Positions 1-64,000 of a stretch of DNA of 64,000 nucleotides are shown here, piece by piece. Positions within the stretch are counted from its first letter, which is position 1. The number at the start of each line of letters is the position of its first letter. The position numbers and the translations under genes are program-made. The DNA is from an uncultured Nitrospiraceae bacterium (GTDB lineage Bacteria; Nitrospirota; Nitrospiria; Nitrospirales; Nitrospiraceae), in assembly GCA_963846575.1 (NCBI GenBank), contig CAWJWJ010000002.1, forward strand, positions 1,408,001 to 1,472,000, given 5' to 3'. The notes below the pieces were generated by a model. It was not told the origin of the DNA, ran no database searches, and saw nothing but the letters and a program-made list of their open reading frames with translations.

Positions 1-408
1 TTCCGGTCGTTGTTCGTATTCGGGGTCCTGCAGGCCCTGTCGAACCTGTCCTTCTTATGGTTGGCCTGGGCAGGGAAGAGTTATTCCGTCATGGCGTTTG
101 CCGTCGGATTCGAAAATCTCACCGGCGGCATGGGTACGGCCGCCTTCGTGGCCTTGGTGATGTCCCTCTGTAATCATCGCTACACCGCCACCCAGTTCGC
201 GCTGCTCTCTTCGGTCGAAGCGCTCGGGCGCGTGTTCCTCGGCTGGCCGGCTGCAAAACTGGTGGGATTGGCGGGGTGGGGGCCGTTCTTCTTCGTCACC
301 TTTGTCGCCGCGCTGCCGGGACTCTGGCTCTTGTGGCTGCTCCGAAAGCCGGTCACGCAACATGCGGAGGTGAACGGGGGCGGGACGGAAGCCGGACTGT
401 GCTGCTAG
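1..408 (+). CDS. ampG: AmpG-like muropeptide MFS permease, C-terminal part (5' truncated by window)
   Basis: Hydrophobic helices with ENLTGGMGTAAFVALVMSLC..YTATQFALLSS, typical of the AmpG C-terminus. Confidence 0.8.
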   Translation, partial: FRSLFVFGVLQALSNLSFLWLAWAGKSYSVMAFAVGFENLTGGMGTAAFVALVMSLCNHRYTATQFALLSSVEALGRVFLGWPAAKLVGLAGWGPFFFVTFVAALPGLWLLWLLRKPVTQHAEVNGGGTEAGLCC

Positions 409-698
409 AGTTTCACTTTCTTCTGCAGAAATAGAATGAACAGCATGAGGGTCGGTAGCGGAGCCAGCACGAACGGCACCAGCCACAGCAGGACGTTTTT
501 CCCCCGCACACGGGCCTGATCGAACATCCAGATAAAGAGCCACACGAGCAGGCCGATGTAGTTCGCAGCCATCCAACGGGTGGTGTGAATCTTCAAGCCG
601 CTGATCGTCTCCGGTTCGCCCTGAGCGAAAAAGATTCCTATGAGGAGCACGAAGGCCCCCAGGAGTCCGGTAACCAGGCGTTTACTCCACACGAACAT
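405..698 (-). CDS. small membrane protein, hypothetical (97 aa)
   Basis: Three hydrophobic segments; AAGGAG RBS before the ATG. Confidence 0.7.
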   Translation of the reverse strand: MFVWSKRLVTGLLGAFVLLIGIFFAQGEPETISGLKIHTTRWMAANYIGLLVWLFIWMFDQARVRGKNVLLWLVPFVLAPLPTLMLFILFLQKKVKL

Positions 699-857
699 AT
701 TGGCTCCTTCCGCTGCGGTGAGTCGCCCGGGGCGGGCTCTGAGGGTTTTATTTCCACGAAATCGGGCGTAAGCTAAACAGGCTGAGAATATTTGTCAAAC
801 CGCCGGCCTGCGTCACCGCCTGGATTCTGAGTGCGGTTGGCCCGGGACAGGAGGGTC

Positions 858-1229
858 ATGAGTACAGGAAGGTTGTTGGCTCTGGCGGCAGGTCTGATGA
901 TGTGCGTGGGCTTGGCCGCGACCAATCCGACCATGGAGGGCTATGTCCGGTTTGTCGAGGCGCGGTTGGCGGCGGAGATCGAGAAGATGGATCAATCCGC
1001 TCCGCGGCCCGAGCGGGAATTGATAAAGAGCATCTTCCGCGCTCAGGGTAGTAAACTGGTGGAGGGACTCGTCCGGCCCAAGACCACCAGAAGTAACTGG
1101 GGTCTGCTCAGCCTGTTTGAAACGAACGTGTTGGAGGAATCGGTCCTCGTTCTTGGGATAGCGGGGCAATTCCTCCCGCTGCATGGGGTCGAGGAAGCGA
1201 CGCTGAAGGTCGGCCGGCTGGCTTTTTGA
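858..1229 (+). CDS. DUF4359-like exported protein
   Basis: GGAGG RBS and ATG at 858; signal/TM then TNP..Y, TTRSNWGLLSLFET, LGIAGQF pattern. Confidence 0.7.
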   Translation: MSTGRLLALAAGLMMCVGLAATNPTMEGYVRFVEARLAAEIEKMDQSAPRPERELIKSIFRAQGSKLVEGLVRPKTTRSNWGLLSLFETNVLEESVLVLGIAGQFLPLHGVEEATLKVGRLAF

Positions 1230-1291
1230 GCGCAGCCGGATTTTTTCTGCCGCTCTCGTCAAAAAAAGACCTTGGTGACACAGTCCGGCGC

Positions 1292-1366
1292 TGTGGATAA
1301 CCGGGTTGAAAACGGGCTGAAACCGGCTCCAAATCTGGCGGGAATGCTATCACCAGCTTATCCCCA
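1292..1366. promoter_or_regulatory. DnaA boxes upstream of nrdJ
   Basis: TGTGGATAA at 1292-1300 is a perfect reverse TTATCCACA; TTATCCCCA at 1358-1366 has one mismatch. Confidence 0.6.
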
Positions 1367-1381
1367 CTAATCACAGTTGTT

Positions 1382-1428
1382 CCACAACATTTTGTTTGAC
1401 AAAAAAAATGGATCACTATATCTAGTAG
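1382..1428 (+). promoter_or_regulatory. tandem NrdR-like boxes flanking a TTGACA -35
   Basis: CCACAACATTTTGTTT (1382-1397) and TCACTATATCTAGTAG (1413-1428), starts 31 bp apart, resemble acaCwAtATaTwGtg; TTGACA at 1396-1401. Confidence 0.75.
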
Positions 1429-1562
1429 GTATCCGACGGCTGGAAGAGAAATTGACGAAGATCCTGACCCCTGTGGACTAGCTTTTTTTCATCAGACCAG
1501 GCTCATCACCGCCACCCGTCATTTGCATCAATTGTCAGGCACCCGTTCGAAGGAGGAAACCA

Positions 1563-4500
1563 GTGAGGATTGAACGAAGATTCACCAAGCGTGGGCAGAG
1601 CCCCTATGAGGGTCTTACGTTCGTACAACGTTCCTCGGAGATCCGGAATCCCGACGGCTCGACGGTTTTCAAATTAGACCATATCGATGTGCCCGAGCAC
1701 TGGACCCAGCTGGCGATCGACATCCTGGCCCAAAAATACTTCCGCAAAGCCGGAGTTCCGCAGGTACATGAGGATGGGACGCCGGTTGTGGACGCGAGCG
1801 GCAAGCCGGTTTTAGGGGGCGAGCGCGATGCCCGGCAAGTGTTTGGGCGTTTGGCCGGTTGCTGGACCTTCTGGGGCAAGAATCACGGCTACTTCAAAAC
1901 GGCCGAAGACGCGACGGCCTTCCACGATGAGATGTGCTACATGCTGGCCTACCAGATGGCCGCTCCCAACAGTCCCCAGTGGTTCAACACCGGCCTGCAC
2001 TATGCCTACGGATTGTCGGGCCCGGCACAGGGTCACTTTTACGTCGATCCCACCCTGGGAGAGGTCGTTCGGGCGACGAATGCCTTCGAACATCCGCAGC
2101 CCCATGCCTGCTTCATCCAATCCATCGAGGATGACCTGGTCAACGAGAACGGCATCATGGATCTGTGGGTTCGCGAGGCGCGGCTCTTCAAGTACGGGTC
2201 CGGGACCGGCACCAATTTCTCACGGTTGCGCGGTGATGGAGAATCCCTGTCCGGCGGCGGCCGGTCCTCCGGCCTCATGTCGTTCCTGAAGATCGGCGAC
2301 CGCGCCGCCGGGGCGATCAAATCCGGCGGAACGACCAGACGCGCGGCCAAAATGGTGTGCCTGGACCTCGACCATCCGGACATTGAGGAATTCATCGATT
2401 GGAAAGTCGTCGAAGAGCAGAAGGTGGCGGCGATGGTCACCGGCTCGAAGATCTGCGCCCAACGCCTCAACGCCGTGCTCAAGGCCTGCCTGCTGGTCGA
2501 TGCCGAAGGCCTGGGCCACGTGGAGTTGGATCTGAAGAAAAACCAGCTGCTGCGCGATGCCGTGATGGCGGCCAGACGCGACATGGTGCCGGAAGCCTAT
2601 ATCCATCGCATGTTCGAGTATGCGAATCAGGGCTACACCCATTTTGTGTTTCATGAGTACGATACCAATTGGGACGGTAAGGCCTATCAGACCGTCTCCG
2701 GACAGAATTCCAACAATAGCGTGCGTATTCCGAACGGCTTCTTCGAGGTGCTGGAGCGGGACGGCGATTGGGAGCTGCGGCGCCGGATTGACGGCAAGGT
2801 CAGCAAGACGATCAAGGCCCGCGACCTGTGGGACAAGATCGCCTGGGCGGCCTGGATCTGCGCCGATCCCGGCACGCAGTACGACACGACCATCAACGAA
2901 TGGCACACCTGCCCCGAAGATGGGCGGATCAACGCCTCGAACCCCTGTTCCGAATACATGTTTCTGGATGACACCGCCTGCAACCTGGCCTCGCTCAACC
3001 TCTCAAAGTTTTTTAACACCGAGGGAGAGTTCGACCTGGATTCCTTCCGCCACGCGGTCCGGTTGTGGACGATCGCGCTGGAAATCAGCGTGTTGATGGC
3101 CTCGTTTCCGAGCCGGGCGATCGCCCAGAAGAGTTATGAATTCCGTACGCTGGGGCTGGGGTACGCCAATCTCGGCACGATCCTCATGCGGCAGAGCATT
3201 CCCTACGATTCGCCGAAAGCGGTGGCGATTTGCGGCGCGATCACGGCGATCATGACGGGAGAGTCCTATGCGACCTCCGCGGAAATGGCCGCGGAGATCG
3301 GGCCGTTTCCCGCATACAACAAGAACCGGGAGTCGATGTTGCGCGTCATCCGGAACCACCGGCGGGCGGCATACAGCGCGGCCACGCATGAGTATGAAGG
3401 CCTCTCGATTCTGCCGACGTCGATTCAGCCCGAGCAATGTCCGCCGGCGATGCTGCTGGCGGCCAGACGCGCCTGGGACCGCGCATTGGAATTGGGCGCG
3501 GCCTATGGTTTCCGTAACGCCCAGGTGACGGTCATCGCGCCGACCGGTACGATCGGTCTGGTCATGGATTGCGATACGACCGGCATCGAGCCGGATTTTG
3601 CCCTGGTCAAGTTCAAGAAACTGGCGGGCGGCGGATACTTCAAGATCATCAACCAGAGCCTGCCGCCGGCTCTGGCGGCGCTCGGCTATACCGACGCGCA
3701 GATCCAGAATATCGTTGCCTACTGCGCGGGCCATCAAACCCTGCAGGGAGCGCCCTTCATCAATCATGAAATGCTCCGCCAGAAGGGTTTCGACGACGCG
3801 GCGTTGGAGCGATTGGAGAGTTCCCTGGCGCAGGCCTTCGAGATCCAGTTCGTCTTCAACAAGTTCAACCTGGGCGAGGAGTTCTGCCGGGAGAAGCTTG
3901 GTTTGACCGATGCGCAACTGGCGGACCCGACCTTCAATATGTTGAAGACCCTGGGCTTCACCCAGGAAGAGGTGGCGGCGGCCAACGATTATTGCTGCGG
4001 CACCATGACCGTCGAGGGGGCGCCCCATCTCAAGGCGGAACATCTGCCCATCTTCGACTGCGCCAATCGCTGCGGACGGATCGGCCAACGTTACATCGCG
4101 GTGGATGCGCATATCCGCATGATGGCCGCGGCCCAGCCCTTCATCAGCGGCGCCATCAGCAAGACCATCAACATGCCGGCGGATTCCACGCTGGAAGATG
4201 TCAAGGCCGCCTATCTGTTCGCCTGGAAGAGCATGGTCAAGGCGGTCGCACTCTATCGTGACGGCTCGAAGTTGAGCCAGCCGCTGAATGCATCCTCAGA
4301 CAGCGGAAAAGGCGAGGAGGCCGCGGCGCCGACCGTCATGTCCGTGGCGGAGAAAGTGGCCGAGCGAGTGCTGGTGCGGTATCTGGCCAAGCGGCGACCA
4401 CTGCCGTCCCGCCGAAGCGGGTACACGCAGAAGGCCATCATCGGCGGCCACAAGTTGTACCTTCGAACCGGAGAATACGAAGACGGGACCCTCGGCGAAA

Positions 4501-5108
4501 TTTTCCTGGACATGCATAAGGAAGGGGCGGCCTTCCGGAGCTTGATGAATAATTTCGCGATCGCGATTTCGCTCGGCCTGCAGCATGGCGTGCCGCTGGA
4601 GGAGTTTGTTGAAGCGTTCGTGTTTACCCGGTTCGAGCCGAACGGGCCGGTGAAACTCAACGACCGTATCAAGATGGCCACGTCGATCATCGATTACATC
4701 TTCCGTGAACTGGCCATCACCTATCTCGAACGTGCGGATCTCTCGCAGGTGCGGGAGGACGATCTCCGCATGGACTCCATGAAGAAAGACGAGCAGGATC
4801 CTGAATGCGTGGCGGAAGAGGCCGATATGACGGCGTTGGCGAAATCGTCGATTCTCACCGAACATTTACCTGTGCGGCGAAACGGGATGAACGGCGGGAA
4901 TGGCCATACCCACAGACCGGGTAATGGTAGCGTGGCCCATAAGGTGGAACTCAAGCGTGAGACGTTGACCGTCACCTCGGTGCGGCAGGAAGCCAAGGAA
5001 AAAGGGTATGAGGGCGATCCCTGTCAGAACTGCAAACAGTTCACACTCGTGAGAAACGGAACCTGTTTGAAATGCATGAGCTGCGGAGAGACCAGCGGCT
5101 GTTCATAG
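1563..5108 (+). CDS. nrdJ: adenosylcobalamin-dependent (class II) ribonucleotide reductase
   Basis: [37 protein letters not shown] motifs; C-terminal TSCPD-like region and CxxC..CxxC ribbon. Confidence 0.97.
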
Positions 5109-5139
5109 AGGAACGATAGACAAAGCCGTCAGCATACCG

Positions 5140-5195
5140 GAAAGGCCGCAACTGCCGAGGATTCTACTCTAAGGCGGGGGCGGCCTTTCTGTTTT
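5140..5195 (+). terminator. intrinsic terminator after nrdJ
   Basis: GAAAGGCCGC...GCGGCCTTTC stem followed by TGTTTT. Confidence 0.8.
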
Positions 5196-5496
5196 CGATG
5201 GAGTGCTCGCGGTACCTGACCGCCGAGGCGGCGATCAATGAAGAGGTTATTCAACCGGTGCGTCGCCGCAAGCGTTCAAGAGATCCGGCATCGGGTCAGA
5301 CCGGGAGTTGAGTTCGAGCGGGGAGGAATCCCCGTGGAAGGTGTGTGACGACGTCTAGATGGCTCGACGAGCGGAGCGCTCAAGATCGAGGGAGTAGCTC
5401 GTAATTCCTACCCTGGATAACCACTGTCGGTTTGGTGGGCCACAGTGCGGTTTCGACTCAGTGTTGCCGCGCCATGTGAGCAGCGCCGGGGGTCAT

Positions 5497-5676
5497 TTAT
5501 GTTTTTTGTTTTTCATGGAGATACGTGGCCCTCAGGCTTCCTGCGATGACGTTGACGGTCTTGATGTCGTCTTCCTGTCCCGCGAATATTTTCGCTGCGA
5601 CCTCCCTGTGTTTTTTAATGTATTCCACTGCTGCGTCGAGTACACGGGCCTCCTCTAACGTCAAATCCAGTTTCAT
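5497..5676 (-). CDS. small hypothetical protein (59 aa, MKLDLTLEEARVL...)
   Basis: GGAGG RBS before the ATG at 5676; protein-like helical composition. Confidence 0.55.
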   Translation of the reverse strand: MKLDLTLEEARVLDAAVEYIKKHREVAAKIFAGQEDDIKTVNVIAGSLRATYLHEKQKT

Positions 5677-6175
5677 GATTCCCTCCATTCCTGGGTAACG
5701 AGCTTCAGGCATACCGCAGGTGCTGATCAGGTGTGGGTCCAATAATAAATCACCAATTTGATCGGTTCAATTTATATGGCAGTCCGCCGAAATCAATCCA
5801 CTTGGGTTGAGTGTTTCGCATAGTCGTAGGCTATTGCGGGAGGCCGCAGGCTTTTGATGCGGCCGCCTCACGATCATCGCGGGGATCCCTACACAGCGTT
5901 TTTGGTGCGGGCAATACAACCAATAAAAATGTTTTCCCCCACTGAAATTCACTACGAAATGCTGTGGCTTTTTGCGCCAACCCATGGACGATCGTTGACC
6001 CGGAATGCCCCAAGTTGCGCCACTCGTTTCTCTGCCTGGCACCATTCCAAGGCCTCGGATCTTCCGAATTCCCCGAGAATTTCGCCTTTGGTGCGGCCTC
6101 CAATCCGCCCTGGTCTCCGGCATACAACCTGCTAGGTTTTTGGCATCATCCCATCACATATCAGTAGAGGGGAAC

Positions 6176-6436
6176 ATGGAGACTCGAACTCGGATCGATC
6201 GCCGACTGTTCGATTTCATTGGCCGGTCCCCTGGCTGCACAATCGATGACATTCTGCTCGAATGTCGTGATCTGTCCTGGAACCAGGTCTTCTTCGCTCT
6301 CGACCGATTGACCCGGGAGGGCAGAGTCAGGTTGTTCCCCGTGGGACGGGGACTCTATCAGGTCCATCTCTCGCACGACGCTCCTGTCGGGGGATATCAA
6401 GAGTCTGCGCGCCGGTCTTCCCACTCAAGCCTGTAA
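6176..6436 (+). CDS. small winged-helix-like hypothetical protein
   Basis: GAGGGG RBS; PGCTIDDILLECRDLSWNQVFFALDRLTREGRVRL has an HTH-plus-wing pattern. Confidence 0.6.
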   Translation: METRTRIDRRLFDFIGRSPGCTIDDILLECRDLSWNQVFFALDRLTREGRVRLFPVGRGLYQVHLSHDAPVGGYQESARRSSHSSL

Positions 6437-6779
6437 ATCGGGCAGCTCGGCCGGGTGTGTTAACGGGACCTCATCCCGCCGTAGGCCTGGTATCGACCCT
6501 CCTTCCCACCGCAGGATGTGTCCTCCAGGTCATGTGTGTACCGGTCGTTCGTGATGATGGCGCGAACGCGAGAAGCGGAGAACGGGGAGTCGATTCTTAC
6601 GTCGCACAATCACCTGCGTGAGATTCAGCCTTCGACTGTTCTGGTATTGGGAGTTCCTCAGCTCTCCTCATGCTTGCAGCCTGTCCTGACTGGCTCGTCG
6701 ATTCCTTTCGTCGCCTGCCCGATGTCGATTATTGGGACAACTATTGTTGTCCGCATCCAATAACTTAGCGACGTGCCAA

Positions 6780-6824
6780 CCAGGGTTTCATCCAGGTCAC
6801 GAGTCCTGTTCAGAAGAGTACGCT
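6780..6824 (+). promoter_or_regulatory. degenerate CTAG-N8-CTAG box plus -10 for the NtrC-type gene
   Basis: CCAGGGTTTCATCCAG 6780-6795, 23-nt gap, TACGCT 6819-6824. Confidence 0.5.
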
Positions 6825-6879
6825 GCAGGGGTGTTGGAGTCTAATCGGGATATTCCTTTCACACCCATAGGTAGAGACC

Positions 6880-8241
6880 ATGACATCTTCACGTCCCCGT
6901 ATTCTGATTGTTGAGGACCATGCCGCCACGGTCGCCGTCCTGGAAGAGATCCTGTCGCAGGAGGGCTACGAGATCCTGTCCGCTCCGGACGCGATGGCCG
7001 CGCAGGCCCAATTGAGACAGTCGTCCGTGGATCTCATTCTGACCGACCTCAATCTTCCTCACATGGACGGGTTAACGCTCCTGACGCAGCTCCGTTCCCA
7101 GACGCCGGAGATCCCGGTCGTCTTGATGACGGCTTTCGGCTCACTTAAGTCCGCCGTGGATGGATTGAAGGCGGGAGCCTTCGACTATTTGAGCAAACCT
7201 TTCACGGGAGATGAAGTGCGGATGGTGGCCAGGCGCGCGTTGGAGCAGCGGCAGAGTTCCATGCCGAATCATGCCGCGAGCCAACGCCCGGCGGCACGCT
7301 CCTCATTCGATAATCTGATCGGCAGCAGTCCCGCGATGGTACACGTCTACAAGGCCGTGGCCCGGGTCGCGCAATCGGACACGACCGTTCTCTTACAAGG
7401 AGAAAGCGGAACCGGCAAGGAGCTCATAGCCAGGGCTATCCACGACAATGGTCCCCGGAGCGGGGGACCCTTTATCACCGTCGATGGTGCGGCCCTGGCG
7501 GAAACCCTGCTCGAATCCGAGTTGTTCGGCCACGAGCGAGGGTCGTTCACAGGAGCCATTTCGACTCGAAAGGGATTGCTGGAACGGGCGCACCTCGGCA
7601 CCTGTTTTCTGGACGAAGTGGCAGATCTGTCCCCCGCTTTGCAGGGCAAACTGCTGCGCGTGATCCAGGAAAAAGAAATCCGCCGGGTCGGGAGCAATGC
7701 ATCGACTATGCTGGATGTGCGGATCATCGCTGCCTCAAAAACCCCTCTTGAGCCGATGGTCAAGGCGGGGACCTTTCGCGAGGATCTGTACTACCGCATG
7801 AACGTGGTGACGATCGACCTTCCGCCGCTCCGCGAACGGGCCGAGGATATCCCGCTTCTCGCGGACATGTTCGTTCGATCCTACGGGTCCAGAAAAACTC
7901 CGCCGGTGACGGAGATCTCTCCCGAGGCCATGCGGCTTCTCACCCAGTATTGGTGGCCTGGAAACGTCCGTGAATTGGAACATGCCATCGAGCGGGCCGT
8001 GGCGCTGAGTCCCTATTCGGTCATTTGCCCCGAGGATCTGCCTTCTGCGGTCAAGGAGCCTCGGCCTCAGACGGTCGCCCGGGCGCAAGGCTGGGTCACC
8101 CTCGAAGATCTGGAGCGCGACCACATTCTGCGCGTGCTGGATTCCCACGAGCGGGACCTGGGTCGGTCGGCCGTGGTGCTGGGTATCCATCGTAAGACAC
8201 TGTTGCGCAAACTCCGTCAGTATGGAATGGCCGCCGGCTAA
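6880..8241 (+). CDS. sigma54-dependent response regulator (REC-AAA+-HTH_8, NtrC/ZraR/AtoC family)
   Basis: REC domain, GESGTGKE Walker A, GSFTGA loop, FLDEV, WPGNVREL, Fis-type HTH. Confidence 0.95.
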   Translation: MTSSRPRILIVEDHAATVAVLEEILSQEGYEILSAPDAMAAQAQLRQSSVDLILTDLNLPHMDGLTLLTQLRSQTPEIPVVLMTAFGSLKSAVDGLKAGAFDYLSKPFTGDEVRMVARRALEQRQSSMPNHAASQRPAARSSFDNLIGSSPAMVHVYKAVARVAQSDTTVLLQGESGTGKELIARAIHDNGPRSGGPFITVDGAALAETLLESELFGHERGSFTGAISTRKGLLERAHLGTCFLDEVADLSPALQGKLLRVIQEKEIRRVGSNASTMLDVRIIAASKTPLEPMVKAGTFREDLYYRMNVVTIDLPPLRERAEDIPLLADMFVRSYGSRKTPPVTEISPEAMRLLTQYWWPGNVRELEHAIERAVALSPYSVICPEDLPSAVKEPRPQTVARAQGWVTLEDLERDHILRVLDSHERDLGRSAVVLGIHRKTLLRKLRQYGMAAG

Positions 8242-8284
8242 GCACAGGTCGGCGGCCATTCCCTCTGATTCGGTCAGACCTTCT

Positions 8285-9124
8285 TCATCGTGCTGCAGGC
8301 GGAATGGCCACATCGATGACTTTGTTGTCGGTGTCAACCAGCAGGATCACCGCGTCGCCTTTTCGGAGTCCCGCCATCTTCGATTGAATGACTTCGCGTA
8401 CCTCGTAAGGCTTTTCGGCCCCCGCGCCGGTACGTATCGTGATCCGATTGGATTCAAGGGGTGTGGCCACGGTGCCGTCGACCTGTTTATGCGCACCCTT
8501 GATCGGTGATTTGCGCTCCGCATTCCGCTCGGCGTCTTTGACGGCCTTGATATTGGCAAACCCCACGTCCGCAATCTGATTCGTTTCGTCCAGGAGAAAC
8601 ACGGCCGTCACTCCCACCGGGACCGCTGCCATCTTGCTTCGCGCTTGTGAGCGGATCGTATATGATTGTTCCTTGCCTTCGGCTTTGATCACGGCCGTCT
8701 CCTGGCCGATAGTCAGGTTCTGAGCGAGTTCGCCTCTGATGACTGTATGGGCGCTCGATTCCCCGTCGACCGGATGATAATCCACTAACAGGTTTTCCGC
8801 ATTCAGGACCACGATCAGCTCATCGCCCTCCTTGATGGTCTCGAACCCCTTCTGCCGCGCCTGCTTGAGCGGAAGGAAGCGCGGTTGCACTTCGCCTATA
8901 TCGAGCTTGATCTGGTCGGAGGTGATCGCTTCAACCTTTCCCAAGACCGACCGATTCGCCTTCAACATTTCTTGGGCGTCTCGACGAAGTTCCTCCTTCT
9001 GCTGCTTCTGTGCTTCGGCCCATGCAGGAGAGGAAAACTGACCGAGTGCCAGCAGTGATGCGGCAAAGATCGTCGTACCTCGAATCGTCGTGGTGAATAA
9101 CAAAGATTTTGGTTTCTGACTCAT
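8285..9124 (-). CDS. exported protein with three repeated beta (OB-like) modules
   Basis: Signal peptide (PAWA-E); repeats ending ..GD.xIxxxxxxN.xxDx three times. Confidence 0.8.
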   Translation of the reverse strand: MSQKPKSLLFTTTIRGTTIFAASLLALGQFSSPAWAEAQKQQKEELRRDAQEMLKANRSVLGKVEAITSDQIKLDIGEVQPRFLPLKQARQKGFETIKEGDELIVVLNAENLLVDYHPVDGESSAHTVIRGELAQNLTIGQETAVIKAEGKEQSYTIRSQARSKMAAVPVGVTAVFLLDETNQIADVGFANIKAVKDAERNAERKSPIKGAHKQVDGTVATPLESNRITIRTGAGAEKPYEVREVIQSKMAGLRKGDAVILLVDTDNKVIDVAIPPAAR

Positions 9125-9188
9125 GCTTGCTCCTCCTGGTTCAAAACGCCTGTTTGATTCCGTATGACTTCGCGTACAGTCAAACTAA

Positions 9189-9204
9189 AGCAAGACACGG
9201 GCCT
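9189..9204 (-). promoter_or_regulatory. putative sigma54 -24/-12 promoter
   Basis: Minus strand AGGCCCG-TGTC-TTGCT, correct GG-N10-GC spacing, about 65 nt before the ATG at 9124. Confidence 0.45.
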
Positions 9205-9641
9205 TGAACCAATTTGACGTAGCCGGACGCGTCGACTCCATAACATCGCGGTCTTCCAGCGTGAATCGAATCGTTTCTGTATGGGAAAAAGATCAGACTG
9301 GAGAGGACAAACTGTCTCCGGACGGACAACCCATCCTCGGACGAGGCGACAGGGTGAGACGGCTTGTCTGACGGATTTCGGACGCATACGAAGGCACGTG
9401 CCGCGTGAAAGCGGCAAGTCCAGACTGGCGTCGCCCTCGCTACATGCCCGGTCCCGTAAATGGCAAGGGTCGCTCCCCTGCGGAAACGAGTCCCGGCACC
9501 GCTCTTGCTGAGCAAGAGTTCAGCTGTGGGGCCCGCAATCGATGCGGTCAGCCCGGGAGAGTAGGCTGCTCGCGGCTCGCACGTGAGAGCCGTGGCTGCC
9601 CGACCTGTTGATCTTATCGGGCTTCGCCAGCGTCCGGTAAA

Positions 9642-9681
9642 GGTTCCTGTGAGTACTGTGATGGTTCCTGTGAGTACTGTG
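9642..9681. repeat. 19-bp direct duplication
   Basis: GGTTCCTGTGAGTACTGTG at 9642-9660 and 9663-9681. Confidence 0.9.
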
Positions 9682-9717
9682 TTGGAGTTGACGGCAAGCG
9701 AGGCTCGATGGCGAACC

Positions 9718-9873
9718 ATGCCCTTGATCGTCTTGTTGCTCGAGGTGCTGGCCAGTCTGCAGTTCTTGAAGAAGGTCAATGATCGGAGAATGCCCGTCTG
9801 GCCCGCCTTCTGGAGAGGCGAGTCGGGTATGGCGCTGGGCGGTTATGAAGTGGAGACGGCAGGGAGGACGTGA
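9718..9873 (+). pseudogene. probable remnant of a VKOR-family C-terminus
   Basis: EVLASLQFLKK...VWPAFWRG resembles the VKOR-to-SPW junction from memory; the CxxC part is absent. Confidence 0.4.
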
Positions 9874-10226
9874 TCGTGTGGGCGCTCTCCATCACCATCG
9901 TGCTTGGTATCTGGTTAGCCGCCGCTCCGGACATCCTGGGGTATGGCGGGCTGGCTCGCGCCAACAACCAGGTCGTCGGTGTGTTGCTGGCCAGCTTCGG
10001 CATGGTCGCTCTATCTGAGTGCATGCGGGCCTTGCGTTGGGCCAACCTGATTCTGGGCCTGTGGCTGGTGGTTGCGCCTTTCGTCCTGGACTATAGAGAT
10101 GAGCGGGCCGTCGGCAGTCTCGCTGTCGGAATCGCCGCGACTGTCTTGGCATTCGTCAGGGGGAGCCTCTCGGAACGCTTCGGCGGAGGGTGGTCCGTCT
10201 TGTGGAAAGGCGCGGAGCGTAACTGA
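9870..10226 (+). CDS. SPW-repeat membrane protein
   Basis: LGIWLAAAP and LGLWLVVAPF repeats; GGGWSVLW tail. Confidence 0.8.
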   Translation: MIVWALSITIVLGIWLAAAPDILGYGGLARANNQVVGVLLASFGMVALSECMRALRWANLILGLWLVVAPFVLDYRDERAVGSLAVGIAATVLAFVRGSLSERFGGGWSVLWKGAERN

Positions 10227-10249
10227 CAATCATCGGAAGGACGAGAACC

Positions 10250-10411
10250 ATGCCTAGATCAGCACCAGTGAGGGAACCGGGTCCCAAGAAACCGCCCAGG
10301 GAGGAACCGCCGGATGACCCTCCCACAAGGGAAGATCCGCCGGCGGACGAACCATTGCGAAAGGACCCGGACGAAGGAAACGGTCCGATGAAGCTGGAGG
10401 TGACGTCATGA
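10250..10411 (+). CDS. Pro/acidic microprotein (53 aa), not in ORF track
   Basis: MPRSAPVREPGPKKPPREEPPDDPPTREDPPADEPLRKDPDEGNGPMKLEVTS; AAGGA RBS; ATGA overlap with the next gene. Confidence 0.6.
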   Translation: MPRSAPVREPGPKKPPREEPPDDPPTREDPPADEPLRKDPDEGNGPMKLEVTS

Positions 10412-10608
10412 CGACCCTACTCGTGGCCACTGTGTTTCTGGGCATCATCATTAGCGCGTTGTATGCATTCGGGATCTTCAACACGCCCTATACGGACGCG
10501 TTCCGGTTCGGGTTTTATTTTCTCTTAGTGGTGGGACTGGTCGCGGTCGTGGTGACGATGGGTCGGAATCCGTTTGAAGGCTACGACCCCACGCCGGGCA
10601 CCCCGTAG
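10408..10608 (+). CDS. two-TM small membrane protein
   Basis: GGAGG RBS; two hydrophobic helices. Confidence 0.65.
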   Translation: MTTLLVATVFLGIIISALYAFGIFNTPYTDAFRFGFYFLLVVGLVAVVVTMGRNPFEGYDPTPGTP

Positions 10609-10658
10609 CAGAGTTAACGGTCGATGTGTGATTCGATGTGTCAATGGAGGGTTCTGTA

Positions 10659-11738
10659 ATGTCACGAAGTGCGAAACGCCCACTCGTCGTAGTGATCACA
10701 GGCGCTTCGGCCGGGGTCGGCCGGGCGGCCGTCCGTGAGTTTGCCAAGCATGGCGCCTGGATCGGCTTAGTGGCCCGTAGTCGGGATGGACTGGAGGGTG
10801 CGCGGCGGGAGGTCGAGGATCTGGGAGGCCGGGCTTTGGCCATTCCCACGGACGTGGCCTTCCCGGACCAGGTCGAAGCCGCGGCTGAGGCTGTGGAGAA
10901 GCAGTTCGGGGCTATCGACGTGTGGGTCAACAATGCGATGGCCTCGATTCTCTCCCCGGCCATGGATATTACGACCGACGAATTCCGGAGGGTCACGGAC
11001 GTGACGTACCTGGGATATGTCTATGGCACGATGGCTGCGCTCCGTCGGATGAAACCCCGCGACCGCGGGGTCATAGTACAGGTGGGATCGGCCCTGGCCT
11101 ATCGCTCTATCCCGCTCCAATCGGCCTATTGCGGGGCCAAACATGCGGTGCAAGGGTTCGTCGATTCGCTGCGCTGCGAACTCATTCACGACGGCAGTCA
11201 CGTGCAGCTCACGACCGTACAGCTCCCGGCGGTCAACACGCCCCAGTTCAGCTGGATCAAGTCACGCATGCCGCGCCATCCCCAGCCGGTGCCGCCGATC
11301 TATCAGCCGGAGGTCATTGCGAGGGCTATTTATTGGGCGGCCCATCATCGGCGGCGGGAAGTGTGCGTGGGGTGGCCGACCGTCAAGGCCATCATGGGTA
11401 ACAAGTTCATTCCGGGCCTCTTGGATCACTACCTCGCCTGGATCGGATATGGGGCGCAGCAAACGGATCAACGAATCGATCAGCGGCGCCCGAACAATTT
11501 ATTCACTCCGTTACCCGGCGACTATGGAGCGCATGGCAAGTTCGATGAGGGCGCGCGCGAGGAGAGTGTCCAGTTCTGGTTGAACCGTCACCGGGCATGG
11601 ATCGGGGCTGCGGCGGTCGGCCTGGCGGCCTATGCGGCGAAACGCTGGATGGACGGTCAGGCTGTTCAGCAGAGCAATCAAGAGACGGTGGCGCTCTCCA
11701 GCCCGAGGAGACGGATGAAGGAGGGAATCTATGGCTGA
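10659..11738 (+). CDS. SDR family oxidoreductase
   Basis: TGASAGVG, NNA, YCGAK motifs. Confidence 0.93.
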   Translation: MSRSAKRPLVVVITGASAGVGRAAVREFAKHGAWIGLVARSRDGLEGARREVEDLGGRALAIPTDVAFPDQVEAAAEAVEKQFGAIDVWVNNAMASILSPAMDITTDEFRRVTDVTYLGYVYGTMAALRRMKPRDRGVIVQVGSALAYRSIPLQSAYCGAKHAVQGFVDSLRCELIHDGSHVQLTTVQLPAVNTPQFSWIKSRMPRHPQPVPPIYQPEVIARAIYWAAHHRRREVCVGWPTVKAIMGNKFIPGLLDHYLAWIGYGAQQTDQRIDQRRPNNLFTPLPGDYGAHGKFDEGAREESVQFWLNRHRAWIGAAAVGLAAYAAKRWMDGQAVQQSNQETVALSSPRRRMKEGIYG

Positions 11739-12489
11739 TTATGAACGGTTCCTTTACGGCTTGGGTGGCGGAGCCCTGTTGTTCGGCGGATTGAAGCGCG
11801 GTGATCGCGTGGGGATGGCTGCGGCGGTCGCGGGTGCCGGACTGCTGTATTTGAGCGCCACGGGGCAGCGTCCCCTCGCGCGGGCGGCAGGCATTCGTGT
11901 GGTCGATACCCGTCATGGAGGACGTCGCATCGAAGTGGTGAAAAGCATGACCATCAACCGGCCGGTGGCGGAACTCTTTGCCTTCTGGCGAGATTTTCAG
12001 AATCTTCCGCGGATCATGCCGCATCTGCGTTCGGTGGACGTGCTCTCGAAGGATCGCTCCCATTGGGTCGCCAATGCGCCGGCAGGGTTGACCGTGGAAT
12101 GGAACGCTGAAATTGTAAACGAAAAACCCGACACCCTCATCGCCTGGCAGTCTTGCGAAGGCAGTGAGGTGGCCAATTGGGGCGTTGTTCGTTTCAGCGA
12201 GGTCCCGGGCGGGCGGGGAACCGAGGTGAAGGTGGAACTGGAATATGAATCGCCGGCCGGAACAACCGGCGCCGTACTGGCAAAGTTGTTCGGAGAGGAG
12301 CCGTCCCAACAAATTGAGGATGGATTACGGCGCTTCAAGCAGATCATGGAAACGGGAGAAGTTCCGACGGTGACCGGGCAGCCCCGGGGCCGTGAGGCGC
12401 AGACCCCGTCGGCGAGTCGATCGGCGGGACGATCGAGAAACGGCGTCGAAGCACTTCACTCCACGCAGAAAATGAGGTCGGTGCTATGA
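11731..12489 (+). CDS. SRPBCC/polyketide cyclase family protein
   Basis: [36 protein letters not shown]. Confidence 0.9.
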
Positions 12490-13658
12490 AAGCTGTCTGT
12501 TGGTATGGAACCAAGGATGTGCGTGTCGAAACCGTCGATGATCCTCATCTGATCAACCCGCACGATGCCATCGTGCGAGTGACCTTAACGGCCATCTGCG
12601 GCTCGGATCTGCATCTCTACAACGGCTACAACCCCTCCATGAAAAGCGGGGACATTCTCGGGCATGAATTTATGGGCGAGGTGGTCGCCATCGGACCGTC
12701 CGTCAAGACGGTCCAGGTCGGGGACCGCGTGGTCATTCCTTTCGCCATCGCCTGCGGAGAGTGTTTCTACTGCCGGCGGCAGCTCTGGTCACTCTGCGAC
12801 AACAGCAATCCCAATGCGGCGATGCTGGAAAAGCTTTATGGGGATTCGACGGCCGGGCTTTTCGGTTATTCGCACCTGTTCGGCGGCTATGCCGGCGGGC
12901 AGGCGGAGTACGTGCGGGTTCCGTTTGCCGACGTCGGTGCGCTGCGGGTGCCGCCCGAGTTCAACGACGAGCAGGTACTTTTCCTATCCGACATCTTTCC
13001 GACCGGCTACATGGCGGCGGAGAATTGTGCGATTCAACCTGGTGACACGGTGGCCGTGTGGGGCTGCGGCCCGGTCGGACAGTTCGCGATTCAGAGTGCG
13101 CGGATTCTCGGCGCGGAACGCGTCATTGCGATTGATCGATTTCCTGAGCGTCTCCGCCTGGCCCAGCAATGCGGGCGGACCGAGGTCATCAACTATGAGG
13201 ACGCGGACGATGTGCTCGATCGGCTACGGCAGATGACCGGAGGTCGAGGGCCGGATGCCTGTATCGACGCTGTCGGCATGGAAGCCCACGGCACGACGTG
13301 GGGAGCCTGGTATGATCGTGTGAAGCAAGCGACATATCTGGAGACCGACAGGCCGATTGCCCTCCGCGAATGCATCTACGCCTGCAGGAAGGGCGGCACG
13401 ATTTCGATTCCAGGGGTCTACAGCGGATTCATCGACAAGCTCCCGTTTGGGGCCGCGTTCGGCAAAGGATTGACGTTCAAGATGGGCCAGACCCATGTCC
13501 ATCGATACATGCGACCGCTCCTGGAATTGATTCAGACAGGCGCCATCGACCCCTCGTTCCTGATTACGCATCGCATTCCCCTCAGTCAGGCGCGAGAGGC
13601 CTATGACATGTTCTGCAATAAAGAGGATTCCTGTATCAAGGTAGTGCTCACGCCCTAA
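12486..13658 (+). CDS. zinc-dependent alcohol/formaldehyde dehydrogenase (YbdR-like MDR)
   Basis: ICGSDLH, GHEFMG, CGECFYC..C, SDIFPTG, GCGPVG. Confidence 0.93.
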
Positions 13659-13722
13659 GGACGGCTCATGCGATTCAGGTTCGACGGAGGACCGGAGCGG
13701 TCACTCCTCAAAGCGGGGGACG

Positions 13723-14256
13723 ATGAAAGATAAAGCGGTCTTTTTCGCGACAGCGGGCATGGTCTGGTGCGACGACCTCTCTTCCGGTGTGCCCTCGGCG
13801 ACCCTCAGTCCGGGGGAGTGGAAGGCGCTGCGCCTCCTGACGCTTGCCGGCTATAACATCGTACTGTTTACGCCTGAAAAAACGACCGTCTATGCGGACG
13901 TCCAGGATGTCCGTCTGACCGACGGAGGGGTGATCAGGTCCGCTCGCCCGGTCGCGCAGCGGCGGGATGCACTGAGAAGACGCGTTAGGCCGTTGCTCCA
14001 GGCAACGGCAACGTTGCAGATCGATTTGACTCACTCCTGGATGGTCGGCGACAGGCTCGATGGTATCGAAGCAGGCCGCATCGTGGGGTGTAAAACGGTC
14101 TTGCTGACCGATGGAAGTGAGCGTGACTGGGATATGACGGCCACACGGTGGCCGGACCTCATCGCGGGGGACTTGTGGGAAATCGCCTGTTTGATTGTGA
14201 TGTCCGACGGGTCGTCCGTCGAGGGCCTTTCAGGCAGCCTCGAAGACGATTGCTAG
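13723..14256 (+). CDS. degenerate HAD IIIA (GmhB/HisB-N-like) protein
   Basis: IDLTHSWMVGDRLDGIEAGRIVGCKTVL motif is retained; motif I reads FFATAG. Confidence 0.75.
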   Translation: MKDKAVFFATAGMVWCDDLSSGVPSATLSPGEWKALRLLTLAGYNIVLFTPEKTTVYADVQDVRLTDGGVIRSARPVAQRRDALRRRVRPLLQATATLQIDLTHSWMVGDRLDGIEAGRIVGCKTVLLTDGSERDWDMTATRWPDLIAGDLWEIACLIVMSDGSSVEGLSGSLEDDC

Positions 14257-14312
14257 TCCGGGCCGCTCACGTGGGCACGCTTCTCCGAACGATCGCGAAC
14301 CCCCATAGACTC

Positions 14313-14534
14313 TTAGCGTACGAGGCCCACGACGCCGATTCGAATCCGGGCACCTCGCTTGTGCCATTCCTCTTTGGGATCCCGCTCGCGGCCCCGGTTC
14401 TCGCAAATAAGCTGGTCAACGATCTCTCCACAAGCAAAACATCTCCAGGCGGCTGGTTGCTGGTTGACTGGCCCGCCTCCCCAATCGCGGAGTTCGACAG
14501 GAAACATCAGACTGCGGCATCGTTGACACTGCAT
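14313..14534 (-). CDS. small zinc-finger protein
   Basis: CQRC...WRCFACGEIVD; GAGGTG RBS. Confidence 0.75.
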   Translation of the reverse strand: MQCQRCRSLMFPVELRDWGGGPVNQQPAAWRCFACGEIVDQLICENRGRERDPKEEWHKRGARIRIGVVGLVR

Positions 14535-14560
14535 AAGTTCACCTCTTGTTTGGTTAACCC

Positions 14561-14681
14561 ATCGTAGAAAGTGCCTCCTTCATTTGGCACTAGGATCTAC
14601 CCTAGTAATCATGACCTCGCTACGTGGGACAGCCTCAAGGGCTCTACCTAGTGGGAAAACGGGCGGCCGACTCCGTACATT
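14561..14681. promoter_or_regulatory. two CTAG boxes with divergent -10s
   Basis: CTAGGATCTACCCTAG 14590-14605 (minus TACGAT 14561-14566, gap 23); CAAGGGCTCTACCTAG 14636-14651 (plus TACATT 14676-14681, gap 24). Confidence 0.75.
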
Positions 14682-14845
14682 ACCGTAACCGTACATTCAT
14701 TTCTGGCCGGGTAGGCACTGCCTCTGACCCTTCACGCGTGTCACGCGTGGCGTCGGGAGCCAGTCTCTCATCAACTCGCCAGCCCTGGTTAGATCTGGCC
14801 GGCGTCAGCCAGCTGTCCATTCGGCCCTGGCTGGGACTGAAGATC

Positions 14846-14886
14846 GGCGAACGAAGGTCTCTTTTGGCGAACGGAAGGTCTCTTTT
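14846..14886. repeat. 20/21-bp tandem duplication before a start codon
   Basis: GGCGAACG(G)AAGGTCTCTTTT twice. Confidence 0.85.
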
Positions 14887-14887
14887 C

Positions 14888-16576
14888 ATGTGGTGCATCA
14901 CCGCACGAGTACGATTCATGATCGTCTGTCTCTTGCCCCTGTTGTTCAGCGTCGGATGCAGCGAGATACCAGCACCCACCCCGGCGATCTCGACGGCGAA
15001 CGAACAACATGTTCGTTTTCTGCACCTGGCCGACATGCATGCCCAGTTGGAGGAACATTGGGAGTTCTTTCCGGAGCATCCGGAACAACTCCGCCGTATG
15101 GGCGGCTTCGCGCGTATCAGATCTGTTTTGGAGCAGAAGCGCCGGGAATTTCCTGGTGCGGTGTTCACGATGGATGGCGGGGATACCTTTCAGGGCTCCG
15201 CCCTCGCGGCATGGACCGAGGGCGCCGCCGTTATTCCTCCGCTCAACGCGCTGGGGATCGATGTCGGAGTGCCTGGCAATTGGGATGTCGTCTATGGTCC
15301 GGCTGTCTTTCGGAAGTTATACGCGGACGTAAATTTCACCGTGGTCTGTTACAACTTCCATGAGACGGGGAGCGGCGCGCGTCTCTTTCCTCCGGCCACC
15401 GTGCTGGAACGAAACGGGGTGCGGGTGGCTTTCGTCGGAGTGACCGATCCTACTACCACCGTCCGGCAACCTCCGGCCGAAGTCGTGGGTCTCGACTCGA
15501 CCCGGATGGAGGGACTGCGCCGGTTCGTGCAGGACCTTCGCGAACGGGAACGCCCCGATCTCGTCGTGCTCGTCGACCATACGGGACTGGCGCCCTCCGT
15601 CCAACTGGCCCAGGACATTCCGGAGTTTGACATCGTCTTCAGCGGGCACACCCATGAACGGGTGTATGAACCGATCCATGTCGGGCGGACGATCGTGGTC
15701 GAGCCGGGATCGATGGGGTCGTTTCTCGGACAGCTGGATGTCACGCTGCAGGAAGGCCGCATCACCGCCTCGCGTTTCGAGCTCGTCGAGATTGATGCCA
15801 CGCGTTTTCCTGAAGACCAGCAGGTCAAGGAGCTCATTCAAGCGGCAAAGGCTCCCTTCGAGTCACGTTTGCGGGAGGTGGTCGGCGAAACCAGGAACAT
15901 CGTGAGGCGGTACGACGTGCTCGATGCCACGATGGACAATCTCATTGCCGATGCGGTTCGCGAGGCTACCGCGAGCGAGATCGCCTTTACGAACGGATTT
16001 CGTTTCTCGCCGCCGATTCCTCCCGGCCCGATCACCGAGGCCGATCTCTGGAACATGTTGCCGCTGGACGCGCGGCTCAAAACCGGCCGGGTGACCGGCA
16101 AGCAGCTTGGGGAATATCTGGAGCAGGAAATGGAGCTCGTGTTTGCCCAGGATCCCTTGGCCCTGTCAGGAGGTTGGGGCCCGCGCCCCTCCGGGCTGGA
16201 GATGCAATTCATTGCGAAGGCTCAGAAGGGGGAGCGGGTGCAGCACGTGCGGATCCACGGGATCCCGCTGGAAGCGGAACGGTCATACACGATCGGTGGT
16301 TGCGAGCGAGACGGAGAGCCCATGGACATCATCTGCCGGTTGCGAGGAGTACAGGACCCGCAGTATGTTCCGGGCACGATTCACAGCGTATTGAAAGCGT
16401 ATCTCACACGGCATTCCCCCCTTTCGCTTGAACCTGAACGACGGGTCCGGGCCTTAGACCTTCCTGCTCCACTGTGGTCGCAGTACGGCACCTTACAAAA
16501 CCTATGGTCGATTCCAGGCAATGCCTCCGCGGTGAAAGTACCGGGTGTCCCTTCAACGAAGTCTCAGGGGCAGTAG
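14888..16576 (+). CDS. SoxB-like / 5'-nucleotidase-family metallophosphoesterase, probable lipoprotein
   Basis: DMHAQ, GGFARI, DGGDTFQGS, GNWD, SGHTHE, NGFRF; lipobox-like FSVGC; start may be 14888 or 14918. Confidence 0.85.
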   Translation: MWCITARVRFMIVCLLPLLFSVGCSEIPAPTPAISTANEQHVRFLHLADMHAQLEEHWEFFPEHPEQLRRMGGFARIRSVLEQKRREFPGAVFTMDGGDTFQGSALAAWTEGAAVIPPLNALGIDVGVPGNWDVVYGPAVFRKLYADVNFTVVCYNFHETGSGARLFPPATVLERNGVRVAFVGVTDPTTTVRQPPAEVVGLDSTRMEGLRRFVQDLRERERPDLVVLVDHTGLAPSVQLAQDIPEFDIVFSGHTHERVYEPIHVGRTIVVEPGSMGSFLGQLDVTLQEGRITASRFELVEIDATRFPEDQQVKELIQAAKAPFESRLREVVGETRNIVRRYDVLDATMDNLIADAVREATASEIAFTNGFRFSPPIPPGPITEADLWNMLPLDARLKTGRVTGKQLGEYLEQEMELVFAQDPLALSGGWGPRPSGLEMQFIAKAQKGERVQHVRIHGIPLEAERSYTIGGCERDGEPMDIICRLRGVQDPQYVPGTIHSVLKAYLTRHSPLSLEPERRVRALDLPAPLWSQYGTLQNLWSIPGNASAVKVPGVPSTKSQGQ

Positions 16577-16624
16577 CGGCACAGGGTTCACATCTACATT
16601 CTGTTGAGGAAGGAGGATACAGGC

Positions 16625-17209
16625 ATGGCACAGTCTTTTGTGTATCGAATCACGCGAAGGGTGCTCGGGCTCAGGGGTTCAACGGCTGCGGCCAGTGCAA
16701 TTTGTCTTGCTGTCGCACTCATGCCGGCCGGCATGTCGTGGGCAGAGGATGTGGGTTCCCTCGTGCAGCAGGCCCAGCAGCAATTGACCATTGCCATTCA
16801 GCAGGCCGAAGCATCACTGCAACCGCACCAACCGGGCAGCGGGCACACGAAACAGCACATGCAACAGGTGATCAATGTGCTTGAAGGACGGAACGGAAAG
16901 AATTATAACGCCAAGGTTGAGAGTCCCGGCGATGGCGAAGGCGTGACCAAACGGCTTAAGATGGCAGACGAGAAGGTGAAAGGCGATCACGGTTCCAAAG
17001 ATATCCAGCAGGCTCTCGATCAGACCATGTCTTTGGTCCAAGAAGCGATTCAGCACGCCAAGCGGTCTGTGCAGGGGGCTGATGTGGATGAAACCCACAG
17101 GTACGCAGGATTGACGGCCGGCCTTCTGATTGCCGCAGCCGGCCGCCCGGATAGCGAATCTCCGATCACCGGATCTCTAGCCTATCTCGCTAAACAGGCA
17201 GGGAAATAG
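16625..17209 (+). CDS. exported helical His/Gln-rich hypothetical protein
   Basis: GGAGG RBS; signal peptide with TRRVL and SWA cleavage. Confidence 0.75.
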   Translation: MAQSFVYRITRRVLGLRGSTAAASAICLAVALMPAGMSWAEDVGSLVQQAQQQLTIAIQQAEASLQPHQPGSGHTKQHMQQVINVLEGRNGKNYNAKVESPGDGEGVTKRLKMADEKVKGDHGSKDIQQALDQTMSLVQEAIQHAKRSVQGADVDETHRYAGLTAGLLIAAAGRPDSESPITGSLAYLAKQAGK

Positions 17210-17366
17210 AATCTACGAAGGAGCGGAACATAGGATGGAGCCATGGACGGCTGGATGAGCAGGGAGAACCAGGCGATTGTTCGAGCGGGTTGGGCAGAGT
17301 GGTAATCAAGCAGGGTGTTAATCATCAGCGGCATACGATCACGGGAATCGGATCGAGAAAGGAATC

Positions 17367-17930
17367 ATGGTCACGATAGGGAAAATCATACCGGAGGGCA
17401 CGTATCAGGCCTACCACGAGGAGAAGATTCGTCCGGTTGTGTTGAGTGAGTTTCGGGGGCGATGGGTCATCCTTCTGTTTTATCCGGGCGATTTCACATT
17501 CGTCTGTCCCACCGAGCTGGCCGAGATGGCCCGGTTGTATCCTGAGTTCACGAAGCTGAGCGCCGAGGTCTGCGGGGTCAGTACCGATTCTGCTTATGTC
17601 CATAAAGCTTGGCATGATCATTCCCCGACGATGCGTAAGGTGACCTTTCCTTTCCTCGCGGATCCCACCGGGTCGCTTTCGCGGGCATTCGGCGTGTATC
17701 TCGAAGATGAGGGTGTGGCCCTGCGGGGAACCTTCCTGATCGATCCCGACGGAGTCCTGCGTGCCTATGAAGTGCACGATAACAGCATCGGACGGCATGC
17801 CGGCGAAATGCTGAGAAAGTTGCAGGCGGCCATACGGGTGCGGGAAGGGGAGGGTGAGGTCTGTCCGGCCAGTTGGCAACCGGGACAAGCCACGCTCACG
17901 CCGAGCCTCGATCTCGTCGGAAAAATCTAG
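17367..17930 (+). CDS. ahpC: 2-Cys peroxiredoxin
   Basis: DFTFVCPTE and EVCPASW motifs. Confidence 0.95.
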   Translation: MVTIGKIIPEGTYQAYHEEKIRPVVLSEFRGRWVILLFYPGDFTFVCPTELAEMARLYPEFTKLSAEVCGVSTDSAYVHKAWHDHSPTMRKVTFPFLADPTGSLSRAFGVYLEDEGVALRGTFLIDPDGVLRAYEVHDNSIGRHAGEMLRKLQAAIRVREGEGEVCPASWQPGQATLTPSLDLVGKI

Positions 17931-19290
17931 GCCTGCCCGGCCAGCCGGTTCCACACACGGCCTTGCGCGGCGGTGATGACGTCCAGCGCGGCCCGCAGTC
18001 CGCTTTCCACGGCGCCGTTCATATAGCCCTGCCAGCGGACGCTGGTGTGTTCCCCGCGAAAAAACAGCGTCCATGAGGTCGTGCGAGCCATTGGCGTAGC
18101 GCGGGATCGTAGGAGGTGGTGAAGGCCGCGTAGCCACCTCCTGCCCAGGGGTCCTCTTCCCAGGTGATCTGCCGGAATGTCATGAGCTCGCGGGGAGCGG
18201 ATCCGAGCCAAGTGAGGGCGGCCACCGTTTGTTCGATCCCGCCTTCAGCAAACGAGTCCCGGGCGGCCCGGCTGGCCGATCCGCCGGCCATCAGCGTCAG
18301 AATGCCCATCCGTCCGGGCTGTTCTTCGTTGGCCTCCCAGATCGTCCCGATGGGAAGGTCGCTGGCGTAGGCTCTCGTGCGGCGCTTTCCGCGCCAGAAC
18401 CGTCGGGTGAATTGAAGCAGCGTTTTGGTCGCCGGCCCGTAAGGCAGGGTCGTGATCGCCTGACGCAGCGGGTTCGGAAGGGGAGGGTCGAAGCAGAGGG
18501 AACGAGCGGTCGTGGCTGGCACCGCCAGCACGGCATAATCCGCCCGTATCGTGCTGTGCCCGCCGCTCCTGTCGCGGACCGTAAGAAACAGGTGCTTGCC
18601 GGACTGCGCGATCTTCACGGCCTCGGTACTCAGATGAATGGACTTGCCCGGGAGCGCTGCCAATCCTTCCACCAACCGGTCGGCGCCTCCCTCCACCCGG
18701 TACAGCCGTCCCTGCCCGGGGATGCCGGCGATGAGTTGTTCCACGAGAACGAGCAGGGAAAGCTCGGAGGGATCGAGCAGAAAAAATCCCCGGAGTCCGC
18801 GCAGCATCGCGCCGAGTTCCTTTCCGGCGCCGACATGCTCGAGCCATTCGGCCGCCGAGATGCGGGCCAGTTGATGCGCGACGGAACTGTCCCAGCGCTC
18901 GTCGGCGAGCCGGTAGGCCCGGATGAATGGCGAGAGCTGTCGACGAAGATCGGCCCAGAGTTCAGATCCTGGCCTGAACCGCGGTACGGCGGTCTTCTGT
19001 CGGGCGGCGAACAGAAATCCCTGCGTCAGGACGGGGGTTATGTTCAGGTTGAGTTGGCCCGCCAGTTGTCGAATCTCCACTTGGTCTTCATCGATGAATT
19101 CGCCGCCGGCTTCGGCATGTTGACCACCGAGGAAGCCGTCCCGGATGGTCCGGACCCGGCCTCCGATGCGATCCCGGGCTTCAATCACCGTCACGGTGGC
19201 CCCGTCGCGCGATAGTTCGACGGCCGCCGTGAGGCCGGCCAGTCCCGCACCGACCACGACGACCGTTCGACCCCGGAGATAGGAAGTCAT
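17927..19290 (-). pseudogene. flavin monoamine oxidase family gene with a single-base frameshift near 18052-18055 (or an assembly error)
   Basis: GAGLAG, EARDRIGGR, EAGGE; the C-terminal GEHTS..GYMNGAVESG lies in another frame. Confidence 0.8.
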
Positions 19291-19677
19291 ACCATCACCG
19301 CTCCGCCGTACCCGTGTGAGACCATTCTGTCACAGGGAATCGGTCCGGCACCGGGTCGATGATCCTCATCACACAGCCCTTGAAGGCGCGCACCGGGGAG
19401 CACTCGATGCTCGCCGTCATGTTGAGCGTGGGCCCGCCAAGGTGGTGGTAGACAGACCGGAAGCGAGTCATGGTGCTCAGGCCATCGTCGATCTGCCACG
19501 TGCCCTCTCCGCACAGAGCGGGTGACATCGCCCTCCTTCGACGTCACGTGCCGATCGTCCGTCGATGTGGTCGTCCGCAAGGGAATTGTCAGCATGTATC
19601 GTTTCGTCCGGCTTGCACGGGACAACCGGTTCATGGTCATCTTGGATCACCGACAGCCAGAGGAGCAAGGTATCTTC

Positions 19678-21555
19678 ATGACAGAGTCTCAATCGCATGT
19701 GCTCGACATCGGTGCGACGCTCATTCATGGCAAGGGGGTCCGTTTCAGGGTCTGGGCTCCCCACGCGAAGGATGTGGCGGTCAAGGTTACCGCGCCCGAG
19801 GAGCGCCTGGTCCCGTTGACACCAAGCCGGACGGGGTATTTTGAAGGTTTCGTGAAGGGGCTGCAGGCGGACAGTCGATACCTCTATGTCCTCGATGGCG
19901 CGAAGAGCCGACCCGACCCTGCCTCGCGGTGTCAGCCCGATGGCGTTCACGGACCCTCCGCGGTAGTCGATCCGAAGGCCTTCGACTGGACGGACCGTGC
20001 TTGGCGGGGAATGCCGCTCCGGGACTTTGTCCTGTACGAGTTGCATGTCGGGACGTTCACGGAAGCCGGGACCTTCGATGCGGTCATTCCCCACCTCCGG
20101 TATTTGAAACAGGATGTCGGGGTGACGGCGGTCGAGTTGATGCCGGTCGCGCAATTTCCCGGCGCGCGCAACTGGGGGTATGACGGCGTGTACCCCTTCG
20201 CGCCTCAGAACAGTTACGGGGGTCCCGCAGGCCTCAAACGGTTGATCAATGCCTGTCATGAACAGGGGCTAGCCGTCGTGATGGATGTGGTCTACAACCA
20301 CCTCGGTCCGGAAGGTAACTACCTCCATGATTACGGGCCATACTTTACCGATCGCTATCGCACGCCCTGGGGGCAGGCGATCAACTATGACGGTCCGGAC
20401 AGCGACGCGGTACGGGAGTTTTTTATCAGCAACGCGCTCTTCTGGGTCATGGAATACCATGTCGATGCGCTCCGGCTGGACGCCATCCATGGAATGTTTG
20501 ACTTCGGTGCCACACACGTGTTGCAGGAATTGTCCCGGGCCGTCCATGCGGAGGCCACACGCTTGCACCGCGCGGTGCAGGTGATCGCTGAAAGCGATTT
20601 GAACGATACCCGGGTCATCGCGCCCGCGTCCATCGGAGGTCATGGTTGTGACGCGCAATGGAGCGACGATTTCCACCACGCGCTTCGCGTGGTCCTCACG
20701 AAGGAAAACCAGGGCTACTATCAGGACTTCACCGGCATGGCCGATCTCGCCCAGGCGATCCGGCAGGGATTTGTGTATGCCGGGCGGTACTCGGCCTGCC
20801 GCCGCCGCCGTCACGGCCATTCCCCCAAGGCGGTCCCGCCGTCGCAATTCGTCGTGTTCTCTCAGAACCACGACCAGGTGGGCAATCGCGCAGACGGGGA
20901 GCGGTTGACCACGCAGCTCCCTACGCAGGCCTTGAAGGCTGCCGCCGCCCTGGTCTTGCTCTCTCCCAATATCCCGTTGCTGTTCATGGGGGAGGAATAC
21001 GGGGAGGAGGCGCCGTTTCTCTACTTCATCGACCACGGCGATCCCGAACTGGTTGAAGCCGTCAGAAAGGGGCGACGGAGAGAGTTCGGCCATTTCGGGT
21101 GGCGGGAGGAAGACGTTCCGGATCCCTATGCCGTCTCCACATACGAACGGAGCCGGGTGCATCCGGGTGTCGCACGGGACGACCGCTCGGCAGACTTGTT
21201 ACGGTGGTATCGCGCACTCACCCATCTCCGGCAACAGTACCCCGTGCTGGGCGCCGGTACCGACGGCCAGCACCATGATGTCCTCTGGTCCGAGGAGGAC
21301 GGGCCGGTGCTGATGGTACACCGCCGGACGGATGAAGGTTCAGCGGCCTTGCTGGTGGTGGGACTGAATGAGAGCCCTCTCTCCTTCACCCTTCGTCGGC
21401 CTATCGGTGCCTGGACCTTGAAGCTGAGCGCGGGGCAGCCGGATGGCACGGGTGAAGACGGCCTGTTCCCGGCGGCGCTGGATGTCCAGGAAGCAGGCCG
21501 GACCATTCTTCTTCCGCCGTTTGCCGTGGCGGTTTATCTTTCCTCGGGGTGCTGA
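19678..21555 (+). CDS. treZ: malto-oligosyltrehalose trehalohydrolase
   Basis: FRVWAP, YELHVGTF, NWGYDG, LRLDAIH, IAES, QNHDQVGNR. Confidence 0.95.
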   Translation: MTESQSHVLDIGATLIHGKGVRFRVWAPHAKDVAVKVTAPEERLVPLTPSRTGYFEGFVKGLQADSRYLYVLDGAKSRPDPASRCQPDGVHGPSAVVDPKAFDWTDRAWRGMPLRDFVLYELHVGTFTEAGTFDAVIPHLRYLKQDVGVTAVELMPVAQFPGARNWGYDGVYPFAPQNSYGGPAGLKRLINACHEQGLAVVMDVVYNHLGPEGNYLHDYGPYFTDRYRTPWGQAINYDGPDSDAVREFFISNALFWVMEYHVDALRLDAIHGMFDFGATHVLQELSRAVHAEATRLHRAVQVIAESDLNDTRVIAPASIGGHGCDAQWSDDFHHALRVVLTKENQGYYQDFTGMADLAQAIRQGFVYAGRYSACRRRRHGHSPKAVPPSQFVVFSQNHDQVGNRADGERLTTQLPTQALKAAAALVLLSPNIPLLFMGEEYGEEAPFLYFIDHGDPELVEAVRKGRRREFGHFGWREEDVPDPYAVSTYERSRVHPGVARDDRSADLLRWYRALTHLRQQYPVLGAGTDGQHHDVLWSEEDGPVLMVHRRTDEGSAALLVVGLNESPLSFTLRRPIGAWTLKLSAGQPDGTGEDGLFPAALDVQEAGRTILLPPFAVAVYLSSGC

Positions 21556-21585
21556 TTGGCTTGCTGAATCGTGCACGCGTAACAC

Positions 21586-21642
21586 ATTGGATCTTTCCTA
21601 GGGATTTTGCCAGTAGTGCCTCTCTGCCGATTTTTGTAAGTT
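21586..21642 (+). promoter_or_regulatory. overlapping CTAG boxes plus -10 for the CBM48-glgC-treY operon
   Basis: CTAGGGATTTTGCCAG 21598-21613 (preceded by ATTGGATCTTTCCTAG), gap 23, TAAGTT 21637-21642. Confidence 0.65.
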
Positions 21643-21878
21643 CCTACATACTTGAACCAGCGAATCTACGCAGTGCGGGGTGGGAGTTCTTATGGCATTG
21701 CAGACGGTTAGGCCGCAAAGACGATCCGAGACTTCAGGCGAAGAATATGTCAGGATGCACCGGGGCCGTCGCCGCCGGACCATCCCGGAACAGCGGCCAT
21801 CAGTTCAAGGCCCTGGCCGGTGCATCGGTCCCAACAGATCACCGGTCCCACTCATAGCATTTCAAGGGAGAGTCCAGG

Positions 21879-22232
21879 ATGCCGAAGCGAAAAGCGAAGG
21901 AAGATGTGCCATCGACAGCCGCAGCCAGCGCCAAGCCGACGAAACCTAAGACCGCCCCGAAGCAGGCGGCTACTCATCCCATCGATCTCGTTGTCGTGGC
22001 AGCCGATGCCACAGCCGTGGCGGTCGTCGGAGAATTCAACGACTGGAATGTGGAGAAGCATCCGCTGCGCCAGCGCGAAGACGGCAGTTGGCACATCACG
22101 TTGAACCTGGCGCCCGGAAAGTATCAATACAAATTCGTGATCGATGGCACCCGGTGGGAAGACGATGCGGACAATCCCAATCGGATGCTCAACGAGTTCG
22201 GTACGTCCAACTCGGTCATGGAGGTCGTCTGA
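21879..22232 (+). CDS. glycogen-binding CBM48/AMPK-beta-like protein with Lys-rich N-tail
   Basis: VVGEFNDW..LAPGKYQYKFVIDG.W..D..N. Confidence 0.9.
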   Translation: MPKRKAKEDVPSTAAASAKPTKPKTAPKQAATHPIDLVVVAADATAVAVVGEFNDWNVEKHPLRQREDGSWHITLNLAPGKYQYKFVIDGTRWEDDADNPNRMLNEFGTSNSVMEVV

Positions 22233-22304
22233 GCCGCGCGACGAAAAGTCCTGCCGGTCATGGCAAGGCGGCCGGTAGATGGTTCACGTGCAATGAGGAT
22301 GCAC

Positions 22305-23564
22305 ATGGAACGAGATGAGCGCCTGACACAGCCCCGGGTCCTGGCTCTGATTCTGGCCGGAGGAAAAGGGGAGCGCCTCATGCCGTTGACGCGTTCCCGC
22401 AGTAAGCCGGCCGTCCCGTTCGGCGGCTCGTACCGCATCGTCGATTTCGTGCTCAGCAATTTTTACAACTCCGGCATCATGGCCATGCATGTCATGGTGC
22501 AGTACCGTTCACAGTCCTTGATCGAGCATCTCCGCAAAGCCTGGCGAATCGGCGATGGAGACCGGCAGTTTGTGACGGTCGTCCCTCCCCAGATGAATTC
22601 GGGAGCCGGTTGGTACGAAGGGACGGCAGATGCCGTGTACCAGAACATGAACCTGATCCGCGATTTTTCTCCCGATATCGTGGCCATTTTCGGGGCCGAC
22701 CACATCTATCGGATGGACATCCGGCAGATGCTGCAGTTTCACCTGGCCCGGGAGGCGGACGTGTCGGTGGCGACGCTCCCGGTGCCGGTGGCTTCCGCGC
22801 AGGGATTCGGCATTGTCGAAACCGATCGAACCAACCGGATCGTCGGGTTCGCGGAAAAGCCCGCGGTTCCGAAACCGATGCCGGGCGACCCGACCCGTGC
22901 GCTGTCGTCGATGGGGAACTACCTGTTCAACACGGATGTGCTGATCCAGGCTCTGGACGACGACGCGAAGAACGGGGGATCGCACGATTTCGGGCGGGAT
23001 ATTCTCCCGCGTCTGCTGCAGACGGATCGTGTCATGTCCTATAACTTTCAGGACAATGAGGTTCCGGGGATCGCCTACTACGAAGAACCGGGCTACTGGC
23101 GCGATGTGGGCACCATTCAGGCCTATTGGCAGGCGAATATGGACCTGCTCGGGGATACTCCTCCCTGCGATTTACGCAACCGCGAGTGGCCCATCCGGAC
23201 AGAACCGCCGGTCGGTCCTCCGGCCAGCCTGGTGAATTGTTACGTGGATCACTCGCTGATCGGTGAGGGCAGCCAGGTGATAGAGGCGGACATCCGGCGA
23301 TCCATCATCGGCCGCAACGTCCGTATCGAATCCGGAGCTCAGATCGAGGATTCCGTCATCTTCGACCATACCCATATCGGATCCGGGGCGAGATTGCAGC
23401 GGGTGATCGTCGATCGTCATAATGAAGTTCAAGCCGGCATCGAACTCGGCAGTTCGGAGGAGGTCTCGAACTCTCCGACAGATTGGGTGGATTCCGGAGT
23501 CCTGGTCATCCCGAAGCCCATCGTGCCAATCGAAGAGCGTAAACGGCGACTCTCTTCCTACTGA
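22305..23564 (+). CDS. glgC: glucose-1-phosphate adenylyltransferase
   Basis: LAGGKGERL, KPAVPFGG, WYEGTADAV, GADHIY, SMGNY, DFG, YWRDVG. Confidence 0.96.
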   Translation: MERDERLTQPRVLALILAGGKGERLMPLTRSRSKPAVPFGGSYRIVDFVLSNFYNSGIMAMHVMVQYRSQSLIEHLRKAWRIGDGDRQFVTVVPPQMNSGAGWYEGTADAVYQNMNLIRDFSPDIVAIFGADHIYRMDIRQMLQFHLAREADVSVATLPVPVASAQGFGIVETDRTNRIVGFAEKPAVPKPMPGDPTRALSSMGNYLFNTDVLIQALDDDAKNGGSHDFGRDILPRLLQTDRVMSYNFQDNEVPGIAYYEEPGYWRDVGTIQAYWQANMDLLGDTPPCDLRNREWPIRTEPPVGPPASLVNCYVDHSLIGEGSQVIEADIRRSIIGRNVRIESGAQIEDSVIFDHTHIGSGARLQRVIVDRHNEVQAGIELGSSEEVSNSPTDWVDSGVLVIPKPIVPIEERKRRLSSY

Positions 23565-23595
23565 CTGACACAGCCGATCCAACTTGTGAGACTGC

Positions 23596-26493
23596 ATGCC
23601 TCGAATTCCTAGTGCTACCTATCGACTCCAGCTCAATCATACGTTCACGTTTCGTGATGCGACCCGGATCATTCCATACCTCCACGCCCTCGGCATCACC
23701 GACTGTTATACGTCGTCTCTGTTAAAGGCCGTGCCGGGCAGTATGCACGGCTACGATCTGGTCGACCCGAAGGTCCTCAATCCCGAGCTGGGAACGGAAC
23801 GGGATTTCGAGGAGTTTACGGCAGCCCTTCGCCGGCATGACATGGGTTTGTTGCTGGACGTCGTGCCGAACCACATGGGGATCAGCACGACGGAAAACCG
23901 CTGGTGGTGGGACGTGCTGGAGCACGGACCAAGCTCGCGGTATGCGACGGCGTTCGACATCGATTGGTCGCCGTTGAAACGCGAACTCGAGGACAAAGTG
24001 TTGCTGCCCATTCTGGGTGAGCAGTATGGCACGGTGTTGGAGAACCAGGATATTTGCCTCGCCTATGAGGGCGGCGGCTTCGTCATTACCTATTTCGAGC
24101 ACAAATTTCCGATTGCCCCGAAGTCCTGGAACAATATTCTCTCCTTCCGCCTTGGTGATTTGATCGGAGCGCTGGGGCAGGAGGATGTACACCTTCAAGA
24201 GCTGCAGAGCATTCTGACCGCCTTGCGCAACCTGCCCTCTCGCAACGACCGTGATCCGGAGCGGGTGTCGGAGCGCTATCGGGAAGAAAATATCATCAGG
24301 CGCCGGCTGTCGGCGCTCATCACGGAGAGCGAACGGATCCGGGAGCATATGCTGGCCAACGTCTCCACGTTTAATGGCACCAAAGGGGATTCGGCCAGTT
24401 TCGATCGGTTGGATGCCCTGCTCAACGAGCAGAGTTACCGCCTCGCATCCTGGCGCGTGGCATCGGAGGAGATTAATTACCGGCGCTTCTTCGATATCAA
24501 TGAACTGGCTGCCATACGGACGGAAGAAACCAGCGTGTTTCGGGAATCTCATGAGCTGATCTTCCGTCTGCTGAAGGCCGGCGTGGCGACCGGCTTGCGC
24601 ATCGATCACGTGGACGGATTGTACGATCCGGAGCATTACCTGATCCAACTGCAGGCGTGGGCGGCTCGCGAACTTCCGCCGGCTGCGCCGGGAGAACCGG
24701 CATCGCTTTACGTCGTCGTGGAAAAGATCCTCGGGAAGGGCGAGCCGCTCCCGCATACCTGGCCGGTCGCGGGGACCACGGGGTATGACTTTTTGAATCT
24801 GGTCAACGGGCTGTTTGTCCATGCGGGGCAGGAGCGGGCCATGGATTCCCTGTATGCGCGGTTCGTGGGCCCGCGTCTGAGCTTCGAGGATCTGGTCTAT
24901 CAGACGAAGAAGCTGATCATGCGCGCGTCCATGTCCAGTGAGATCAATGTGCTCGGGCACCAGTTGAATTTGCTCTCGGAACGGGACAGGCAGTATCGGG
25001 ATTTCACACTGAATAGTTTGACTCAGGCCATCAGCGAGATCATCGCCTGCTTCCCGGTATACCGCTCCTACGTCACGCCGGACCAGAAAGAGGTGTTGGA
25101 CCGGGACCAAACCTACATCAACATGGCGGTGGCCAGGGCAAAACGGCGGAACCCGACGCTGAGCAGCCTGGTGTTCGACTTTGTCCGGGATCTGCTGCTG
25201 CGAAAGCTTGACGAGCGCACCAATATGACCAAGGAAAAACAATTGCGCTTCGTGACCAAATTTCAGCAGACCACCAGTCCGGTGACGGCCAAAGGCATCG
25301 AGGACACCGCCTTTTATATCTACAACCGGTTGGTATCACTGAACGAGGTCGGCGGAGAACCAGCGCAGTATGGGCTGTCGCTGGAGGCCTTTCACAAACA
25401 GATTCGTGAACGCCGCGCGAACTGGCCCCATTGTCTGCTCGCGACATCCACCCATGACACCAAACGCGGGGAGGACGTGCGCGCCAGGATCAATGTGTTG
25501 TCGGAAATTCCTGATCGGTGGAGAACCGCCATCAACCGGTGGGCCAAATTCAATAAACGATTCCGCACTCAAATTCACGATGCCCAGGCACCGGACCGGA
25601 ACGAAGAATATCTCATTTACCAAACGCTCGTCGGTGCTTGGCCCCTCTCCCCGATGGACGATGCTGCATACGAAGGCTTCCGCGACCGGATTCAGAACTA
25701 TATGGTCAAAGCGATCCGTGAGGCGAAGGTGCATACCAGTTGGGTGAATCCCCAAGAAGCTTACGAAGAGGCGGTGCGGGAATTCATTCGCGGGATCCTC
25801 GATCGCACGACGCGCAATCCCTTCCTGGAAGATTTGCTGCCGTTTCAGGAACTGGTGGCGGGGTACGGCATGAGGAACGGGTTAGCCCAGCTCCTGGTGA
25901 AGCTCACGGCGCCCGGCATTCCGGATTGTTACCAGGGGACCGAATTGTGGGAGCTCAATCTCGTCGATCCCGACAACCGCCGGCCCGTGGATTTCGATCT
26001 CCGGGCGCGCATGCTCGAGCAGTTCGACCATCTCAGTGAGGAGGAAGCGAAGAACCGCGTCGACCTTATGCGGACGCTGATGGAATCATGGAAAGATAGC
26101 CGCATCAAGCTCTATGTGCTGCAGGCAGGTCTGCGCCACCGACGTGAACATCCGGAGCTGTATCTGGAAGGAGACTACGTGCCGCTGGACTGCGACGGGC
26201 CCTCCCGCGCGCATGTCTGCGCGTTCGCACGGCTGCACCAGGATCATGCCATCGTGACGGTGGTCTCGCGCCTCACCGCGAATCTGAACGGCGTCGCAGG
26301 CCAGGACGTGCAGGCGGAAGATGCCTGGAAGGAGACGTGGATCACGGTGCCCTCCTGGAAATCCGGATCGGTATATCTGAACCTTCTGACCGGAGAACGC
26401 CTCGAAACGGTGGCTCAGGGAGATCGCCAGATGCTGCCTGTCGCACAGGTGCTGCTGCATTGTCCTGTCGCCTTACTTGAACGCTGCTCCTAA
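23596..26493 (+). CDS. treY: malto-oligosyltrehalose synthase
   Basis: ATYRLQ, HGYD, DVVPNHM, INYRRFFD, LRIDHVDGL, VEKIL, STHDTKRGED. Confidence 0.96.
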   Translation: MPRIPSATYRLQLNHTFTFRDATRIIPYLHALGITDCYTSSLLKAVPGSMHGYDLVDPKVLNPELGTERDFEEFTAALRRHDMGLLLDVVPNHMGISTTENRWWWDVLEHGPSSRYATAFDIDWSPLKRELEDKVLLPILGEQYGTVLENQDICLAYEGGGFVITYFEHKFPIAPKSWNNILSFRLGDLIGALGQEDVHLQELQSILTALRNLPSRNDRDPERVSERYREENIIRRRLSALITESERIREHMLANVSTFNGTKGDSASFDRLDALLNEQSYRLASWRVASEEINYRRFFDINELAAIRTEETSVFRESHELIFRLLKAGVATGLRIDHVDGLYDPEHYLIQLQAWAARELPPAAPGEPASLYVVVEKILGKGEPLPHTWPVAGTTGYDFLNLVNGLFVHAGQERAMDSLYARFVGPRLSFEDLVYQTKKLIMRASMSSEINVLGHQLNLLSERDRQYRDFTLNSLTQAISEIIACFPVYRSYVTPDQKEVLDRDQTYINMAVARAKRRNPTLSSLVFDFVRDLLLRKLDERTNMTKEKQLRFVTKFQQTTSPVTAKGIEDTAFYIYNRLVSLNEVGGEPAQYGLSLEAFHKQIRERRANWPHCLLATSTHDTKRGEDVRARINVLSEIPDRWRTAINRWAKFNKRFRTQIHDAQAPDRNEEYLIYQTLVGAWPLSPMDDAAYEGFRDRIQNYMVKAIREAKVHTSWVNPQEAYEEAVREFIRGILDRTTRNPFLEDLLPFQELVAGYGMRNGLAQLLVKLTAPGIPDCYQGTELWELNLVDPDNRRPVDFDLRARMLEQFDHLSEEEAKNRVDLMRTLMESWKDSRIKLYVLQAGLRHRREHPELYLEGDYVPLDCDGPSRAHVCAFARLHQDHAIVTVVSRLTANLNGVAGQDVQAEDAWKETWITVPSWKSGSVYLNLLTGERLETVAQGDRQMLPVAQVLLHCPVALLERCS

Positions 26494-26719
26494 GCGATCG
26501 GGCTCTCCCTATATCTCAGGCTAAGCGCCTCGAACCCACGATCACTCCCTTGTAATCCTGTCACTCGTTTGACAGTGTCCGGATCGGACACAGCACGTTC
26601 TCGCTCGTGCCCCTCGCGTATGATACCGCCGCCGTACTGTGTATACCTTCCGTTGCGGTGCCTTCTTGATCTCCCGTCCTGATTAGCCCTTGCTGAACTA
26701 ACCGGGATTCACCGTAGTT

Positions 26720-26735
26720 CTAGGGTACTTCCTAG
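26720..26735. promoter_or_regulatory. perfect CTAG-N8-CTAG box
   Basis: CTAGGGTACTTCCTAG; TATCAC after a 23-nt gap, upstream of the hemerythrin/PRC genes. Confidence 0.75.
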
Positions 26736-26842
26736 CTGTCCGGAGACACCCCGGGCGTTATCACTAAGTATGTAAGCTTGAACTTGCCGCGATGGCACAG
26801 TGAGTGTGTGATCAATGTGTGATCAGTGATCAAGGAGGATTC

Positions 26843-27361
26843 ATGAACGAAACGGGAACGATGGAGGGGCAGGCAGCCCAAGTGTTGGATCCTCTCCGCA
26901 AGGACCATCAAAAAGTGAAGGAACTTTTTGAGCAGTTTGAATCAGCGACAAGCAGGGAAGACAAACAGCGCATCGTCGAGACAGCGCTCAAGGCTTTGCA
27001 GGAACATTCCTATGTGGAAGAGAAGGTCTTATATCCCGCGTTCGAACCGGCGCTGGATGAAGAAGAACTGATGAATGAAGCGCTCGAAGAGCACCACGTC
27101 GTGCATTTGCTGATCGCGGAGCTCAAGAAAATGGCGCCCGGTGATGAACGGTTCGAGGCCAAATTTACCGTCCTGGCCGAGAATGTCAAACATCACATCA
27201 CGGAAGAAGAAGGCGAGATGTTCCAGCAGGTGGGAGAATCGGATCTGGATTGGGCCTTCTTAGCGGAGAAGGCCTCTCAGGCGAGGGAGCACTTCGCCAC
27301 AAATTTCGCGCGGTCAGGCAAGCAGAGCGGGAAGGCCAGGAAATCGAAAACGGCCTCCTGA
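26843..27361 (+). CDS. hemerythrin-like HHE cation-binding protein
   Basis: DH, HSYVEEKVLYP, EEH, HHITEEE. Confidence 0.9.
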   Translation: MNETGTMEGQAAQVLDPLRKDHQKVKELFEQFESATSREDKQRIVETALKALQEHSYVEEKVLYPAFEPALDEEELMNEALEEHHVVHLLIAELKKMAPGDERFEAKFTVLAENVKHHITEEEGEMFQQVGESDLDWAFLAEKASQAREHFATNFARSGKQSGKARKSKTAS

Positions 27362-27402
27362 GGCGGTTCACGAGTCAACCCTTTCTCAAAAAGGAGGCGA
27401 GG

Positions 27403-27762
27403 ATGGCGACACATACCGGACGGCAGCTGCTGCCGGCATCCACCATTGAGGGGACTGCGGTCCAGAACGCCGCAGGCGAGGACCTGGGAGAAATCCACGA
27501 GCTCATGATCGATCTCGACCAGGGACGTATTGCCTACGCAGTACTATCCTTCGGCGGATTTCTAGGCTTGGGAGACAAGCTCTTCGCGATTCCCTGGCAG
27601 GCCATGAAGATCGGACCCGAGGGTGACGTCTTCATTCTCAATGTCCCCCGGGAGAAACTGGATAATGCCCCGGGTTTCGATAAGGACAATTGGCCGGATT
27701 GGGCGGACCCCACGTGGGGTGAAACGGTGCATACCTATTACGGGTATAAGCCATACTGGTGA
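27403..27762 (+). CDS. PRC-barrel protein
   Basis: GEDLGEI.ELMID..GRIAYAVLSFGGFLGLGDKLFAIPW..APGFDKDNWP. Confidence 0.92.
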   Translation: MATHTGRQLLPASTIEGTAVQNAAGEDLGEIHELMIDLDQGRIAYAVLSFGGFLGLGDKLFAIPWQAMKIGPEGDVFILNVPREKLDNAPGFDKDNWPDWADPTWGETVHTYYGYKPYW

Positions 27763-27833
27763 CAGGATGCAGTGGAATGGAAGCAGGAAGCGTTGAGATG
27801 ACTACAATCACGTTTAATGAAGGAGAGACGACT

Positions 27834-28520
27834 ATGACACGAAAGATGGCGATTTATGCCGGAACCATTGCGTTGGCGCTCACGACAGCGGTCCCGGCCT
27901 TCAGCGAACCCACGGGATCCAGCACCATGGGAGGAGGCGGGAGCAATCCGACGCAGCCGGTGAATCCGGACAAGAAGACCGATTTGACCGGCGGACAGCA
28001 GGGTGTGCCGGATGAATATGCGGATACGCCGGTTCGTCAGGGCAAGCTGATCGAGGCGAATGACAGCGAGTTCAAGAATGCCACGGTCTACAATACCCAG
28101 GGTGAGTCGATTGGGAAGATCAAAGAGGTCTTGAAAGACAAGGAAACGAATGAAATCGAGTACGCGGTCTTTACCTCGAAAGATTCCAATCGCGATATGC
28201 CGCTGCGCTGGAGCTTGTTTCAGAATAAGAACGACAAACTTCAGTTAAAGCTGAAGAAGGATGAGCTGCAGAATGCCGTCAGCATGAACGCCAGCAAGGA
28301 TCAGTCTCCGGACCTGAAGGAGTATATGGACCGTATCAATCAGGTTCGATCACAGTCTACGGTATCCGGCAACCCCGGCATTCCAGGCCAGAAAGGTCCT
28401 GCCGCTACCGGATCAATGGGTGAAGAGACTGTTGGAGGGGGCGGACCCGCCGGCACCAGCGGATTGCCTCCGGGAAAGGCTCCCGGTTTTGAGGGTGGGA
28501 ATCCCAGCAGCAAGCATTAA
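27834..28520 (+). CDS. exported PRC-barrel protein with Gly/Pro-rich disordered ends
   Basis: Signal peptide; VYNTQGESIGKIKEVL..IEYAV. Confidence 0.8.
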   Translation: MTRKMAIYAGTIALALTTAVPAFSEPTGSSTMGGGGSNPTQPVNPDKKTDLTGGQQGVPDEYADTPVRQGKLIEANDSEFKNATVYNTQGESIGKIKEVLKDKETNEIEYAVFTSKDSNRDMPLRWSLFQNKNDKLQLKLKKDELQNAVSMNASKDQSPDLKEYMDRINQVRSQSTVSGNPGIPGQKGPAATGSMGEETVGGGGPAGTSGLPPGKAPGFEGGNPSSKH

Positions 28521-28549
28521 TCCAAGGCTTGGTTGCTGAAGGTGAACGG

Positions 28550-28822
28550 AGGGCAGGCGTTCGAGGGAGCGCCTGCCCTTTGTGTTGTCCGGCGGCAGAC
28601 ACGGATGAGTCCTTGTTCCCGCTGCCGGTTGGTTCACTCGCCGTTACTGTACAAGAGCGCGCCGGTATTACTGCCGGGTGGAGAGGCGGGTTGTTGCGGA
28701 TCAATTGACACAGACCGATTTGCGGGCTTGAGGGATAGTTTCGGGGAAGTCGGGAGATGTCAGGCGCCGGGCTGTGGGCGTTGACTCAGGAGGGGCAGAC
28801 GTTCGAAGGAGCGCCTGCCCCT
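28550..28822. repeat. two near-identical GC hairpins (terminator/REP-like) between convergent genes
   Basis: AGGGCAGGCGTTCGAGGGAGCGCCTGCCCT 28550-28579; AGGGGCAGACGTTCGAAGGAGCGCCTGCCCCT 28791-28822. Confidence 0.75.
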
Positions 28823-28843
28823 GATCTTATGAAATGGCACTGC

Positions 28844-29932
28844 TCAGAGCTGACCTGACGCCGCCAGGCCGGATGTTTCCTTCTCCTGGACGCGCTGCTC
28901 CTTGGCTGAAATCCCCAGCATGCGTTCGTACACCCGCACATAGTCCTGCACCATCCGCTCGGTCGTGAAACGCAGGTCGAATGCCTGTCGGCAGCGGGCC
29001 CGCTCCAGAAGCGAGACGTGCCGGACAGACTGCACCATTTCTTCCAGCGTTTCGCAGACGAACCCCGTCACCCCATGCTCGATGATTTCGGGGACGGAGC
29101 CGCGCCGGTAGGCAATGACCGGGGTGCTGCAGGCCAGCGATTCGATGAAGACCAGGCCGAAGGGTTCCGGCCAGTCGTAGGGGCAGATCATGGCATAGGC
29201 ATCACCGATAAAATCGTCTTTTTCGAGGTCCGTGACTTCGCCTACGAATTCTATCAAGGGGTGGTCCAGCAGGGGTTCGATCACCGCCCGGTAATACTCG
29301 ACGTTGGTCGGATCGATTTTGGCGCCGATGCGGAGCGGCATGTCGACCCGCTTGGCGATTTCTATCGCTTGGTCCAGCCCTTTTTCCGGGGCTACTCGCC
29401 CGAGGAATACTAAGTATTTCCCTTGGTTGGCGTGTGGTGTGTAGAGATCTTTCGGCAGGCCGTGATGGACCGTCGCGACCCAATTGGCCCAGGGCAGGGG
29501 TTCGCGTTGCGCATCGGAAATCGAGACGAGAGGAAGCTCCGCAAACGTTCTGAAGACGGGGAGGAGTTCCGGCAGATCCAGGCGCGCATGCAGGGTGGTC
29601 AGTACGGGAGTGTGACTGCGTTTGGCCAACGGGAAGGGGAGAAACTCGAGATGCGAATGAATGATGTCGAATTCGCCCGATGGACTGAAGGCCTTCTCAA
29701 GCATGGCAGTCAATGGGGCATCATAATTTTTGATGACTTTCGACAGGCGTAGCGCTTCCGGGCACATCGGCACCAGGCGTGCCTTGGTCGTCGAATCACC
29801 GCTCGCGAACAGCGTGACATCGTGGCCCTGGCGAACCAACTCCTCGGTGATGAATGACACCACACGTTCCGTTCCGCCGTAGAGGACCGGTGGAACACTT
29901 TCCCACAACGGTGCGACCTGAGCGATCTTCAT
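28844..29932 (-). CDS. GT4 glycosyltransferase
   Basis: MKIAQVAPLWESVPP.YGGTER, EKG, EPFGLVFIE. Confidence 0.93.
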   Translation of the reverse strand: MKIAQVAPLWESVPPVLYGGTERVVSFITEELVRQGHDVTLFASGDSTTKARLVPMCPEALRLSKVIKNYDAPLTAMLEKAFSPSGEFDIIHSHLEFLPFPLAKRSHTPVLTTLHARLDLPELLPVFRTFAELPLVSISDAQREPLPWANWVATVHHGLPKDLYTPHANQGKYLVFLGRVAPEKGLDQAIEIAKRVDMPLRIGAKIDPTNVEYYRAVIEPLLDHPLIEFVGEVTDLEKDDFIGDAYAMICPYDWPEPFGLVFIESLACSTPVIAYRRGSVPEIIEHGVTGFVCETLEEMVQSVRHVSLLERARCRQAFDLRFTTERMVQDYVRVYERMLGISAKEQRVQEKETSGLAASGQL

Positions 29933-30036
29933 GCCTGGCACTCCTTTTTTTGAAATGGTGGATAGCGCATAGTGAGCGGGGTCGGGATGATTTCCACTGC
30001 CGGATGCATATCGGTTCGACAGTCCTCGCGAAAGAA

Positions 30037-30081
30037 ATCATAGCCGCGCGCATTGAGATCCCGAACTAGGCGGCTCCCTAG
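30037..30081. promoter_or_regulatory. perfect CTAG box between divergent GT4 and ndh
   Basis: CTAGGCGGCTCCCTAG 30066-30081; minus TATGAT 30037-30042, gap 23. Confidence 0.8.
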
Positions 30082-30163
30082 TAGTGATGTCAGGTTAACG
30101 GCGGGGATGATACGGCAGAGGGGGCCGTCAGAGGTCCGTGGTCAAGTCGACAGAAAGGACGGT

Positions 30164-31441
30164 ATGCCAAGGAGCATGAAAGGACCGGTGGTCATCGTGG
30201 GGGGAGGGTTTGGCGGGCTGGCAGCCGCCCGTGCTCTTCACAACGTGCCGGTGGATATCGTGCTGATCGATCGGGTGAATCACCACCTGTTTCAGCCCTT
30301 GCTGTATCAGGTCGCCACCGCGGCACTATCCCCGGCTGATATCGCCTGGCCGCTCAGAACGTTGTTCCGCTCACAGGCAAACGTGCGGGTGATCCTGGAC
30401 GATGTGGTGCAGGTGGATCGACCCGCGCGTTGCGTGCACCTGCTGCACGGCGAGGCCATCTCCTACGGGGCCTTGATCCTGGCGCCTGGCTCCCGCCATT
30501 CCTACTTCGGGCATCCGGAATGGGAAGCCGATGCACCGGGTTTGAAGACGCTGCCGGATGCTTTGGAACTTCGCGAGCGTATGCTGATGGCGTTTGAGAA
30601 GGCGGAACGGGCGACGGATCCCTCGGAAGTCCGTAAACAACTGACCTTTGTCATCGTCGGTGGGGGGCCCACGGGAGTGGAACTGGCGGGTGCGCTCGCG
30701 GAAATCGGACGGAGGGCCATGGCGCCTGATTTTCGAATCTTACACGAGGCGGAGTTCCGGATCATCCTGGTCGAAGGGGCAGGACGTATTCTCGAGCCGT
30801 TTTCGCCTGACCTGTCACACAAAGCACAAACGTCACTCGAAAGTCTCGGTGTGACCCTGCTGCTGAACAGGCGGGTCGAGGAAATCTCGTCGAAGGGCGT
30901 CAGGGCCGGCACGGAATTCATTGCCAGCGCACATGTCATCTGGGCGGCGGGCAATGTGGCCTCGCCCCTCGTGAAGTCCTTGGATGTGCCGCTCGATTCA
31001 TCGGGGCGGGCGCACGTACGCCCGGACCTGAGTCTGGAGGGGGACCCCTGGGTATTTGTCATCGGGGATGCAGCCCATTATCCCGCGCCGGCAGGGCGGG
31101 CCTTACCGGGCCTGGCGGCGGTTGCGATGCAGGAAGGTCGGTACGTGGCGGGGCTCATCCGAGGCGAGGTCCCGGACGGGAGTCGGTCGCCCTTTGTCTA
31201 TAACGACCGGGGGACACTCGCGACCATCGGGCGCGCCAAAGCCGTGGCTCAACTTGGCCCGCTGTCCATTTCGGGCCTCCCGGCCTGGTTGGCCTGGTGT
31301 TTCGTGCATATCTTTTTTCTGATCGGGTTTCGCCACCGCATGAGAGTGATGTTCGAGTGGATCTGGTACTACATCACATTCAAACCCGGTGCGAGACTCA
31401 TATACTGGAAGGACCGTCAGAAGACGGAGCAATTGCGCTAG
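30164..31441 (+). CDS. ndh: type II NADH dehydrogenase-like flavoprotein
   Basis: GGGFGG, FQPLLYQVAT, GGGPTGVELAG, WAAG, GD. Confidence 0.9.
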   Translation: MPRSMKGPVVIVGGGFGGLAAARALHNVPVDIVLIDRVNHHLFQPLLYQVATAALSPADIAWPLRTLFRSQANVRVILDDVVQVDRPARCVHLLHGEAISYGALILAPGSRHSYFGHPEWEADAPGLKTLPDALELRERMLMAFEKAERATDPSEVRKQLTFVIVGGGPTGVELAGALAEIGRRAMAPDFRILHEAEFRIILVEGAGRILEPFSPDLSHKAQTSLESLGVTLLLNRRVEEISSKGVRAGTEFIASAHVIWAAGNVASPLVKSLDVPLDSSGRAHVRPDLSLEGDPWVFVIGDAAHYPAPAGRALPGLAAVAMQEGRYVAGLIRGEVPDGSRSPFVYNDRGTLATIGRAKAVAQLGPLSISGLPAWLAWCFVHIFFLIGFRHRMRVMFEWIWYYITFKPGARLIYWKDRQKTEQLR

Positions 31442-31483
31442 ACGCGCCTCTGCCCGCTCATCCGCTCGAGAGCGGCTCGACGA

Positions 31484-31807
31484 TTATTTTTTGGGAGTCG
31501 GCGTGCCGTCCGGCTTCGCCGGTGGCGTCGCCATGCCGGGACGGGCTTGTTCAGGGTTTACCACCATCTCCGGATCGACCACCGGCGGCGGTACGACGGC
31601 TTCGGGGCTTCCCATTGTGTCCGGCTGCTTATGGATTCCAGGATCGATTTTTGAGGGCGGTGCAGGCGGCGCCAGCTGAGGTGTCTGCTGCGCAGGCGGC
31701 TGAACCGGGTTCGTTCCTTTTCCTTTCGGGGCAGGATCGGCCGCCTGGGAGATGCCTGCGGAAAATAGGAGCGTGACCGTCAGAACAAGAGGGGTCAGTA
31801 GAACCAT
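31484..31807 (-). CDS. exported proline-rich protein
   Basis: GGAGG RBS before ATG 31807; signal peptide SQA-A; Pro-rich mature part. Confidence 0.75.
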   Translation of the reverse strand: MVLLTPLVLTVTLLFSAGISQAADPAPKGKGTNPVQPPAQQTPQLAPPAPPSKIDPGIHKQPDTMGSPEAVVPPPVVDPEMVVNPEQARPGMATPPAKPDGTPTPKK

Positions 31808-31840
31808 TTTCTGCCTCCGCATGATTCGCCTCATGAAGAT

Positions 31841-31897
31841 AGTCTACTGACCCTCCTCTCCATTCTACACTAGGTGTACCCCTAGGGAATCGGACAG
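31841..31897 (-). promoter_or_regulatory. perfect CTAG box plus -10
   Basis: CTAGGTGTACCCCTAG 31870-31885; minus TAGACT 31841-31846, gap 23; overlapping degenerate copy 31882-31897. Confidence 0.8.
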
Positions 31898-32010
31898 CCG
31901 GATCACGCGTATGTCGAACGGCTCGTTTCTGGAAGTCAGGGGAACGTGGTCGACCCGTGCCGTTCACCTCCACAGCCCCCGGATCTCGCGATGTATCGGC
32001 CGCGACGACG

Positions 32011-32343
32011 TTATTTCTTTTTCGTGGATCGAGTACTCTTCATGACTCGCGTGACCACGCGCTCGACGTTTCCGATCGCCTTGCCTAGTACGGTCCCGAC
32101 GGCCCGGCCAACCTGTTTCGCCTTACGTTTCGTGGTTGCAGGAACGAGCGAGGCCTTTTTGGCCTTGCCGGTGACGGTTTTGACGACCTTTTTGACCTTG
32201 GTGCTCGAGGCCCCGGCCGCAGCCTTGGTTTTACGCTTGATGGTATGGGCTGCCGGGCCGACTTTCAGGTGGCCTGCCGTTGATTTTTTTTTCGACGGAG
32301 TCCTGGTGGCGCGAGTCGTTTTTTTGGTCGTCGTTTTTTTCAA
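32011..32343 (-). CDS. histone H1-like Lys/Thr/Ala-rich basic protein
   Basis: AAGGAG RBS and TTG start; KKTTTKK.. composition with a GRAVGTVLGKAIG helix. Confidence 0.75.
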   Translation of the reverse strand: MKKTTTKKTTRATRTPSKKKSTAGHLKVGPAAHTIKRKTKAAAGASSTKVKKVVKTVTGKAKKASLVPATTKRKAKQVGRAVGTVLGKAIGNVERVVTRVMKSTRSTKKK

Positions 32344-32552
32344 TGTGTCTCCTTTTTTAAGTGATGAGGATCAGTTACCGACAATGGGCTCAAGAATACC
32401 AAGTTTGAAAAGGCACACACAACAAAAGATTCTGTCGTCCCGAGATTCTACGATGACGGGGTTGCGTAGGACTGAACGCCCTTGTAGAGTTGACTGAGTA
32501 GAACTAGCAGGATCGACGGAAGATTTACCTTCTCTGTTCACGGTGGCCATTC

Positions 32553-34349
32553 ATGAGTTTCCCCTCCAGAATTGAAGACTATGCGCTGATCGGCGACACG
32601 CACACCGCGGGGCTCGTGTCGCGTGAGGGATCGCTGGACTGGTTGTGCCTCCCGCGTTTTGATTCCCCCGCATGTTTCGCGGGCCTCCTGGGAACGCCCG
32701 ATCATGGCCGCTGGCTCATTACGCCTCAGGGCGAGATCGCCAGCATCCGTCGTCGCTACAGGGGAGACACGTTGGTGCTGGAAACGGAGTATGTGACCGA
32801 AAGCGGGACGGCGACCGTCATCGACTTCATGCCGCCTCGCGATCGTGAGATCAATGTCGTGCGAATCGTGTTCGGTAACAGGGGAACCGTGCGGATGAAG
32901 ATGGAGTTGACCATCCGCTTCGACTATGGATCGATTGTGCCATGGGTCAGCCATCACAAGCGCCTGCTCAAGGCGGTAGCCGGGCCGGATGCCGTCTACC
33001 TCGACACCGAAGTGGAATTGCGAGGAATAGGATTCTCGACCGTCGCTGATTTTACGGTGACGGAGGGCCAGGAAATTCCCTTCACCCTGACCTGGCGGGC
33101 CTCTCACGATGATCCGCCGAAACCCGTGATCACCGAACGAGCCCTGTCTGAGACCCAGTACTGGTGGGAAAAATGGTCGAGCCGTTGCACCTATGAAGGG
33201 CCCTGGCGCGATGCGGTGGTCCGTTCACTGATCACTCTCAAGGCATTGACCTACGCTCCGACAGGAGGAATCGTGGCGGCTCCGACCACGTCTCTCCCCG
33301 AGCTGCTGGGCGGAACGCGCAATTGGGACTACCGGTATTGCTGGATTCGCGATGCCACCTTCACTCTCTTTTCCCTCCTTGTGGCCGGATACCGCAGTGA
33401 AGCCCAAGCCTGGCGGGAATGGTTGCTGCGGGCCGTGGCGGGGAAGCCCTCCGACTTACAGATCATGTACGGGATCGGTGGAGAGCGGCGCCTGACCGAG
33501 TTGGAATTGAAATGGCTGCCGGGGTACGAGGACTCAACGCCTGTGCGGATCGGCAATGCGGCGTCGGAGCAATTTCAACTCGACGTCTACGGCGAAATTA
33601 TGGATGCGTTGCACCAGGCCAGGGACTTGGGATTGGCGGCGAGTGAAGACTCGTGGCGCGTACAACATGCGCTGATGGATTTTCTCGAATCCGCATGGGA
33701 TCGCCCGGACGAGGGGATCTGGGAGGTGCGGGGGCCCCGGCGGCACTTTACCCATTCTAAAGTCATGGCCTGGGTGGCGGTGGACCGGGCCATCAAAGCC
33801 GTCGAACGTTTCCACGTGGATGGGCCTCTCGAACGATGGCGCGCGCTTCGCGCCACGATCCACGAGCAGGTGTGTCTTGAAGGGTATGACCGGCATCGGG
33901 AGACCTTCGTGCAATATTACGGTTCGACATCCTTGGATGGCAGCCTCCTGATGATTCCTCTGGTTGGGTTTCTTCCTCCCTCCGACCCGCGGGTCCGCGG
34001 TACGCTGCGGGCGATCGAACGCGACTTGACGGAGGACGGGTTGGTCATGCGGTATCGTCCGAGGCAAGACATGGACGGGCTCCCGGGTGGAGAGGGGATG
34101 TTTCTGCCCTGTTCGTTCTGGCTGGTTGATAATCTGGTCCTGGCAGACCGGCACGAGGAGGCTCGGGCCCTCTACGACCGGTTGATCGGATTACGCAATG
34201 ACGTGGGTCTGCTGTCGGAAGAGTACGACTTGAAGCATAAACGGCTGATCGGGAATTTTCCGCAGGCTTTTTCTCACGTGTCCCTGGTGGACTCGGCGTA
34301 TGGATTCACGCGTATAGAAAGCCCATCTGAACATCGGCAGCGCAGCTGA
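32553..34349 (+). CDS. GH15 glycoside hydrolase (trehalase/glucoamylase-like)
   Basis: IEDYALIGD, AAPTTSLPE, RNWDYRYCWIRD, GIWE, LLSEE, GNFPQAFSH. Confidence 0.94.
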   Translation: MSFPSRIEDYALIGDTHTAGLVSREGSLDWLCLPRFDSPACFAGLLGTPDHGRWLITPQGEIASIRRRYRGDTLVLETEYVTESGTATVIDFMPPRDREINVVRIVFGNRGTVRMKMELTIRFDYGSIVPWVSHHKRLLKAVAGPDAVYLDTEVELRGIGFSTVADFTVTEGQEIPFTLTWRASHDDPPKPVITERALSETQYWWEKWSSRCTYEGPWRDAVVRSLITLKALTYAPTGGIVAAPTTSLPELLGGTRNWDYRYCWIRDATFTLFSLLVAGYRSEAQAWREWLLRAVAGKPSDLQIMYGIGGERRLTELELKWLPGYEDSTPVRIGNAASEQFQLDVYGEIMDALHQARDLGLAASEDSWRVQHALMDFLESAWDRPDEGIWEVRGPRRHFTHSKVMAWVAVDRAIKAVERFHVDGPLERWRALRATIHEQVCLEGYDRHRETFVQYYGSTSLDGSLLMIPLVGFLPPSDPRVRGTLRAIERDLTEDGLVMRYRPRQDMDGLPGGEGMFLPCSFWLVDNLVLADRHEEARALYDRLIGLRNDVGLLSEEYDLKHKRLIGNFPQAFSHVSLVDSAYGFTRIESPSEHRQRS

Positions 34350-34383
34350 CGCGAAGTCAGCCACCTGCATCGGAGGAGAATGT

Positions 34384-35079
34384 ATGAGCGGCAGATTCTT
34401 CTTAGCGGTCACCGCGGCCCTCTCGCTCTCCTGTGCCGCCGTTGTCGATCCTTCCGGTGCCGAGGCAGCCGACCGCCCCTCGCCCGCGGAGACGGCGAAG
34501 GATGAACTGTTCGATCAAGCGCCCGCGGCACAAGGTACGATCGAGCGCTATCTGCTGGACCCCCGTGGTGAAGTGGAAGGACTGCTGCTTGCGAACGGTC
34601 CCTATATGTATGTCACCTCCCGTGCGGCAGAACAGCTGCTGCGAGCTCTCAAGCTTGGAGATCAGGTGCGGGTCTATGGCCGGCCTATTCCAGCGGAAGG
34701 ATTGGTACTACCCGATGTGATCAAAAATCTCACCCGTAGGACTACGTTCATTGTGCCGGTCCGTTTGGACCTGCCGCTGCCGGAACAGGAATCTCGGTTA
34801 TCGGTGACGGAACTGTATGCCTCGGGAACGATTCGCGTCTTGCTCTATCATCCCTTCAAGCACGTGGTGCAGGGCCTTATCCTGTCGGACCAGACGCAGG
34901 TCCGTCTGCCGCTCGATGCAAGTGAGGAACTACGACGCTCGTTTCATGTCGGTGATACGGTGACGGTGAGGGGAAACGGGACTCTGAACCAGTTCGGTCG
35001 AGCGATTGAGGCGCTTGCCATCGGCCGGGACCCCGGATCACTCTCCACGCTGGATGCGTCCCTGCACAGGCTGCCGTAG
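34384..35079 (+). CDS. exported protein with duplicated OB-like module
   Basis: Signal peptide; GTIERYLLDPRGEVEGLLL and GTIRVLLYHP..VQGLIL repeats. Confidence 0.75.
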   Translation: MSGRFFLAVTAALSLSCAAVVDPSGAEAADRPSPAETAKDELFDQAPAAQGTIERYLLDPRGEVEGLLLANGPYMYVTSRAAEQLLRALKLGDQVRVYGRPIPAEGLVLPDVIKNLTRRTTFIVPVRLDLPLPEQESRLSVTELYASGTIRVLLYHPFKHVVQGLILSDQTQVRLPLDASEELRRSFHVGDTVTVRGNGTLNQFGRAIEALAIGRDPGSLSTLDASLHRLP

Positions 35080-35092
35080 TCGCGGTGCCGCG

Positions 35093-35944
35093 TTACTGGC
35101 CCACCTTAACTCTCGGTGACATCTGTTCGATGGCCCAGATCGGCCCCTTCGGGTACAGACTCCCTTCAAACCGCACAAAAGCCGGCACGTCCTTCTTGAT
35201 CAACCAGAAATGGTAATCCGGCGGGGTTTTTCCAAACAGTGAGGCGAGCCCCCCGACGAACCACCCCAGTTGAGGGTGCAAGATGTAGTGTTCGGCGGTG
35301 GCCTTGGTGTCCTTGCGGGTGGTGTTTCGCGTTTCGTTGCTGTCGACCAATTTCAGTTCGACGGTGTAGATGGTGGGCTCAGGGTCGAAGGCGACCATGT
35401 GGACAGACGCTCCGGTCTTGCCGCGAAGGTTCTTGAGCGCGGTGATCGTCATCCCGTTGTACACATCAGCGGGAAGGTCCAAGCGTCCGGATGTCACCTG
35501 TTCTTCCTTCGGCTTTTCGTGCTGTCTCACCTGATATTCCCCCGTCTTTCCGTTCAGGGAAATGGTCAGCGGTTCGGGGAAGGCTGGCCCGCGTTGCTCC
35601 AACTGATAACTCAGCAGAGCGAGCTGTTTGTTTTGTGAGTAGGTCACCGTTTCGTCGTAGACCGAGCCGTCGGTGAACTGGAAGGTCAGGCGGCTCACGA
35701 CTCGATCGGCTCCCGTCGTCACCTGACTGAGTTCTCCGTCCGCTAGTTTCTTGTCATCCATTGTCTTGAGCGTGACGAATCCCTGGCTGACTCCTTCGTG
35801 ATACAACACGTCGATGGGGGCTGCATGTAGACTCAGGGGCAGGAGGAACAGCCCGGCCATGACTATGGCGGGCAACACCGCCCCGAGCCGGAAGGGAGCG
35901 AGGCGCATCGCAAGCTGACACGATTGAATAAAATGACTCACCAC
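35093..35944 (-). CDS. exported beta-rich hypothetical protein
   Basis: Signal peptide (LHA-A); start may be 35908. Confidence 0.75.
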   Translation of the reverse strand: MVSHFIQSCQLAMRLAPFRLGAVLPAIVMAGLFLLPLSLHAAPIDVLYHEGVSQGFVTLKTMDDKKLADGELSQVTTGADRVVSRLTFQFTDGSVYDETVTYSQNKQLALLSYQLEQRGPAFPEPLTISLNGKTGEYQVRQHEKPKEEQVTSGRLDLPADVYNGMTITALKNLRGKTGASVHMVAFDPEPTIYTVELKLVDSNETRNTTRKDTKATAEHYILHPQLGWFVGGLASLFGKTPPDYHFWLIKKDVPAFVRFEGSLYPKGPIWAIEQMSPRVKVGQ

Positions 35945-36126
35945 ATCAACATCCTACTCATCATCCGCCGGTCCCGGTACTGGAGATCCGCCTAGTCGTG
36001 AGCTGCTGCCGGCATTTATTCCAGCCGACCATTGGCAGAGGCCCATTGCGGCACGGTCGCCTGGACTAGCGCCGGAAGACGTTCGCTTCATCAGATCTAA
36101 AATACTCGACCATTTCCATGACAGGT

Positions 36127-36172
36127 CTAGGGGTTTCGCTAGGGGGCAGGGGGCAGGCGACTGTCTTATAAG
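36127..36172 (+). promoter_or_regulatory. perfect CTAG box plus -10
   Basis: CTAGGGGTTTCGCTAG 36127-36142; TATAAG 36167-36172, gap 24. Confidence 0.75.
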
Positions 36173-36227
36173 AAAACACCGGCGCGCTGTACTCACACAA
36201 TTTTTTCGAAGGGGCCCATACCGTTCC

Positions 36228-37553
36228 ATGGTCGGAATACGTTCTCAAACAGTTCGGATGTTCCTGATAATCGTAGGCGTGTGGATCACAGGGTATGGCA
36301 TAGGCGACTCGGGATATGCGGCGGAAAAGGCGGAGGAGCCGACGCCCATCGCGGGTGAGCCCTTTCGCACGAGGCTGTTCGGCGAGGATATTTATGTGCC
36401 GTCTCGCGACCGGAGAAGTGTCACTGCGGCGAGTTTCGGCATTCAGGCCATCCCGAACGGACCGAGTCAGATGGAGGTCTTACCGTTCGGCGCCCTGTAT
36501 GTCTGGCGAAACTGGGATAACGATAACCGTCGTCTCCGCGGCACATTCTCCGGAGTCGTCAACGACGTGGACTACACGATCGGCCTGCGGGAATACCCCA
36601 ACTGGTCGTTGCTCTTTACCTGGGATAACTTCATCCTTCCGATGGGCCGTTCAGAATATGTGCAGGGGCAGCGTCAACGGGGAACGGAACTGGAGTGGAG
36701 TTATGCCTTTGCCGGCGCCGGCATCGGTTACCGGTTGCCGGTGCATCCCTTCAGCCAGGACAGTGCCGTCAACATTTCACTCACCTATGAAGCGGGCTAT
36801 CGCTGGTTCAAGGGGACCGGCCATACGTCTGCCCAATATGGTGTTCCGAAAGACACTTACGAAGGGCGCATTCATTTTCGGGTCCGCGCGGACTCCTTGA
36901 AACGAAATCTCATGGAACTGCCTCATGAAGGCTTTACCATGGGCGGCGATGTGCTTCATGGCCATCGGGCGAAGTGGGACCAATGGGGCGGGGCGCCCTT
37001 CGATACGCCGGACTTCAAAAAAGAACAGACGTACATCCAGGCCAGCGCCTACGCGTTGATGGCCACGGGCCTTCCCTTCATCGAGAGCGACAAACATCGT
37101 CTCATGACCAGTGTCCATGCAGGAATCGGGAAGGATCTGGACCGGTTTTCGACTTTTCGGCTACCGGGGCGGCCGACCGGGTATGAGTGGGAGGCCATCT
37201 CGCTCCCCATGATCCATGGAGTGGCCTTTAACGAACTCTTTCCGACGCGCTATGCGGTCGCTAATCTGCAATACCGGTATGAAGCGCTTTTTTTCCTCTA
37301 TCCCTATCTGGAGGCGACATGGGGGCTGGTCGAGCGTCCTGTGTTTACCAACAGCAACGCGACTGCGGTCAAAAGTATCACCGACTCCTTGCCGGCATTG
37401 GGTGGCGGGCTGGTCACGGGGGCGCCATGGAGATCTCAGCTGGAACTGAATTACACCTATAATTTCGGCATTTATCGCGATCCCGGCGGCGCGCCTCCGA
37501 CCAAGGGCGGTCACGGATTGATTCTTTTCTGGTCCAAGGAACTCGGAAAATAG
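36228..37553 (+). CDS. probable outer-membrane beta-barrel protein
   Basis: Signal peptide; alternating aromatic beta strands. Confidence 0.7.
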   Translation: MVGIRSQTVRMFLIIVGVWITGYGIGDSGYAAEKAEEPTPIAGEPFRTRLFGEDIYVPSRDRRSVTAASFGIQAIPNGPSQMEVLPFGALYVWRNWDNDNRRLRGTFSGVVNDVDYTIGLREYPNWSLLFTWDNFILPMGRSEYVQGQRQRGTELEWSYAFAGAGIGYRLPVHPFSQDSAVNISLTYEAGYRWFKGTGHTSAQYGVPKDTYEGRIHFRVRADSLKRNLMELPHEGFTMGGDVLHGHRAKWDQWGGAPFDTPDFKKEQTYIQASAYALMATGLPFIESDKHRLMTSVHAGIGKDLDRFSTFRLPGRPTGYEWEAISLPMIHGVAFNELFPTRYAVANLQYRYEALFFLYPYLEATWGLVERPVFTNSNATAVKSITDSLPALGGGLVTGAPWRSQLELNYTYNFGIYRDPGGAPPTKGGHGLILFWSKELGK

Positions 37554-37774
37554 GCCCTCAAAGAAATGCAAGCATGCGGCTTGATGCGGAAAGGGGCTCG
37601 CACAGGAGAATAAGAGCCCCTCGCTATCGAGGACCCTGGAGTGGTAGGATCTTGCCATCGCAGCAAGTCGGTGAGGTAGGATAGAATGCACCCTCGCGTG
37701 AAGACAACCGACTGAGTGATGGAAGGCATGGCGCAGAACTTGACCACCCTCATTACAAGCCTGGGAGCGAAAGC

Positions 37775-38461
37775 ATGAAGCCGAGAGTCCTCATTGCTGA
37801 TGACCATACCCTTGTCGCTGAAGGCGTTGAAAAACTCCTGGAACACGAGTTTCAGTTATGCGGGAGGGTGGCCGACGGACGGGCGCTGGTGCGGGCAGTC
37901 GAAAAGGAAAAACCGGATATCGCGCTCGTGGACATTGCCCTGCCACTGCTGAACGGGCTGGATGCGTGTCGTCAAATCAAAAAGACGATGCCCGAAGTGA
38001 AGCTCCTCATCTTGACGATGCATAGCGAACAATATTTCGTGACGGAGGCGTTTCGGGCGGGGGTGTCTGGATACGTCCTGAAACAGTCCGTCGCGGAGGA
38101 ATTGGTCTTTGCCATCAAGGAAGTGCTGAAGGGGCGACTCTATGTGTCGCCCAGCGTGGCGGAGAACCTGGTCGAACAGGCGTTGAATCCCGGGGAAGCC
38201 AGCTCCGCGGGAGCCCTGCCGGGAGGATCGGATAAGCTCAGCGCGCGGCAGCGTGAAGTTCTGCAGTTGATCGCTGAGGGCCAGTCAACCAAAGAGATTG
38301 CCTCCACGTTGAACGTCTCGATCAAGACGATCGAGTTTCACAAAACCCGTATTATGAAACAACTGGGCGTGCACAGCACGGCTGAACTCACGAAACACGC
38401 GATTTCCATTGGTCTCATTGCCATGCCTCAGCAGCCCACCATGCCGGGTCCCCGGCAATAG
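37775..38461 (+). CDS. NarL/NreC-family response regulator (REC + LuxR HTH)
   Basis: ADDH, DIALP, LSARQREVLQLIAEG.STKEIA..TIEFHK. Confidence 0.95.
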   Translation: MKPRVLIADDHTLVAEGVEKLLEHEFQLCGRVADGRALVRAVEKEKPDIALVDIALPLLNGLDACRQIKKTMPEVKLLILTMHSEQYFVTEAFRAGVSGYVLKQSVAEELVFAIKEVLKGRLYVSPSVAENLVEQALNPGEASSAGALPGGSDKLSARQREVLQLIAEGQSTKEIASTLNVSIKTIEFHKTRIMKQLGVHSTAELTKHAISIGLIAMPQQPTMPGPRQ

Positions 38462-38609
38462 CGCCAGCTCCGTCGCCGTACTTCGGTGCGGTCCCCCAAT
38501 CTCCAAGACCGGTTGTTACACGAGAATGCTCCCCTGACCCGGCATCAGCCAGTCAGTGAATGAGCTATGAGGCGTGGGTTTTGATTCCGGAGCGGAGCCT
38601 GGATCGCCC

Positions 38610-39266
38610 TTAGGGGTGATGCTCGTCCAGTTTGGTCAATCCTTGCGACAATGCGAAGCGCGTCAATTCGGCGGTGGTGCGAATCCCGAGCCGCCGGGTA
38701 ATGTTCCCCTTATGAAACTCCACCGCCTTTGTGGACACTTGCATGCTGTCCGCGATTTCTTTCGTCGACAGCCCCTTCGTCAATAGCTGTAACACTTCCT
38801 GTTGCCGGGGTGTGAGTTTCGAGGAAAATCCTTCCGGTTTCACCCAGGGCGTTTCGATGGCATCCTGAACCTCCAGGGAGAGCTGCGGCGAAATGTACCG
38901 TTGATTTTTCATGGCCGCAGCCAGTGCGCTGAGCAGTTCAGTCGAGGCTGATTGTTTCAGGACGTAGGCGGAGGCCCCTGCCGCAAAGGCTTGCGTAATG
39001 TAGAAGGGCTCGCTCATCATGGTGACAAAAATCAGCTTGGCATGGGGAACTGCCGCCTTTAACTGCCGCGCGACGTCGAGGCCGTTGAGGGTGGGCATGG
39101 AAATATCCAAGAGGATGACGTCAGGGGCAAGTTTTGGAGCAACGGCCAGCAACTCCTGCCCATTCGAGGCGGTGCCCACGACCGTATATTCCGGTTCGAG
39201 CAATTGTCGATACGCTTCCAACACAATACTGTGATCGTCGGCAATAACAAGTCGTGCTTTGGACAC
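38610..39266 (-). CDS. NarL/NreC-family response regulator (REC + LuxR HTH)
   Basis: ADDH, DISMP, LTPRQQEVL..STKEIA..AVEFHK. Confidence 0.95.
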   Translation of the reverse strand: MSKARLVIADDHSIVLEAYRQLLEPEYTVVGTASNGQELLAVAPKLAPDVILLDISMPTLNGLDVARQLKAAVPHAKLIFVTMMSEPFYITQAFAAGASAYVLKQSASTELLSALAAAMKNQRYISPQLSLEVQDAIETPWVKPEGFSSKLTPRQQEVLQLLTKGLSTKEIADSMQVSTKAVEFHKGNITRRLGIRTTAELTRFALSQGLTKLDEHHP

Positions 39267-39436
39267 GGGACTCCTTTGCTTACGGTCTATCTACTGGAAT
39301 CTTTTTGAAAGTGAACCTGCACATTCTTCAGCCTTAGGGTAGCAGGGTACAGGGTGGTTTCATAGACTGAAGAATCATCTCCCCCCAAGTACATTAATTT
39401 AGTTCTTATTTACCATAGTTTCCAACTGACTACGGC

Positions 39437-39507
39437 CTAGGAAAGCCCCCAGACATGTCGTGCCAGGGCTTCGCCTAGTGGGGATGGTCAAGGGCCCATG
39501 GTAGCGT
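39437..39507. promoter_or_regulatory. two near-perfect CTAG boxes between the regulator and sod
   Basis: CTAGGAAAGCCCCCAG 39437-39452; CCAGGGCTTCGCCTAG 39463-39478 then gap 23 and TG-G-TAGCGT extended -10. Confidence 0.7.
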
Positions 39508-39629
39508 TCGCCGTAGATCCAACGCGCACATGTCCCTTGATTTTGGATGAGTCGGTACCACAATTCTATTTGCGAATTCTATTTGCGCTGACCGCTGACG
39601 AAAGTTCTAACCCGGGAGGGAGACCGGAC

Positions 39630-40280
39630 ATGAAACAATCGGAACAATATCGGGTCAAGTCGTATGATCTCTATGGGCTGTCAGGCATTTCCGATCACAC
39701 CCTGCAGGTGCATTTTGGCCTCTATGAGGGCTACGTCAAAGCTTCGAATGGCCTGCGGGCGCAGCTCAATGAATATATGAAGGACGGCAAGGTCGATCAG
39801 GAAGAAATGCCGGCCTATTCCGAACTCACGCGGCGCCTGGGATTCGAGTACAACGGGATGGTCCTCCACGAATATTATTTCGGTAATCTGAGCCGAGGCG
39901 GGTCTGACCGGCCGGCAGGGGGATTCAGCCAGGCCATCGAGCAGAGTTTCGGCAGTTTCGACCGGTGGAAGGCGGATTTTTGCAGTGTCGGCTTAATGAG
40001 GGGAGTGGGGTGGGCCATTTGCAACATCGATCCTTCAAGCGGACGAGTGTCCAATCATTGGATCACGCTTCACGAACATGGCAACGTCGCCGGTTTCGTA
40101 CCCATCCTCGTCATGGATGTGTGGGAACATGCCTACCTTCTCGACTACAAACCGTCCGAGCGGAAACAGTATATCGAAGCATTTTTTTCCAACATCCACT
40201 GGAATATCGTCGAGGAACGGCTTCAGGCGGCGTTAGCTTCCGGGGTAGTAGCGCCCCGGGGAGGCATGGTGACGTCATGA
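39630..40280 (+). CDS. sod: Fe/Mn superoxide dismutase family protein
   Basis: H..LYEGYV, LHEYYF, GVGW, DVWEHAY. Confidence 0.92.
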   Translation: MKQSEQYRVKSYDLYGLSGISDHTLQVHFGLYEGYVKASNGLRAQLNEYMKDGKVDQEEMPAYSELTRRLGFEYNGMVLHEYYFGNLSRGGSDRPAGGFSQAIEQSFGSFDRWKADFCSVGLMRGVGWAICNIDPSSGRVSNHWITLHEHGNVAGFVPILVMDVWEHAYLLDYKPSERKQYIEAFFSNIHWNIVEERLQAALASGVVAPRGGMVTS

Positions 40281-40438
40281 TATCGGACAGCCTGCAGGCT
40301 CCCGGCCCCGAGCCTAACCCGAATCCCGATCCTTCTCCCCTGCCCGAGCCGGGCCCGTTTCCGCCACAGCCATTTCCTCCGCCGGTTCCGCCCCAACCGG
40401 TTCGGCCGCCGATTCCTCAGTTGCGGGGAGCACGGTAG
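40277..40438 (+). CDS. proline-rich microprotein (53 aa)
   Basis: ATGA overlap with the sod stop; GGAGG upstream; PEPNPNPDPSPLPEP... Confidence 0.55.
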   Translation: MISDSLQAPGPEPNPNPDPSPLPEPGPFPPQPFPPPVPPQPVRPPIPQLRGAR

Positions 40439-40459
40439 AACGACGGTGACGGCTCAGGC

Positions 40460-40475
40460 CTAGAGGTTTCGCCAG
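40460..40475 (+). promoter_or_regulatory. near-perfect CTAG box
   Basis: CTAGAGGTTTCGCCAG; TG-A-CAGCAT after a 23-nt gap. Confidence 0.55.
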
Positions 40476-40597
40476 TACCGCATGCTCTGGATTTGTGACA
40501 GCATCGCGGGACGTGAGGTATGAGGTATTGAAGTATGTGGTGCGAATGCCTGACAGGCTGGCGCGAGAAATTATTACCAACGACGGAGCCTATCCAG

Positions 40598-40894
40598 ATG
40601 GAATCTTCAGAAAAAGCCGACATTATTCGACGCTGGATTGATCCCGATGAACGAGTGACCGTCGACTTTGAAAACGAGCGCGATCTAAACGCGCAGGTGA
40701 TTGAATGCGACAATCAGACGGTCACGGTTCTCTTGGAGACGGCGTTCCCGCATTATAAACAGCACCTGACTCTGCCTCTGAGCATGCTTTCCGTGGGGGA
40801 GGACAAGACGCACTATACGAGGGATCCGGACAAGCCGGTCCGTTATGGACGGCTTCGTTTGACGGTGCATGAGGACCGCCCCCAGACGGTCTAA
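40598..40894 (+). CDS. hypothetical protein, possible Sm/SH3-like barrel
   Basis: GGAG RBS; VTVDFENERDLNAQVIECDNQTVTVLL beta pattern. Confidence 0.7.
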   Translation: MESSEKADIIRRWIDPDERVTVDFENERDLNAQVIECDNQTVTVLLETAFPHYKQHLTLPLSMLSVGEDKTHYTRDPDKPVRYGRLRLTVHEDRPQTV

Positions 40895-40992
40895 GCGGGA
40901 AGGGGTTGGCAGGTCTCTCTGATGCGTTCCAGGCAGCTCCGGATCACGGAAGGAAAACATGTGCTGCACACCTCTGAGTCTAGGAGTGGACG

Positions 40993-41382
40993 GTGACCGT
41001 ACAGCAGGGCTGGCTCACAAATGAGAATAGGACCGTCAGGAACGTGATGAGTCAGTCGCTCACAGTTGCGTCGCCCCAGACCAGCCTGCAGGAGGCGACC
41101 GATCTGATGAGGAATTTAGAGGTCCCTGTCATCGTGGTGTATGACGGCACACATCTCGCCGGTTTGCTCAGCGAACGCGACGCCATGTCGCATCTCAGTC
41201 AGGAACGCCCTCAGGACGTCGCGCTCAGCAGCGTCATGAGAACGAACGTTCCCTGTTGCCTGGACGACGATCGCCTGTCCGATGCTATCACGCTCATGCG
41301 CGCTGCCGATGCCGATTGGCTGCCCGTTCTGGATCACCGTGACCATCTGGTGGGAATCCTCTCCCGGCACATGTCGACTTAA
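40993..41382 (+). CDS. CBS-pair protein
   Basis: VRNVM..SLQEA..L.GLLSERD; LSDA..LPV.D..LVGILS. Confidence 0.88.
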   Translation: MTVQQGWLTNENRTVRNVMSQSLTVASPQTSLQEATDLMRNLEVPVIVVYDGTHLAGLLSERDAMSHLSQERPQDVALSSVMRTNVPCCLDDDRLSDAITLMRAADADWLPVLDHRDHLVGILSRHMST

Positions 41383-41453
41383 ATTACTGCGGTGCCGTCC
41401 TCTCGTCTCACGCTCAGCGTACAGACTCGAACTAGGCCTCAGCCGGTCAGAGA

Positions 41454-41498
41454 CTGGGGCTCTGCCTAGTTAGTCTTACGGACTTCCTCAACTAGGCT
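41454..41498 (+). promoter_or_regulatory. near-perfect CTAG box plus -10 upstream of the ferritin-like operon
   Basis: CTGGGGCTCTGCCTAG 41454-41469, gap 23, TAGGCT 41493-41498. Confidence 0.65.
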
Positions 41499-41541
41499 GA
41501 GGAGTCGAATCATTTGTCTGAAGAACCAGGGAGTCTTCCTC

Positions 41542-41730
41542 ATGGCAGATCAGCTGATTGTGAGACGAATCGGTTTGATTCTATCAATTGCGACCTGTGC
41601 CCTGGCTGTAGGCGCCCAAGCGAAGGGTCTTCTTACTCGAACCCCGGATGAATCCTTGTATCCGGAGATCGTGGCGGCATTGGGTGCAGAGTCGGCCTGG
41701 CCACATCTGCGTGGCGATCTTGGCAAGTGA
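41542..41730 (+). CDS. small exported hypothetical protein (possibly a truncated BON remnant)
   Basis: GGGAG RBS; signal peptide AQA-K. Confidence 0.4.
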   Translation: MADQLIVRRIGLILSIATCALAVGAQAKGLLTRTPDESLYPEIVAALGAESAWPHLRGDLGK

Positions 41731-41788
41731 GCGAGACCCGCTATGACTGTTAGTAACCACCCTTTGGATGTGAACGAGAGGAGCGGAC

Positions 41789-42328
41789 ATGAAGAATGAA
41801 AACCCGCAGGGGTCAATCGTGAAAGACATTCAGGCCATTCGGGATCGTGCGCGCCAGCATATCGAGGATGGAGCGGTGACGGCGGACTACAAGGGCGACC
41901 CGAAGGTCGTCGTCAAGCTGTTGAACGAGGCTCTCGCGACCGAGATCGTGTGCGTCTTGCGATATAAACGTCATTACTTCATGGCGGAGGGTATGAACGC
42001 GGAAAGCGTCAAAAGCGAGTTCCTGGAACATGCCACTGAAGAACAGATGCATGCTGACGAGTTGGCCGAACGGATCGTCCAATTGGGTGGTGAACCGAAC
42101 CTGTCTCCCGACGGGCTCGCGACCAGGAGTCATTCCGAGTATGTGGAGGGCGGGAACCTGCAGGACATGATCAAGGAAGATTTGGTGGCGGAACGTGTGG
42201 CGATCGAAAGCTACCGTGACATGATTAAGTTCGTCGGAGAGAATGATCCCACGACACGTCGACTACTCGAGAATATCCTCATGAAGGAGGAGGAACATGC
42301 GGAGGATCTCGTGAGTCTCCTCAAATAA
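41789..42328 (+). CDS. ferritin-like (bacterioferritin/Dps-family) diiron protein
   Basis: LNEALATE..Y..H, EEQMHA..ERIVQLGG, DL.AE, EEEHA. Confidence 0.9.
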   Translation: MKNENPQGSIVKDIQAIRDRARQHIEDGAVTADYKGDPKVVVKLLNEALATEIVCVLRYKRHYFMAEGMNAESVKSEFLEHATEEQMHADELAERIVQLGGEPNLSPDGLATRSHSEYVEGGNLQDMIKEDLVAERVAIESYRDMIKFVGENDPTTRRLLENILMKEEEHAEDLVSLLK

Positions 42329-42761
42329 ATCGAACTCAACGGAAGGGTCGGACCGGGTCAGAACTATCCAACGGTTTGGTCGGGCCGGCCCTTTCTCCCT
42401 CACGCCCCTAGGCAGAAGTGAACTGACCCTCGTGGAAGCGACTACTACCTGGCCGGTGAACGCCCATCCTTCAACGCCAAGCCCATCGTTTGAATCGTGT
42501 CAGATGCGAACCATCGTAACGATTCATGACGCCCGGGATCATTGATGGATCGGACTCCCTGGACCTCTCTTCCTTTCTTCTCGACGCGTTCAGGCTAAGG
42601 GGCCTCGGGGATATCCCGAGTGCTTCGCCCAGCATTGTGGCGCATGTATTCTACGCCCCCTCTGCCAGGATTTTCCGTGACAACTGGTAGGACGCATACG
42701 TAGAGAAACGCATGTGTATCGTGGCTGTACATGGTGCCGACAGGGCATAAGTGTCATGGAA

Positions 42762-42789
42762 CTAGGGGTATATCCAGTCGCGCTCCCAG
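42762..42789 (+). promoter_or_regulatory. near-perfect CTAG box upstream of the csbD cluster
   Basis: CTAGGGGTATATCCAG 42762-42777 with overlapping CCAGTCGCGCTCCCAG; TAAAAG after a 23-nt gap. Confidence 0.6.
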
Positions 42790-42842
42790 GCAGGTGGAGG
42801 TAAAAGAAAGCATACTAAGCTTACAGCGACCGGACTCATGAA

Positions 42843-42870
42843 TCGTGATGAACGTGTCGTGATGAACGTG
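42843..42870. repeat. perfect 14-bp tandem repeat
   Basis: TCGTGATGAACGTG twice. Confidence 0.9.
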
Positions 42871-43119
42871 TAGGGAGGCCGACATGCGAGCTGAACGATC
42901 TAACGGACTGAAGCGGCGGGTGGTGGTTACCGTGATGAATGAAGAGAGCCCTTCCGCAATCCGCGTCTACCGTGGCGGACGTTTGGGACTGGCCTCGCGG
43001 TTGCCTGACCAGTATGTGTTCAGACCGCCACAACCGCAACATCCGAGCACGCCGCCAGTGGGACGGGGTCACGGCTGTTTTCCTGTCCCGTCGCAACAAC
43101 ACTAAAAAGGAGGACCTCT

Positions 43120-43359
43120 ATGAACGCTGATCAATTCAAAGGTAAATGGGTGCAATTCAAGGGCGAACTGAAGCAGAAATGGGGAGATCTGACCGACGAT
43201 GATTTGATGCAGGTGGAGGGGAATTACGACAAATTTGTCGGCAGAGTTCAGGAACGCTATGGCGACAAGAAGGAAGAAGTCGTCAAATGGGCGGACGATT
43301 GGTACAGCCGTCAGGGTACGGCCGGTGCGAAGCCGGGAGAAGCCCCGCGTCCTCGCTGA
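43120..43359 (+). CDS. csbD: CsbD/YjbJ stress protein
   Basis: [36 protein letters not shown]. Confidence 0.93.
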
Positions 43360-43511
43360 GAATCACTGTCGCGTGAGGGGTGCTCTACCCGGCATCTCTC
43401 ACGCGTGGAGCTTGACAGGGCAAAGGTGCACAGGCCGGGCGAACGTCGACACATCACGGCGCTGTGGGGCGGAAGCAACGTTTCCGCACGATCATTCAAG
43501 AAGGAGTGAGC

Positions 43512-43880
43512 ATGGAACTCAGACTGAGATTGTTGTCCGCAGTGACGCTGACGGGCGTGATGCTAAGTGCAGGACTGAGCGCAGCCGGACAGCCCCTTGC
43601 AGCGGGACCGACAATCCCTCAACAGGACGGTGAGCAGACACACGCGTTGCCCGTCGTGAATCAGGACCAGTTCGAAGGCAAGTGGAAGCAGTTCAAGGGA
43701 GAACTGAAAGAGAAATGGGCGGACTTCACGGAGGACGACCTGCTGGCGATCGAGGGCCGTGTCGATAAGCTCGAGGGAAAGATCCAGGAGCGTTATGGCG
43801 ATCGTCGGGAGGAAGTGAAGGATTGGATCGACGAGTGGTTTGACGCGCACGGCGTCCGTAAGGAATCGACACAATCCTAA
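43512..43880 (+). CDS. CsbD-family protein with N-terminal signal-like peptide
   Basis: Hydrophobic leader then NQDQFEGKWKQFKGELKEKW..GKIQERYG. Confidence 0.85.
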   Translation: MELRLRLLSAVTLTGVMLSAGLSAAGQPLAAGPTIPQQDGEQTHALPVVNQDQFEGKWKQFKGELKEKWADFTEDDLLAIEGRVDKLEGKIQERYGDRREEVKDWIDEWFDAHGVRKESTQS

Positions 43881-43915
43881 CTCATCGTGGTCCCAGCAGA
43901 GGAGGAGTGACGGTC

Positions 43916-44518
43916 ATGATACGCAGTTGGTCTCATACCATGTTTGCGCTGACTCTCGGGGCAGCGGTCGGACTCGGCATGCTTCAAGCGCCGGCGATGG
44001 CCCGGGCCGCGGACGACAATGGTCTCTTCCAGCAAATGGACATCGGGTTGGTCTCGATCGGCGGTCGTGCCACCTATGTCGATCCGAAGGATGGATCAAG
44101 CCGGTGGTTTGGCGGCGGGCAAGTACGGCTTCACCCCTGGCAGTATCTGGCCTTCGAAGGCTCAGCCGATTACCGGCGAAACGACATCGGAGATACCCGC
44201 GTTCATACCTATCCTGTGATGGTGTCTGCCTTGATCTATCCGTTTGGAACGACCAGACTGGCACCCTTCCTCCTCGGAGGGGGCGGGTGGTACTACACGA
44301 CAGTGAAGGGGCCCGGCGGATTCGATGACACCCAGAACCGGTTCGGTGCCCATGCCGGGGGCGGACTGCAATTCTTCTTCAACAAACACGTCTCCATCGA
44401 TAGCACGTACCGATATATCTGGCTTGAGAAGATCGAATCCAGGGACCAGAACATCGTGGATAAAAAGTTTCAAGACAACGGCCATATGGTGACGGCCGCG
44501 ATCAATTTCCATTTCTAA
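43916..44518 (+). CDS. OmpA-like 8-strand outer-membrane beta-barrel
   Basis: Signal peptide; GAHAGGGLQF; C-terminal F. Confidence 0.88.
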   Translation: MIRSWSHTMFALTLGAAVGLGMLQAPAMARAADDNGLFQQMDIGLVSIGGRATYVDPKDGSSRWFGGGQVRLHPWQYLAFEGSADYRRNDIGDTRVHTYPVMVSALIYPFGTTRLAPFLLGGGGWYYTTVKGPGGFDDTQNRFGAHAGGGLQFFFNKHVSIDSTYRYIWLEKIESRDQNIVDKKFQDNGHMVTAAINFHF

Positions 44519-44599
44519 GAGACAGCCACATTCACCGCCGCCAGGGTATCACCGGGGTGGAGGGCATCAGAAGGTGTTGGAGACAGGAATGCCGGTTTG

Positions 44600-45673
44600 A
44601 TGGGCTCACTTGTAGGAATCATCGTTCTGCTGTCCCTCCTTTTTCAGGGAGTTGATGCAGCCGCTGAAGGTTCTGACGAATACATTGCCGGATATGCGGC
44701 CGCGCTGGTGGAGCATGAATTCGACCTTCCGGGAACCGACATTCAGGTCGACCAAGGGGTGGTCACGGTATACGTGAAGCGGTTGGGAGCGGACGACCCG
44801 ACGAAGATCGCCGAGGCATTAAAAAAAATACCGGGCGTGGTGGACGCCCGGGTGCGAGAGGGAGAACCGGCACAACCGCGATCGGTGTCTTCGGCCCGCA
44901 CCGCCACTCCGGAGCCCGAGTCGAAGTTTTTGCCGCGGGGAATCCTCGTTGAGCCGTTCCATGCTGATCCCCGGTGGCCCCACTTTGGCGCCTCGTATCA
45001 CTGGTTGTCGTCAGGACGGCAGTTCGCAAGTTCCTTCGGCGAATCCTTCGCGTTCTATCGGAATGCCGCCCCCTTCAATGGGCAATGGGAATTGGGCATG
45101 CAGGCAGGAGTGTTCGGAGTGTTCGACACCCAGCGACGTTCGATCGATCTTATCAATGCCGATTATACCGTCGGGTTGTTAGCAAGTTACCGGGCCGACA
45201 AGTTTTCGGGGTTTATCCGCATTCATCATCAGAGCTCGCATCTGGGAGATGAGTTTTTGTTGAGCAATCCTCAGGTGACACGGATCAACCTGAGCTTCGA
45301 AGAAGTGGATCTGAAGCTGTCCTATGATCTGACGACGTGGCTTCGTGTGTATGGCGGCGTCGGAACGCTGATACGGGTGGACCCTCGTGGGTTAGGGCGC
45401 CATACCTCTCAGGGGGGAGCGGAGTTCAAAAGCCCCTGGACCGTCTTCGGAGGCAAGATTCGTCCGGTTGCGTATGCCGACTTTCAGGCCAATTCGCGCT
45501 CAAATTGGAAGCTGGGGCAATCCATGAGAGCCGGGTTTCAATTTGAAAATGCCGTGATCGGGGATCGGAAACTCCAGGTGCTGGCGGAATACTTTTCGGG
45601 TCCCTCACCCAACGGTCAACTCTACGACCAGACGGTCGAATGGGTCGGGATGGGGATTCACCTCTGGTTCTAA
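44600..45673 (+). CDS. BON-like domain plus DUF1207-type outer-membrane protein
   Basis: IQVDQGVVTV..IPGVV; LINADY, HQSSHLGDE, GPSPNGQ; ends WF. Confidence 0.8.
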   Translation: MGSLVGIIVLLSLLFQGVDAAAEGSDEYIAGYAAALVEHEFDLPGTDIQVDQGVVTVYVKRLGADDPTKIAEALKKIPGVVDARVREGEPAQPRSVSSARTATPEPESKFLPRGILVEPFHADPRWPHFGASYHWLSSGRQFASSFGESFAFYRNAAPFNGQWELGMQAGVFGVFDTQRRSIDLINADYTVGLLASYRADKFSGFIRIHHQSSHLGDEFLLSNPQVTRINLSFEEVDLKLSYDLTTWLRVYGGVGTLIRVDPRGLGRHTSQGGAEFKSPWTVFGGKIRPVAYADFQANSRSNWKLGQSMRAGFQFENAVIGDRKLQVLAEYFSGPSPNGQLYDQTVEWVGMGIHLWF

Positions 45674-45735
45674 TGGAACTCAGATAGACGAGGCTGACGG
45701 ATTATCTCTCATGGACATGGACGAAAGGGGACACA

Positions 45736-45900
45736 ATGCCTACTGAAACAGCGACCAGGAAGAAATGTGCCCATCCGAAATGCGAGTGTTCGGCCGAACC
45801 GGGCAAGGAGTTCTGTTCCGATGCCTGCCGGAACGCGAAGGCGCCCACCGGTTCCTGTTCCTGCGGTCATGGCGGCTGCGCAGCAAAGCAGCAGCATTAA
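45736..45900 (+). CDS. bacterial metallothionein-like protein (54 aa), not in ORF track
   Basis: MPTETATRKKCAHPKCECSAEPGKEFCSDACRNAKAPTGSCSCGHGGCAAKQQH; 8 Cys and 3 His; AAGGGG RBS. Confidence 0.85.
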   Translation: MPTETATRKKCAHPKCECSAEPGKEFCSDACRNAKAPTGSCSCGHGGCAAKQQH

Positions 45901-45967
45901 TGGGCGGGCGGCCCGGAGGGCCGTCGGTCTGGGCCAGGGTTTTTCACAATTTAGATGAGGTGTCATC

Positions 45968-46135
45968 ATGCTGAACTGGGCAGTAACTTTTCTCGTAATC
46001 GGATTGATCGCCGGCCTGTTGGGTGTGACCGGAGTGGCGGGGACTGCGACCCACATCGCCTACGTGTTGTTCGTGGTGTTTCTCATCATGGCCGTGGTGG
46101 GCATGGTCATGGGGCGCCGACCCCCTGTCACGTAA
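45968..46135 (+). CDS. DUF1328/UPF0391 (YtjA-like) small membrane protein, not in ORF track
   Basis: [53 protein letters not shown]. Confidence 0.9.
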
Positions 46136-46148
46136 AACCTTCTCGATC

Positions 46149-49100
46149 TTAGGCTCTGGTGCGGACGGAGCTGATGATCGCCTCGTAGAGTTGCACGGCG
46201 GCGCGCTCTTTGGTGACAAAGACCGCCGCCCCCGCATTGACCATCATCTCTTCAATATGCCGTTCATTCTGGACGGAGAGTCCGATGATCACCGTAGCGG
46301 GACGCCGCCCCATGATTTGACGGGTCGCCTCGATGCCGTCCAGCCTCGGCATGTTGATGTCCATGACCACCACGTCCGGCTTCAGCGCTTCAGCCTGGTT
46401 GACCGCAGTTTCGCCATCCCCGGCCTCGCCGATGACTTCGAGATCCTGATAACCTTCTAAGACGCTTCTGAGCCCCTGCCTCACCATCGCATGGTCATCC
46501 ACGAGCAGGATGCGCAGCTTCTGCGACCCGGTTCCGGCGGGGGCCACCCCTGACGGTTGGTGCTCAATTGCGGGATCCCGGGCCATGGTCTGCGAGTGGT
46601 CCAATGGCACGGTAAGGGACACGCAGGTGCCGGCTTTTTCAGAGGAGCGAAGTTCAAAGTGCCCCCCGACCGCCTCGATGCGCTCTTGGATGTTGAACAG
46701 TCCGAACCGGCCGGACTGATGCCGGTCCGGCTCCATGATCGCGGCGGGATCGCATCCGTTTCCCTGATCGGACACCGCCACCTGCAGAGTGCGGTCGCTC
46801 TGGCAGAGCAGGTGGATAGTGGCTTCATCGGTGCCGGAATGTTTGATGACATTGAACAGCAGTTCCCGGACGCTTTGATAGAGAATGACCGCGCGTTCCT
46901 CGGCCAGGTTCACCTGATCCATGTCGCAATGGACCTCGACGTTCAACCCGTGAATTTTCATCTGTCTGCCGAGCCATTTGAGGGCGGCCGGCAGTCCGAA
47001 CTGATACAGGACTTGCGGGCTCAATTCGGCCACGAGCGTGCGGGTATAGTTCAGTGACTGCGTAAGCACGTCATCCGCTTCGTCTAAAATCTTCTGCGTT
47101 TTCGGATCGCTGACGAGGGGCCTGGCCTGTCCCAGTTTCATGCGCCCGACCACCAGCAACTGGGCCAGATAGTCATGCAACTCCGTCGCCAGCCGTCGGC
47201 GTTCCTGTTGCTCCGTAGCACTCAAATCCGAGGCCAGGGCACGGAGCCGTTCCTGGGACCGCAGGAGCGCGTCCGTGCGTTCATGCACCCGTTGTTCGAG
47301 TTCGGCCGTCCACCGGTGTAACTGTGATTCAGCCTGTTTGCGATCGGTGATATCAAGCGCGGCATGGAGATAGCCGTTGAAGGTCCCCTCAGCCGTCAGG
47401 AGCGGCACTCCGCGATGCAGGATCGATCCGTAGGTGTGGTCACGCTTGCGCAACCGGTATTCCATTTCGAAGGGCTGCCGCCGGTCGAAGGCCGAGTCGT
47501 AAGTCTGTCGGCAGCCTGGTACGTCGTCGGGGTGGATGCCGGACATCCATCCGTCCCCCAGTTCGTCCTGCAATCCCCGGCCTGTATAATCGAGCCATGA
47601 TTTGTTGTGCCAGGTTGAGGCCTTGTCGACCCCGGCCATGGAAACCAGCACCGGGGTTGCATCGGCCAACATGCGAAAGTGCGCCTCGCTTTCCCGAAGG
47701 CCCGCTTCAATTCGTTTGCGCTCCGTAATGTCGCGCACAATTGCATGCCATCGCCGGTCGGGCTGGAGTTTCGCGCTGACCTCGACCGAGATCAGCGAGC
47801 CATCCTTCCGGCGGAGAGTCCATTCGCCGGCATGCCGATGGCCCTCGAGCACCTCGGTCTTGATCTCCTTCAGCCGCTGAAAATCCTGTGGCGCGAGCAA
47901 GTCCGTGACCCGCATGTTGAGAAGTTCCGCACGGGAATACCCCACCATCTGGCAACCGCGGTTGTTGATGTCAAGGTAGTGGCCCGCCATGTCGGCCATG
48001 ACGATTCCATCCGAGGCCTGCTCGAACAGATGCCGGAACCGGCCTTCGCTTTCACGCAAGGCCCGCTCGGTCTGCTTGCGATCGGTCAGGTTCGTGACCA
48101 GGATATACAAGCCTGCTATCTCTCCTGCCGGCGTCCGGTCCGGTACATACGTAGCGAGGAGGGTTTCTTCCCGCCCCTTCCCCGACACGGTGGTCTCGAA
48201 AGACACCTGTTCGCCGCGCAGCGCACGATGGAGACTGGCTCGCACGCCGGCGTACTCCTGCGGCATGAGGTCGGCCATCGATTGCCCGATGATGCGCTCA
48301 CGGGACAGGTTGAAGTATCGTTCATATCCGGCGTTGACGAACTGATAGCGTTCCTCGCGATCGACATAGGCGATCATGCCGGGGAGAGAATCGGTGATCA
48401 CCCGTAGCTGAGATTCGCTCTGCTGGAGGGCGCGTTCCGCACGCTTCCGCGCCGTGATGTCGAACATGACACCGGTAATGTGCCGTGGCTGTCCCGATGC
48501 ATCAGGCAACACTTGTCCCGCGATGGCGATCCAGGCATCCTCGCGGGAGGGGGAGCGGAGAATGCGGCATTCCAGGTCGTAGGGGCTGCGATCCCGGACC
48601 GCCTGTTCGATCACCCCTGTGACTCTGGCGCGGTCGTCCGGATGGAGGAGCTGTTGAAACGCGGCGAACGTCCCGCCGAAACTCGCCGGGGGAAGACCGA
48701 ACAGAGTGTCCAATTCAGGAGACCAGATAAAGGTACTGTCGTCGAGATCGTGATGAAAGGTCCCCATGCGGCCCGCATTCAGCGCGAGCCGATGGCGGGC
48801 TTCCCGCTGTTGAAGAATCTGGAGAAGATGCTTTTTCTGTCCATCCGTGCGGTTCAGCGTGCCGGCGAGGATCCAGAGAAAAGCCAGAACGATCATAATG
48901 ACGGCGGCCACGGCCAGCGCCACGCCGAAGTTGAAGCCATAGTGGCCGGAGCGCTGAGCGGTAATTCTGATCCACCCGGCGAGGATGGGAAGGCCGATCG
49001 CGAAAGGGAGGACCCGCCGCAGCATCAGGCCTCCGAGGTCTTCACTGGTCAGGGTGGCGATGAAGCCCTTCTCCGGGCGCGCCGCGAGAATGCCTAGTCC

Positions 49101-49691
49101 TATCGCGGTCAGGAGGCTGGCAGCGGAGAGAGAAATCCACGTGAATTCTCCCACCTGATACAGCGATGGCACCCCGTAGAGGTACCCCACCAGCGCGACA
49201 GATCCGATCGTGCCACCGACCAGGGCTCCATATTGCAGGGGATCGTAACGACTGACAGGTGCCCGATCCAGGCGTAACAGCGCGAGCCCGAACAGCAACA
49301 GCGAAAAGGCGGTGGGGGGGGCCATGCGGTAGGGGTGCGGACCGCCACCATTCTGAAAGGGGGGACCCCAACGATCAATTCCGAGCTCAATCGAGAACAG
49401 GTATTCGAACAGGGTAGCGACGGCGAGAAGGCACACGCCCAGGGCCATGACCTGCGCCACCCGATGCCGAGCGCCGGACGGACCGGGACGAATCCGGAGC
49501 CACAACGCCAGACCGCACAAGAGTGTGCCGATGACCGTGTTGGGCTGAATCCGGTAGAAGGAAGTCGGGATGGCAGGCATGAGCCCGGGATCGTTGAGCC
49601 AGCTCAAAAGAATGCCGACCGGTAGGAGGATGGTGAAGATCGCAGCCGAATAGGCGAGGCGGTGGAACTGTGAGAGCACGGCTCTGGTCAT
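46149..49691 (-). CDS. membrane hybrid histidine kinase: multi-TM sensor, 4 PAS, HisKA_3, HATPase, REC
   Basis: ERRRLATELHDYLAQ H-box; DQGNG, FGLFNIQER; VDDH..MDINMP. Confidence 0.93.
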   Translation of the reverse strand: MTRAVLSQFHRLAYSAAIFTILLPVGILLSWLNDPGLMPAIPTSFYRIQPNTVIGTLLCGLALWLRIRPGPSGARHRVAQVMALGVCLLAVATLFEYLFSIELGIDRWGPPFQNGGGPHPYRMAPPTAFSLLLFGLALLRLDRAPVSRYDPLQYGALVGGTIGSVALVGYLYGVPSLYQVGEFTWISLSAASLLTAIGLGILAARPEKGFIATLTSEDLGGLMLRRVLPFAIGLPILAGWIRITAQRSGHYGFNFGVALAVAAVIMIVLAFLWILAGTLNRTDGQKKHLLQILQQREARHRLALNAGRMGTFHHDLDDSTFIWSPELDTLFGLPPASFGGTFAAFQQLLHPDDRARVTGVIEQAVRDRSPYDLECRILRSPSREDAWIAIAGQVLPDASGQPRHITGVMFDITARKRAERALQQSESQLRVITDSLPGMIAYVDREERYQFVNAGYERYFNLSRERIIGQSMADLMPQEYAGVRASLHRALRGEQVSFETTVSGKGREETLLATYVPDRTPAGEIAGLYILVTNLTDRKQTERALRESEGRFRHLFEQASDGIVMADMAGHYLDINNRGCQMVGYSRAELLNMRVTDLLAPQDFQRLKEIKTEVLEGHRHAGEWTLRRKDGSLISVEVSAKLQPDRRWHAIVRDITERKRIEAGLRESEAHFRMLADATPVLVSMAGVDKASTWHNKSWLDYTGRGLQDELGDGWMSGIHPDDVPGCRQTYDSAFDRRQPFEMEYRLRKRDHTYGSILHRGVPLLTAEGTFNGYLHAALDITDRKQAESQLHRWTAELEQRVHERTDALLRSQERLRALASDLSATEQQERRRLATELHDYLAQLLVVGRMKLGQARPLVSDPKTQKILDEADDVLTQSLNYTRTLVAELSPQVLYQFGLPAALKWLGRQMKIHGLNVEVHCDMDQVNLAEERAVILYQSVRELLFNVIKHSGTDEATIHLLCQSDRTLQVAVSDQGNGCDPAAIMEPDRHQSGRFGLFNIQERIEAVGGHFELRSSEKAGTCVSLTVPLDHSQTMARDPAIEHQPSGVAPAGTGSQKLRILLVDDHAMVRQGLRSVLEGYQDLEVIGEAGDGETAVNQAEALKPDVVVMDINMPRLDGIEATRQIMGRRPATVIIGLSVQNERHIEEMMVNAGAAVFVTKERAAVQLYEAIISSVRTRA

Positions 49692-49876
49692 ACTAAATAT
49701 TCGAGCATCATGAGAGAAGTGAATTGATTTCCGTGGCGAGGTTAAGTGGCCCCCACGCTAGGGAGACCGCACTTCAGTACCCTGGCTCTGTTGCGATCGG
49801 CTCATCCTGCGACTATTGTGTGACGGTCTTAAATTCCCCTCACAAGACCCGGGGCGTGGTTCTCCTGACGAGCCGG

Positions 49877-51835
49877 TCACGAATGAATCGGGCAGTGATT
49901 GACGATAACCTCGTACAGCTGACTTGCCGCCGACTCCTTGGTCAAAAACGCGGCGGCACCGGCGTCAGTCATGGCCACTTCGACCTGTGGATCGTTTCTC
50001 ACCGAAATGCCGATAATGGTCAGGGAGCTTATCTCCCGGCTGAGGATGCGGGTGGCCTCCACGCCGTCGAGGAGCGGCAGATTGACGTCCATCACCACCA
50101 CATCCGGACGGAGTGAACGGGCCATGACGACCGCGTCCTGGCCGTCAGCTGCTTCGCCCACGACATCCAGGTCCTCATAACTGTCCAGAATACTGCGGAG
50201 CCCCTGCCTGACCATGGCATGGTCGTCCACCAGTAACACGCGCAGGCACCGGTCGACTGATTTGGAGACGACCGCCTTGGTTCCGGCATGGGTTGTCGCC
50301 GGCTGCGGCGATCCGATGCAGTTCTGCGCGAGCGGGAGCCGCAGAATGGCCAGGGTGCCCCTGCCGGGAGTGGAGGACAGTTCGCATTCGCCGCCCAAGA
50401 GCTCCATGCGTTCCCGAATGCTCAGCAAACCGAACTTTGGCTCCATCGCATGTGAACTGGACAGAGTGGAGACGTCGAAGCCTCGGCCGTGGTCCTCTAC
50501 GCAAATCCACAGGACCTGTTCATCATCAATGTTGACCGTGATCGTGGCCTTGTCCGTACGCGCATGTTTCACGATGTTGAACAGTAGTTCACGCACCGAT
50601 TGAAACAACAACACCGCCTGGTCGTCGGAGAGCGTGAAGGTGCCGGGTCCGGGCTGTACGGTGACGTCGAGCGAATGCTGCTTCATTTGATCGCCTAACC
50701 AGACCAGGGATTTCGACAGCCCGAACTGGTACAGCACATGGGGGCTTAACTCGGCCACCAGCGAGCGGGTGTAGGTCAGTGCCTGGTCGAGCATCTGATC
50801 GATCTTGGCGAGTGATCCGGCAAGGGCCTGGTCGCGCGACCGCGAGATGGTTTGGGACAGCGTGATCCGGCTGGCCACGACCAATTGAGCGAGGTAATCA
50901 TGGAGGTCGGTGGCCAGTCTCCGGCGTTCCCGTTGTTCGGTCAACGTCAGTTCGGATGCCAGGGCTCGCAATCGTTGGTGAGAGCAGCGGAGCTCGTTTG
51001 TTCTCTCGATCAGCCGCTGTTCGGCATCGGCAGCCAGGTCTTGGAGTTGTTTCTCCGCCCGTTTCCGGTCGGTGATCTCAACGAGCACGGTGACGCCGCC
51101 GACCACTTTCCCGGTTGCATCACAGAGCGGGGTCGGATAGGGGAGGACCGGCACACGCGTTCCGTCCGGCCGTTCGACCAGCAACTCCACCCCGCGGATC
51201 GCTTGATTCTGCCTGAGCGAGACGGCCATCGGACAATCATCGATCGGCAGCGGCGTGCCGTCAGGCCGATAGAGACGCCATGATCCGCACCACTGTGCTT
51301 CTCCTAATTGAGGGCGGCAGCCCCAGAGGTCGATGGCGGCCTGATTGTAATGATTGATGCGGCCCTCGGCGTCTGTCGTATAGACGGCTGCAGGGAGGGC
51401 CTCAACCAACTCTTTAAACTGCTGTTCGGTCCCCTTGTGCTGGGAAATATCACGGGCGACCTTAGAGGCTCCGATGATCTGACCTGTCCGATCCTTCAGC
51501 GGAGACACCGTCAAAGAAATGTCTGCCAGCGTGCCGTCTTTCCGTTGCCACACCGTCTCATAATGGTCGATGTTGACACCTGCGTGTAAACAGGCCGGAA
51601 CGCCTGTTTCTCCTCGACGCCGGTCCTGCGGGATCAAACGCTGCACCGGTTGGCCGATCATTTCATCGGCCGTGTACCCGAACAGGCGTTCCGCGCCCTT
51701 GTTCCAGCTCAGCACCACTCCCTGCAAGTCTCTGGAAATGATTGCATCGTCGGAAGATTCCACGATCGCCGCCGCTTGCGCCAGGGCAAAATCGTGATTA
51801 TGAGCCAACGATGGAAAGGCGGCATGGTCAGTCAT
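49877..51835 (-). CDS. cytoplasmic hybrid histidine kinase: 2 PAS, HisKA_3, HATPase, REC
   Basis: SSDDAII PAS; ERRRLATDLHDYLAQ; DHGRGF; MDVNLP. Confidence 0.93.
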   Translation of the reverse strand: MTDHAAFPSLAHNHDFALAQAAAIVESSDDAIISRDLQGVVLSWNKGAERLFGYTADEMIGQPVQRLIPQDRRRGETGVPACLHAGVNIDHYETVWQRKDGTLADISLTVSPLKDRTGQIIGASKVARDISQHKGTEQQFKELVEALPAAVYTTDAEGRINHYNQAAIDLWGCRPQLGEAQWCGSWRLYRPDGTPLPIDDCPMAVSLRQNQAIRGVELLVERPDGTRVPVLPYPTPLCDATGKVVGGVTVLVEITDRKRAEKQLQDLAADAEQRLIERTNELRCSHQRLRALASELTLTEQRERRRLATDLHDYLAQLVVASRITLSQTISRSRDQALAGSLAKIDQMLDQALTYTRSLVAELSPHVLYQFGLSKSLVWLGDQMKQHSLDVTVQPGPGTFTLSDDQAVLLFQSVRELLFNIVKHARTDKATITVNIDDEQVLWICVEDHGRGFDVSTLSSSHAMEPKFGLLSIRERMELLGGECELSSTPGRGTLAILRLPLAQNCIGSPQPATTHAGTKAVVSKSVDRCLRVLLVDDHAMVRQGLRSILDSYEDLDVVGEAADGQDAVVMARSLRPDVVVMDVNLPLLDGVEATRILSREISSLTIIGISVRNDPQVEVAMTDAGAAAFLTKESAASQLYEVIVNHCPIHS

Positions 51836-51914
51836 GTAAGTATTGCTGCGTCCCGTACATGTGCCCGAGTCAAAGTCATAGATAGCTGTGAGTGTTGGAT
51901 CTCGAGCTCAGCTA

Positions 51915-52022
51915 AACATAGTGTGGATGTTGGTTCGCGTACAACTAGGCAAAACGCTAGCACGGATTTTCAGCCATTCCAGGGGTATACCTAGTGATGT
52001 GTCATTCGAAACCCTGTACTCT
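51915..52022. promoter_or_regulatory. two CTAG boxes with divergent -10s
   Basis: CTAGGCAAAACGCTAG 51945-51960 (minus TATGTT 51915-51920, gap 24); CCAGGGGTATACCTAG 51979-51994 (plus TACTCT 52017-52022, gap 22). Confidence 0.75.
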
Positions 52023-52079
52023 GACAATGAACCTTATTCGGTTCGGAACGGCCTTAGGGTCACACGAAAGGAGAGCGCG

Positions 52080-52472
52080 ATGAAGTCTGGCGGAACGGCA
52101 CGGGGCACCTCTCATGGACATCAGCGTGACGGCGCAGGGAGCCTGGTCCAGACTCCGTCACCGTCCGCGACAGAGTCTCAGCAGTCACCGTTGCATTCTT
52201 CGCCGATTATCGACGTGTCCGAGTCTGATGGTGCGTTCAATGTCTACGCTGACTTTTCCGGAGTCAGTGACCGCATGGAGGCCGGTGAACCGACGATTGA
52301 ATTTGCGCGGCAGGGAGTTGTTCTAAAACGGGGACCGGTCGAACGGTACATACCGATCCCTACTGATTGCGAAATCGACCGGGCCAAAGTTTCCACTGCC
52401 GGGGGTATCGTTCGGATTTCCGTGCCCACGGCAGACTTGGGACATCGCTGGCGATCCATCGTCATGTGGTGA
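52080..52472 (+). CDS. divergent Hsp20/alpha-crystallin-like protein
   Basis: IDVSESDGAFNVYADFSGV..ERYIPIP..AKVSTAGGIVRISVP. Confidence 0.7.
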   Translation: MKSGGTARGTSHGHQRDGAGSLVQTPSPSATESQQSPLHSSPIIDVSESDGAFNVYADFSGVSDRMEAGEPTIEFARQGVVLKRGPVERYIPIPTDCEIDRAKVSTAGGIVRISVPTADLGHRWRSIVMW

Positions 52473-52672
52473 TCGTCGGTTGATCCCGTCGGTCGTTCAC
52501 CTCTCTCACCTCATTTGCCCCATTCACATAGACCCCCGTTGAGACCCCCATTGGGCCGCGCCTGCCTGGAAGGGCACTGGTGTGGCGCCTCACGGCAGGG
52601 GCGTTTGAACTGCGGACTAATGCGTCTGAAGCGCTAGGGCGGCTCCCTCACCCAAACGGAGAGAGGGGTGTC

Positions 52673-54769
52673 CTACCGGCTGACTGACGATTCGCGAGTG
52701 TTCCCGGCGACCTGAATGGCACGGTAGAGGTCTTCGATGGCGGCATCTTTTTGCAGAAAGTCGATGGCTCCGGCCTGTTGCATGGCCGTTCGCACGTGTT
52801 CTTCCTTCTGCACCGATAGGCCGATGACCCTCACTGAGGGAAATGTGCTTTTGATACGCCGCGTCGCCTCGATCCCGTCCATTTTCGGCATGTTGACATC
52901 CATCAGGATGATATCCGGCTTGGTCTGCCCCGTTAACCGCATGGCCTCGATTCCATTCGCGGCCTCTCCGACGACATGAATATTTGCATATTCGTTCAGC
53001 GCGCCCCGCAGCCCTTGACGCACCATGGCATGGTCGTCGGCCAGGAGGAGCCGGATCTTGGGCTGAGCCGGGAGAAGGGCGTTCGGCGGGCCGGATTCGC
53101 ATATGGCGGCGTTGTCTGAGAGGGTGGGTGTATTCCGGGAAGGCTGCGAAGATCCCCCGGTGAGTGGTATCTGCGGCTCGACCGGCAGGGGAAGAATGAG
53201 CGTCGCCTGCGTTCCCTGCCCCGGCGTGGAGACGAGTTCGAAGCGTCCGCCGAGCGCGAGCATGCGTTCGCGTATGCTGAACAATCCGAACCCCGGATGA
53301 GACGTGCCGCCAGGTGCGGAGGCGAGGGACACGGAGTCGAACCCGACCCCCTTGTCGCGGACGTGAATACGTAGTTCGTCTTGGCTGCGCTCCAGCAGAA
53401 CGGATGCCCGGTCTATGTGCGCATGTTTGGCCGCATTCATCAATAACTCCCGCACGGACTGGAAGAGCAGCACGAGGCGGTCGGCTGGGAGTCGGAGATC
53501 GTCGGTGCGGGGCAGGTCTGCGGTGATGATCATGCCGTACCGTTTCATTTGCTCCGCGAGCCAGGAGAAGGCGGCGCACAGCCCGAACTCTTGTAAGACG
53601 GGGGGAGCCAGATCGGCGACCAGGGTCCTCGTGTAGGTCAGGGACTGGATGAGCACGTCATCGATTTCTTTGAGAAGAGCATGCGTGGCTGGTGGAAGAT
53701 CGTGACTTTTCAAAGCCTGGGCGAGCTTCAGTTTTCCCAACACCAGCAACTGGGCCAGATGGTCGTGCAACTCCGTCGCCAACCGCTGGCGTTCACGTTG
53801 TTCGGTCAGGTTCAGCTCGGTGGCGAGCGCCCGTAACCGCTCCTGTGACTGCAGCAGTTCGGCGGTTTTCTGCGTGACGGCCCGTTCCAGATCGACGCTC
53901 CACCGCTGTAGGCGATCTGCAGCTTCCTTGCTGTCGGTCATATCGAATCCGGCACCCACGTAGCCCATGAATTCCTCGCGCGCGGAGCTGCTCGGCATGC
54001 CGACCGAGCGGATCCAGCGGTATTCACCGTCATGGCGTCGGAAACGACAGGAGGCCTCGAACCGCGCACGTTGCTTGACGGAGGCGTCGTACAGGGCGAG
54101 GTATTGGCTGTAATCGTCGGGATGGATAAACTGCGCCCAGGCGAGCTGTTCTCCCTGGTGAGGGTGCTGCGAGCCAAGAAACTCCAAATAGGCCTGATTG
54201 AGAAACTCGTACCCGTTCGCCCCGTTCATCCAGATGAATACCGGCGCGCTGTCGGCGAGGGTGCGGAAGCGCTCTTCGCTTTCGCGCAGGCGTCGGTCGG
54301 CCTCTTCGCGCTCCTGCAGCAGGCGGGCCTTTTCCTCGGCCACCGCGAGCATGTCATCCCGCTGCCGGGCCAGTTCCGCGCGTTGTTGGTACAGTTCGAG
54401 AAAGATTCCCGCCTTGCTCTGCAATACATGCGGCTCGATCGGCTTATAGAGAAAATCCACCGCCCCTGCGGTATAGCCCTGGAAGCGCCGAAGATTATCC
54501 TGTGGACCCGCGGTCAAAAAAATGATCGGCACATGCCGGCTGCGTTGAGAGCCTCGCATGAGCTCGGCCAGCTCGAATCCATCCATGATCGGCATCTGGA
54601 CGTCGATGAATGCCAGGGCAATATCGTGATGTAAGAGGAGTTCTAACGCGTCCCGTCCGGAACGGGCCTCCAGCATTTCGACGTCGTCCCGGCGCAGGAG
54701 CTGCCTCAAGGCCAACAAATTGGGCTCGTTGTCGTCGACCAGCAGAATTTTGGCGCAGCTGCCTCGCAT
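52673..54769 (-). CDS. hybrid histidine kinase: REC, PAS, HisKA_3, HATPase, REC
   Basis: N-terminal VDD..DVQMP; ERQRLATELHDHLAQ; C-terminal ADDH..MDVNMP. Confidence 0.93.
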   Translation of the reverse strand: MRGSCAKILLVDDNEPNLLALRQLLRRDDVEMLEARSGRDALELLLHHDIALAFIDVQMPIMDGFELAELMRGSQRSRHVPIIFLTAGPQDNLRRFQGYTAGAVDFLYKPIEPHVLQSKAGIFLELYQQRAELARQRDDMLAVAEEKARLLQEREEADRRLRESEERFRTLADSAPVFIWMNGANGYEFLNQAYLEFLGSQHPHQGEQLAWAQFIHPDDYSQYLALYDASVKQRARFEASCRFRRHDGEYRWIRSVGMPSSSAREEFMGYVGAGFDMTDSKEAADRLQRWSVDLERAVTQKTAELLQSQERLRALATELNLTEQRERQRLATELHDHLAQLLVLGKLKLAQALKSHDLPPATHALLKEIDDVLIQSLTYTRTLVADLAPPVLQEFGLCAAFSWLAEQMKRYGMIITADLPRTDDLRLPADRLVLLFQSVRELLMNAAKHAHIDRASVLLERSQDELRIHVRDKGVGFDSVSLASAPGGTSHPGFGLFSIRERMLALGGRFELVSTPGQGTQATLILPLPVEPQIPLTGGSSQPSRNTPTLSDNAAICESGPPNALLPAQPKIRLLLADDHAMVRQGLRGALNEYANIHVVGEAANGIEAMRLTGQTKPDIILMDVNMPKMDGIEATRRIKSTFPSVRVIGLSVQKEEHVRTAMQQAGAIDFLQKDAAIEDLYRAIQVAGNTRESSVSR

Positions 54770-54778
54770 GTCCTGCTC

Positions 54779-55375
54779 TTAGGCCGTTCGCTGATGTAAG
54801 AGTGTCGATATGGCGTCTAAACTCATGGGCCGCGCCCTCACCGATGCCGCGAGCGCAGCATCGGGCATGACCCTCGCCTCGGCTGATCGGGGAGTCTGAA
54901 CCCACGCCGCGCCTCCGGCGTCGCAGACGGCCCGCACGCCCCGGGCCCCGTCATGGTTGGCTCCCGTGAGAATCACGGCGAGCAATCTGTCGCCGTACGT
55001 GTCCGCGGCGGACTCGAATAACACGTCGATGGAGGGGCGTGAATAATTCACCGGTGCGTCGCTCGAAAGGGAGAGGTATCGGCCGCGCTCCACCAGCACA
55101 TGGTAGTCGGGAGGGGCGAAATACACCGTGCTTCGGAGGATGGGTTCTTTGTCTTCGGCTTCCTTCACCGTGAGGCGGCAGGTCGATCGAAAGAGGTTCG
55201 CGATGCTGCTGCCCTGTTTGCGGGCCGGAATATGGACCGCGATGAGGATCGGTAAGGGATAATCTTCCGGCAATGACGGGAGAATCTGCGACAGCGAGGA
55301 GACGGCGCCGGCCGACCCGCCGATCACGACTGCGTCGATATTGCACAACGCCATCTCCTGGGCGGCGGCCTTCAT
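54779..55375 (-). CDS. cheB: CheB-type methylesterase, catalytic domain only
   Basis: GGSAG, VH, YSRPSIDVLFES, LTGANHDG. Confidence 0.92.
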   Translation of the reverse strand: MKAAAQEMALCNIDAVVIGGSAGAVSSLSQILPSLPEDYPLPILIAVHIPARKQGSSIANLFRSTCRLTVKEAEDKEPILRSTVYFAPPDYHVLVERGRYLSLSSDAPVNYSRPSIDVLFESAADTYGDRLLAVILTGANHDGARGVRAVCDAGGAAWVQTPRSAEARVMPDAALAASVRARPMSLDAISTLLHQRTA

Positions 55376-56211
55376 GCCTCGCCTCGTTTCTGGTAGATCC
55401 GTTCCTCAGGCAGAAATTCAGCAAATGCGTCGCGATGCGCATTGAACCGCAAACTTTCTCTGGCTCCTGTGCCCAGAAATCCTTTGCGCACCAGGGTCTC
55501 CTTGAACAGTCCCACCGCCCGATCCTGCAGCGGCCGATCGAAGTAGATCAGCACATTACGGCAGGACACGAGGTGCATTTCCGCGAAGACGGCATCGCAG
55601 ACCAGGCTGTGATCGGAGAACACCGTGCGCCGGATGAGGGTCTTGTCGAACCGCGCGGCGTGATAGGCGGCGGTGTAGTACTCGGACAGCGAGACGCGGC
55701 CTCCCGAGAGGCGGTGGTTCTTGGTGAATAGCGCGACGCGCGGCAAATCAAACACCCCGGCCTTGGCCTTTTCGAGTGCCTCGACATTGATGTCGGTCGC
55801 ATAGAATATCGTGCGGCTTTCGAGTCCTTCCTCCCGAAACAGGATGGCGAGCGAATACAGTTCCTCCCCTGTGCTGCAGCCGGCCACCCAGACTTTCAAC
55901 GATGGATAGGTCTTCAAATGCGGGATGACCTTCTCGCGTAGCGCCAGAAAATAGCTCGGATCGCGGAACATGTCGCTGACCTGGACCGTGAGAAACCCCA
56001 GCAGCTGCGGAAACACGGTCGGATCGTGGAGCACCTTCTCCTGCAATGCCGAGAGAGTCCGGCAGCCGAGCCGCTCGCTCGCAAGGACGAGCCGGCGTTT
56101 GAGCGAGGCGAGGGAATATCCACGAAAGTCATAGTGGTATCTGGAAAAAATCGCTTCGAGCAATAATTCCAATTCGGTGTCCTCGGTCTTGGTCATCGCG
56201 GGCTGAATCAT
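55372..56211 (-). CDS. cheR: CheR-type protein-glutamate methyltransferase
   Basis: MFRDP, WVAGCSTGEE, ATDIN, CRNVLIYF; ATGA coupling on both sides. Confidence 0.94.
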   Translation of the reverse strand: MIQPAMTKTEDTELELLLEAIFSRYHYDFRGYSLASLKRRLVLASERLGCRTLSALQEKVLHDPTVFPQLLGFLTVQVSDMFRDPSYFLALREKVIPHLKTYPSLKVWVAGCSTGEELYSLAILFREEGLESRTIFYATDINVEALEKAKAGVFDLPRVALFTKNHRLSGGRVSLSEYYTAAYHAARFDKTLIRRTVFSDHSLVCDAVFAEMHLVSCRNVLIYFDRPLQDRAVGLFKETLVRKGFLGTGARESLRFNAHRDAFAEFLPEERIYQKRGEA

Positions 56212-59200
56212 CGGGGCATCCACACGCGCACCAGCGAAAGCAGTTGATCGACGTGGAGGGGCTTGGCCATGTAGTCGTTGGCCCCTGCGGCCAGAGCCTG
56301 TTCCTGGTCGTGTTTCATGGCCTTGGCGGTGAGTGCGATGATGGGGAGCTTCTGCCATTGGGGGCGGTCGCGGATGGCGCGCATCGCGGTCAGGCCGTCC
56401 ATCTCCGGCATCATGATATCCATGAGCACCAGATCGACGGGCCGTTCGTGATCCTGCACCGGTTGCTCCAGCAATGCGAGACATTCGCGGCCATTGCGGG
56501 CGATCTCGACGGTCGCGCCGTGGGGCTCCAGCACGGCACTCAGCGCGAAAATGTTCCGTACGTCATCTTCTACGATCAGAATGCGCCGTCCTTCCAGGGC
56601 GGCATTGCGGCTGCGCGCTTTTTCGAGCATGGCCTGTTGTTCGGGCGGGAGCGTGGAGACGACCTGATGGAGGAACAGGGTGACTTCATCCAGGAGCCGT
56701 TCCGGGGATTTGGCCCCCTTGATGATGATGGAATGAGAATATTTGCGCAGTCGTTGCTCCTCATCGGGAGACAGGTCGCGGCCCGTATACACGATCACCG
56801 GTGGAAACGAGTACTGGTCTTCCCGCTTCAGCGTCTCGAGGAGCGCGAAGCCGGTGGCATCCGGCAGGGTCAGATCCAGAACCATGCAGTCGAATGTTTT
56901 TTCCCCGAGTTCCTTCAGGCAGTCGGCGGCGCGTTCGACCGCAATCGTTTCCACGTCCGGTGAGCCGAGCAACTGTTGCAGGCTGTCCCGCTGTGTGGGG
57001 TCATCCTCCACGATGAGCACCCGCCTGGGTTTCTGGGTGAGGCGGCTTTCAAACTGTTGGAACGCCTGAATGAGTTGCTCGCGCTTGACCGGCTTTAGGA
57101 TGTAGCCCACCGCGCCGAGGGACAGCGCCGTCTGCATGTGGTCGTGGGCCGAGACTACATGCACGGGAATGTGCCGGGTTCTGGCGTCCAGTTTCAAACG
57201 GTCGATCACCGACAGTCCCGAGTGGTCTGGCAAACCGAGATCCAGCAGCACGGCGCTCGGCGAATAGCGGACGGCGAGGGCCAGCGCTTCGGCCGCGGTC
57301 TGTCCGACAATCACCTGGAAGTGGAGTTCGTGGGCCAGGTCGGAGAGAATGCGCACGAAGGTCTCGTCATCCTCGACGATCAGGATGACCCGTCGTTGAC
57401 CCGTCAGCTTGTCCCGGTCGTCGTCCATTCCTGCTGTCGCGGGAACGATGGCGTGCTCGTCCGCCTGGTCCATCCGTCGGGGCAGAGGGACAGGCGTAGC
57501 AGCCTGGCGGGAGGGGACCGTGCCGAGGCGCCTCGGAGGGGGTGCCACCGGGGTATGAATTTCCGGCAGGGTCAGGGTGAAGGTGCTGCCTTGCCCCACG
57601 ACGCTGCTAAGGTGGATCTCGCCTCCCAACAAGCGCATGAATTCGCGTGAGATCGACAGTCCCAATCCCGTTCCACCGTATCTGCGATTGGTCGTCCCGT
57701 CTGCCTGACAAAACGGTTCAAAAATCAGCTCCCGTTGCTCTTCCGGGATCCCGATCCCCGTGTCGCGCACCGCAAACATGACGCGGCCGTCCGCCGCCCG
57801 GGAGATGTCCAGCGATACCTCGCCTTGCTCCGTAAACTTAATGGCATTCGAAAGGAGGTTCTTGAGCACCTGCTCGAGGCGCTGCCAGTCGGTTTCTATG
57901 TATTCCGGCACCTCGGGGGTTCGATGCAAGGTCAGACGGAGCCCCTTGTGTTCCGCCACCGGCTGAAAGAGTGCCTGGAGACTATCGACCAGACGCGACA
58001 CCGGGACATGGCGGAGGGAAAGATCCAGGCGTCCCGCCTCCACCTTGGCGAGATCGAGGACGTCGTCGATGAGCGCGAGCAGGTCGTTGCCTGCGGCCTC
58101 GATGGTGGTGATGGACTTGACCTGCTCGGGCGTGAGGTTGCCATCGGGATTATCTGCCAGCAGCTTCGCCAGAATGAGAGACGAGTTCAGAGGGGTTCGC
58201 ATTTCGTGCGACATATTGGCGAGAAACTCCGACTTGTACCGGCTCGCGCGCTCGAGCTGGCGAGCCTGTGTCTCAAGCGCGCTATTGGCGCCATTGAGCT
58301 CTTCCTTCTGGGTCTCGAGTATCTGGGCCTGTTCCTCAAGCTGCGCATTGATCTGCTCCAATTCGGCCTGCTGTTGCTCGAGATGCGAATGGGACGTCTT
58401 CAGCGCGCTGCTCTGCTCCTCCAATTCCTCGTTGGCCACCCGCAGCTCCTCGCTTTGGACCTGCAGCTCCTCGGCCTGCCGCTGGGTCTCTTCGAGCAGG
58501 TCTTGCAAGCGGGTGCGATACTGAGCCGAACGTACCGCGATGGCGATGGATTCCGAGACCCGGGTCATAAGATCGATGTCGGCCTGTTCAATCCGTTGAA
58601 AGAATCCCAGTTCCAGAACCGCTTTGACGGTTCCGTCTGCAGAGACCGGTGCGATCATGAGATGGCGTGGCGCGCTGTGGCCCAGACCGGAGCCGATCGT
58701 GAAATACTGCTCCGGGACATCGTGCAGGACGCAGAGCCGTTGGTCTTTGACGGTCTGGCCCAATAGGCCCTCGCCCGGCTCAAATCGGGGGGAAAGGTGC
58801 GTCGTGCTGCTCACCGCATGGGTTGTGACGAGGCGATAACCGGTCCCGTCCTCGACATAGATCGCTGCGGCCTGGGCGTCCAGGCAGCGGGCGACACAAG
58901 CCAGCACATTCTGGCCGAGCGTGCACAGGTCCTGTTCACCGATCATGCGTTCGCTAAGCACAGTCTGGGCCGACTGAATCCTCTCCTGCTCACGCATGGC
59001 GATCTTATTGCGGATGAACTGATGTCCAAAGACAGCCAATGCCGCGGCGGTGATCATTCCGATGATACGGTTCACCTGCGCGAAAACCGGATCCGCCCCC
59101 AGCGGACTGAGGAAGTATCCGATGATGGTGAGCAGACTGACCCCTGCCGCCACAGCCATGGGAGCGGACGTTTGCCACGTGAGATACGACAAGACGACCG

Positions 59201-59327
59201 GCACGAGATAGAGTGCCCAGACCGCAATGCCATGGGGCGTATAACAGTCGATGAGAAACACCGCCGCCGTGGACAGGACGATGGAGGTGTAAATCAGGGC
59301 TGTGGAGTCGCGTTGAGAGCCTGTCAT
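56208..59327 (-). CDS. CfcA-like hybrid kinase: TM sensor, GAF, E/Q coiled coil, HisKA, HATPase, 3 REC
   Basis: EELQVQSEELRVANEELEEQ; FLANMSHEMRTP; GGTGLGL; three REC domains. Confidence 0.93.
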   Translation of the reverse strand: MTGSQRDSTALIYTSIVLSTAAVFLIDCYTPHGIAVWALYLVPVVLSYLTWQTSAPMAVAAGVSLLTIIGYFLSPLGADPVFAQVNRIIGMITAAALAVFGHQFIRNKIAMREQERIQSAQTVLSERMIGEQDLCTLGQNVLACVARCLDAQAAAIYVEDGTGYRLVTTHAVSSTTHLSPRFEPGEGLLGQTVKDQRLCVLHDVPEQYFTIGSGLGHSAPRHLMIAPVSADGTVKAVLELGFFQRIEQADIDLMTRVSESIAIAVRSAQYRTRLQDLLEETQRQAEELQVQSEELRVANEELEEQSSALKTSHSHLEQQQAELEQINAQLEEQAQILETQKEELNGANSALETQARQLERASRYKSEFLANMSHEMRTPLNSSLILAKLLADNPDGNLTPEQVKSITTIEAAGNDLLALIDDVLDLAKVEAGRLDLSLRHVPVSRLVDSLQALFQPVAEHKGLRLTLHRTPEVPEYIETDWQRLEQVLKNLLSNAIKFTEQGEVSLDISRAADGRVMFAVRDTGIGIPEEQRELIFEPFCQADGTTNRRYGGTGLGLSISREFMRLLGGEIHLSSVVGQGSTFTLTLPEIHTPVAPPPRRLGTVPSRQAATPVPLPRRMDQADEHAIVPATAGMDDDRDKLTGQRRVILIVEDDETFVRILSDLAHELHFQVIVGQTAAEALALAVRYSPSAVLLDLGLPDHSGLSVIDRLKLDARTRHIPVHVVSAHDHMQTALSLGAVGYILKPVKREQLIQAFQQFESRLTQKPRRVLIVEDDPTQRDSLQQLLGSPDVETIAVERAADCLKELGEKTFDCMVLDLTLPDATGFALLETLKREDQYSFPPVIVYTGRDLSPDEEQRLRKYSHSIIIKGAKSPERLLDEVTLFLHQVVSTLPPEQQAMLEKARSRNAALEGRRILIVEDDVRNIFALSAVLEPHGATVEIARNGRECLALLEQPVQDHERPVDLVLMDIMMPEMDGLTAMRAIRDRPQWQKLPIIALTAKAMKHDQEQALAAGANDYMAKPLHVDQLLSLVRVWMPR

Positions 59328-59781
59328 CGGGCGTTCATGGTGTTTGCCATGCCTGGTTCGGCTGCCGGGGTGGTCGCCCTTCGTTTCCGGATGTCAGGAC
59401 GAAAAACCCTGTCACTCTGTGACAGGGCCTCGGTGAAACGTCGAGGAGTTCCGAGGCCATGGAAGATGGGGCCCGTCATCCATGGCACATTGTCGGGCTG
59501 TCATCGAACGGCTGGTCCTTTTCTCGCGTATCATTCGGTCGCCAGATATCCGGAGCGCGCAACCAGGGCGCGCATATTCTGGTTCCATATGGATTCACCG
59601 GAAAACAGCGGGCGTTGACGCATTCTCCTGGTCAGCGCCGGTCACTCCGTGTCACGAGCGCGTAACAATCCACGATCATCCATCAGCGGGCGCGCAGCCT
59701 CAGTCGCTCCGGTTCGGGGAGAGATGCCGATCCCCAACGGACCGTGTGGTCGACGACGGCTTCCTTGGATGTTTGGAGGCT

Positions 59782-59827
59782 CTTGTACAGTGTTTCACAT
59801 GAGGCGACACACTAGCGAAACCCCTAG
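59782..59827 (-). promoter_or_regulatory. perfect CTAG box upstream of the kinase-cheR-cheB operon
   Basis: CTAGCGAAACCCCTAG 59812-59827; minus TACAAG 59782-59787, gap 24. Confidence 0.7.
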
Positions 59828-59869
59828 TTTGTTCCATTTCTGAACCAGGGTGTACCGGAGGACGGGGAG

Positions 59870-60250
59870 CTATCTGGGAAGGGTCGGGGGCGGTAGTTCA
59901 GGCGCGGCGTTATCCATGACCCGAACGGCACGGCTCTGCTTGTCCAGTTTGAGCGTAATACGCTGGCCGGGGGACAAATTGATGAAGAGCTCTGGCTTCA
60001 CGATTTGAAAGGCCACCTGCTTACCCAGATCGGTGGTCAAGGTCCCTTTTTTTTCCGTCACGTTGACGCTGGCCAACGTACCGGAGACCGTTTCGTACTC
60101 CTCGCTGGAGGTTTCGGCATGCACCGCGGGGAGGCGGTTTATCTGGAGTGCCATGAATGTGCCGAGCAACGTTCCTCCCAATATGGCTCCCATAACGAGC
60201 CCGCGAAGGGCGGATGCGATCCTGTCGGCGGTGGGGTGTTCGAAGATCAT
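59870..60250 (-). CDS. membrane-anchored/exported OB-like protein
   Basis: AAGGAG RBS; TM then VSGTLASVN..LSPGQRITL. Confidence 0.7.
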   Translation of the reverse strand: MIFEHPTADRIASALRGLVMGAILGGTLLGTFMALQINRLPAVHAETSSEEYETVSGTLASVNVTEKKGTLTTDLGKQVAFQIVKPELFINLSPGQRITLKLDKQSRAVRVMDNAAPELPPPTLPR

Positions 60251-60266
60251 GAGATGCTCCTTTTCG

Positions 60267-60554
60267 TTATCGCCCTTCGCCCTGTGAGGGGGGTGGCGAA
60301 CCGGGGCCATCGGGTGAACCGGGCATAAGCGGCGGTTCCGGCGTCGGGGACGGCACCGGCTGGGGATCGGTAGGCTTGGGAGCCGTGGGGCCAGGTCCGG
60401 GCTGGGGCATGGGGGCCGGCGCCTGTCCCAGGGCCGGGATGCCGCCAGTGACAACGATCCCGAAGAAACAGAGGGCAACCGCGGACACCTGAAACCGGAC
60501 GCTCCCGTCTCTGGTCGTCCCAGGCGGCTCAGGGCTTGCCTGCCTGGCGTTCAT
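60267..60554 (-). CDS. proline-rich small protein with a hydrophobic segment
   Basis: ATGA overlap with the Csp stop; PQPGPGPTAPKPTDPQP. Confidence 0.55.
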   Translation of the reverse strand: MNARQASPEPPGTTRDGSVRFQVSAVALCFFGIVVTGGIPALGQAPAPMPQPGPGPTAPKPTDPQPVPSPTPEPPLMPGSPDGPGSPPPSQGEGR

Positions 60555-60976
60555 CGCTGACTCGCGCCCGACGCGGGGGGCACCGCCTCAACGACCATTT
60601 TGTGGCAGATGTCCGCGCATCTCCGGCATTCTTTGGCGCAGTCGCCACAGAGCGGATGGTGCGGCGCATGTTCTTCGCAGACGCCGGCGCACACTTCGCA
60701 GATCTCCGCGCACAAAGCGCAGAGGCGGACTGAGAATGCGGATTGCCGCCCCATCCATTGTGCCGCAAGGAGACAGATGTCCGAGCATTCACGACAGAGC
60801 CGTATGCAACGGGCCATCAAGTCCTGATCGGCCTTTCCCCCCTGATGCGACATGCCGATCATGTCATCGCCGCAGGTATTACAGATACGTGCGCAAGCCA
60901 GACAGGCCTCGATACATTGGTCCACATGTGGTCCCATCGAGGGTTTTGTCGCCTGAGACATCTTGTCCGTCATCAC
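60551..60976 (-). CDS. four-helix Cys-rich copper storage protein (Csp3/DUF326-like)
   Basis: 19 Cys in CxxxC/CxxC periodicity; no signal peptide. Confidence 0.92.
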   Translation of the reverse strand: MMTDKMSQATKPSMGPHVDQCIEACLACARICNTCGDDMIGMSHQGGKADQDLMARCIRLCRECSDICLLAAQWMGRQSAFSVRLCALCAEICEVCAGVCEEHAPHHPLCGDCAKECRRCADICHKMVVEAVPPASGASQR

Positions 60977-61014
60977 TCACCTCCACCTTGTGATTCATGA
61001 CCAATCATGTGGCG

Positions 61015-61124
61015 ACTGTAGCGCGTGATGCTGAGAGCCACTACTAGGAATACCTCTTGGCGCCGTGGCCTGGCCGCCTAGGGGAGTGACTAGCTGTGCA
61101 GTAGATCAGGGAATCCGCTAAGGT
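61015..61124. promoter_or_regulatory. two CTAG boxes with divergent -10s
   Basis: CTAGGAATACCTCTTG 61044-61059 (minus TACAGT 61015-61020, gap 23); CTAGGGGAGTGACTAG 61078-61093 (plus TAAGGT 61119-61124, gap 25). Confidence 0.75.
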
Positions 61125-61149
61125 TCTGACTGGCTGAAATTCTTACAAC

Positions 61150-63474
61150 ATGAACCGATGGATGAGCTATGGAGGTGTCGGTCTGGACCCGGTGAAACCA
61201 GAAGCACCGCTGAAGGCTGTTCCCTCTCGTGCGGGATTACCCCCTCCGGAGGTCGCAAGTAATTCGCCCCCTTTGCTAGTACCGGGACGCAACTGCTGGC
61301 GGCTCGAGCCCAGCGACCGGTCCGTGTTTCTCATCGATGGGGAAGCCTATTTCAGGGCCTTCCGGGATGTTGCGCTGCAGGCGAGGGACTCTATCAGAAT
61401 CGTGGGGTGGGACCTCGACACGAAAACCGATCTGGTCAGGGAGCCCGGCCTGTCGGACGGGGTCCCCACCAGTCTGGGTGCCTTTCTCGTGGAGTTGTTG
61501 CGCCGGCAACCACGGTTGCGGATCTATGTGCTCAATTGGGACTTCGCGATGATTTATGCGTTGGATCGCGAATGGCTGCCCACCAGTAGGCCTGACTTCA
61601 TCCGTCACCGCAGGCTCTTCTACCAGGCTGACGGCCAGCACCCGGTGGGAGCCTCGCACCATCAGAAGATCGTGGTCATTGACGACAGCATCGGCTTCAC
61701 GGGCGGGTTGGACCTCACCAAGTCCCGCTGGGATACGAGTGCGCATACGCGTGACGACGCCCGGCGGGTCGATGCGGACGGCAAACCCTATGCTCCGTTT
61801 CATGATGTGCAGATGATGGTGTCGGGCGAGGCGGCCGGCGCATTGGGAGAACTCGCCCGGCTCCGTTGGTTGAACGCGACCGGGCAGCGGCTTCCTGCCT
61901 CACGCCCGCGTCCGGTGGAGGATCTGTGGCCTGCCCGTATCCTGCCTGATGTGGAACAGTCTTCGATCGGCATTTTACGTACCCAGCCGGTCTATGAGAA
62001 ACAGGTTGAGATCCGTGAGATCCAACAGGCCTATCTCGACGGGATCAAGCGGGCCCGGACATCCATCTACATCGAGTCCCAATATTTTTCCGCGCAGGTC
62101 ATCGGCCGCGCCCTCGCAAGCAGGCTGACGGAGCCGGAAGGCCCGGATGTGGTGCTGGTCCTGCGCCACGATTGTGACGGCTGGCTGGAACGGCAGCTGA
62201 TGGACGGAATGCGTGCCCGGCTGCTCAAGGAGCTTGAATTGGCCGACCACTATGGCCGGCTGCGGGTCTATGCCCCGACGGTCCCCGGCACGGGTGGAGC
62301 CGAAAAGGTGCAGGTGCATAGCAAGGTACTGATCGTGGATGAGGAATTCGTCTGCCTGGGATCTGCGAATGTCTCCAACCGGTCTATGGGGTTTGATACG
62401 GAGTGTAATCTCGCGCTCGATTCCCGCGGTCAGCCGGGTCTACGCTCCGTGATCGCGTCGCTACGCAACCGGTTAGTCGGTGAACATCTTGGCGTCGAGC
62501 CCGATCTCGTGGGGGAACGCATCAACGGGCTGGGCTCGCTCATCGGAGCCATCGAAGCTCTGCGAGGGGGGAACCGGAGCCTGGAAGACGGCTGTTTCGA
62601 TACTTGTGATGCGGGTGTCGCCCATATAGCTGACCACCTTCTCGTAGACCCCGAGCGCCCGGTGGCCGCCGCAGACGTCCTGGGCACATTCGTCCACGAA
62701 AGGGAGCGCGAGAAAATCGGACGGCGGCTGGTTATGGCGGTGTCAGTGGTGGCGGCCTTAGGTGCGCTGGCGGCGGCCTGGCGCTGGACGCCCCTGGCGG
62801 CTGCGGTCAATATCGAAACCCTCGTCGGGGCCCTGGAAGCCCTGGGGCGCGGCCCCCTGGGATTCGTGACCTTGCTGAGCGGGTTCATCGCCGGTGGATT
62901 CCTGGCGGTTCCCATCACACTGCTCATCGCCGTCACGGTCATTGCGTATGGCCCCTGGTACGGCGCTCCCTTCGCGCTGGCAGGCTCGCTCCTGAGCGCC
63001 ATCGGCCTGTTCTCGCTCGGCCGGGCCTTGGGAAGATATCGCGTGCAACGCTGGGCCGGCCGACATGTCGCGCATCTGAGCCACCGTCTTGGGGAGCGCG
63101 GGCTCTGGGCCATGTTCATGGTGAGGATCCTGCCTATCGCGCCTTTCTCCGTGGTGAACCTTGTGGCGGGCTCGACGACGTTATCGTTCCGCGACTTCAT
63201 CCTGGGGTCCGCCCTCGGCCTATCGCCCGGTATTCTGGTCACGGCCACGATCGTCAACCGTCTTGAAGAGGTGGTGCGGAAACCGAGCCCCCTGGCCGTG
63301 GCCTTGCTGGCCCTCTTGATTGCCGGGGGCTGGGCCTTTGCCTGGTATCTGTCGGGACGATTGCTCACGAAACGCCCGCCGGCCCGTTTCGCCACCGGCG
63401 ACCCTCCCGCCGCGGCGCCTGGCGCTCCCCGCAAAGGAACCTCCCCTGATGCGCATGTTTGTAGCCTCCTATAA
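61150..63474 (+). CDS. phospholipase D (2 HKD) fused to a VTT/DedA membrane domain
   Basis: HQKIVVID, HSKVLIVD; RILPIAPFSVVNLVAG. Confidence 0.92.
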   Translation: MNRWMSYGGVGLDPVKPEAPLKAVPSRAGLPPPEVASNSPPLLVPGRNCWRLEPSDRSVFLIDGEAYFRAFRDVALQARDSIRIVGWDLDTKTDLVREPGLSDGVPTSLGAFLVELLRRQPRLRIYVLNWDFAMIYALDREWLPTSRPDFIRHRRLFYQADGQHPVGASHHQKIVVIDDSIGFTGGLDLTKSRWDTSAHTRDDARRVDADGKPYAPFHDVQMMVSGEAAGALGELARLRWLNATGQRLPASRPRPVEDLWPARILPDVEQSSIGILRTQPVYEKQVEIREIQQAYLDGIKRARTSIYIESQYFSAQVIGRALASRLTEPEGPDVVLVLRHDCDGWLERQLMDGMRARLLKELELADHYGRLRVYAPTVPGTGGAEKVQVHSKVLIVDEEFVCLGSANVSNRSMGFDTECNLALDSRGQPGLRSVIASLRNRLVGEHLGVEPDLVGERINGLGSLIGAIEALRGGNRSLEDGCFDTCDAGVAHIADHLLVDPERPVAAADVLGTFVHEREREKIGRRLVMAVSVVAALGALAAAWRWTPLAAAVNIETLVGALEALGRGPLGFVTLLSGFIAGGFLAVPITLLIAVTVIAYGPWYGAPFALAGSLLSAIGLFSLGRALGRYRVQRWAGRHVAHLSHRLGERGLWAMFMVRILPIAPFSVVNLVAGSTTLSFRDFILGSALGLSPGILVTATIVNRLEEVVRKPSPLAVALLALLIAGGWAFAWYLSGRLLTKRPPARFATGDPPAAAPGAPRKGTSPDAHVCSLL

Positions 63475-64000
63475 TATTCATCGCGGGTTCGGACGGGATG
63501 GACGGTACGATCCGACCCGCATTGTTCACGTGTTGCGGGAGCTGGGCGCGGATATTATTGGTCTTCAGGAGGTGGACGTGCTGGGACCGGATACGGTTCA
63601 GCTCTTACCCTGGCTGGCATCTCAACTGAACATGACTCCGATTGCGGGTGCGGTGCGGTCCACAGCGGAAGGGGATTATGGGAACGCGCTTCTCACCAGG
63701 CTTCCCATTGAGCGGGTAAGACGGTGGGACCTGTCCATCGGAGACCACGAGCCCCGGGGAGTACTCGACATCGATATGAACTGGAACGGTCGATCGATCC
63801 AGGTGTTAAACACCCATCTGGGACTGTGGCCCTCCGAACGTGCTCCTCAAGTAAAACGTTTGGTTGAACTATTAGATCTAAATAGACGCGAACTGACGAT
63901 TTTGATGGGGGATTTGAACGAGTGGATCAGCTGGGGGCAGTCGCTCAGAAAGCTGGAGCATGTCTTCGATAGAACGGATGCCCCCGGCACGTTTCCCTCG
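63449..64000 (+). CDS. endonuclease/exonuclease/phosphatase (YbhP-like), 3' truncated by window
   Basis: SYNIHRG..ADIIGLQEV..YGNALL..NTHLG..MGDLNEW, translated by hand. Confidence 0.88.
   Translation, partial: MRMFVASYNIHRGFGRDGRYDPTRIVHVLRELGADIIGLQEVDVLGPDTVQLLPWLASQLNMTPIAGAVRSTAEGDYGNALLTRLPIERVRRWDLSIGDHEPRGVLDIDMNWNGRSIQVLNTHLGLWPSERAPQVKRLVELLDLNRRELTILMGDLNEWISWGQSLRKLEHVFDRTDAPGTFPS

Follow-up and report, generated by a model that had tools for sequence, protein, structure and literature searches.

The window (the whole 64,000-nucleotide stretch analysed, from an uncultured Nitrospiraceae bacterium assigned to Nitrospira) carries two convergent NarL-family regulator genes, three hybrid sensor kinase genes of one clade and repeated copies of a palindromic box, CTAG-N8-CTAG. 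In the following list, perfect boxes have both CTAG halves intact, scores are those of a position matrix, and hexamers are given with their distance from the box in nucleotides.

6780-6795, plus strand: weak box upstream of an NtrC-type regulator gene (6880-8241); 9.3 bits, under the threshold, yet with TACGCT at +24
14590-14605, minus strand: perfect box, 18.0 bits, TACGAT at 24; its minus side faces no called gene
14636-14651, plus strand: box upstream of a metallophosphoesterase/5'-nucleotidase gene (14918-16576); 13.1 bits, TACATT at 25
21598-21613, plus strand: box upstream of CBM48-glgC-treY (21879-26493); 16.3 bits, TAAGTT at 24
26720-26735, plus strand: perfect box, 16.4 bits, lacking an A..T match at 23-25, ahead of genes for hemerythrin and PRC-barrel proteins (26843-28520)
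30066-30081, unstranded: perfect box, 19.5 bits, TATGAT at 24 on the minus and GATGAT at 25 on the plus strand, between divergent genes for a GT4 glycosyltransferase (28844-29932, minus) and an NDH-2-like protein (30176-31441, plus)
31870-31885, minus strand: perfect box preceding a small hypothetical gene (31484-31807); 20.1 bits, TAGACT at 24
35980-35995, minus strand: box upstream of a DUF3108 gene (35093-35944); 15.5 bits, TAGGAT at 24
36127-36142, unstranded: perfect box with the DUF3108 gene on one side and a 431-aa gene preceding NarL-1 on the other; 16.3 bits, TATTTT at 23 on the minus strand
37775-38461, plus strand: NarL-1, receiver (REC) and LuxR HTH domains, 228 aa (Pfam)
38610-39266, minus strand: NarL-2, REC and LuxR HTH domains, 218 aa; convergent partner of NarL-1, usually box-preceded
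39437-39478, unstranded: two boxes (39437, 15.0 bits; 39463, 15.1 bits, TAGCGT at 24 on the plus strand) between NarL-2 and a divergent Fe/Mn SOD-like gene (39630-40280)
40460-40475, plus strand: box upstream of hypothetical and CBS-domain genes (40598-41382); 13.1 bits, CAGCAT at 24 on the plus and TACCGT at 23 on the minus strand
41454-41469, plus strand: box preceding a small ORF and a gene for a ferritin-like protein (41789-42328); 17.7 bits, TAGGCT at 24
42762-42777, plus strand: box preceding a pair of CsbD-like genes (43120-43359, 43512-43880); 17.5 bits, lacking an A..T match at 23-25
45968-46135, plus strand: DUF1328 small membrane protein (Pfam, over cut-off), presumably a stress marker by association
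46149-49691, minus strand: orphan-clade hybrid kinase, PAS repeats-HisKA_3-HATPase-REC
49877-51835, minus strand: orphan-clade hybrid kinase, PAS-HisKA_3-HATPase-REC, box-preceded
51945-51994, unstranded: two boxes, of which 51945 faces the kinase genes (minus; 15.1 bits, TATGTT at 25) and 51979 a small ORF (plus; 17.5 bits, TACTCT at 23)
52673-54769, minus strand: orphan-clade hybrid kinase, REC-PAS-HisKA_3-HATPase-REC
54779-59327, minus strand: CheB, CheR and a GAF-HisKA-HATPase-3xREC kinase, co-directional with the preceding kinase (Pfam, gene calls)
59812-59827, unstranded: perfect box, 21.0 bits, lacking an A..T match at 23-25; it lies 484 nt ahead of the 3xREC kinase gene
61044-61093, unstranded: two boxes, 61044 (13.7 bits, TACAGT at 24 on the minus strand) facing a Csp-like Cys-rich gene (60551-60976, minus; Csp1 model matched below cut-off) and 61078 (13.1 bits) upstream of a PLD-VTT gene

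All 18 copies of the box named in the original prediction were recovered at their positions with the mismatches given for them, and the matrix added one strong site, at 35980. Their placement between genes held against the called genes; the sites at 14636, 30066, 51945 and 51979 lie inside the longest possible ORFs and are intergenic depending on the start chosen. The proposed consensus CTAGG-N6-SCTAG is better described by the fuller form aCTAGGGR-nn-YCCCTAGt. GlgC and TreY scored over the model cut-off in the profile search. The gene at 52071-52472, labelled hsp20, had no Pfam match at E 0.05. The matrix scan found no site of at least 10 bits directly upstream of several stress-type genes of the window, namely the SDR-cyclase-ADH operon, peroxiredoxin and treZ.

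Spacer 8 was clearly preferred, as had been anticipated. The window contained eight perfect copies of CTAG-N8-CTAG and none of any other spacer from 0 to 30, except N22 (one) and N30 (three), which arise because boxes neighbour each other. The whole genome contained 37, compared with 0-12 for each other spacer between 0 and 60, and 36 of the 37 were intergenic. CTAG-N8-CTAG was the strongest palindromic 4-mer dyad of the intergenic DNA (36 observed vs 3.5 expected; Poisson ~1e-23). CTAG itself was the most under-represented tetramer of the genome (observed/expected 0.65), in agreement with the scarcity that had been claimed. With a threshold of 12 bits, the matrix detected 114 intergenic sites genome-wide, against 3-18 in spacer-shift controls.

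The box also showed a fixed relation to promoter elements. In 59 of 134 gene-facing orientations, a -10 hexamer (TAnnnT) began 23-25 nt downstream; the mean for any other offset was 1.3, and away-facing orientations had the hexamer in 9 of 96 cases. Of 115 sites, 47 had no TAnnnT at this distance on either side. Among the named window sites, 13 of 18 had it on one side, and none was found for 26720, 39437, 42762, 59812 and 61078. This distance places the box centre near -43.5, as expected of an activator site abutting the -35 region, and the box would thus span about -51 to -36 (centre ±1) of sigma-70-type promoters with a poor -35. Conservation in relatives was borne out: 19 loci of other genera gave 76 matrix matches against 1-6 in shifted controls, 46 of them with TAnnnT at 23-25 nt. 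The density of CTAG in intergenic DNA was four times that in coding DNA, and CTAG is an IS5-type target, so that insertion-sequence footprints, TAG stop codons or chance might be invoked as the origin of the box. This has a negligible probability and was rejected on the spacer and orientation controls: enrichment was confined to spacer 8, the inner GG/CC bases were conserved, the -10 spacing was fixed and strand-biased, and none of the 37 perfect sites touched a called stop codon. The data support the box as a genuine operator, which to judge from sequence serves an activator of the NarL family that governs a stress-type regulon.

Both NarL proteins carry the acidic pocket, phospho-Asp, Thr and Lys of the receiver domain (alignment) and a LuxR/GerE HTH (Pfam). 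In 161 Nitrospiraceae genomes, the median number of boxes was 22 with NarL-1 and 4 without, against a background of ~3. With G071 moved to the pair group (66 genomes with NarL-1, 95 without), a box excess of at least 8 was observed in 62 of 66 and 7 of 95, respectively. The orphan HisKA_3 hybrid kinase clade (65/66 vs 6/95) and Ku (49/66 vs 5/95) followed the same distribution. These counts are not independent, because the genomes are related, and the box/NarL-1 co-occurrence held separately within genera g1, g7, g15 and g23. Three pair-bearing genomes had few boxes (G071, 6; G088, 5; G126, 7; backgrounds 2.4, 1.4 and 3.2), and five pair-less genomes had many (G085, 12; G006, 15; G047, 13; G120, 14; G162, 19). 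G100, with six clade kinases and Ku but no pair, had only 5 boxes (background 2.8) and was counted in favour of NarL-1. A co-inherited island would give the same co-occurrence whichever of its proteins binds the box.

NarL-1 belongs to a clade with support 100/99, and its recognition helix (K-T-I/V-E-F-H-K/R) is of a KTxEFHK type common to six proteins of this genome, namely the pair and four other paralogues whose orthologues have the same box beside their own genes. At least 14 of 47 box-plus-10 matches in pair-less genomes lay no more than 1.7 kb from a NarL paralogue bearing the KTVEFHK helix, which provides an independent link between helix and box. The box thus tracks the NarL pair without being exclusive to it, since the four paralogues share helix and box. 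It is improbable, though, that the box is a code common to all these paralogues, with one outside the island driving it jointly or mainly and the pair merely travelling with the targets. Such a code would fit the overall box excess retained by pair-less genomes (518 vs 282 expected) and the 13 boxes and three clade kinases of pair-less G047. Against it, the paralogues also occur in pair-less genomes, where boxes are near background, and each has its own adjacent kinase of a different HisKA_3 group. NarL-1 is, on these sequence comparisons, most likely the main box binder.

In the tree, NarL-1 and NarL-2 fall into two separate, supported clades that branch in the same way. Their genes were adjacent and convergent in 38 of 39 Nitrospiraceae loci, both genes being visible in 37; one locus (L002) stops at NarL-1's edge and another (L019), counted apart, has only NarL-1. 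This pairing, together with an asymmetry of the oriented sites (half-site position 6 was G in 54 distal vs 22 proximal halves, n=62), would fit an obligate heterodimer with fixed polarity on the promoter, for which both proteins must be phosphorylated or present; Streptomyces heterodimers are described as marked by non-palindromic boxes (PMC4125116). We consider this rather unlikely. The same asymmetry appeared in loci of pair-less genomes (10 vs 3, n=19, p 0.04), so promoter geometry is its likelier source and it does not amount to a heterodimer-specific site of the RcsA-RcsB or BldM-WhiI kind. Moreover, NarL-2 was less conserved in its HTH (identity 0.62 vs 0.77 for NarL-1, 25 pairs) and more often had a box and -10 upstream (7/20 vs 1/21), which fits a feedback role. 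NarL-2 is most likely a partner or feedback modulator of NarL-1.

The orphan kinase clade, which lacks a regulator gene of its own, has 17 copies in this genome, of which three lie in the window. Their PAS/GAF/REC inputs vary while the phospho-helix is common to them, and ten of the 17 are box-preceded. The adjacent CheB-CheR-3xREC kinase set is a probable upstream input module. The search identified no phosphotransfer protein joining the hybrid kinases to the NarL pair, and no standalone Hpt match inside the island.

The putative regulon comprises approximately 100 promoters concentrated in two gene islands. Its targets include trehalose and glycogen metabolism, Ku, catalase-linked hemerythrin, SOD-like and ferritin-like proteins, as well as CsbD, DUF1328, YtxH, BON, CBS, PLD, ribosome-associated factors and many small unknowns; many targets outside the window have an unknown function or no obvious stress role. 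Ku, trehalose/glycogen, catalase, ferritin-like, CsbD and DUF1328 genes make up a general-stress marker list, and such gene sets are run by RpoS, SigB or EcfG in other phyla. This broad protective set is present here, with incomplete coverage. The original prediction that a NarL-type activator runs the general stress response was partly upheld, for a NarL-family operator with fixed -10 spacing, conservation across genera and co-occurrence with the NarL pair; "general stress" describes gene content only.

The genome also encodes an RpoS-like sigma factor (best match RpoS, 328 bits, below the 378.7 cut-off), so the NarL system would work beside it and fill no gap left by its absence. The matrix scan placed no box upstream of the RpoS-like gene itself. 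C at -13 is the RpoS signature in E. coli, and the 59 box promoters showed no such preference (G27, C13, A10, T9); their marker, a palindrome before a TAnnnT -10, is not that of an alternative-sigma-type master regulator. A response to a single defined condition, be it hypoxia or energy starvation (a DosR-like dormancy), drying or the like, perhaps with RpoS as polymerase partner, could be read from the PAS-rich kinases, the hemerythrin, CBS and ribosome-associated targets and the presence of the sigma factor. It is highly improbable, since 1 to 18 clade kinases per genome with differing inputs argue for several signals and the targets have roles in osmotic, oxidative and DNA-break protection as well as in storage, besides the absent -13 preference.

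Taken together, a stress switch built from NarL-1, the kinase clade and the box is the explanation that we favour as a whole, and we consider it probable from the comparative sequence evidence. The orphan HisKA_3 hybrids would pass phosphate to NarL-1, and a phosphorylated regulator dimer may then bind the box beside the -35 and recruit RNA polymerase, by analogy with RcsB, with NarL-2 joining as partner or feedback modulator. Box-bound NarL-1 would activate the stress regulon, as RcsB or SsrB do theirs, and the box-preceded kinases could provide positive feedback. The sequences show the motif, its spacing, conservation and co-occurrence and the kinase clade; binding, phosphotransfer, activation and the inducing stress are what we infer. 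More tentatively, with the balance slightly against it, this may be a sigma-independent general stress response of the Nitrospiraceae, in which an orphan kinase clade that is lineage-specific and expandable feeds a two-regulator NarL output, maybe a heterodimer whose two partners can both be phosphorylated, at ~100 housekeeping-sigma promoters. If true, this would add another architecture to those of RpoS, SigB and PhyR-EcfG, gained or lost as a unit within genera. The mechanism is ordinary and the network apparently undescribed; the literature search turned up neither an operator nor a stress regulator described for Nitrospira. In soils and treatment plants, these bacteria drive nitrite oxidation and comammox. 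Their candidate master switch would consist of two regulators, one box, a kinase clade and ~100 promoters. The box system is a genomic marker splitting each genus into strains with and without it, a split that predicts differing survival of starvation, drying and oxidative stress.

Among known systems, RcsB is likewise of the NarL/FixJ family. Its 14-bp box is given as TN(G/A)GA-N4-TC(T/C)NA, and K180 as the DNA-reading lysine of its recognition helix (PMC7913699). TAGGR-N4-YCCTA here has the same register and shares the T, G, C and A positions, the fifth base being A or G here and a fixed A for RcsB. K180 presumably aligns with the invariant K of the helix. RcsB sites are reported to lie usually upstream of the -35, and RcsB to activate osmC, osmB and rprA (PMC5651002, PMC4125116). 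The present box, ending 23-25 nt before the -10 hexamer, sits just upstream of the -35 in the same way, with starts inferred. Orthology to RcsB was rejected (NF008098, 87.9 and 77.3 bits for the two NarL proteins vs a cut-off of 235), and Rcs differs in its RcsF-IgaA-RcsC-RcsD input and its capsule and motility regulon, as opposed to a large HisKA_3 hybrid clade, most members of which have PAS domains, and to storage and protection genes in islands.

The SsrB box is described as an 18-bp 7-4-7 degenerate palindrome with one half better conserved, its regulator being encoded on the island it controls (PMC2837388). In layout, it is matched by aCTAGGG-N4-CCCTAGt. Orthology was again rejected (PRK15369, which we take to be SsrB and which was the second-best NCBIfam match, 162.9 and 154.7 bits vs 242), and SsrA-SsrB, unlike the present system, has one kinase and virulence targets. 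The original prediction gave the NreC motif as TAGGG-N4-CCCTA; no NreC model was among the best 25 NCBIfam matches listed. In staphylococcal NreABC, the NarL-family regulator is reported to bind what is described only as a GC-rich palindrome, raising transcription (PMC8139620, PMC5694512). The regulon of NreABC concerns oxygen/nitrate respiration and its single kinase is an Fe-S protein, unlike here.

One structure match was 3c3w, which we take to be DosR/DevR, a NarL-family activator with clustered stress/dormancy targets and more than one kinase. DosR/DevR has two heme kinases and a box of different length, whereas up to 18 PAS hybrids and no USP-rich target set were seen here. In PhyR-NepR-EcfG of Alphaproteobacteria, many orphan kinases of one subfamily converge on one regulator with similar target genes. 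There, HWE/HisKA_2 kinases act through partner switching that frees an ECF sigma, in contrast to HisKA_3 kinases and a putative DNA-binding activator at sigma-70-type promoters here; if the multi-kinase input is right, a general stress network would have evolved convergently with a different output protein.

All 18 sites named in the original prediction for the CTAG-N8-CTAG palindrome (the box, a predicted operator) were located in the window, together with an additional site at 35980 that was absent from its list. The perfect box occurred 37 times in the 4.2-Mb assembly (G000, which includes contigs C1 and C2; the window is C2:1408001-1472000), as against 0-12 occurrences for each other spacer from 0 to 60, and according to our own gene calls (a codon-model script; 3796 genes, whose starts and small members may be wrong) 36 of the 37 were intergenic. 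CTAG is the most depleted tetramer of this genome, at 0.65 of expectation, and no palindromic 4-mer pair was more enriched between genes than CTAG-N8-CTAG (36 observed versus 3.5 expected). An iterated symmetric matrix gave the consensus aCTAGGGR-nn-YCCCTAGt; at 12 bits it returned 114 intergenic matches versus 3-18 with the spacer shifted, and in coding DNA its matches stayed within the range of the shifted controls (24 versus 14-27). Site density per 100 kb was 28 in the window and 2.7 genome-wide. An Rfam scan of the window gave 0 matches. A second palindromic dyad in the intergenic DNA of G000, GTATC-N6-GATAC (TATC-N6-GATA, 25 observed versus 4.3 expected), points to another regulon.

The position of the box relative to a -10 hexamer (TAnnnT) was also constrained. 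Among 134 gene-facing orientations, TAnnnT started 23, 24 and 25 nt past the box in 11, 35 and 13 cases and at other offsets from 10 to 44 in at most 6 each, and only 9 of 96 away-facing orientations carried it at 23-25 nt. If the hexamer is placed at -12 to -7, the box occupies -51 to -36 and so stops at the expected start of a -35 hexamer. Conservation of the latter is poor (T, T, T/G, each modestly frequent), and C is not preferred at position -13. The layout suggests an activator standing in for a weak -35. The hexamer at 23-25 nt was present at 13 of the 18 named window sites and missing on both sides of 47 of 115 sites. No stop codon was touched by any of the 37 perfect boxes, and the spacer, -10-spacing, orientation and stop-codon controls together led us to reject an IS footprint, stop codons or chance as the origin of the box. 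The motif and its role in promoters have as much support as sequence alone can give. The box at 14590 has a promoter-like arrangement on the minus strand, reading into ~330 nt without a called gene (window 14256-14590), which might encode a small RNA or a small protein.

Two convergent regulators, each with a receiver and a LuxR-type HTH domain, are encoded in the window:
37775-38461, plus strand, NarL-1
38610-39266, minus strand, NarL-2

In 17 of 20 loci, the relatives of NarL-1 belonged to Nitrospira genomes and were 84-96% identical to it, which places the window in Nitrospira. To relate box and pair, each of 161 Nitrospiraceae genomes was scored for perfect boxes, for a control with spacers of 11-15 and for its best match to NarL-1. 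The 65 genomes with NarL-1 at E 1e-76 or better had a median of 22 boxes (background 3.2) and the 96 below that level a median of 4 (background 2.6), a contrast that was kept within each of four well-sampled genera. HMM re-scoring showed an intact pair in G071 that had been missed at E 1e-76, so that the groups became 66 versus 95; in G107 (91% complete) it found NarL-2 and not NarL-1. A box excess of at least 8 was then seen in 62 of 66 genomes with NarL-1 versus 7 of 95 without, and Ku tracked the pair as well (49 of 66 versus 5 of 95), co-occurrence counts that overstate independence because the genomes are kin. Some genomes departed from the trend in either direction: G071, G088 and G126 carry the pair yet few boxes (5-7), and G085, G006, G047, G120 and G162 lack it yet have 12-19. 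In 19 loci of other genera, 76 matrix matches were found versus 1-6 in controls, 46 of them with a -10 at 23-25 nt.

Of the 39 Nitrospiraceae loci examined, 37 had the NarL-1 and NarL-2 genes tail-to-tail and the other two had NarL-1 only, close to the locus end. In a tree built without 13 near-identical loci the two proteins formed separate clades (support 100/99 and 100/100) with matched branching. No NarL-1 orthologue at E 1e-76 or better was found in the 165 genomes outside Nitrospiraceae of a 201-genome phylum draw. A genome-wide box regulon in Acidobacteria was unsupported: the box with a -10 at fixed spacing occurred in 24 of 151 genomes, mostly as single matches, and clustered only in G343 and G481. 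One Acidobacteria NarL gene is ringed by 4 strong boxes. Strong, more symmetric boxes cluster around a KT(I/V)EFHK NarL gene in L020 (Acidobacteriaceae; 806-5400) and in L097, along with HisKA_3 kinase, DUF892 and DUF308 genes.

The recognition helix K-T/A-I/V-E-F-H-K is common to NarL-1, NarL-2 and four further NarL-type paralogues of G000. In 38 genomes picked for the absence of NarL-1, the box with its -10 gave 58 matches, 11 of them in G107; of the remaining 47, at least 14 lay within 1.7 kb of a same-helix paralogue. Such a paralogue was present in 15 of 18 loci checked, most of which had been chosen for that adjacency. These paralogue-adjacent boxes tie helix to box independently of the island and also indicate that other regulators share the box with the pair. 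In many genomes (L081-L094, L099, G000 C2:2433424), a kinase-NarL paralogue operon is followed, 56-610 nt beyond its 3' end, by a box with a -10; the next gene encodes a lone receiver protein in several of them, whereas at G000 C2:2433424 no gene was called in the next ~1 kb.

Within the pair, NarL-1 is the more conserved (HTH identity 0.77, as against 0.62 for NarL-2), and a box with a -10 precedes the NarL-2 gene more often (7 of 20) than the NarL-1 gene (1 of 21), which leads us to favour NarL-1 as the candidate main activator and NarL-2 as a partner or feedback element. Oriented sites were asymmetric (54 versus 22 of 62), as a heterodimer might require, but loci without the pair were likewise asymmetric (10 versus 3 of 19, in a small, non-random set of 18 loci mostly picked by eye near a paralogue), and the asymmetry was rejected as a heterodimer sign.

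HisKA_3 kinases partner NarL-type regulators. The genome encodes 28, ten of which adjoin a NarL gene; 17 others, hybrid kinases without a regulator gene of their own, form one clade on a long stem (support 87/88) with a distinct sequence past the phospho-His, a C-terminal receiver in 15 and three members in the window. A query from a window kinase separated this orphan clade cleanly (16 matches at 6e-46 or better, the next at 2e-31). A box lies upstream of the gene or operon for 10 of the 17, versus 284 of 3796 genes overall. The clade was present in 71 of 161 genomes (65 of 66 with NarL-1, 6 of 95 without), and scoring of up to 19 candidates per genome put its copy number at 1-18. No kinase gene adjoins the pair, and the phospho-helix residues common to the clade imply a common target; given the usual HisKA_3-NarL partnering, the simplest reading is that the orphan kinases converge on the pair. 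No linking phosphotransferase was found in the genome, whose three small Hpt proteins are all encoded elsewhere. One candidate for this role, encoded at G000 C2:1582251-1582934, is a HisKA_3 protein of 227 aa whose ATPase domain is degenerate; it was present in only 4 of 161 genomes and was therefore rejected as a core component. This protein (L101:1251-1934) keeps the phospho-His, and its gene follows a MetOD1 gene and that of a PAS hybrid kinase. The two Hpt-domain matches at G000 C2:1081481 and C2:1680223 do not differ in score or frame length and perhaps reflect a duplicated cheA-like segment. HisKA_3-receiver hybrids in Chloroflexota, Planctomycetota and Acidobacteriota, matched under generic family names only, are possible leads.

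Putative targets in the window include the CBM48-glgC-treY, GT4 and NDH-2-like genes; hemerythrin, PRC, SOD-like, CBS, ferritin-like and two CsbD genes; and genes for a Csp-like Cys-rich protein, PLD-VTT and the signalling proteins themselves. Beyond it, 90 candidate genes were examined with Pfam and 5 more left out; they include Ku, a hemerythrin preceding a catalase-like gene, GlgX-like, TreS-like, GH15, aldo-keto reductases, YtxH, BON, CBS, DUF1328, DUF421, release-factor family and S30AE proteins, an RsbR-like STAS protein, a KaiC-like ATPase and kinases. More than a third of the 90 had no Pfam match, and some were not recognisable as stress genes. Such a gene set is typical of general stress regulons, and it is from gene content that the label would derive. 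Counting against a clean fit, the SDR-cyclase-ADH operon, peroxiredoxin and treZ of the window had no site of at least 10 bits directly upstream. The small ORF at 52071-52472, originally called hsp20, had no Pfam match at E 0.05.

The window's island extends to ~C2:1582000, with Ku, LigD-like, catalase-like and GlgX genes, and a second stress-type island (G000 C2:2676000-2800000) holds 19 boxes and TreS-like, release-factor family, DoxX and DUF421 genes. The box-preceded RsbR-like STAS gene (L024:9789-10655; G000 C1:220789) opens a gene run ending in an orphan-clade kinase (C1:213771), by which a stressosome is possibly wired into the box network. The KaiC-like ATPase gene, with a strong box (L033:850-2364; G000 C2:510850), lies directly upstream of another kinase of this clade.

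From these genomic patterns we judge it reasonably probable that the box belongs to the NarL pair and to the clade of orphan kinases. The network as a whole, in which many kinases would feed two NarL-type regulators in Nitrospiraceae, appears to be undescribed; a full-text literature search, with most subscription papers outside its coverage, found no paper on the box, the regulator pair or the kinase clade. Both regulators missed every NCBIfam cut-off. The genome also has an RpoS-like sigma factor, scoring below cut-off, with no box upstream of its gene. DosR and the PhyR multi-kinase network are comparison systems.

The activation mechanism is of a known kind. The NreC site is described as a 'GC-rich palindrome' (PMC8139620, PMC5694512), RcsB sites lie mostly upstream of the -35 region (PMC5651002) and RcsB activates rprA, osmC and osmB (PMC4125116). 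The Nitrospira box shares its register with the homodimer box of RcsB, TN(G/A)GA-N4-TC(T/C)NA (PMC7913699), and its layout, 18 bp arranged as 7-4-7, is that of the SsrB box (PMC2837388).
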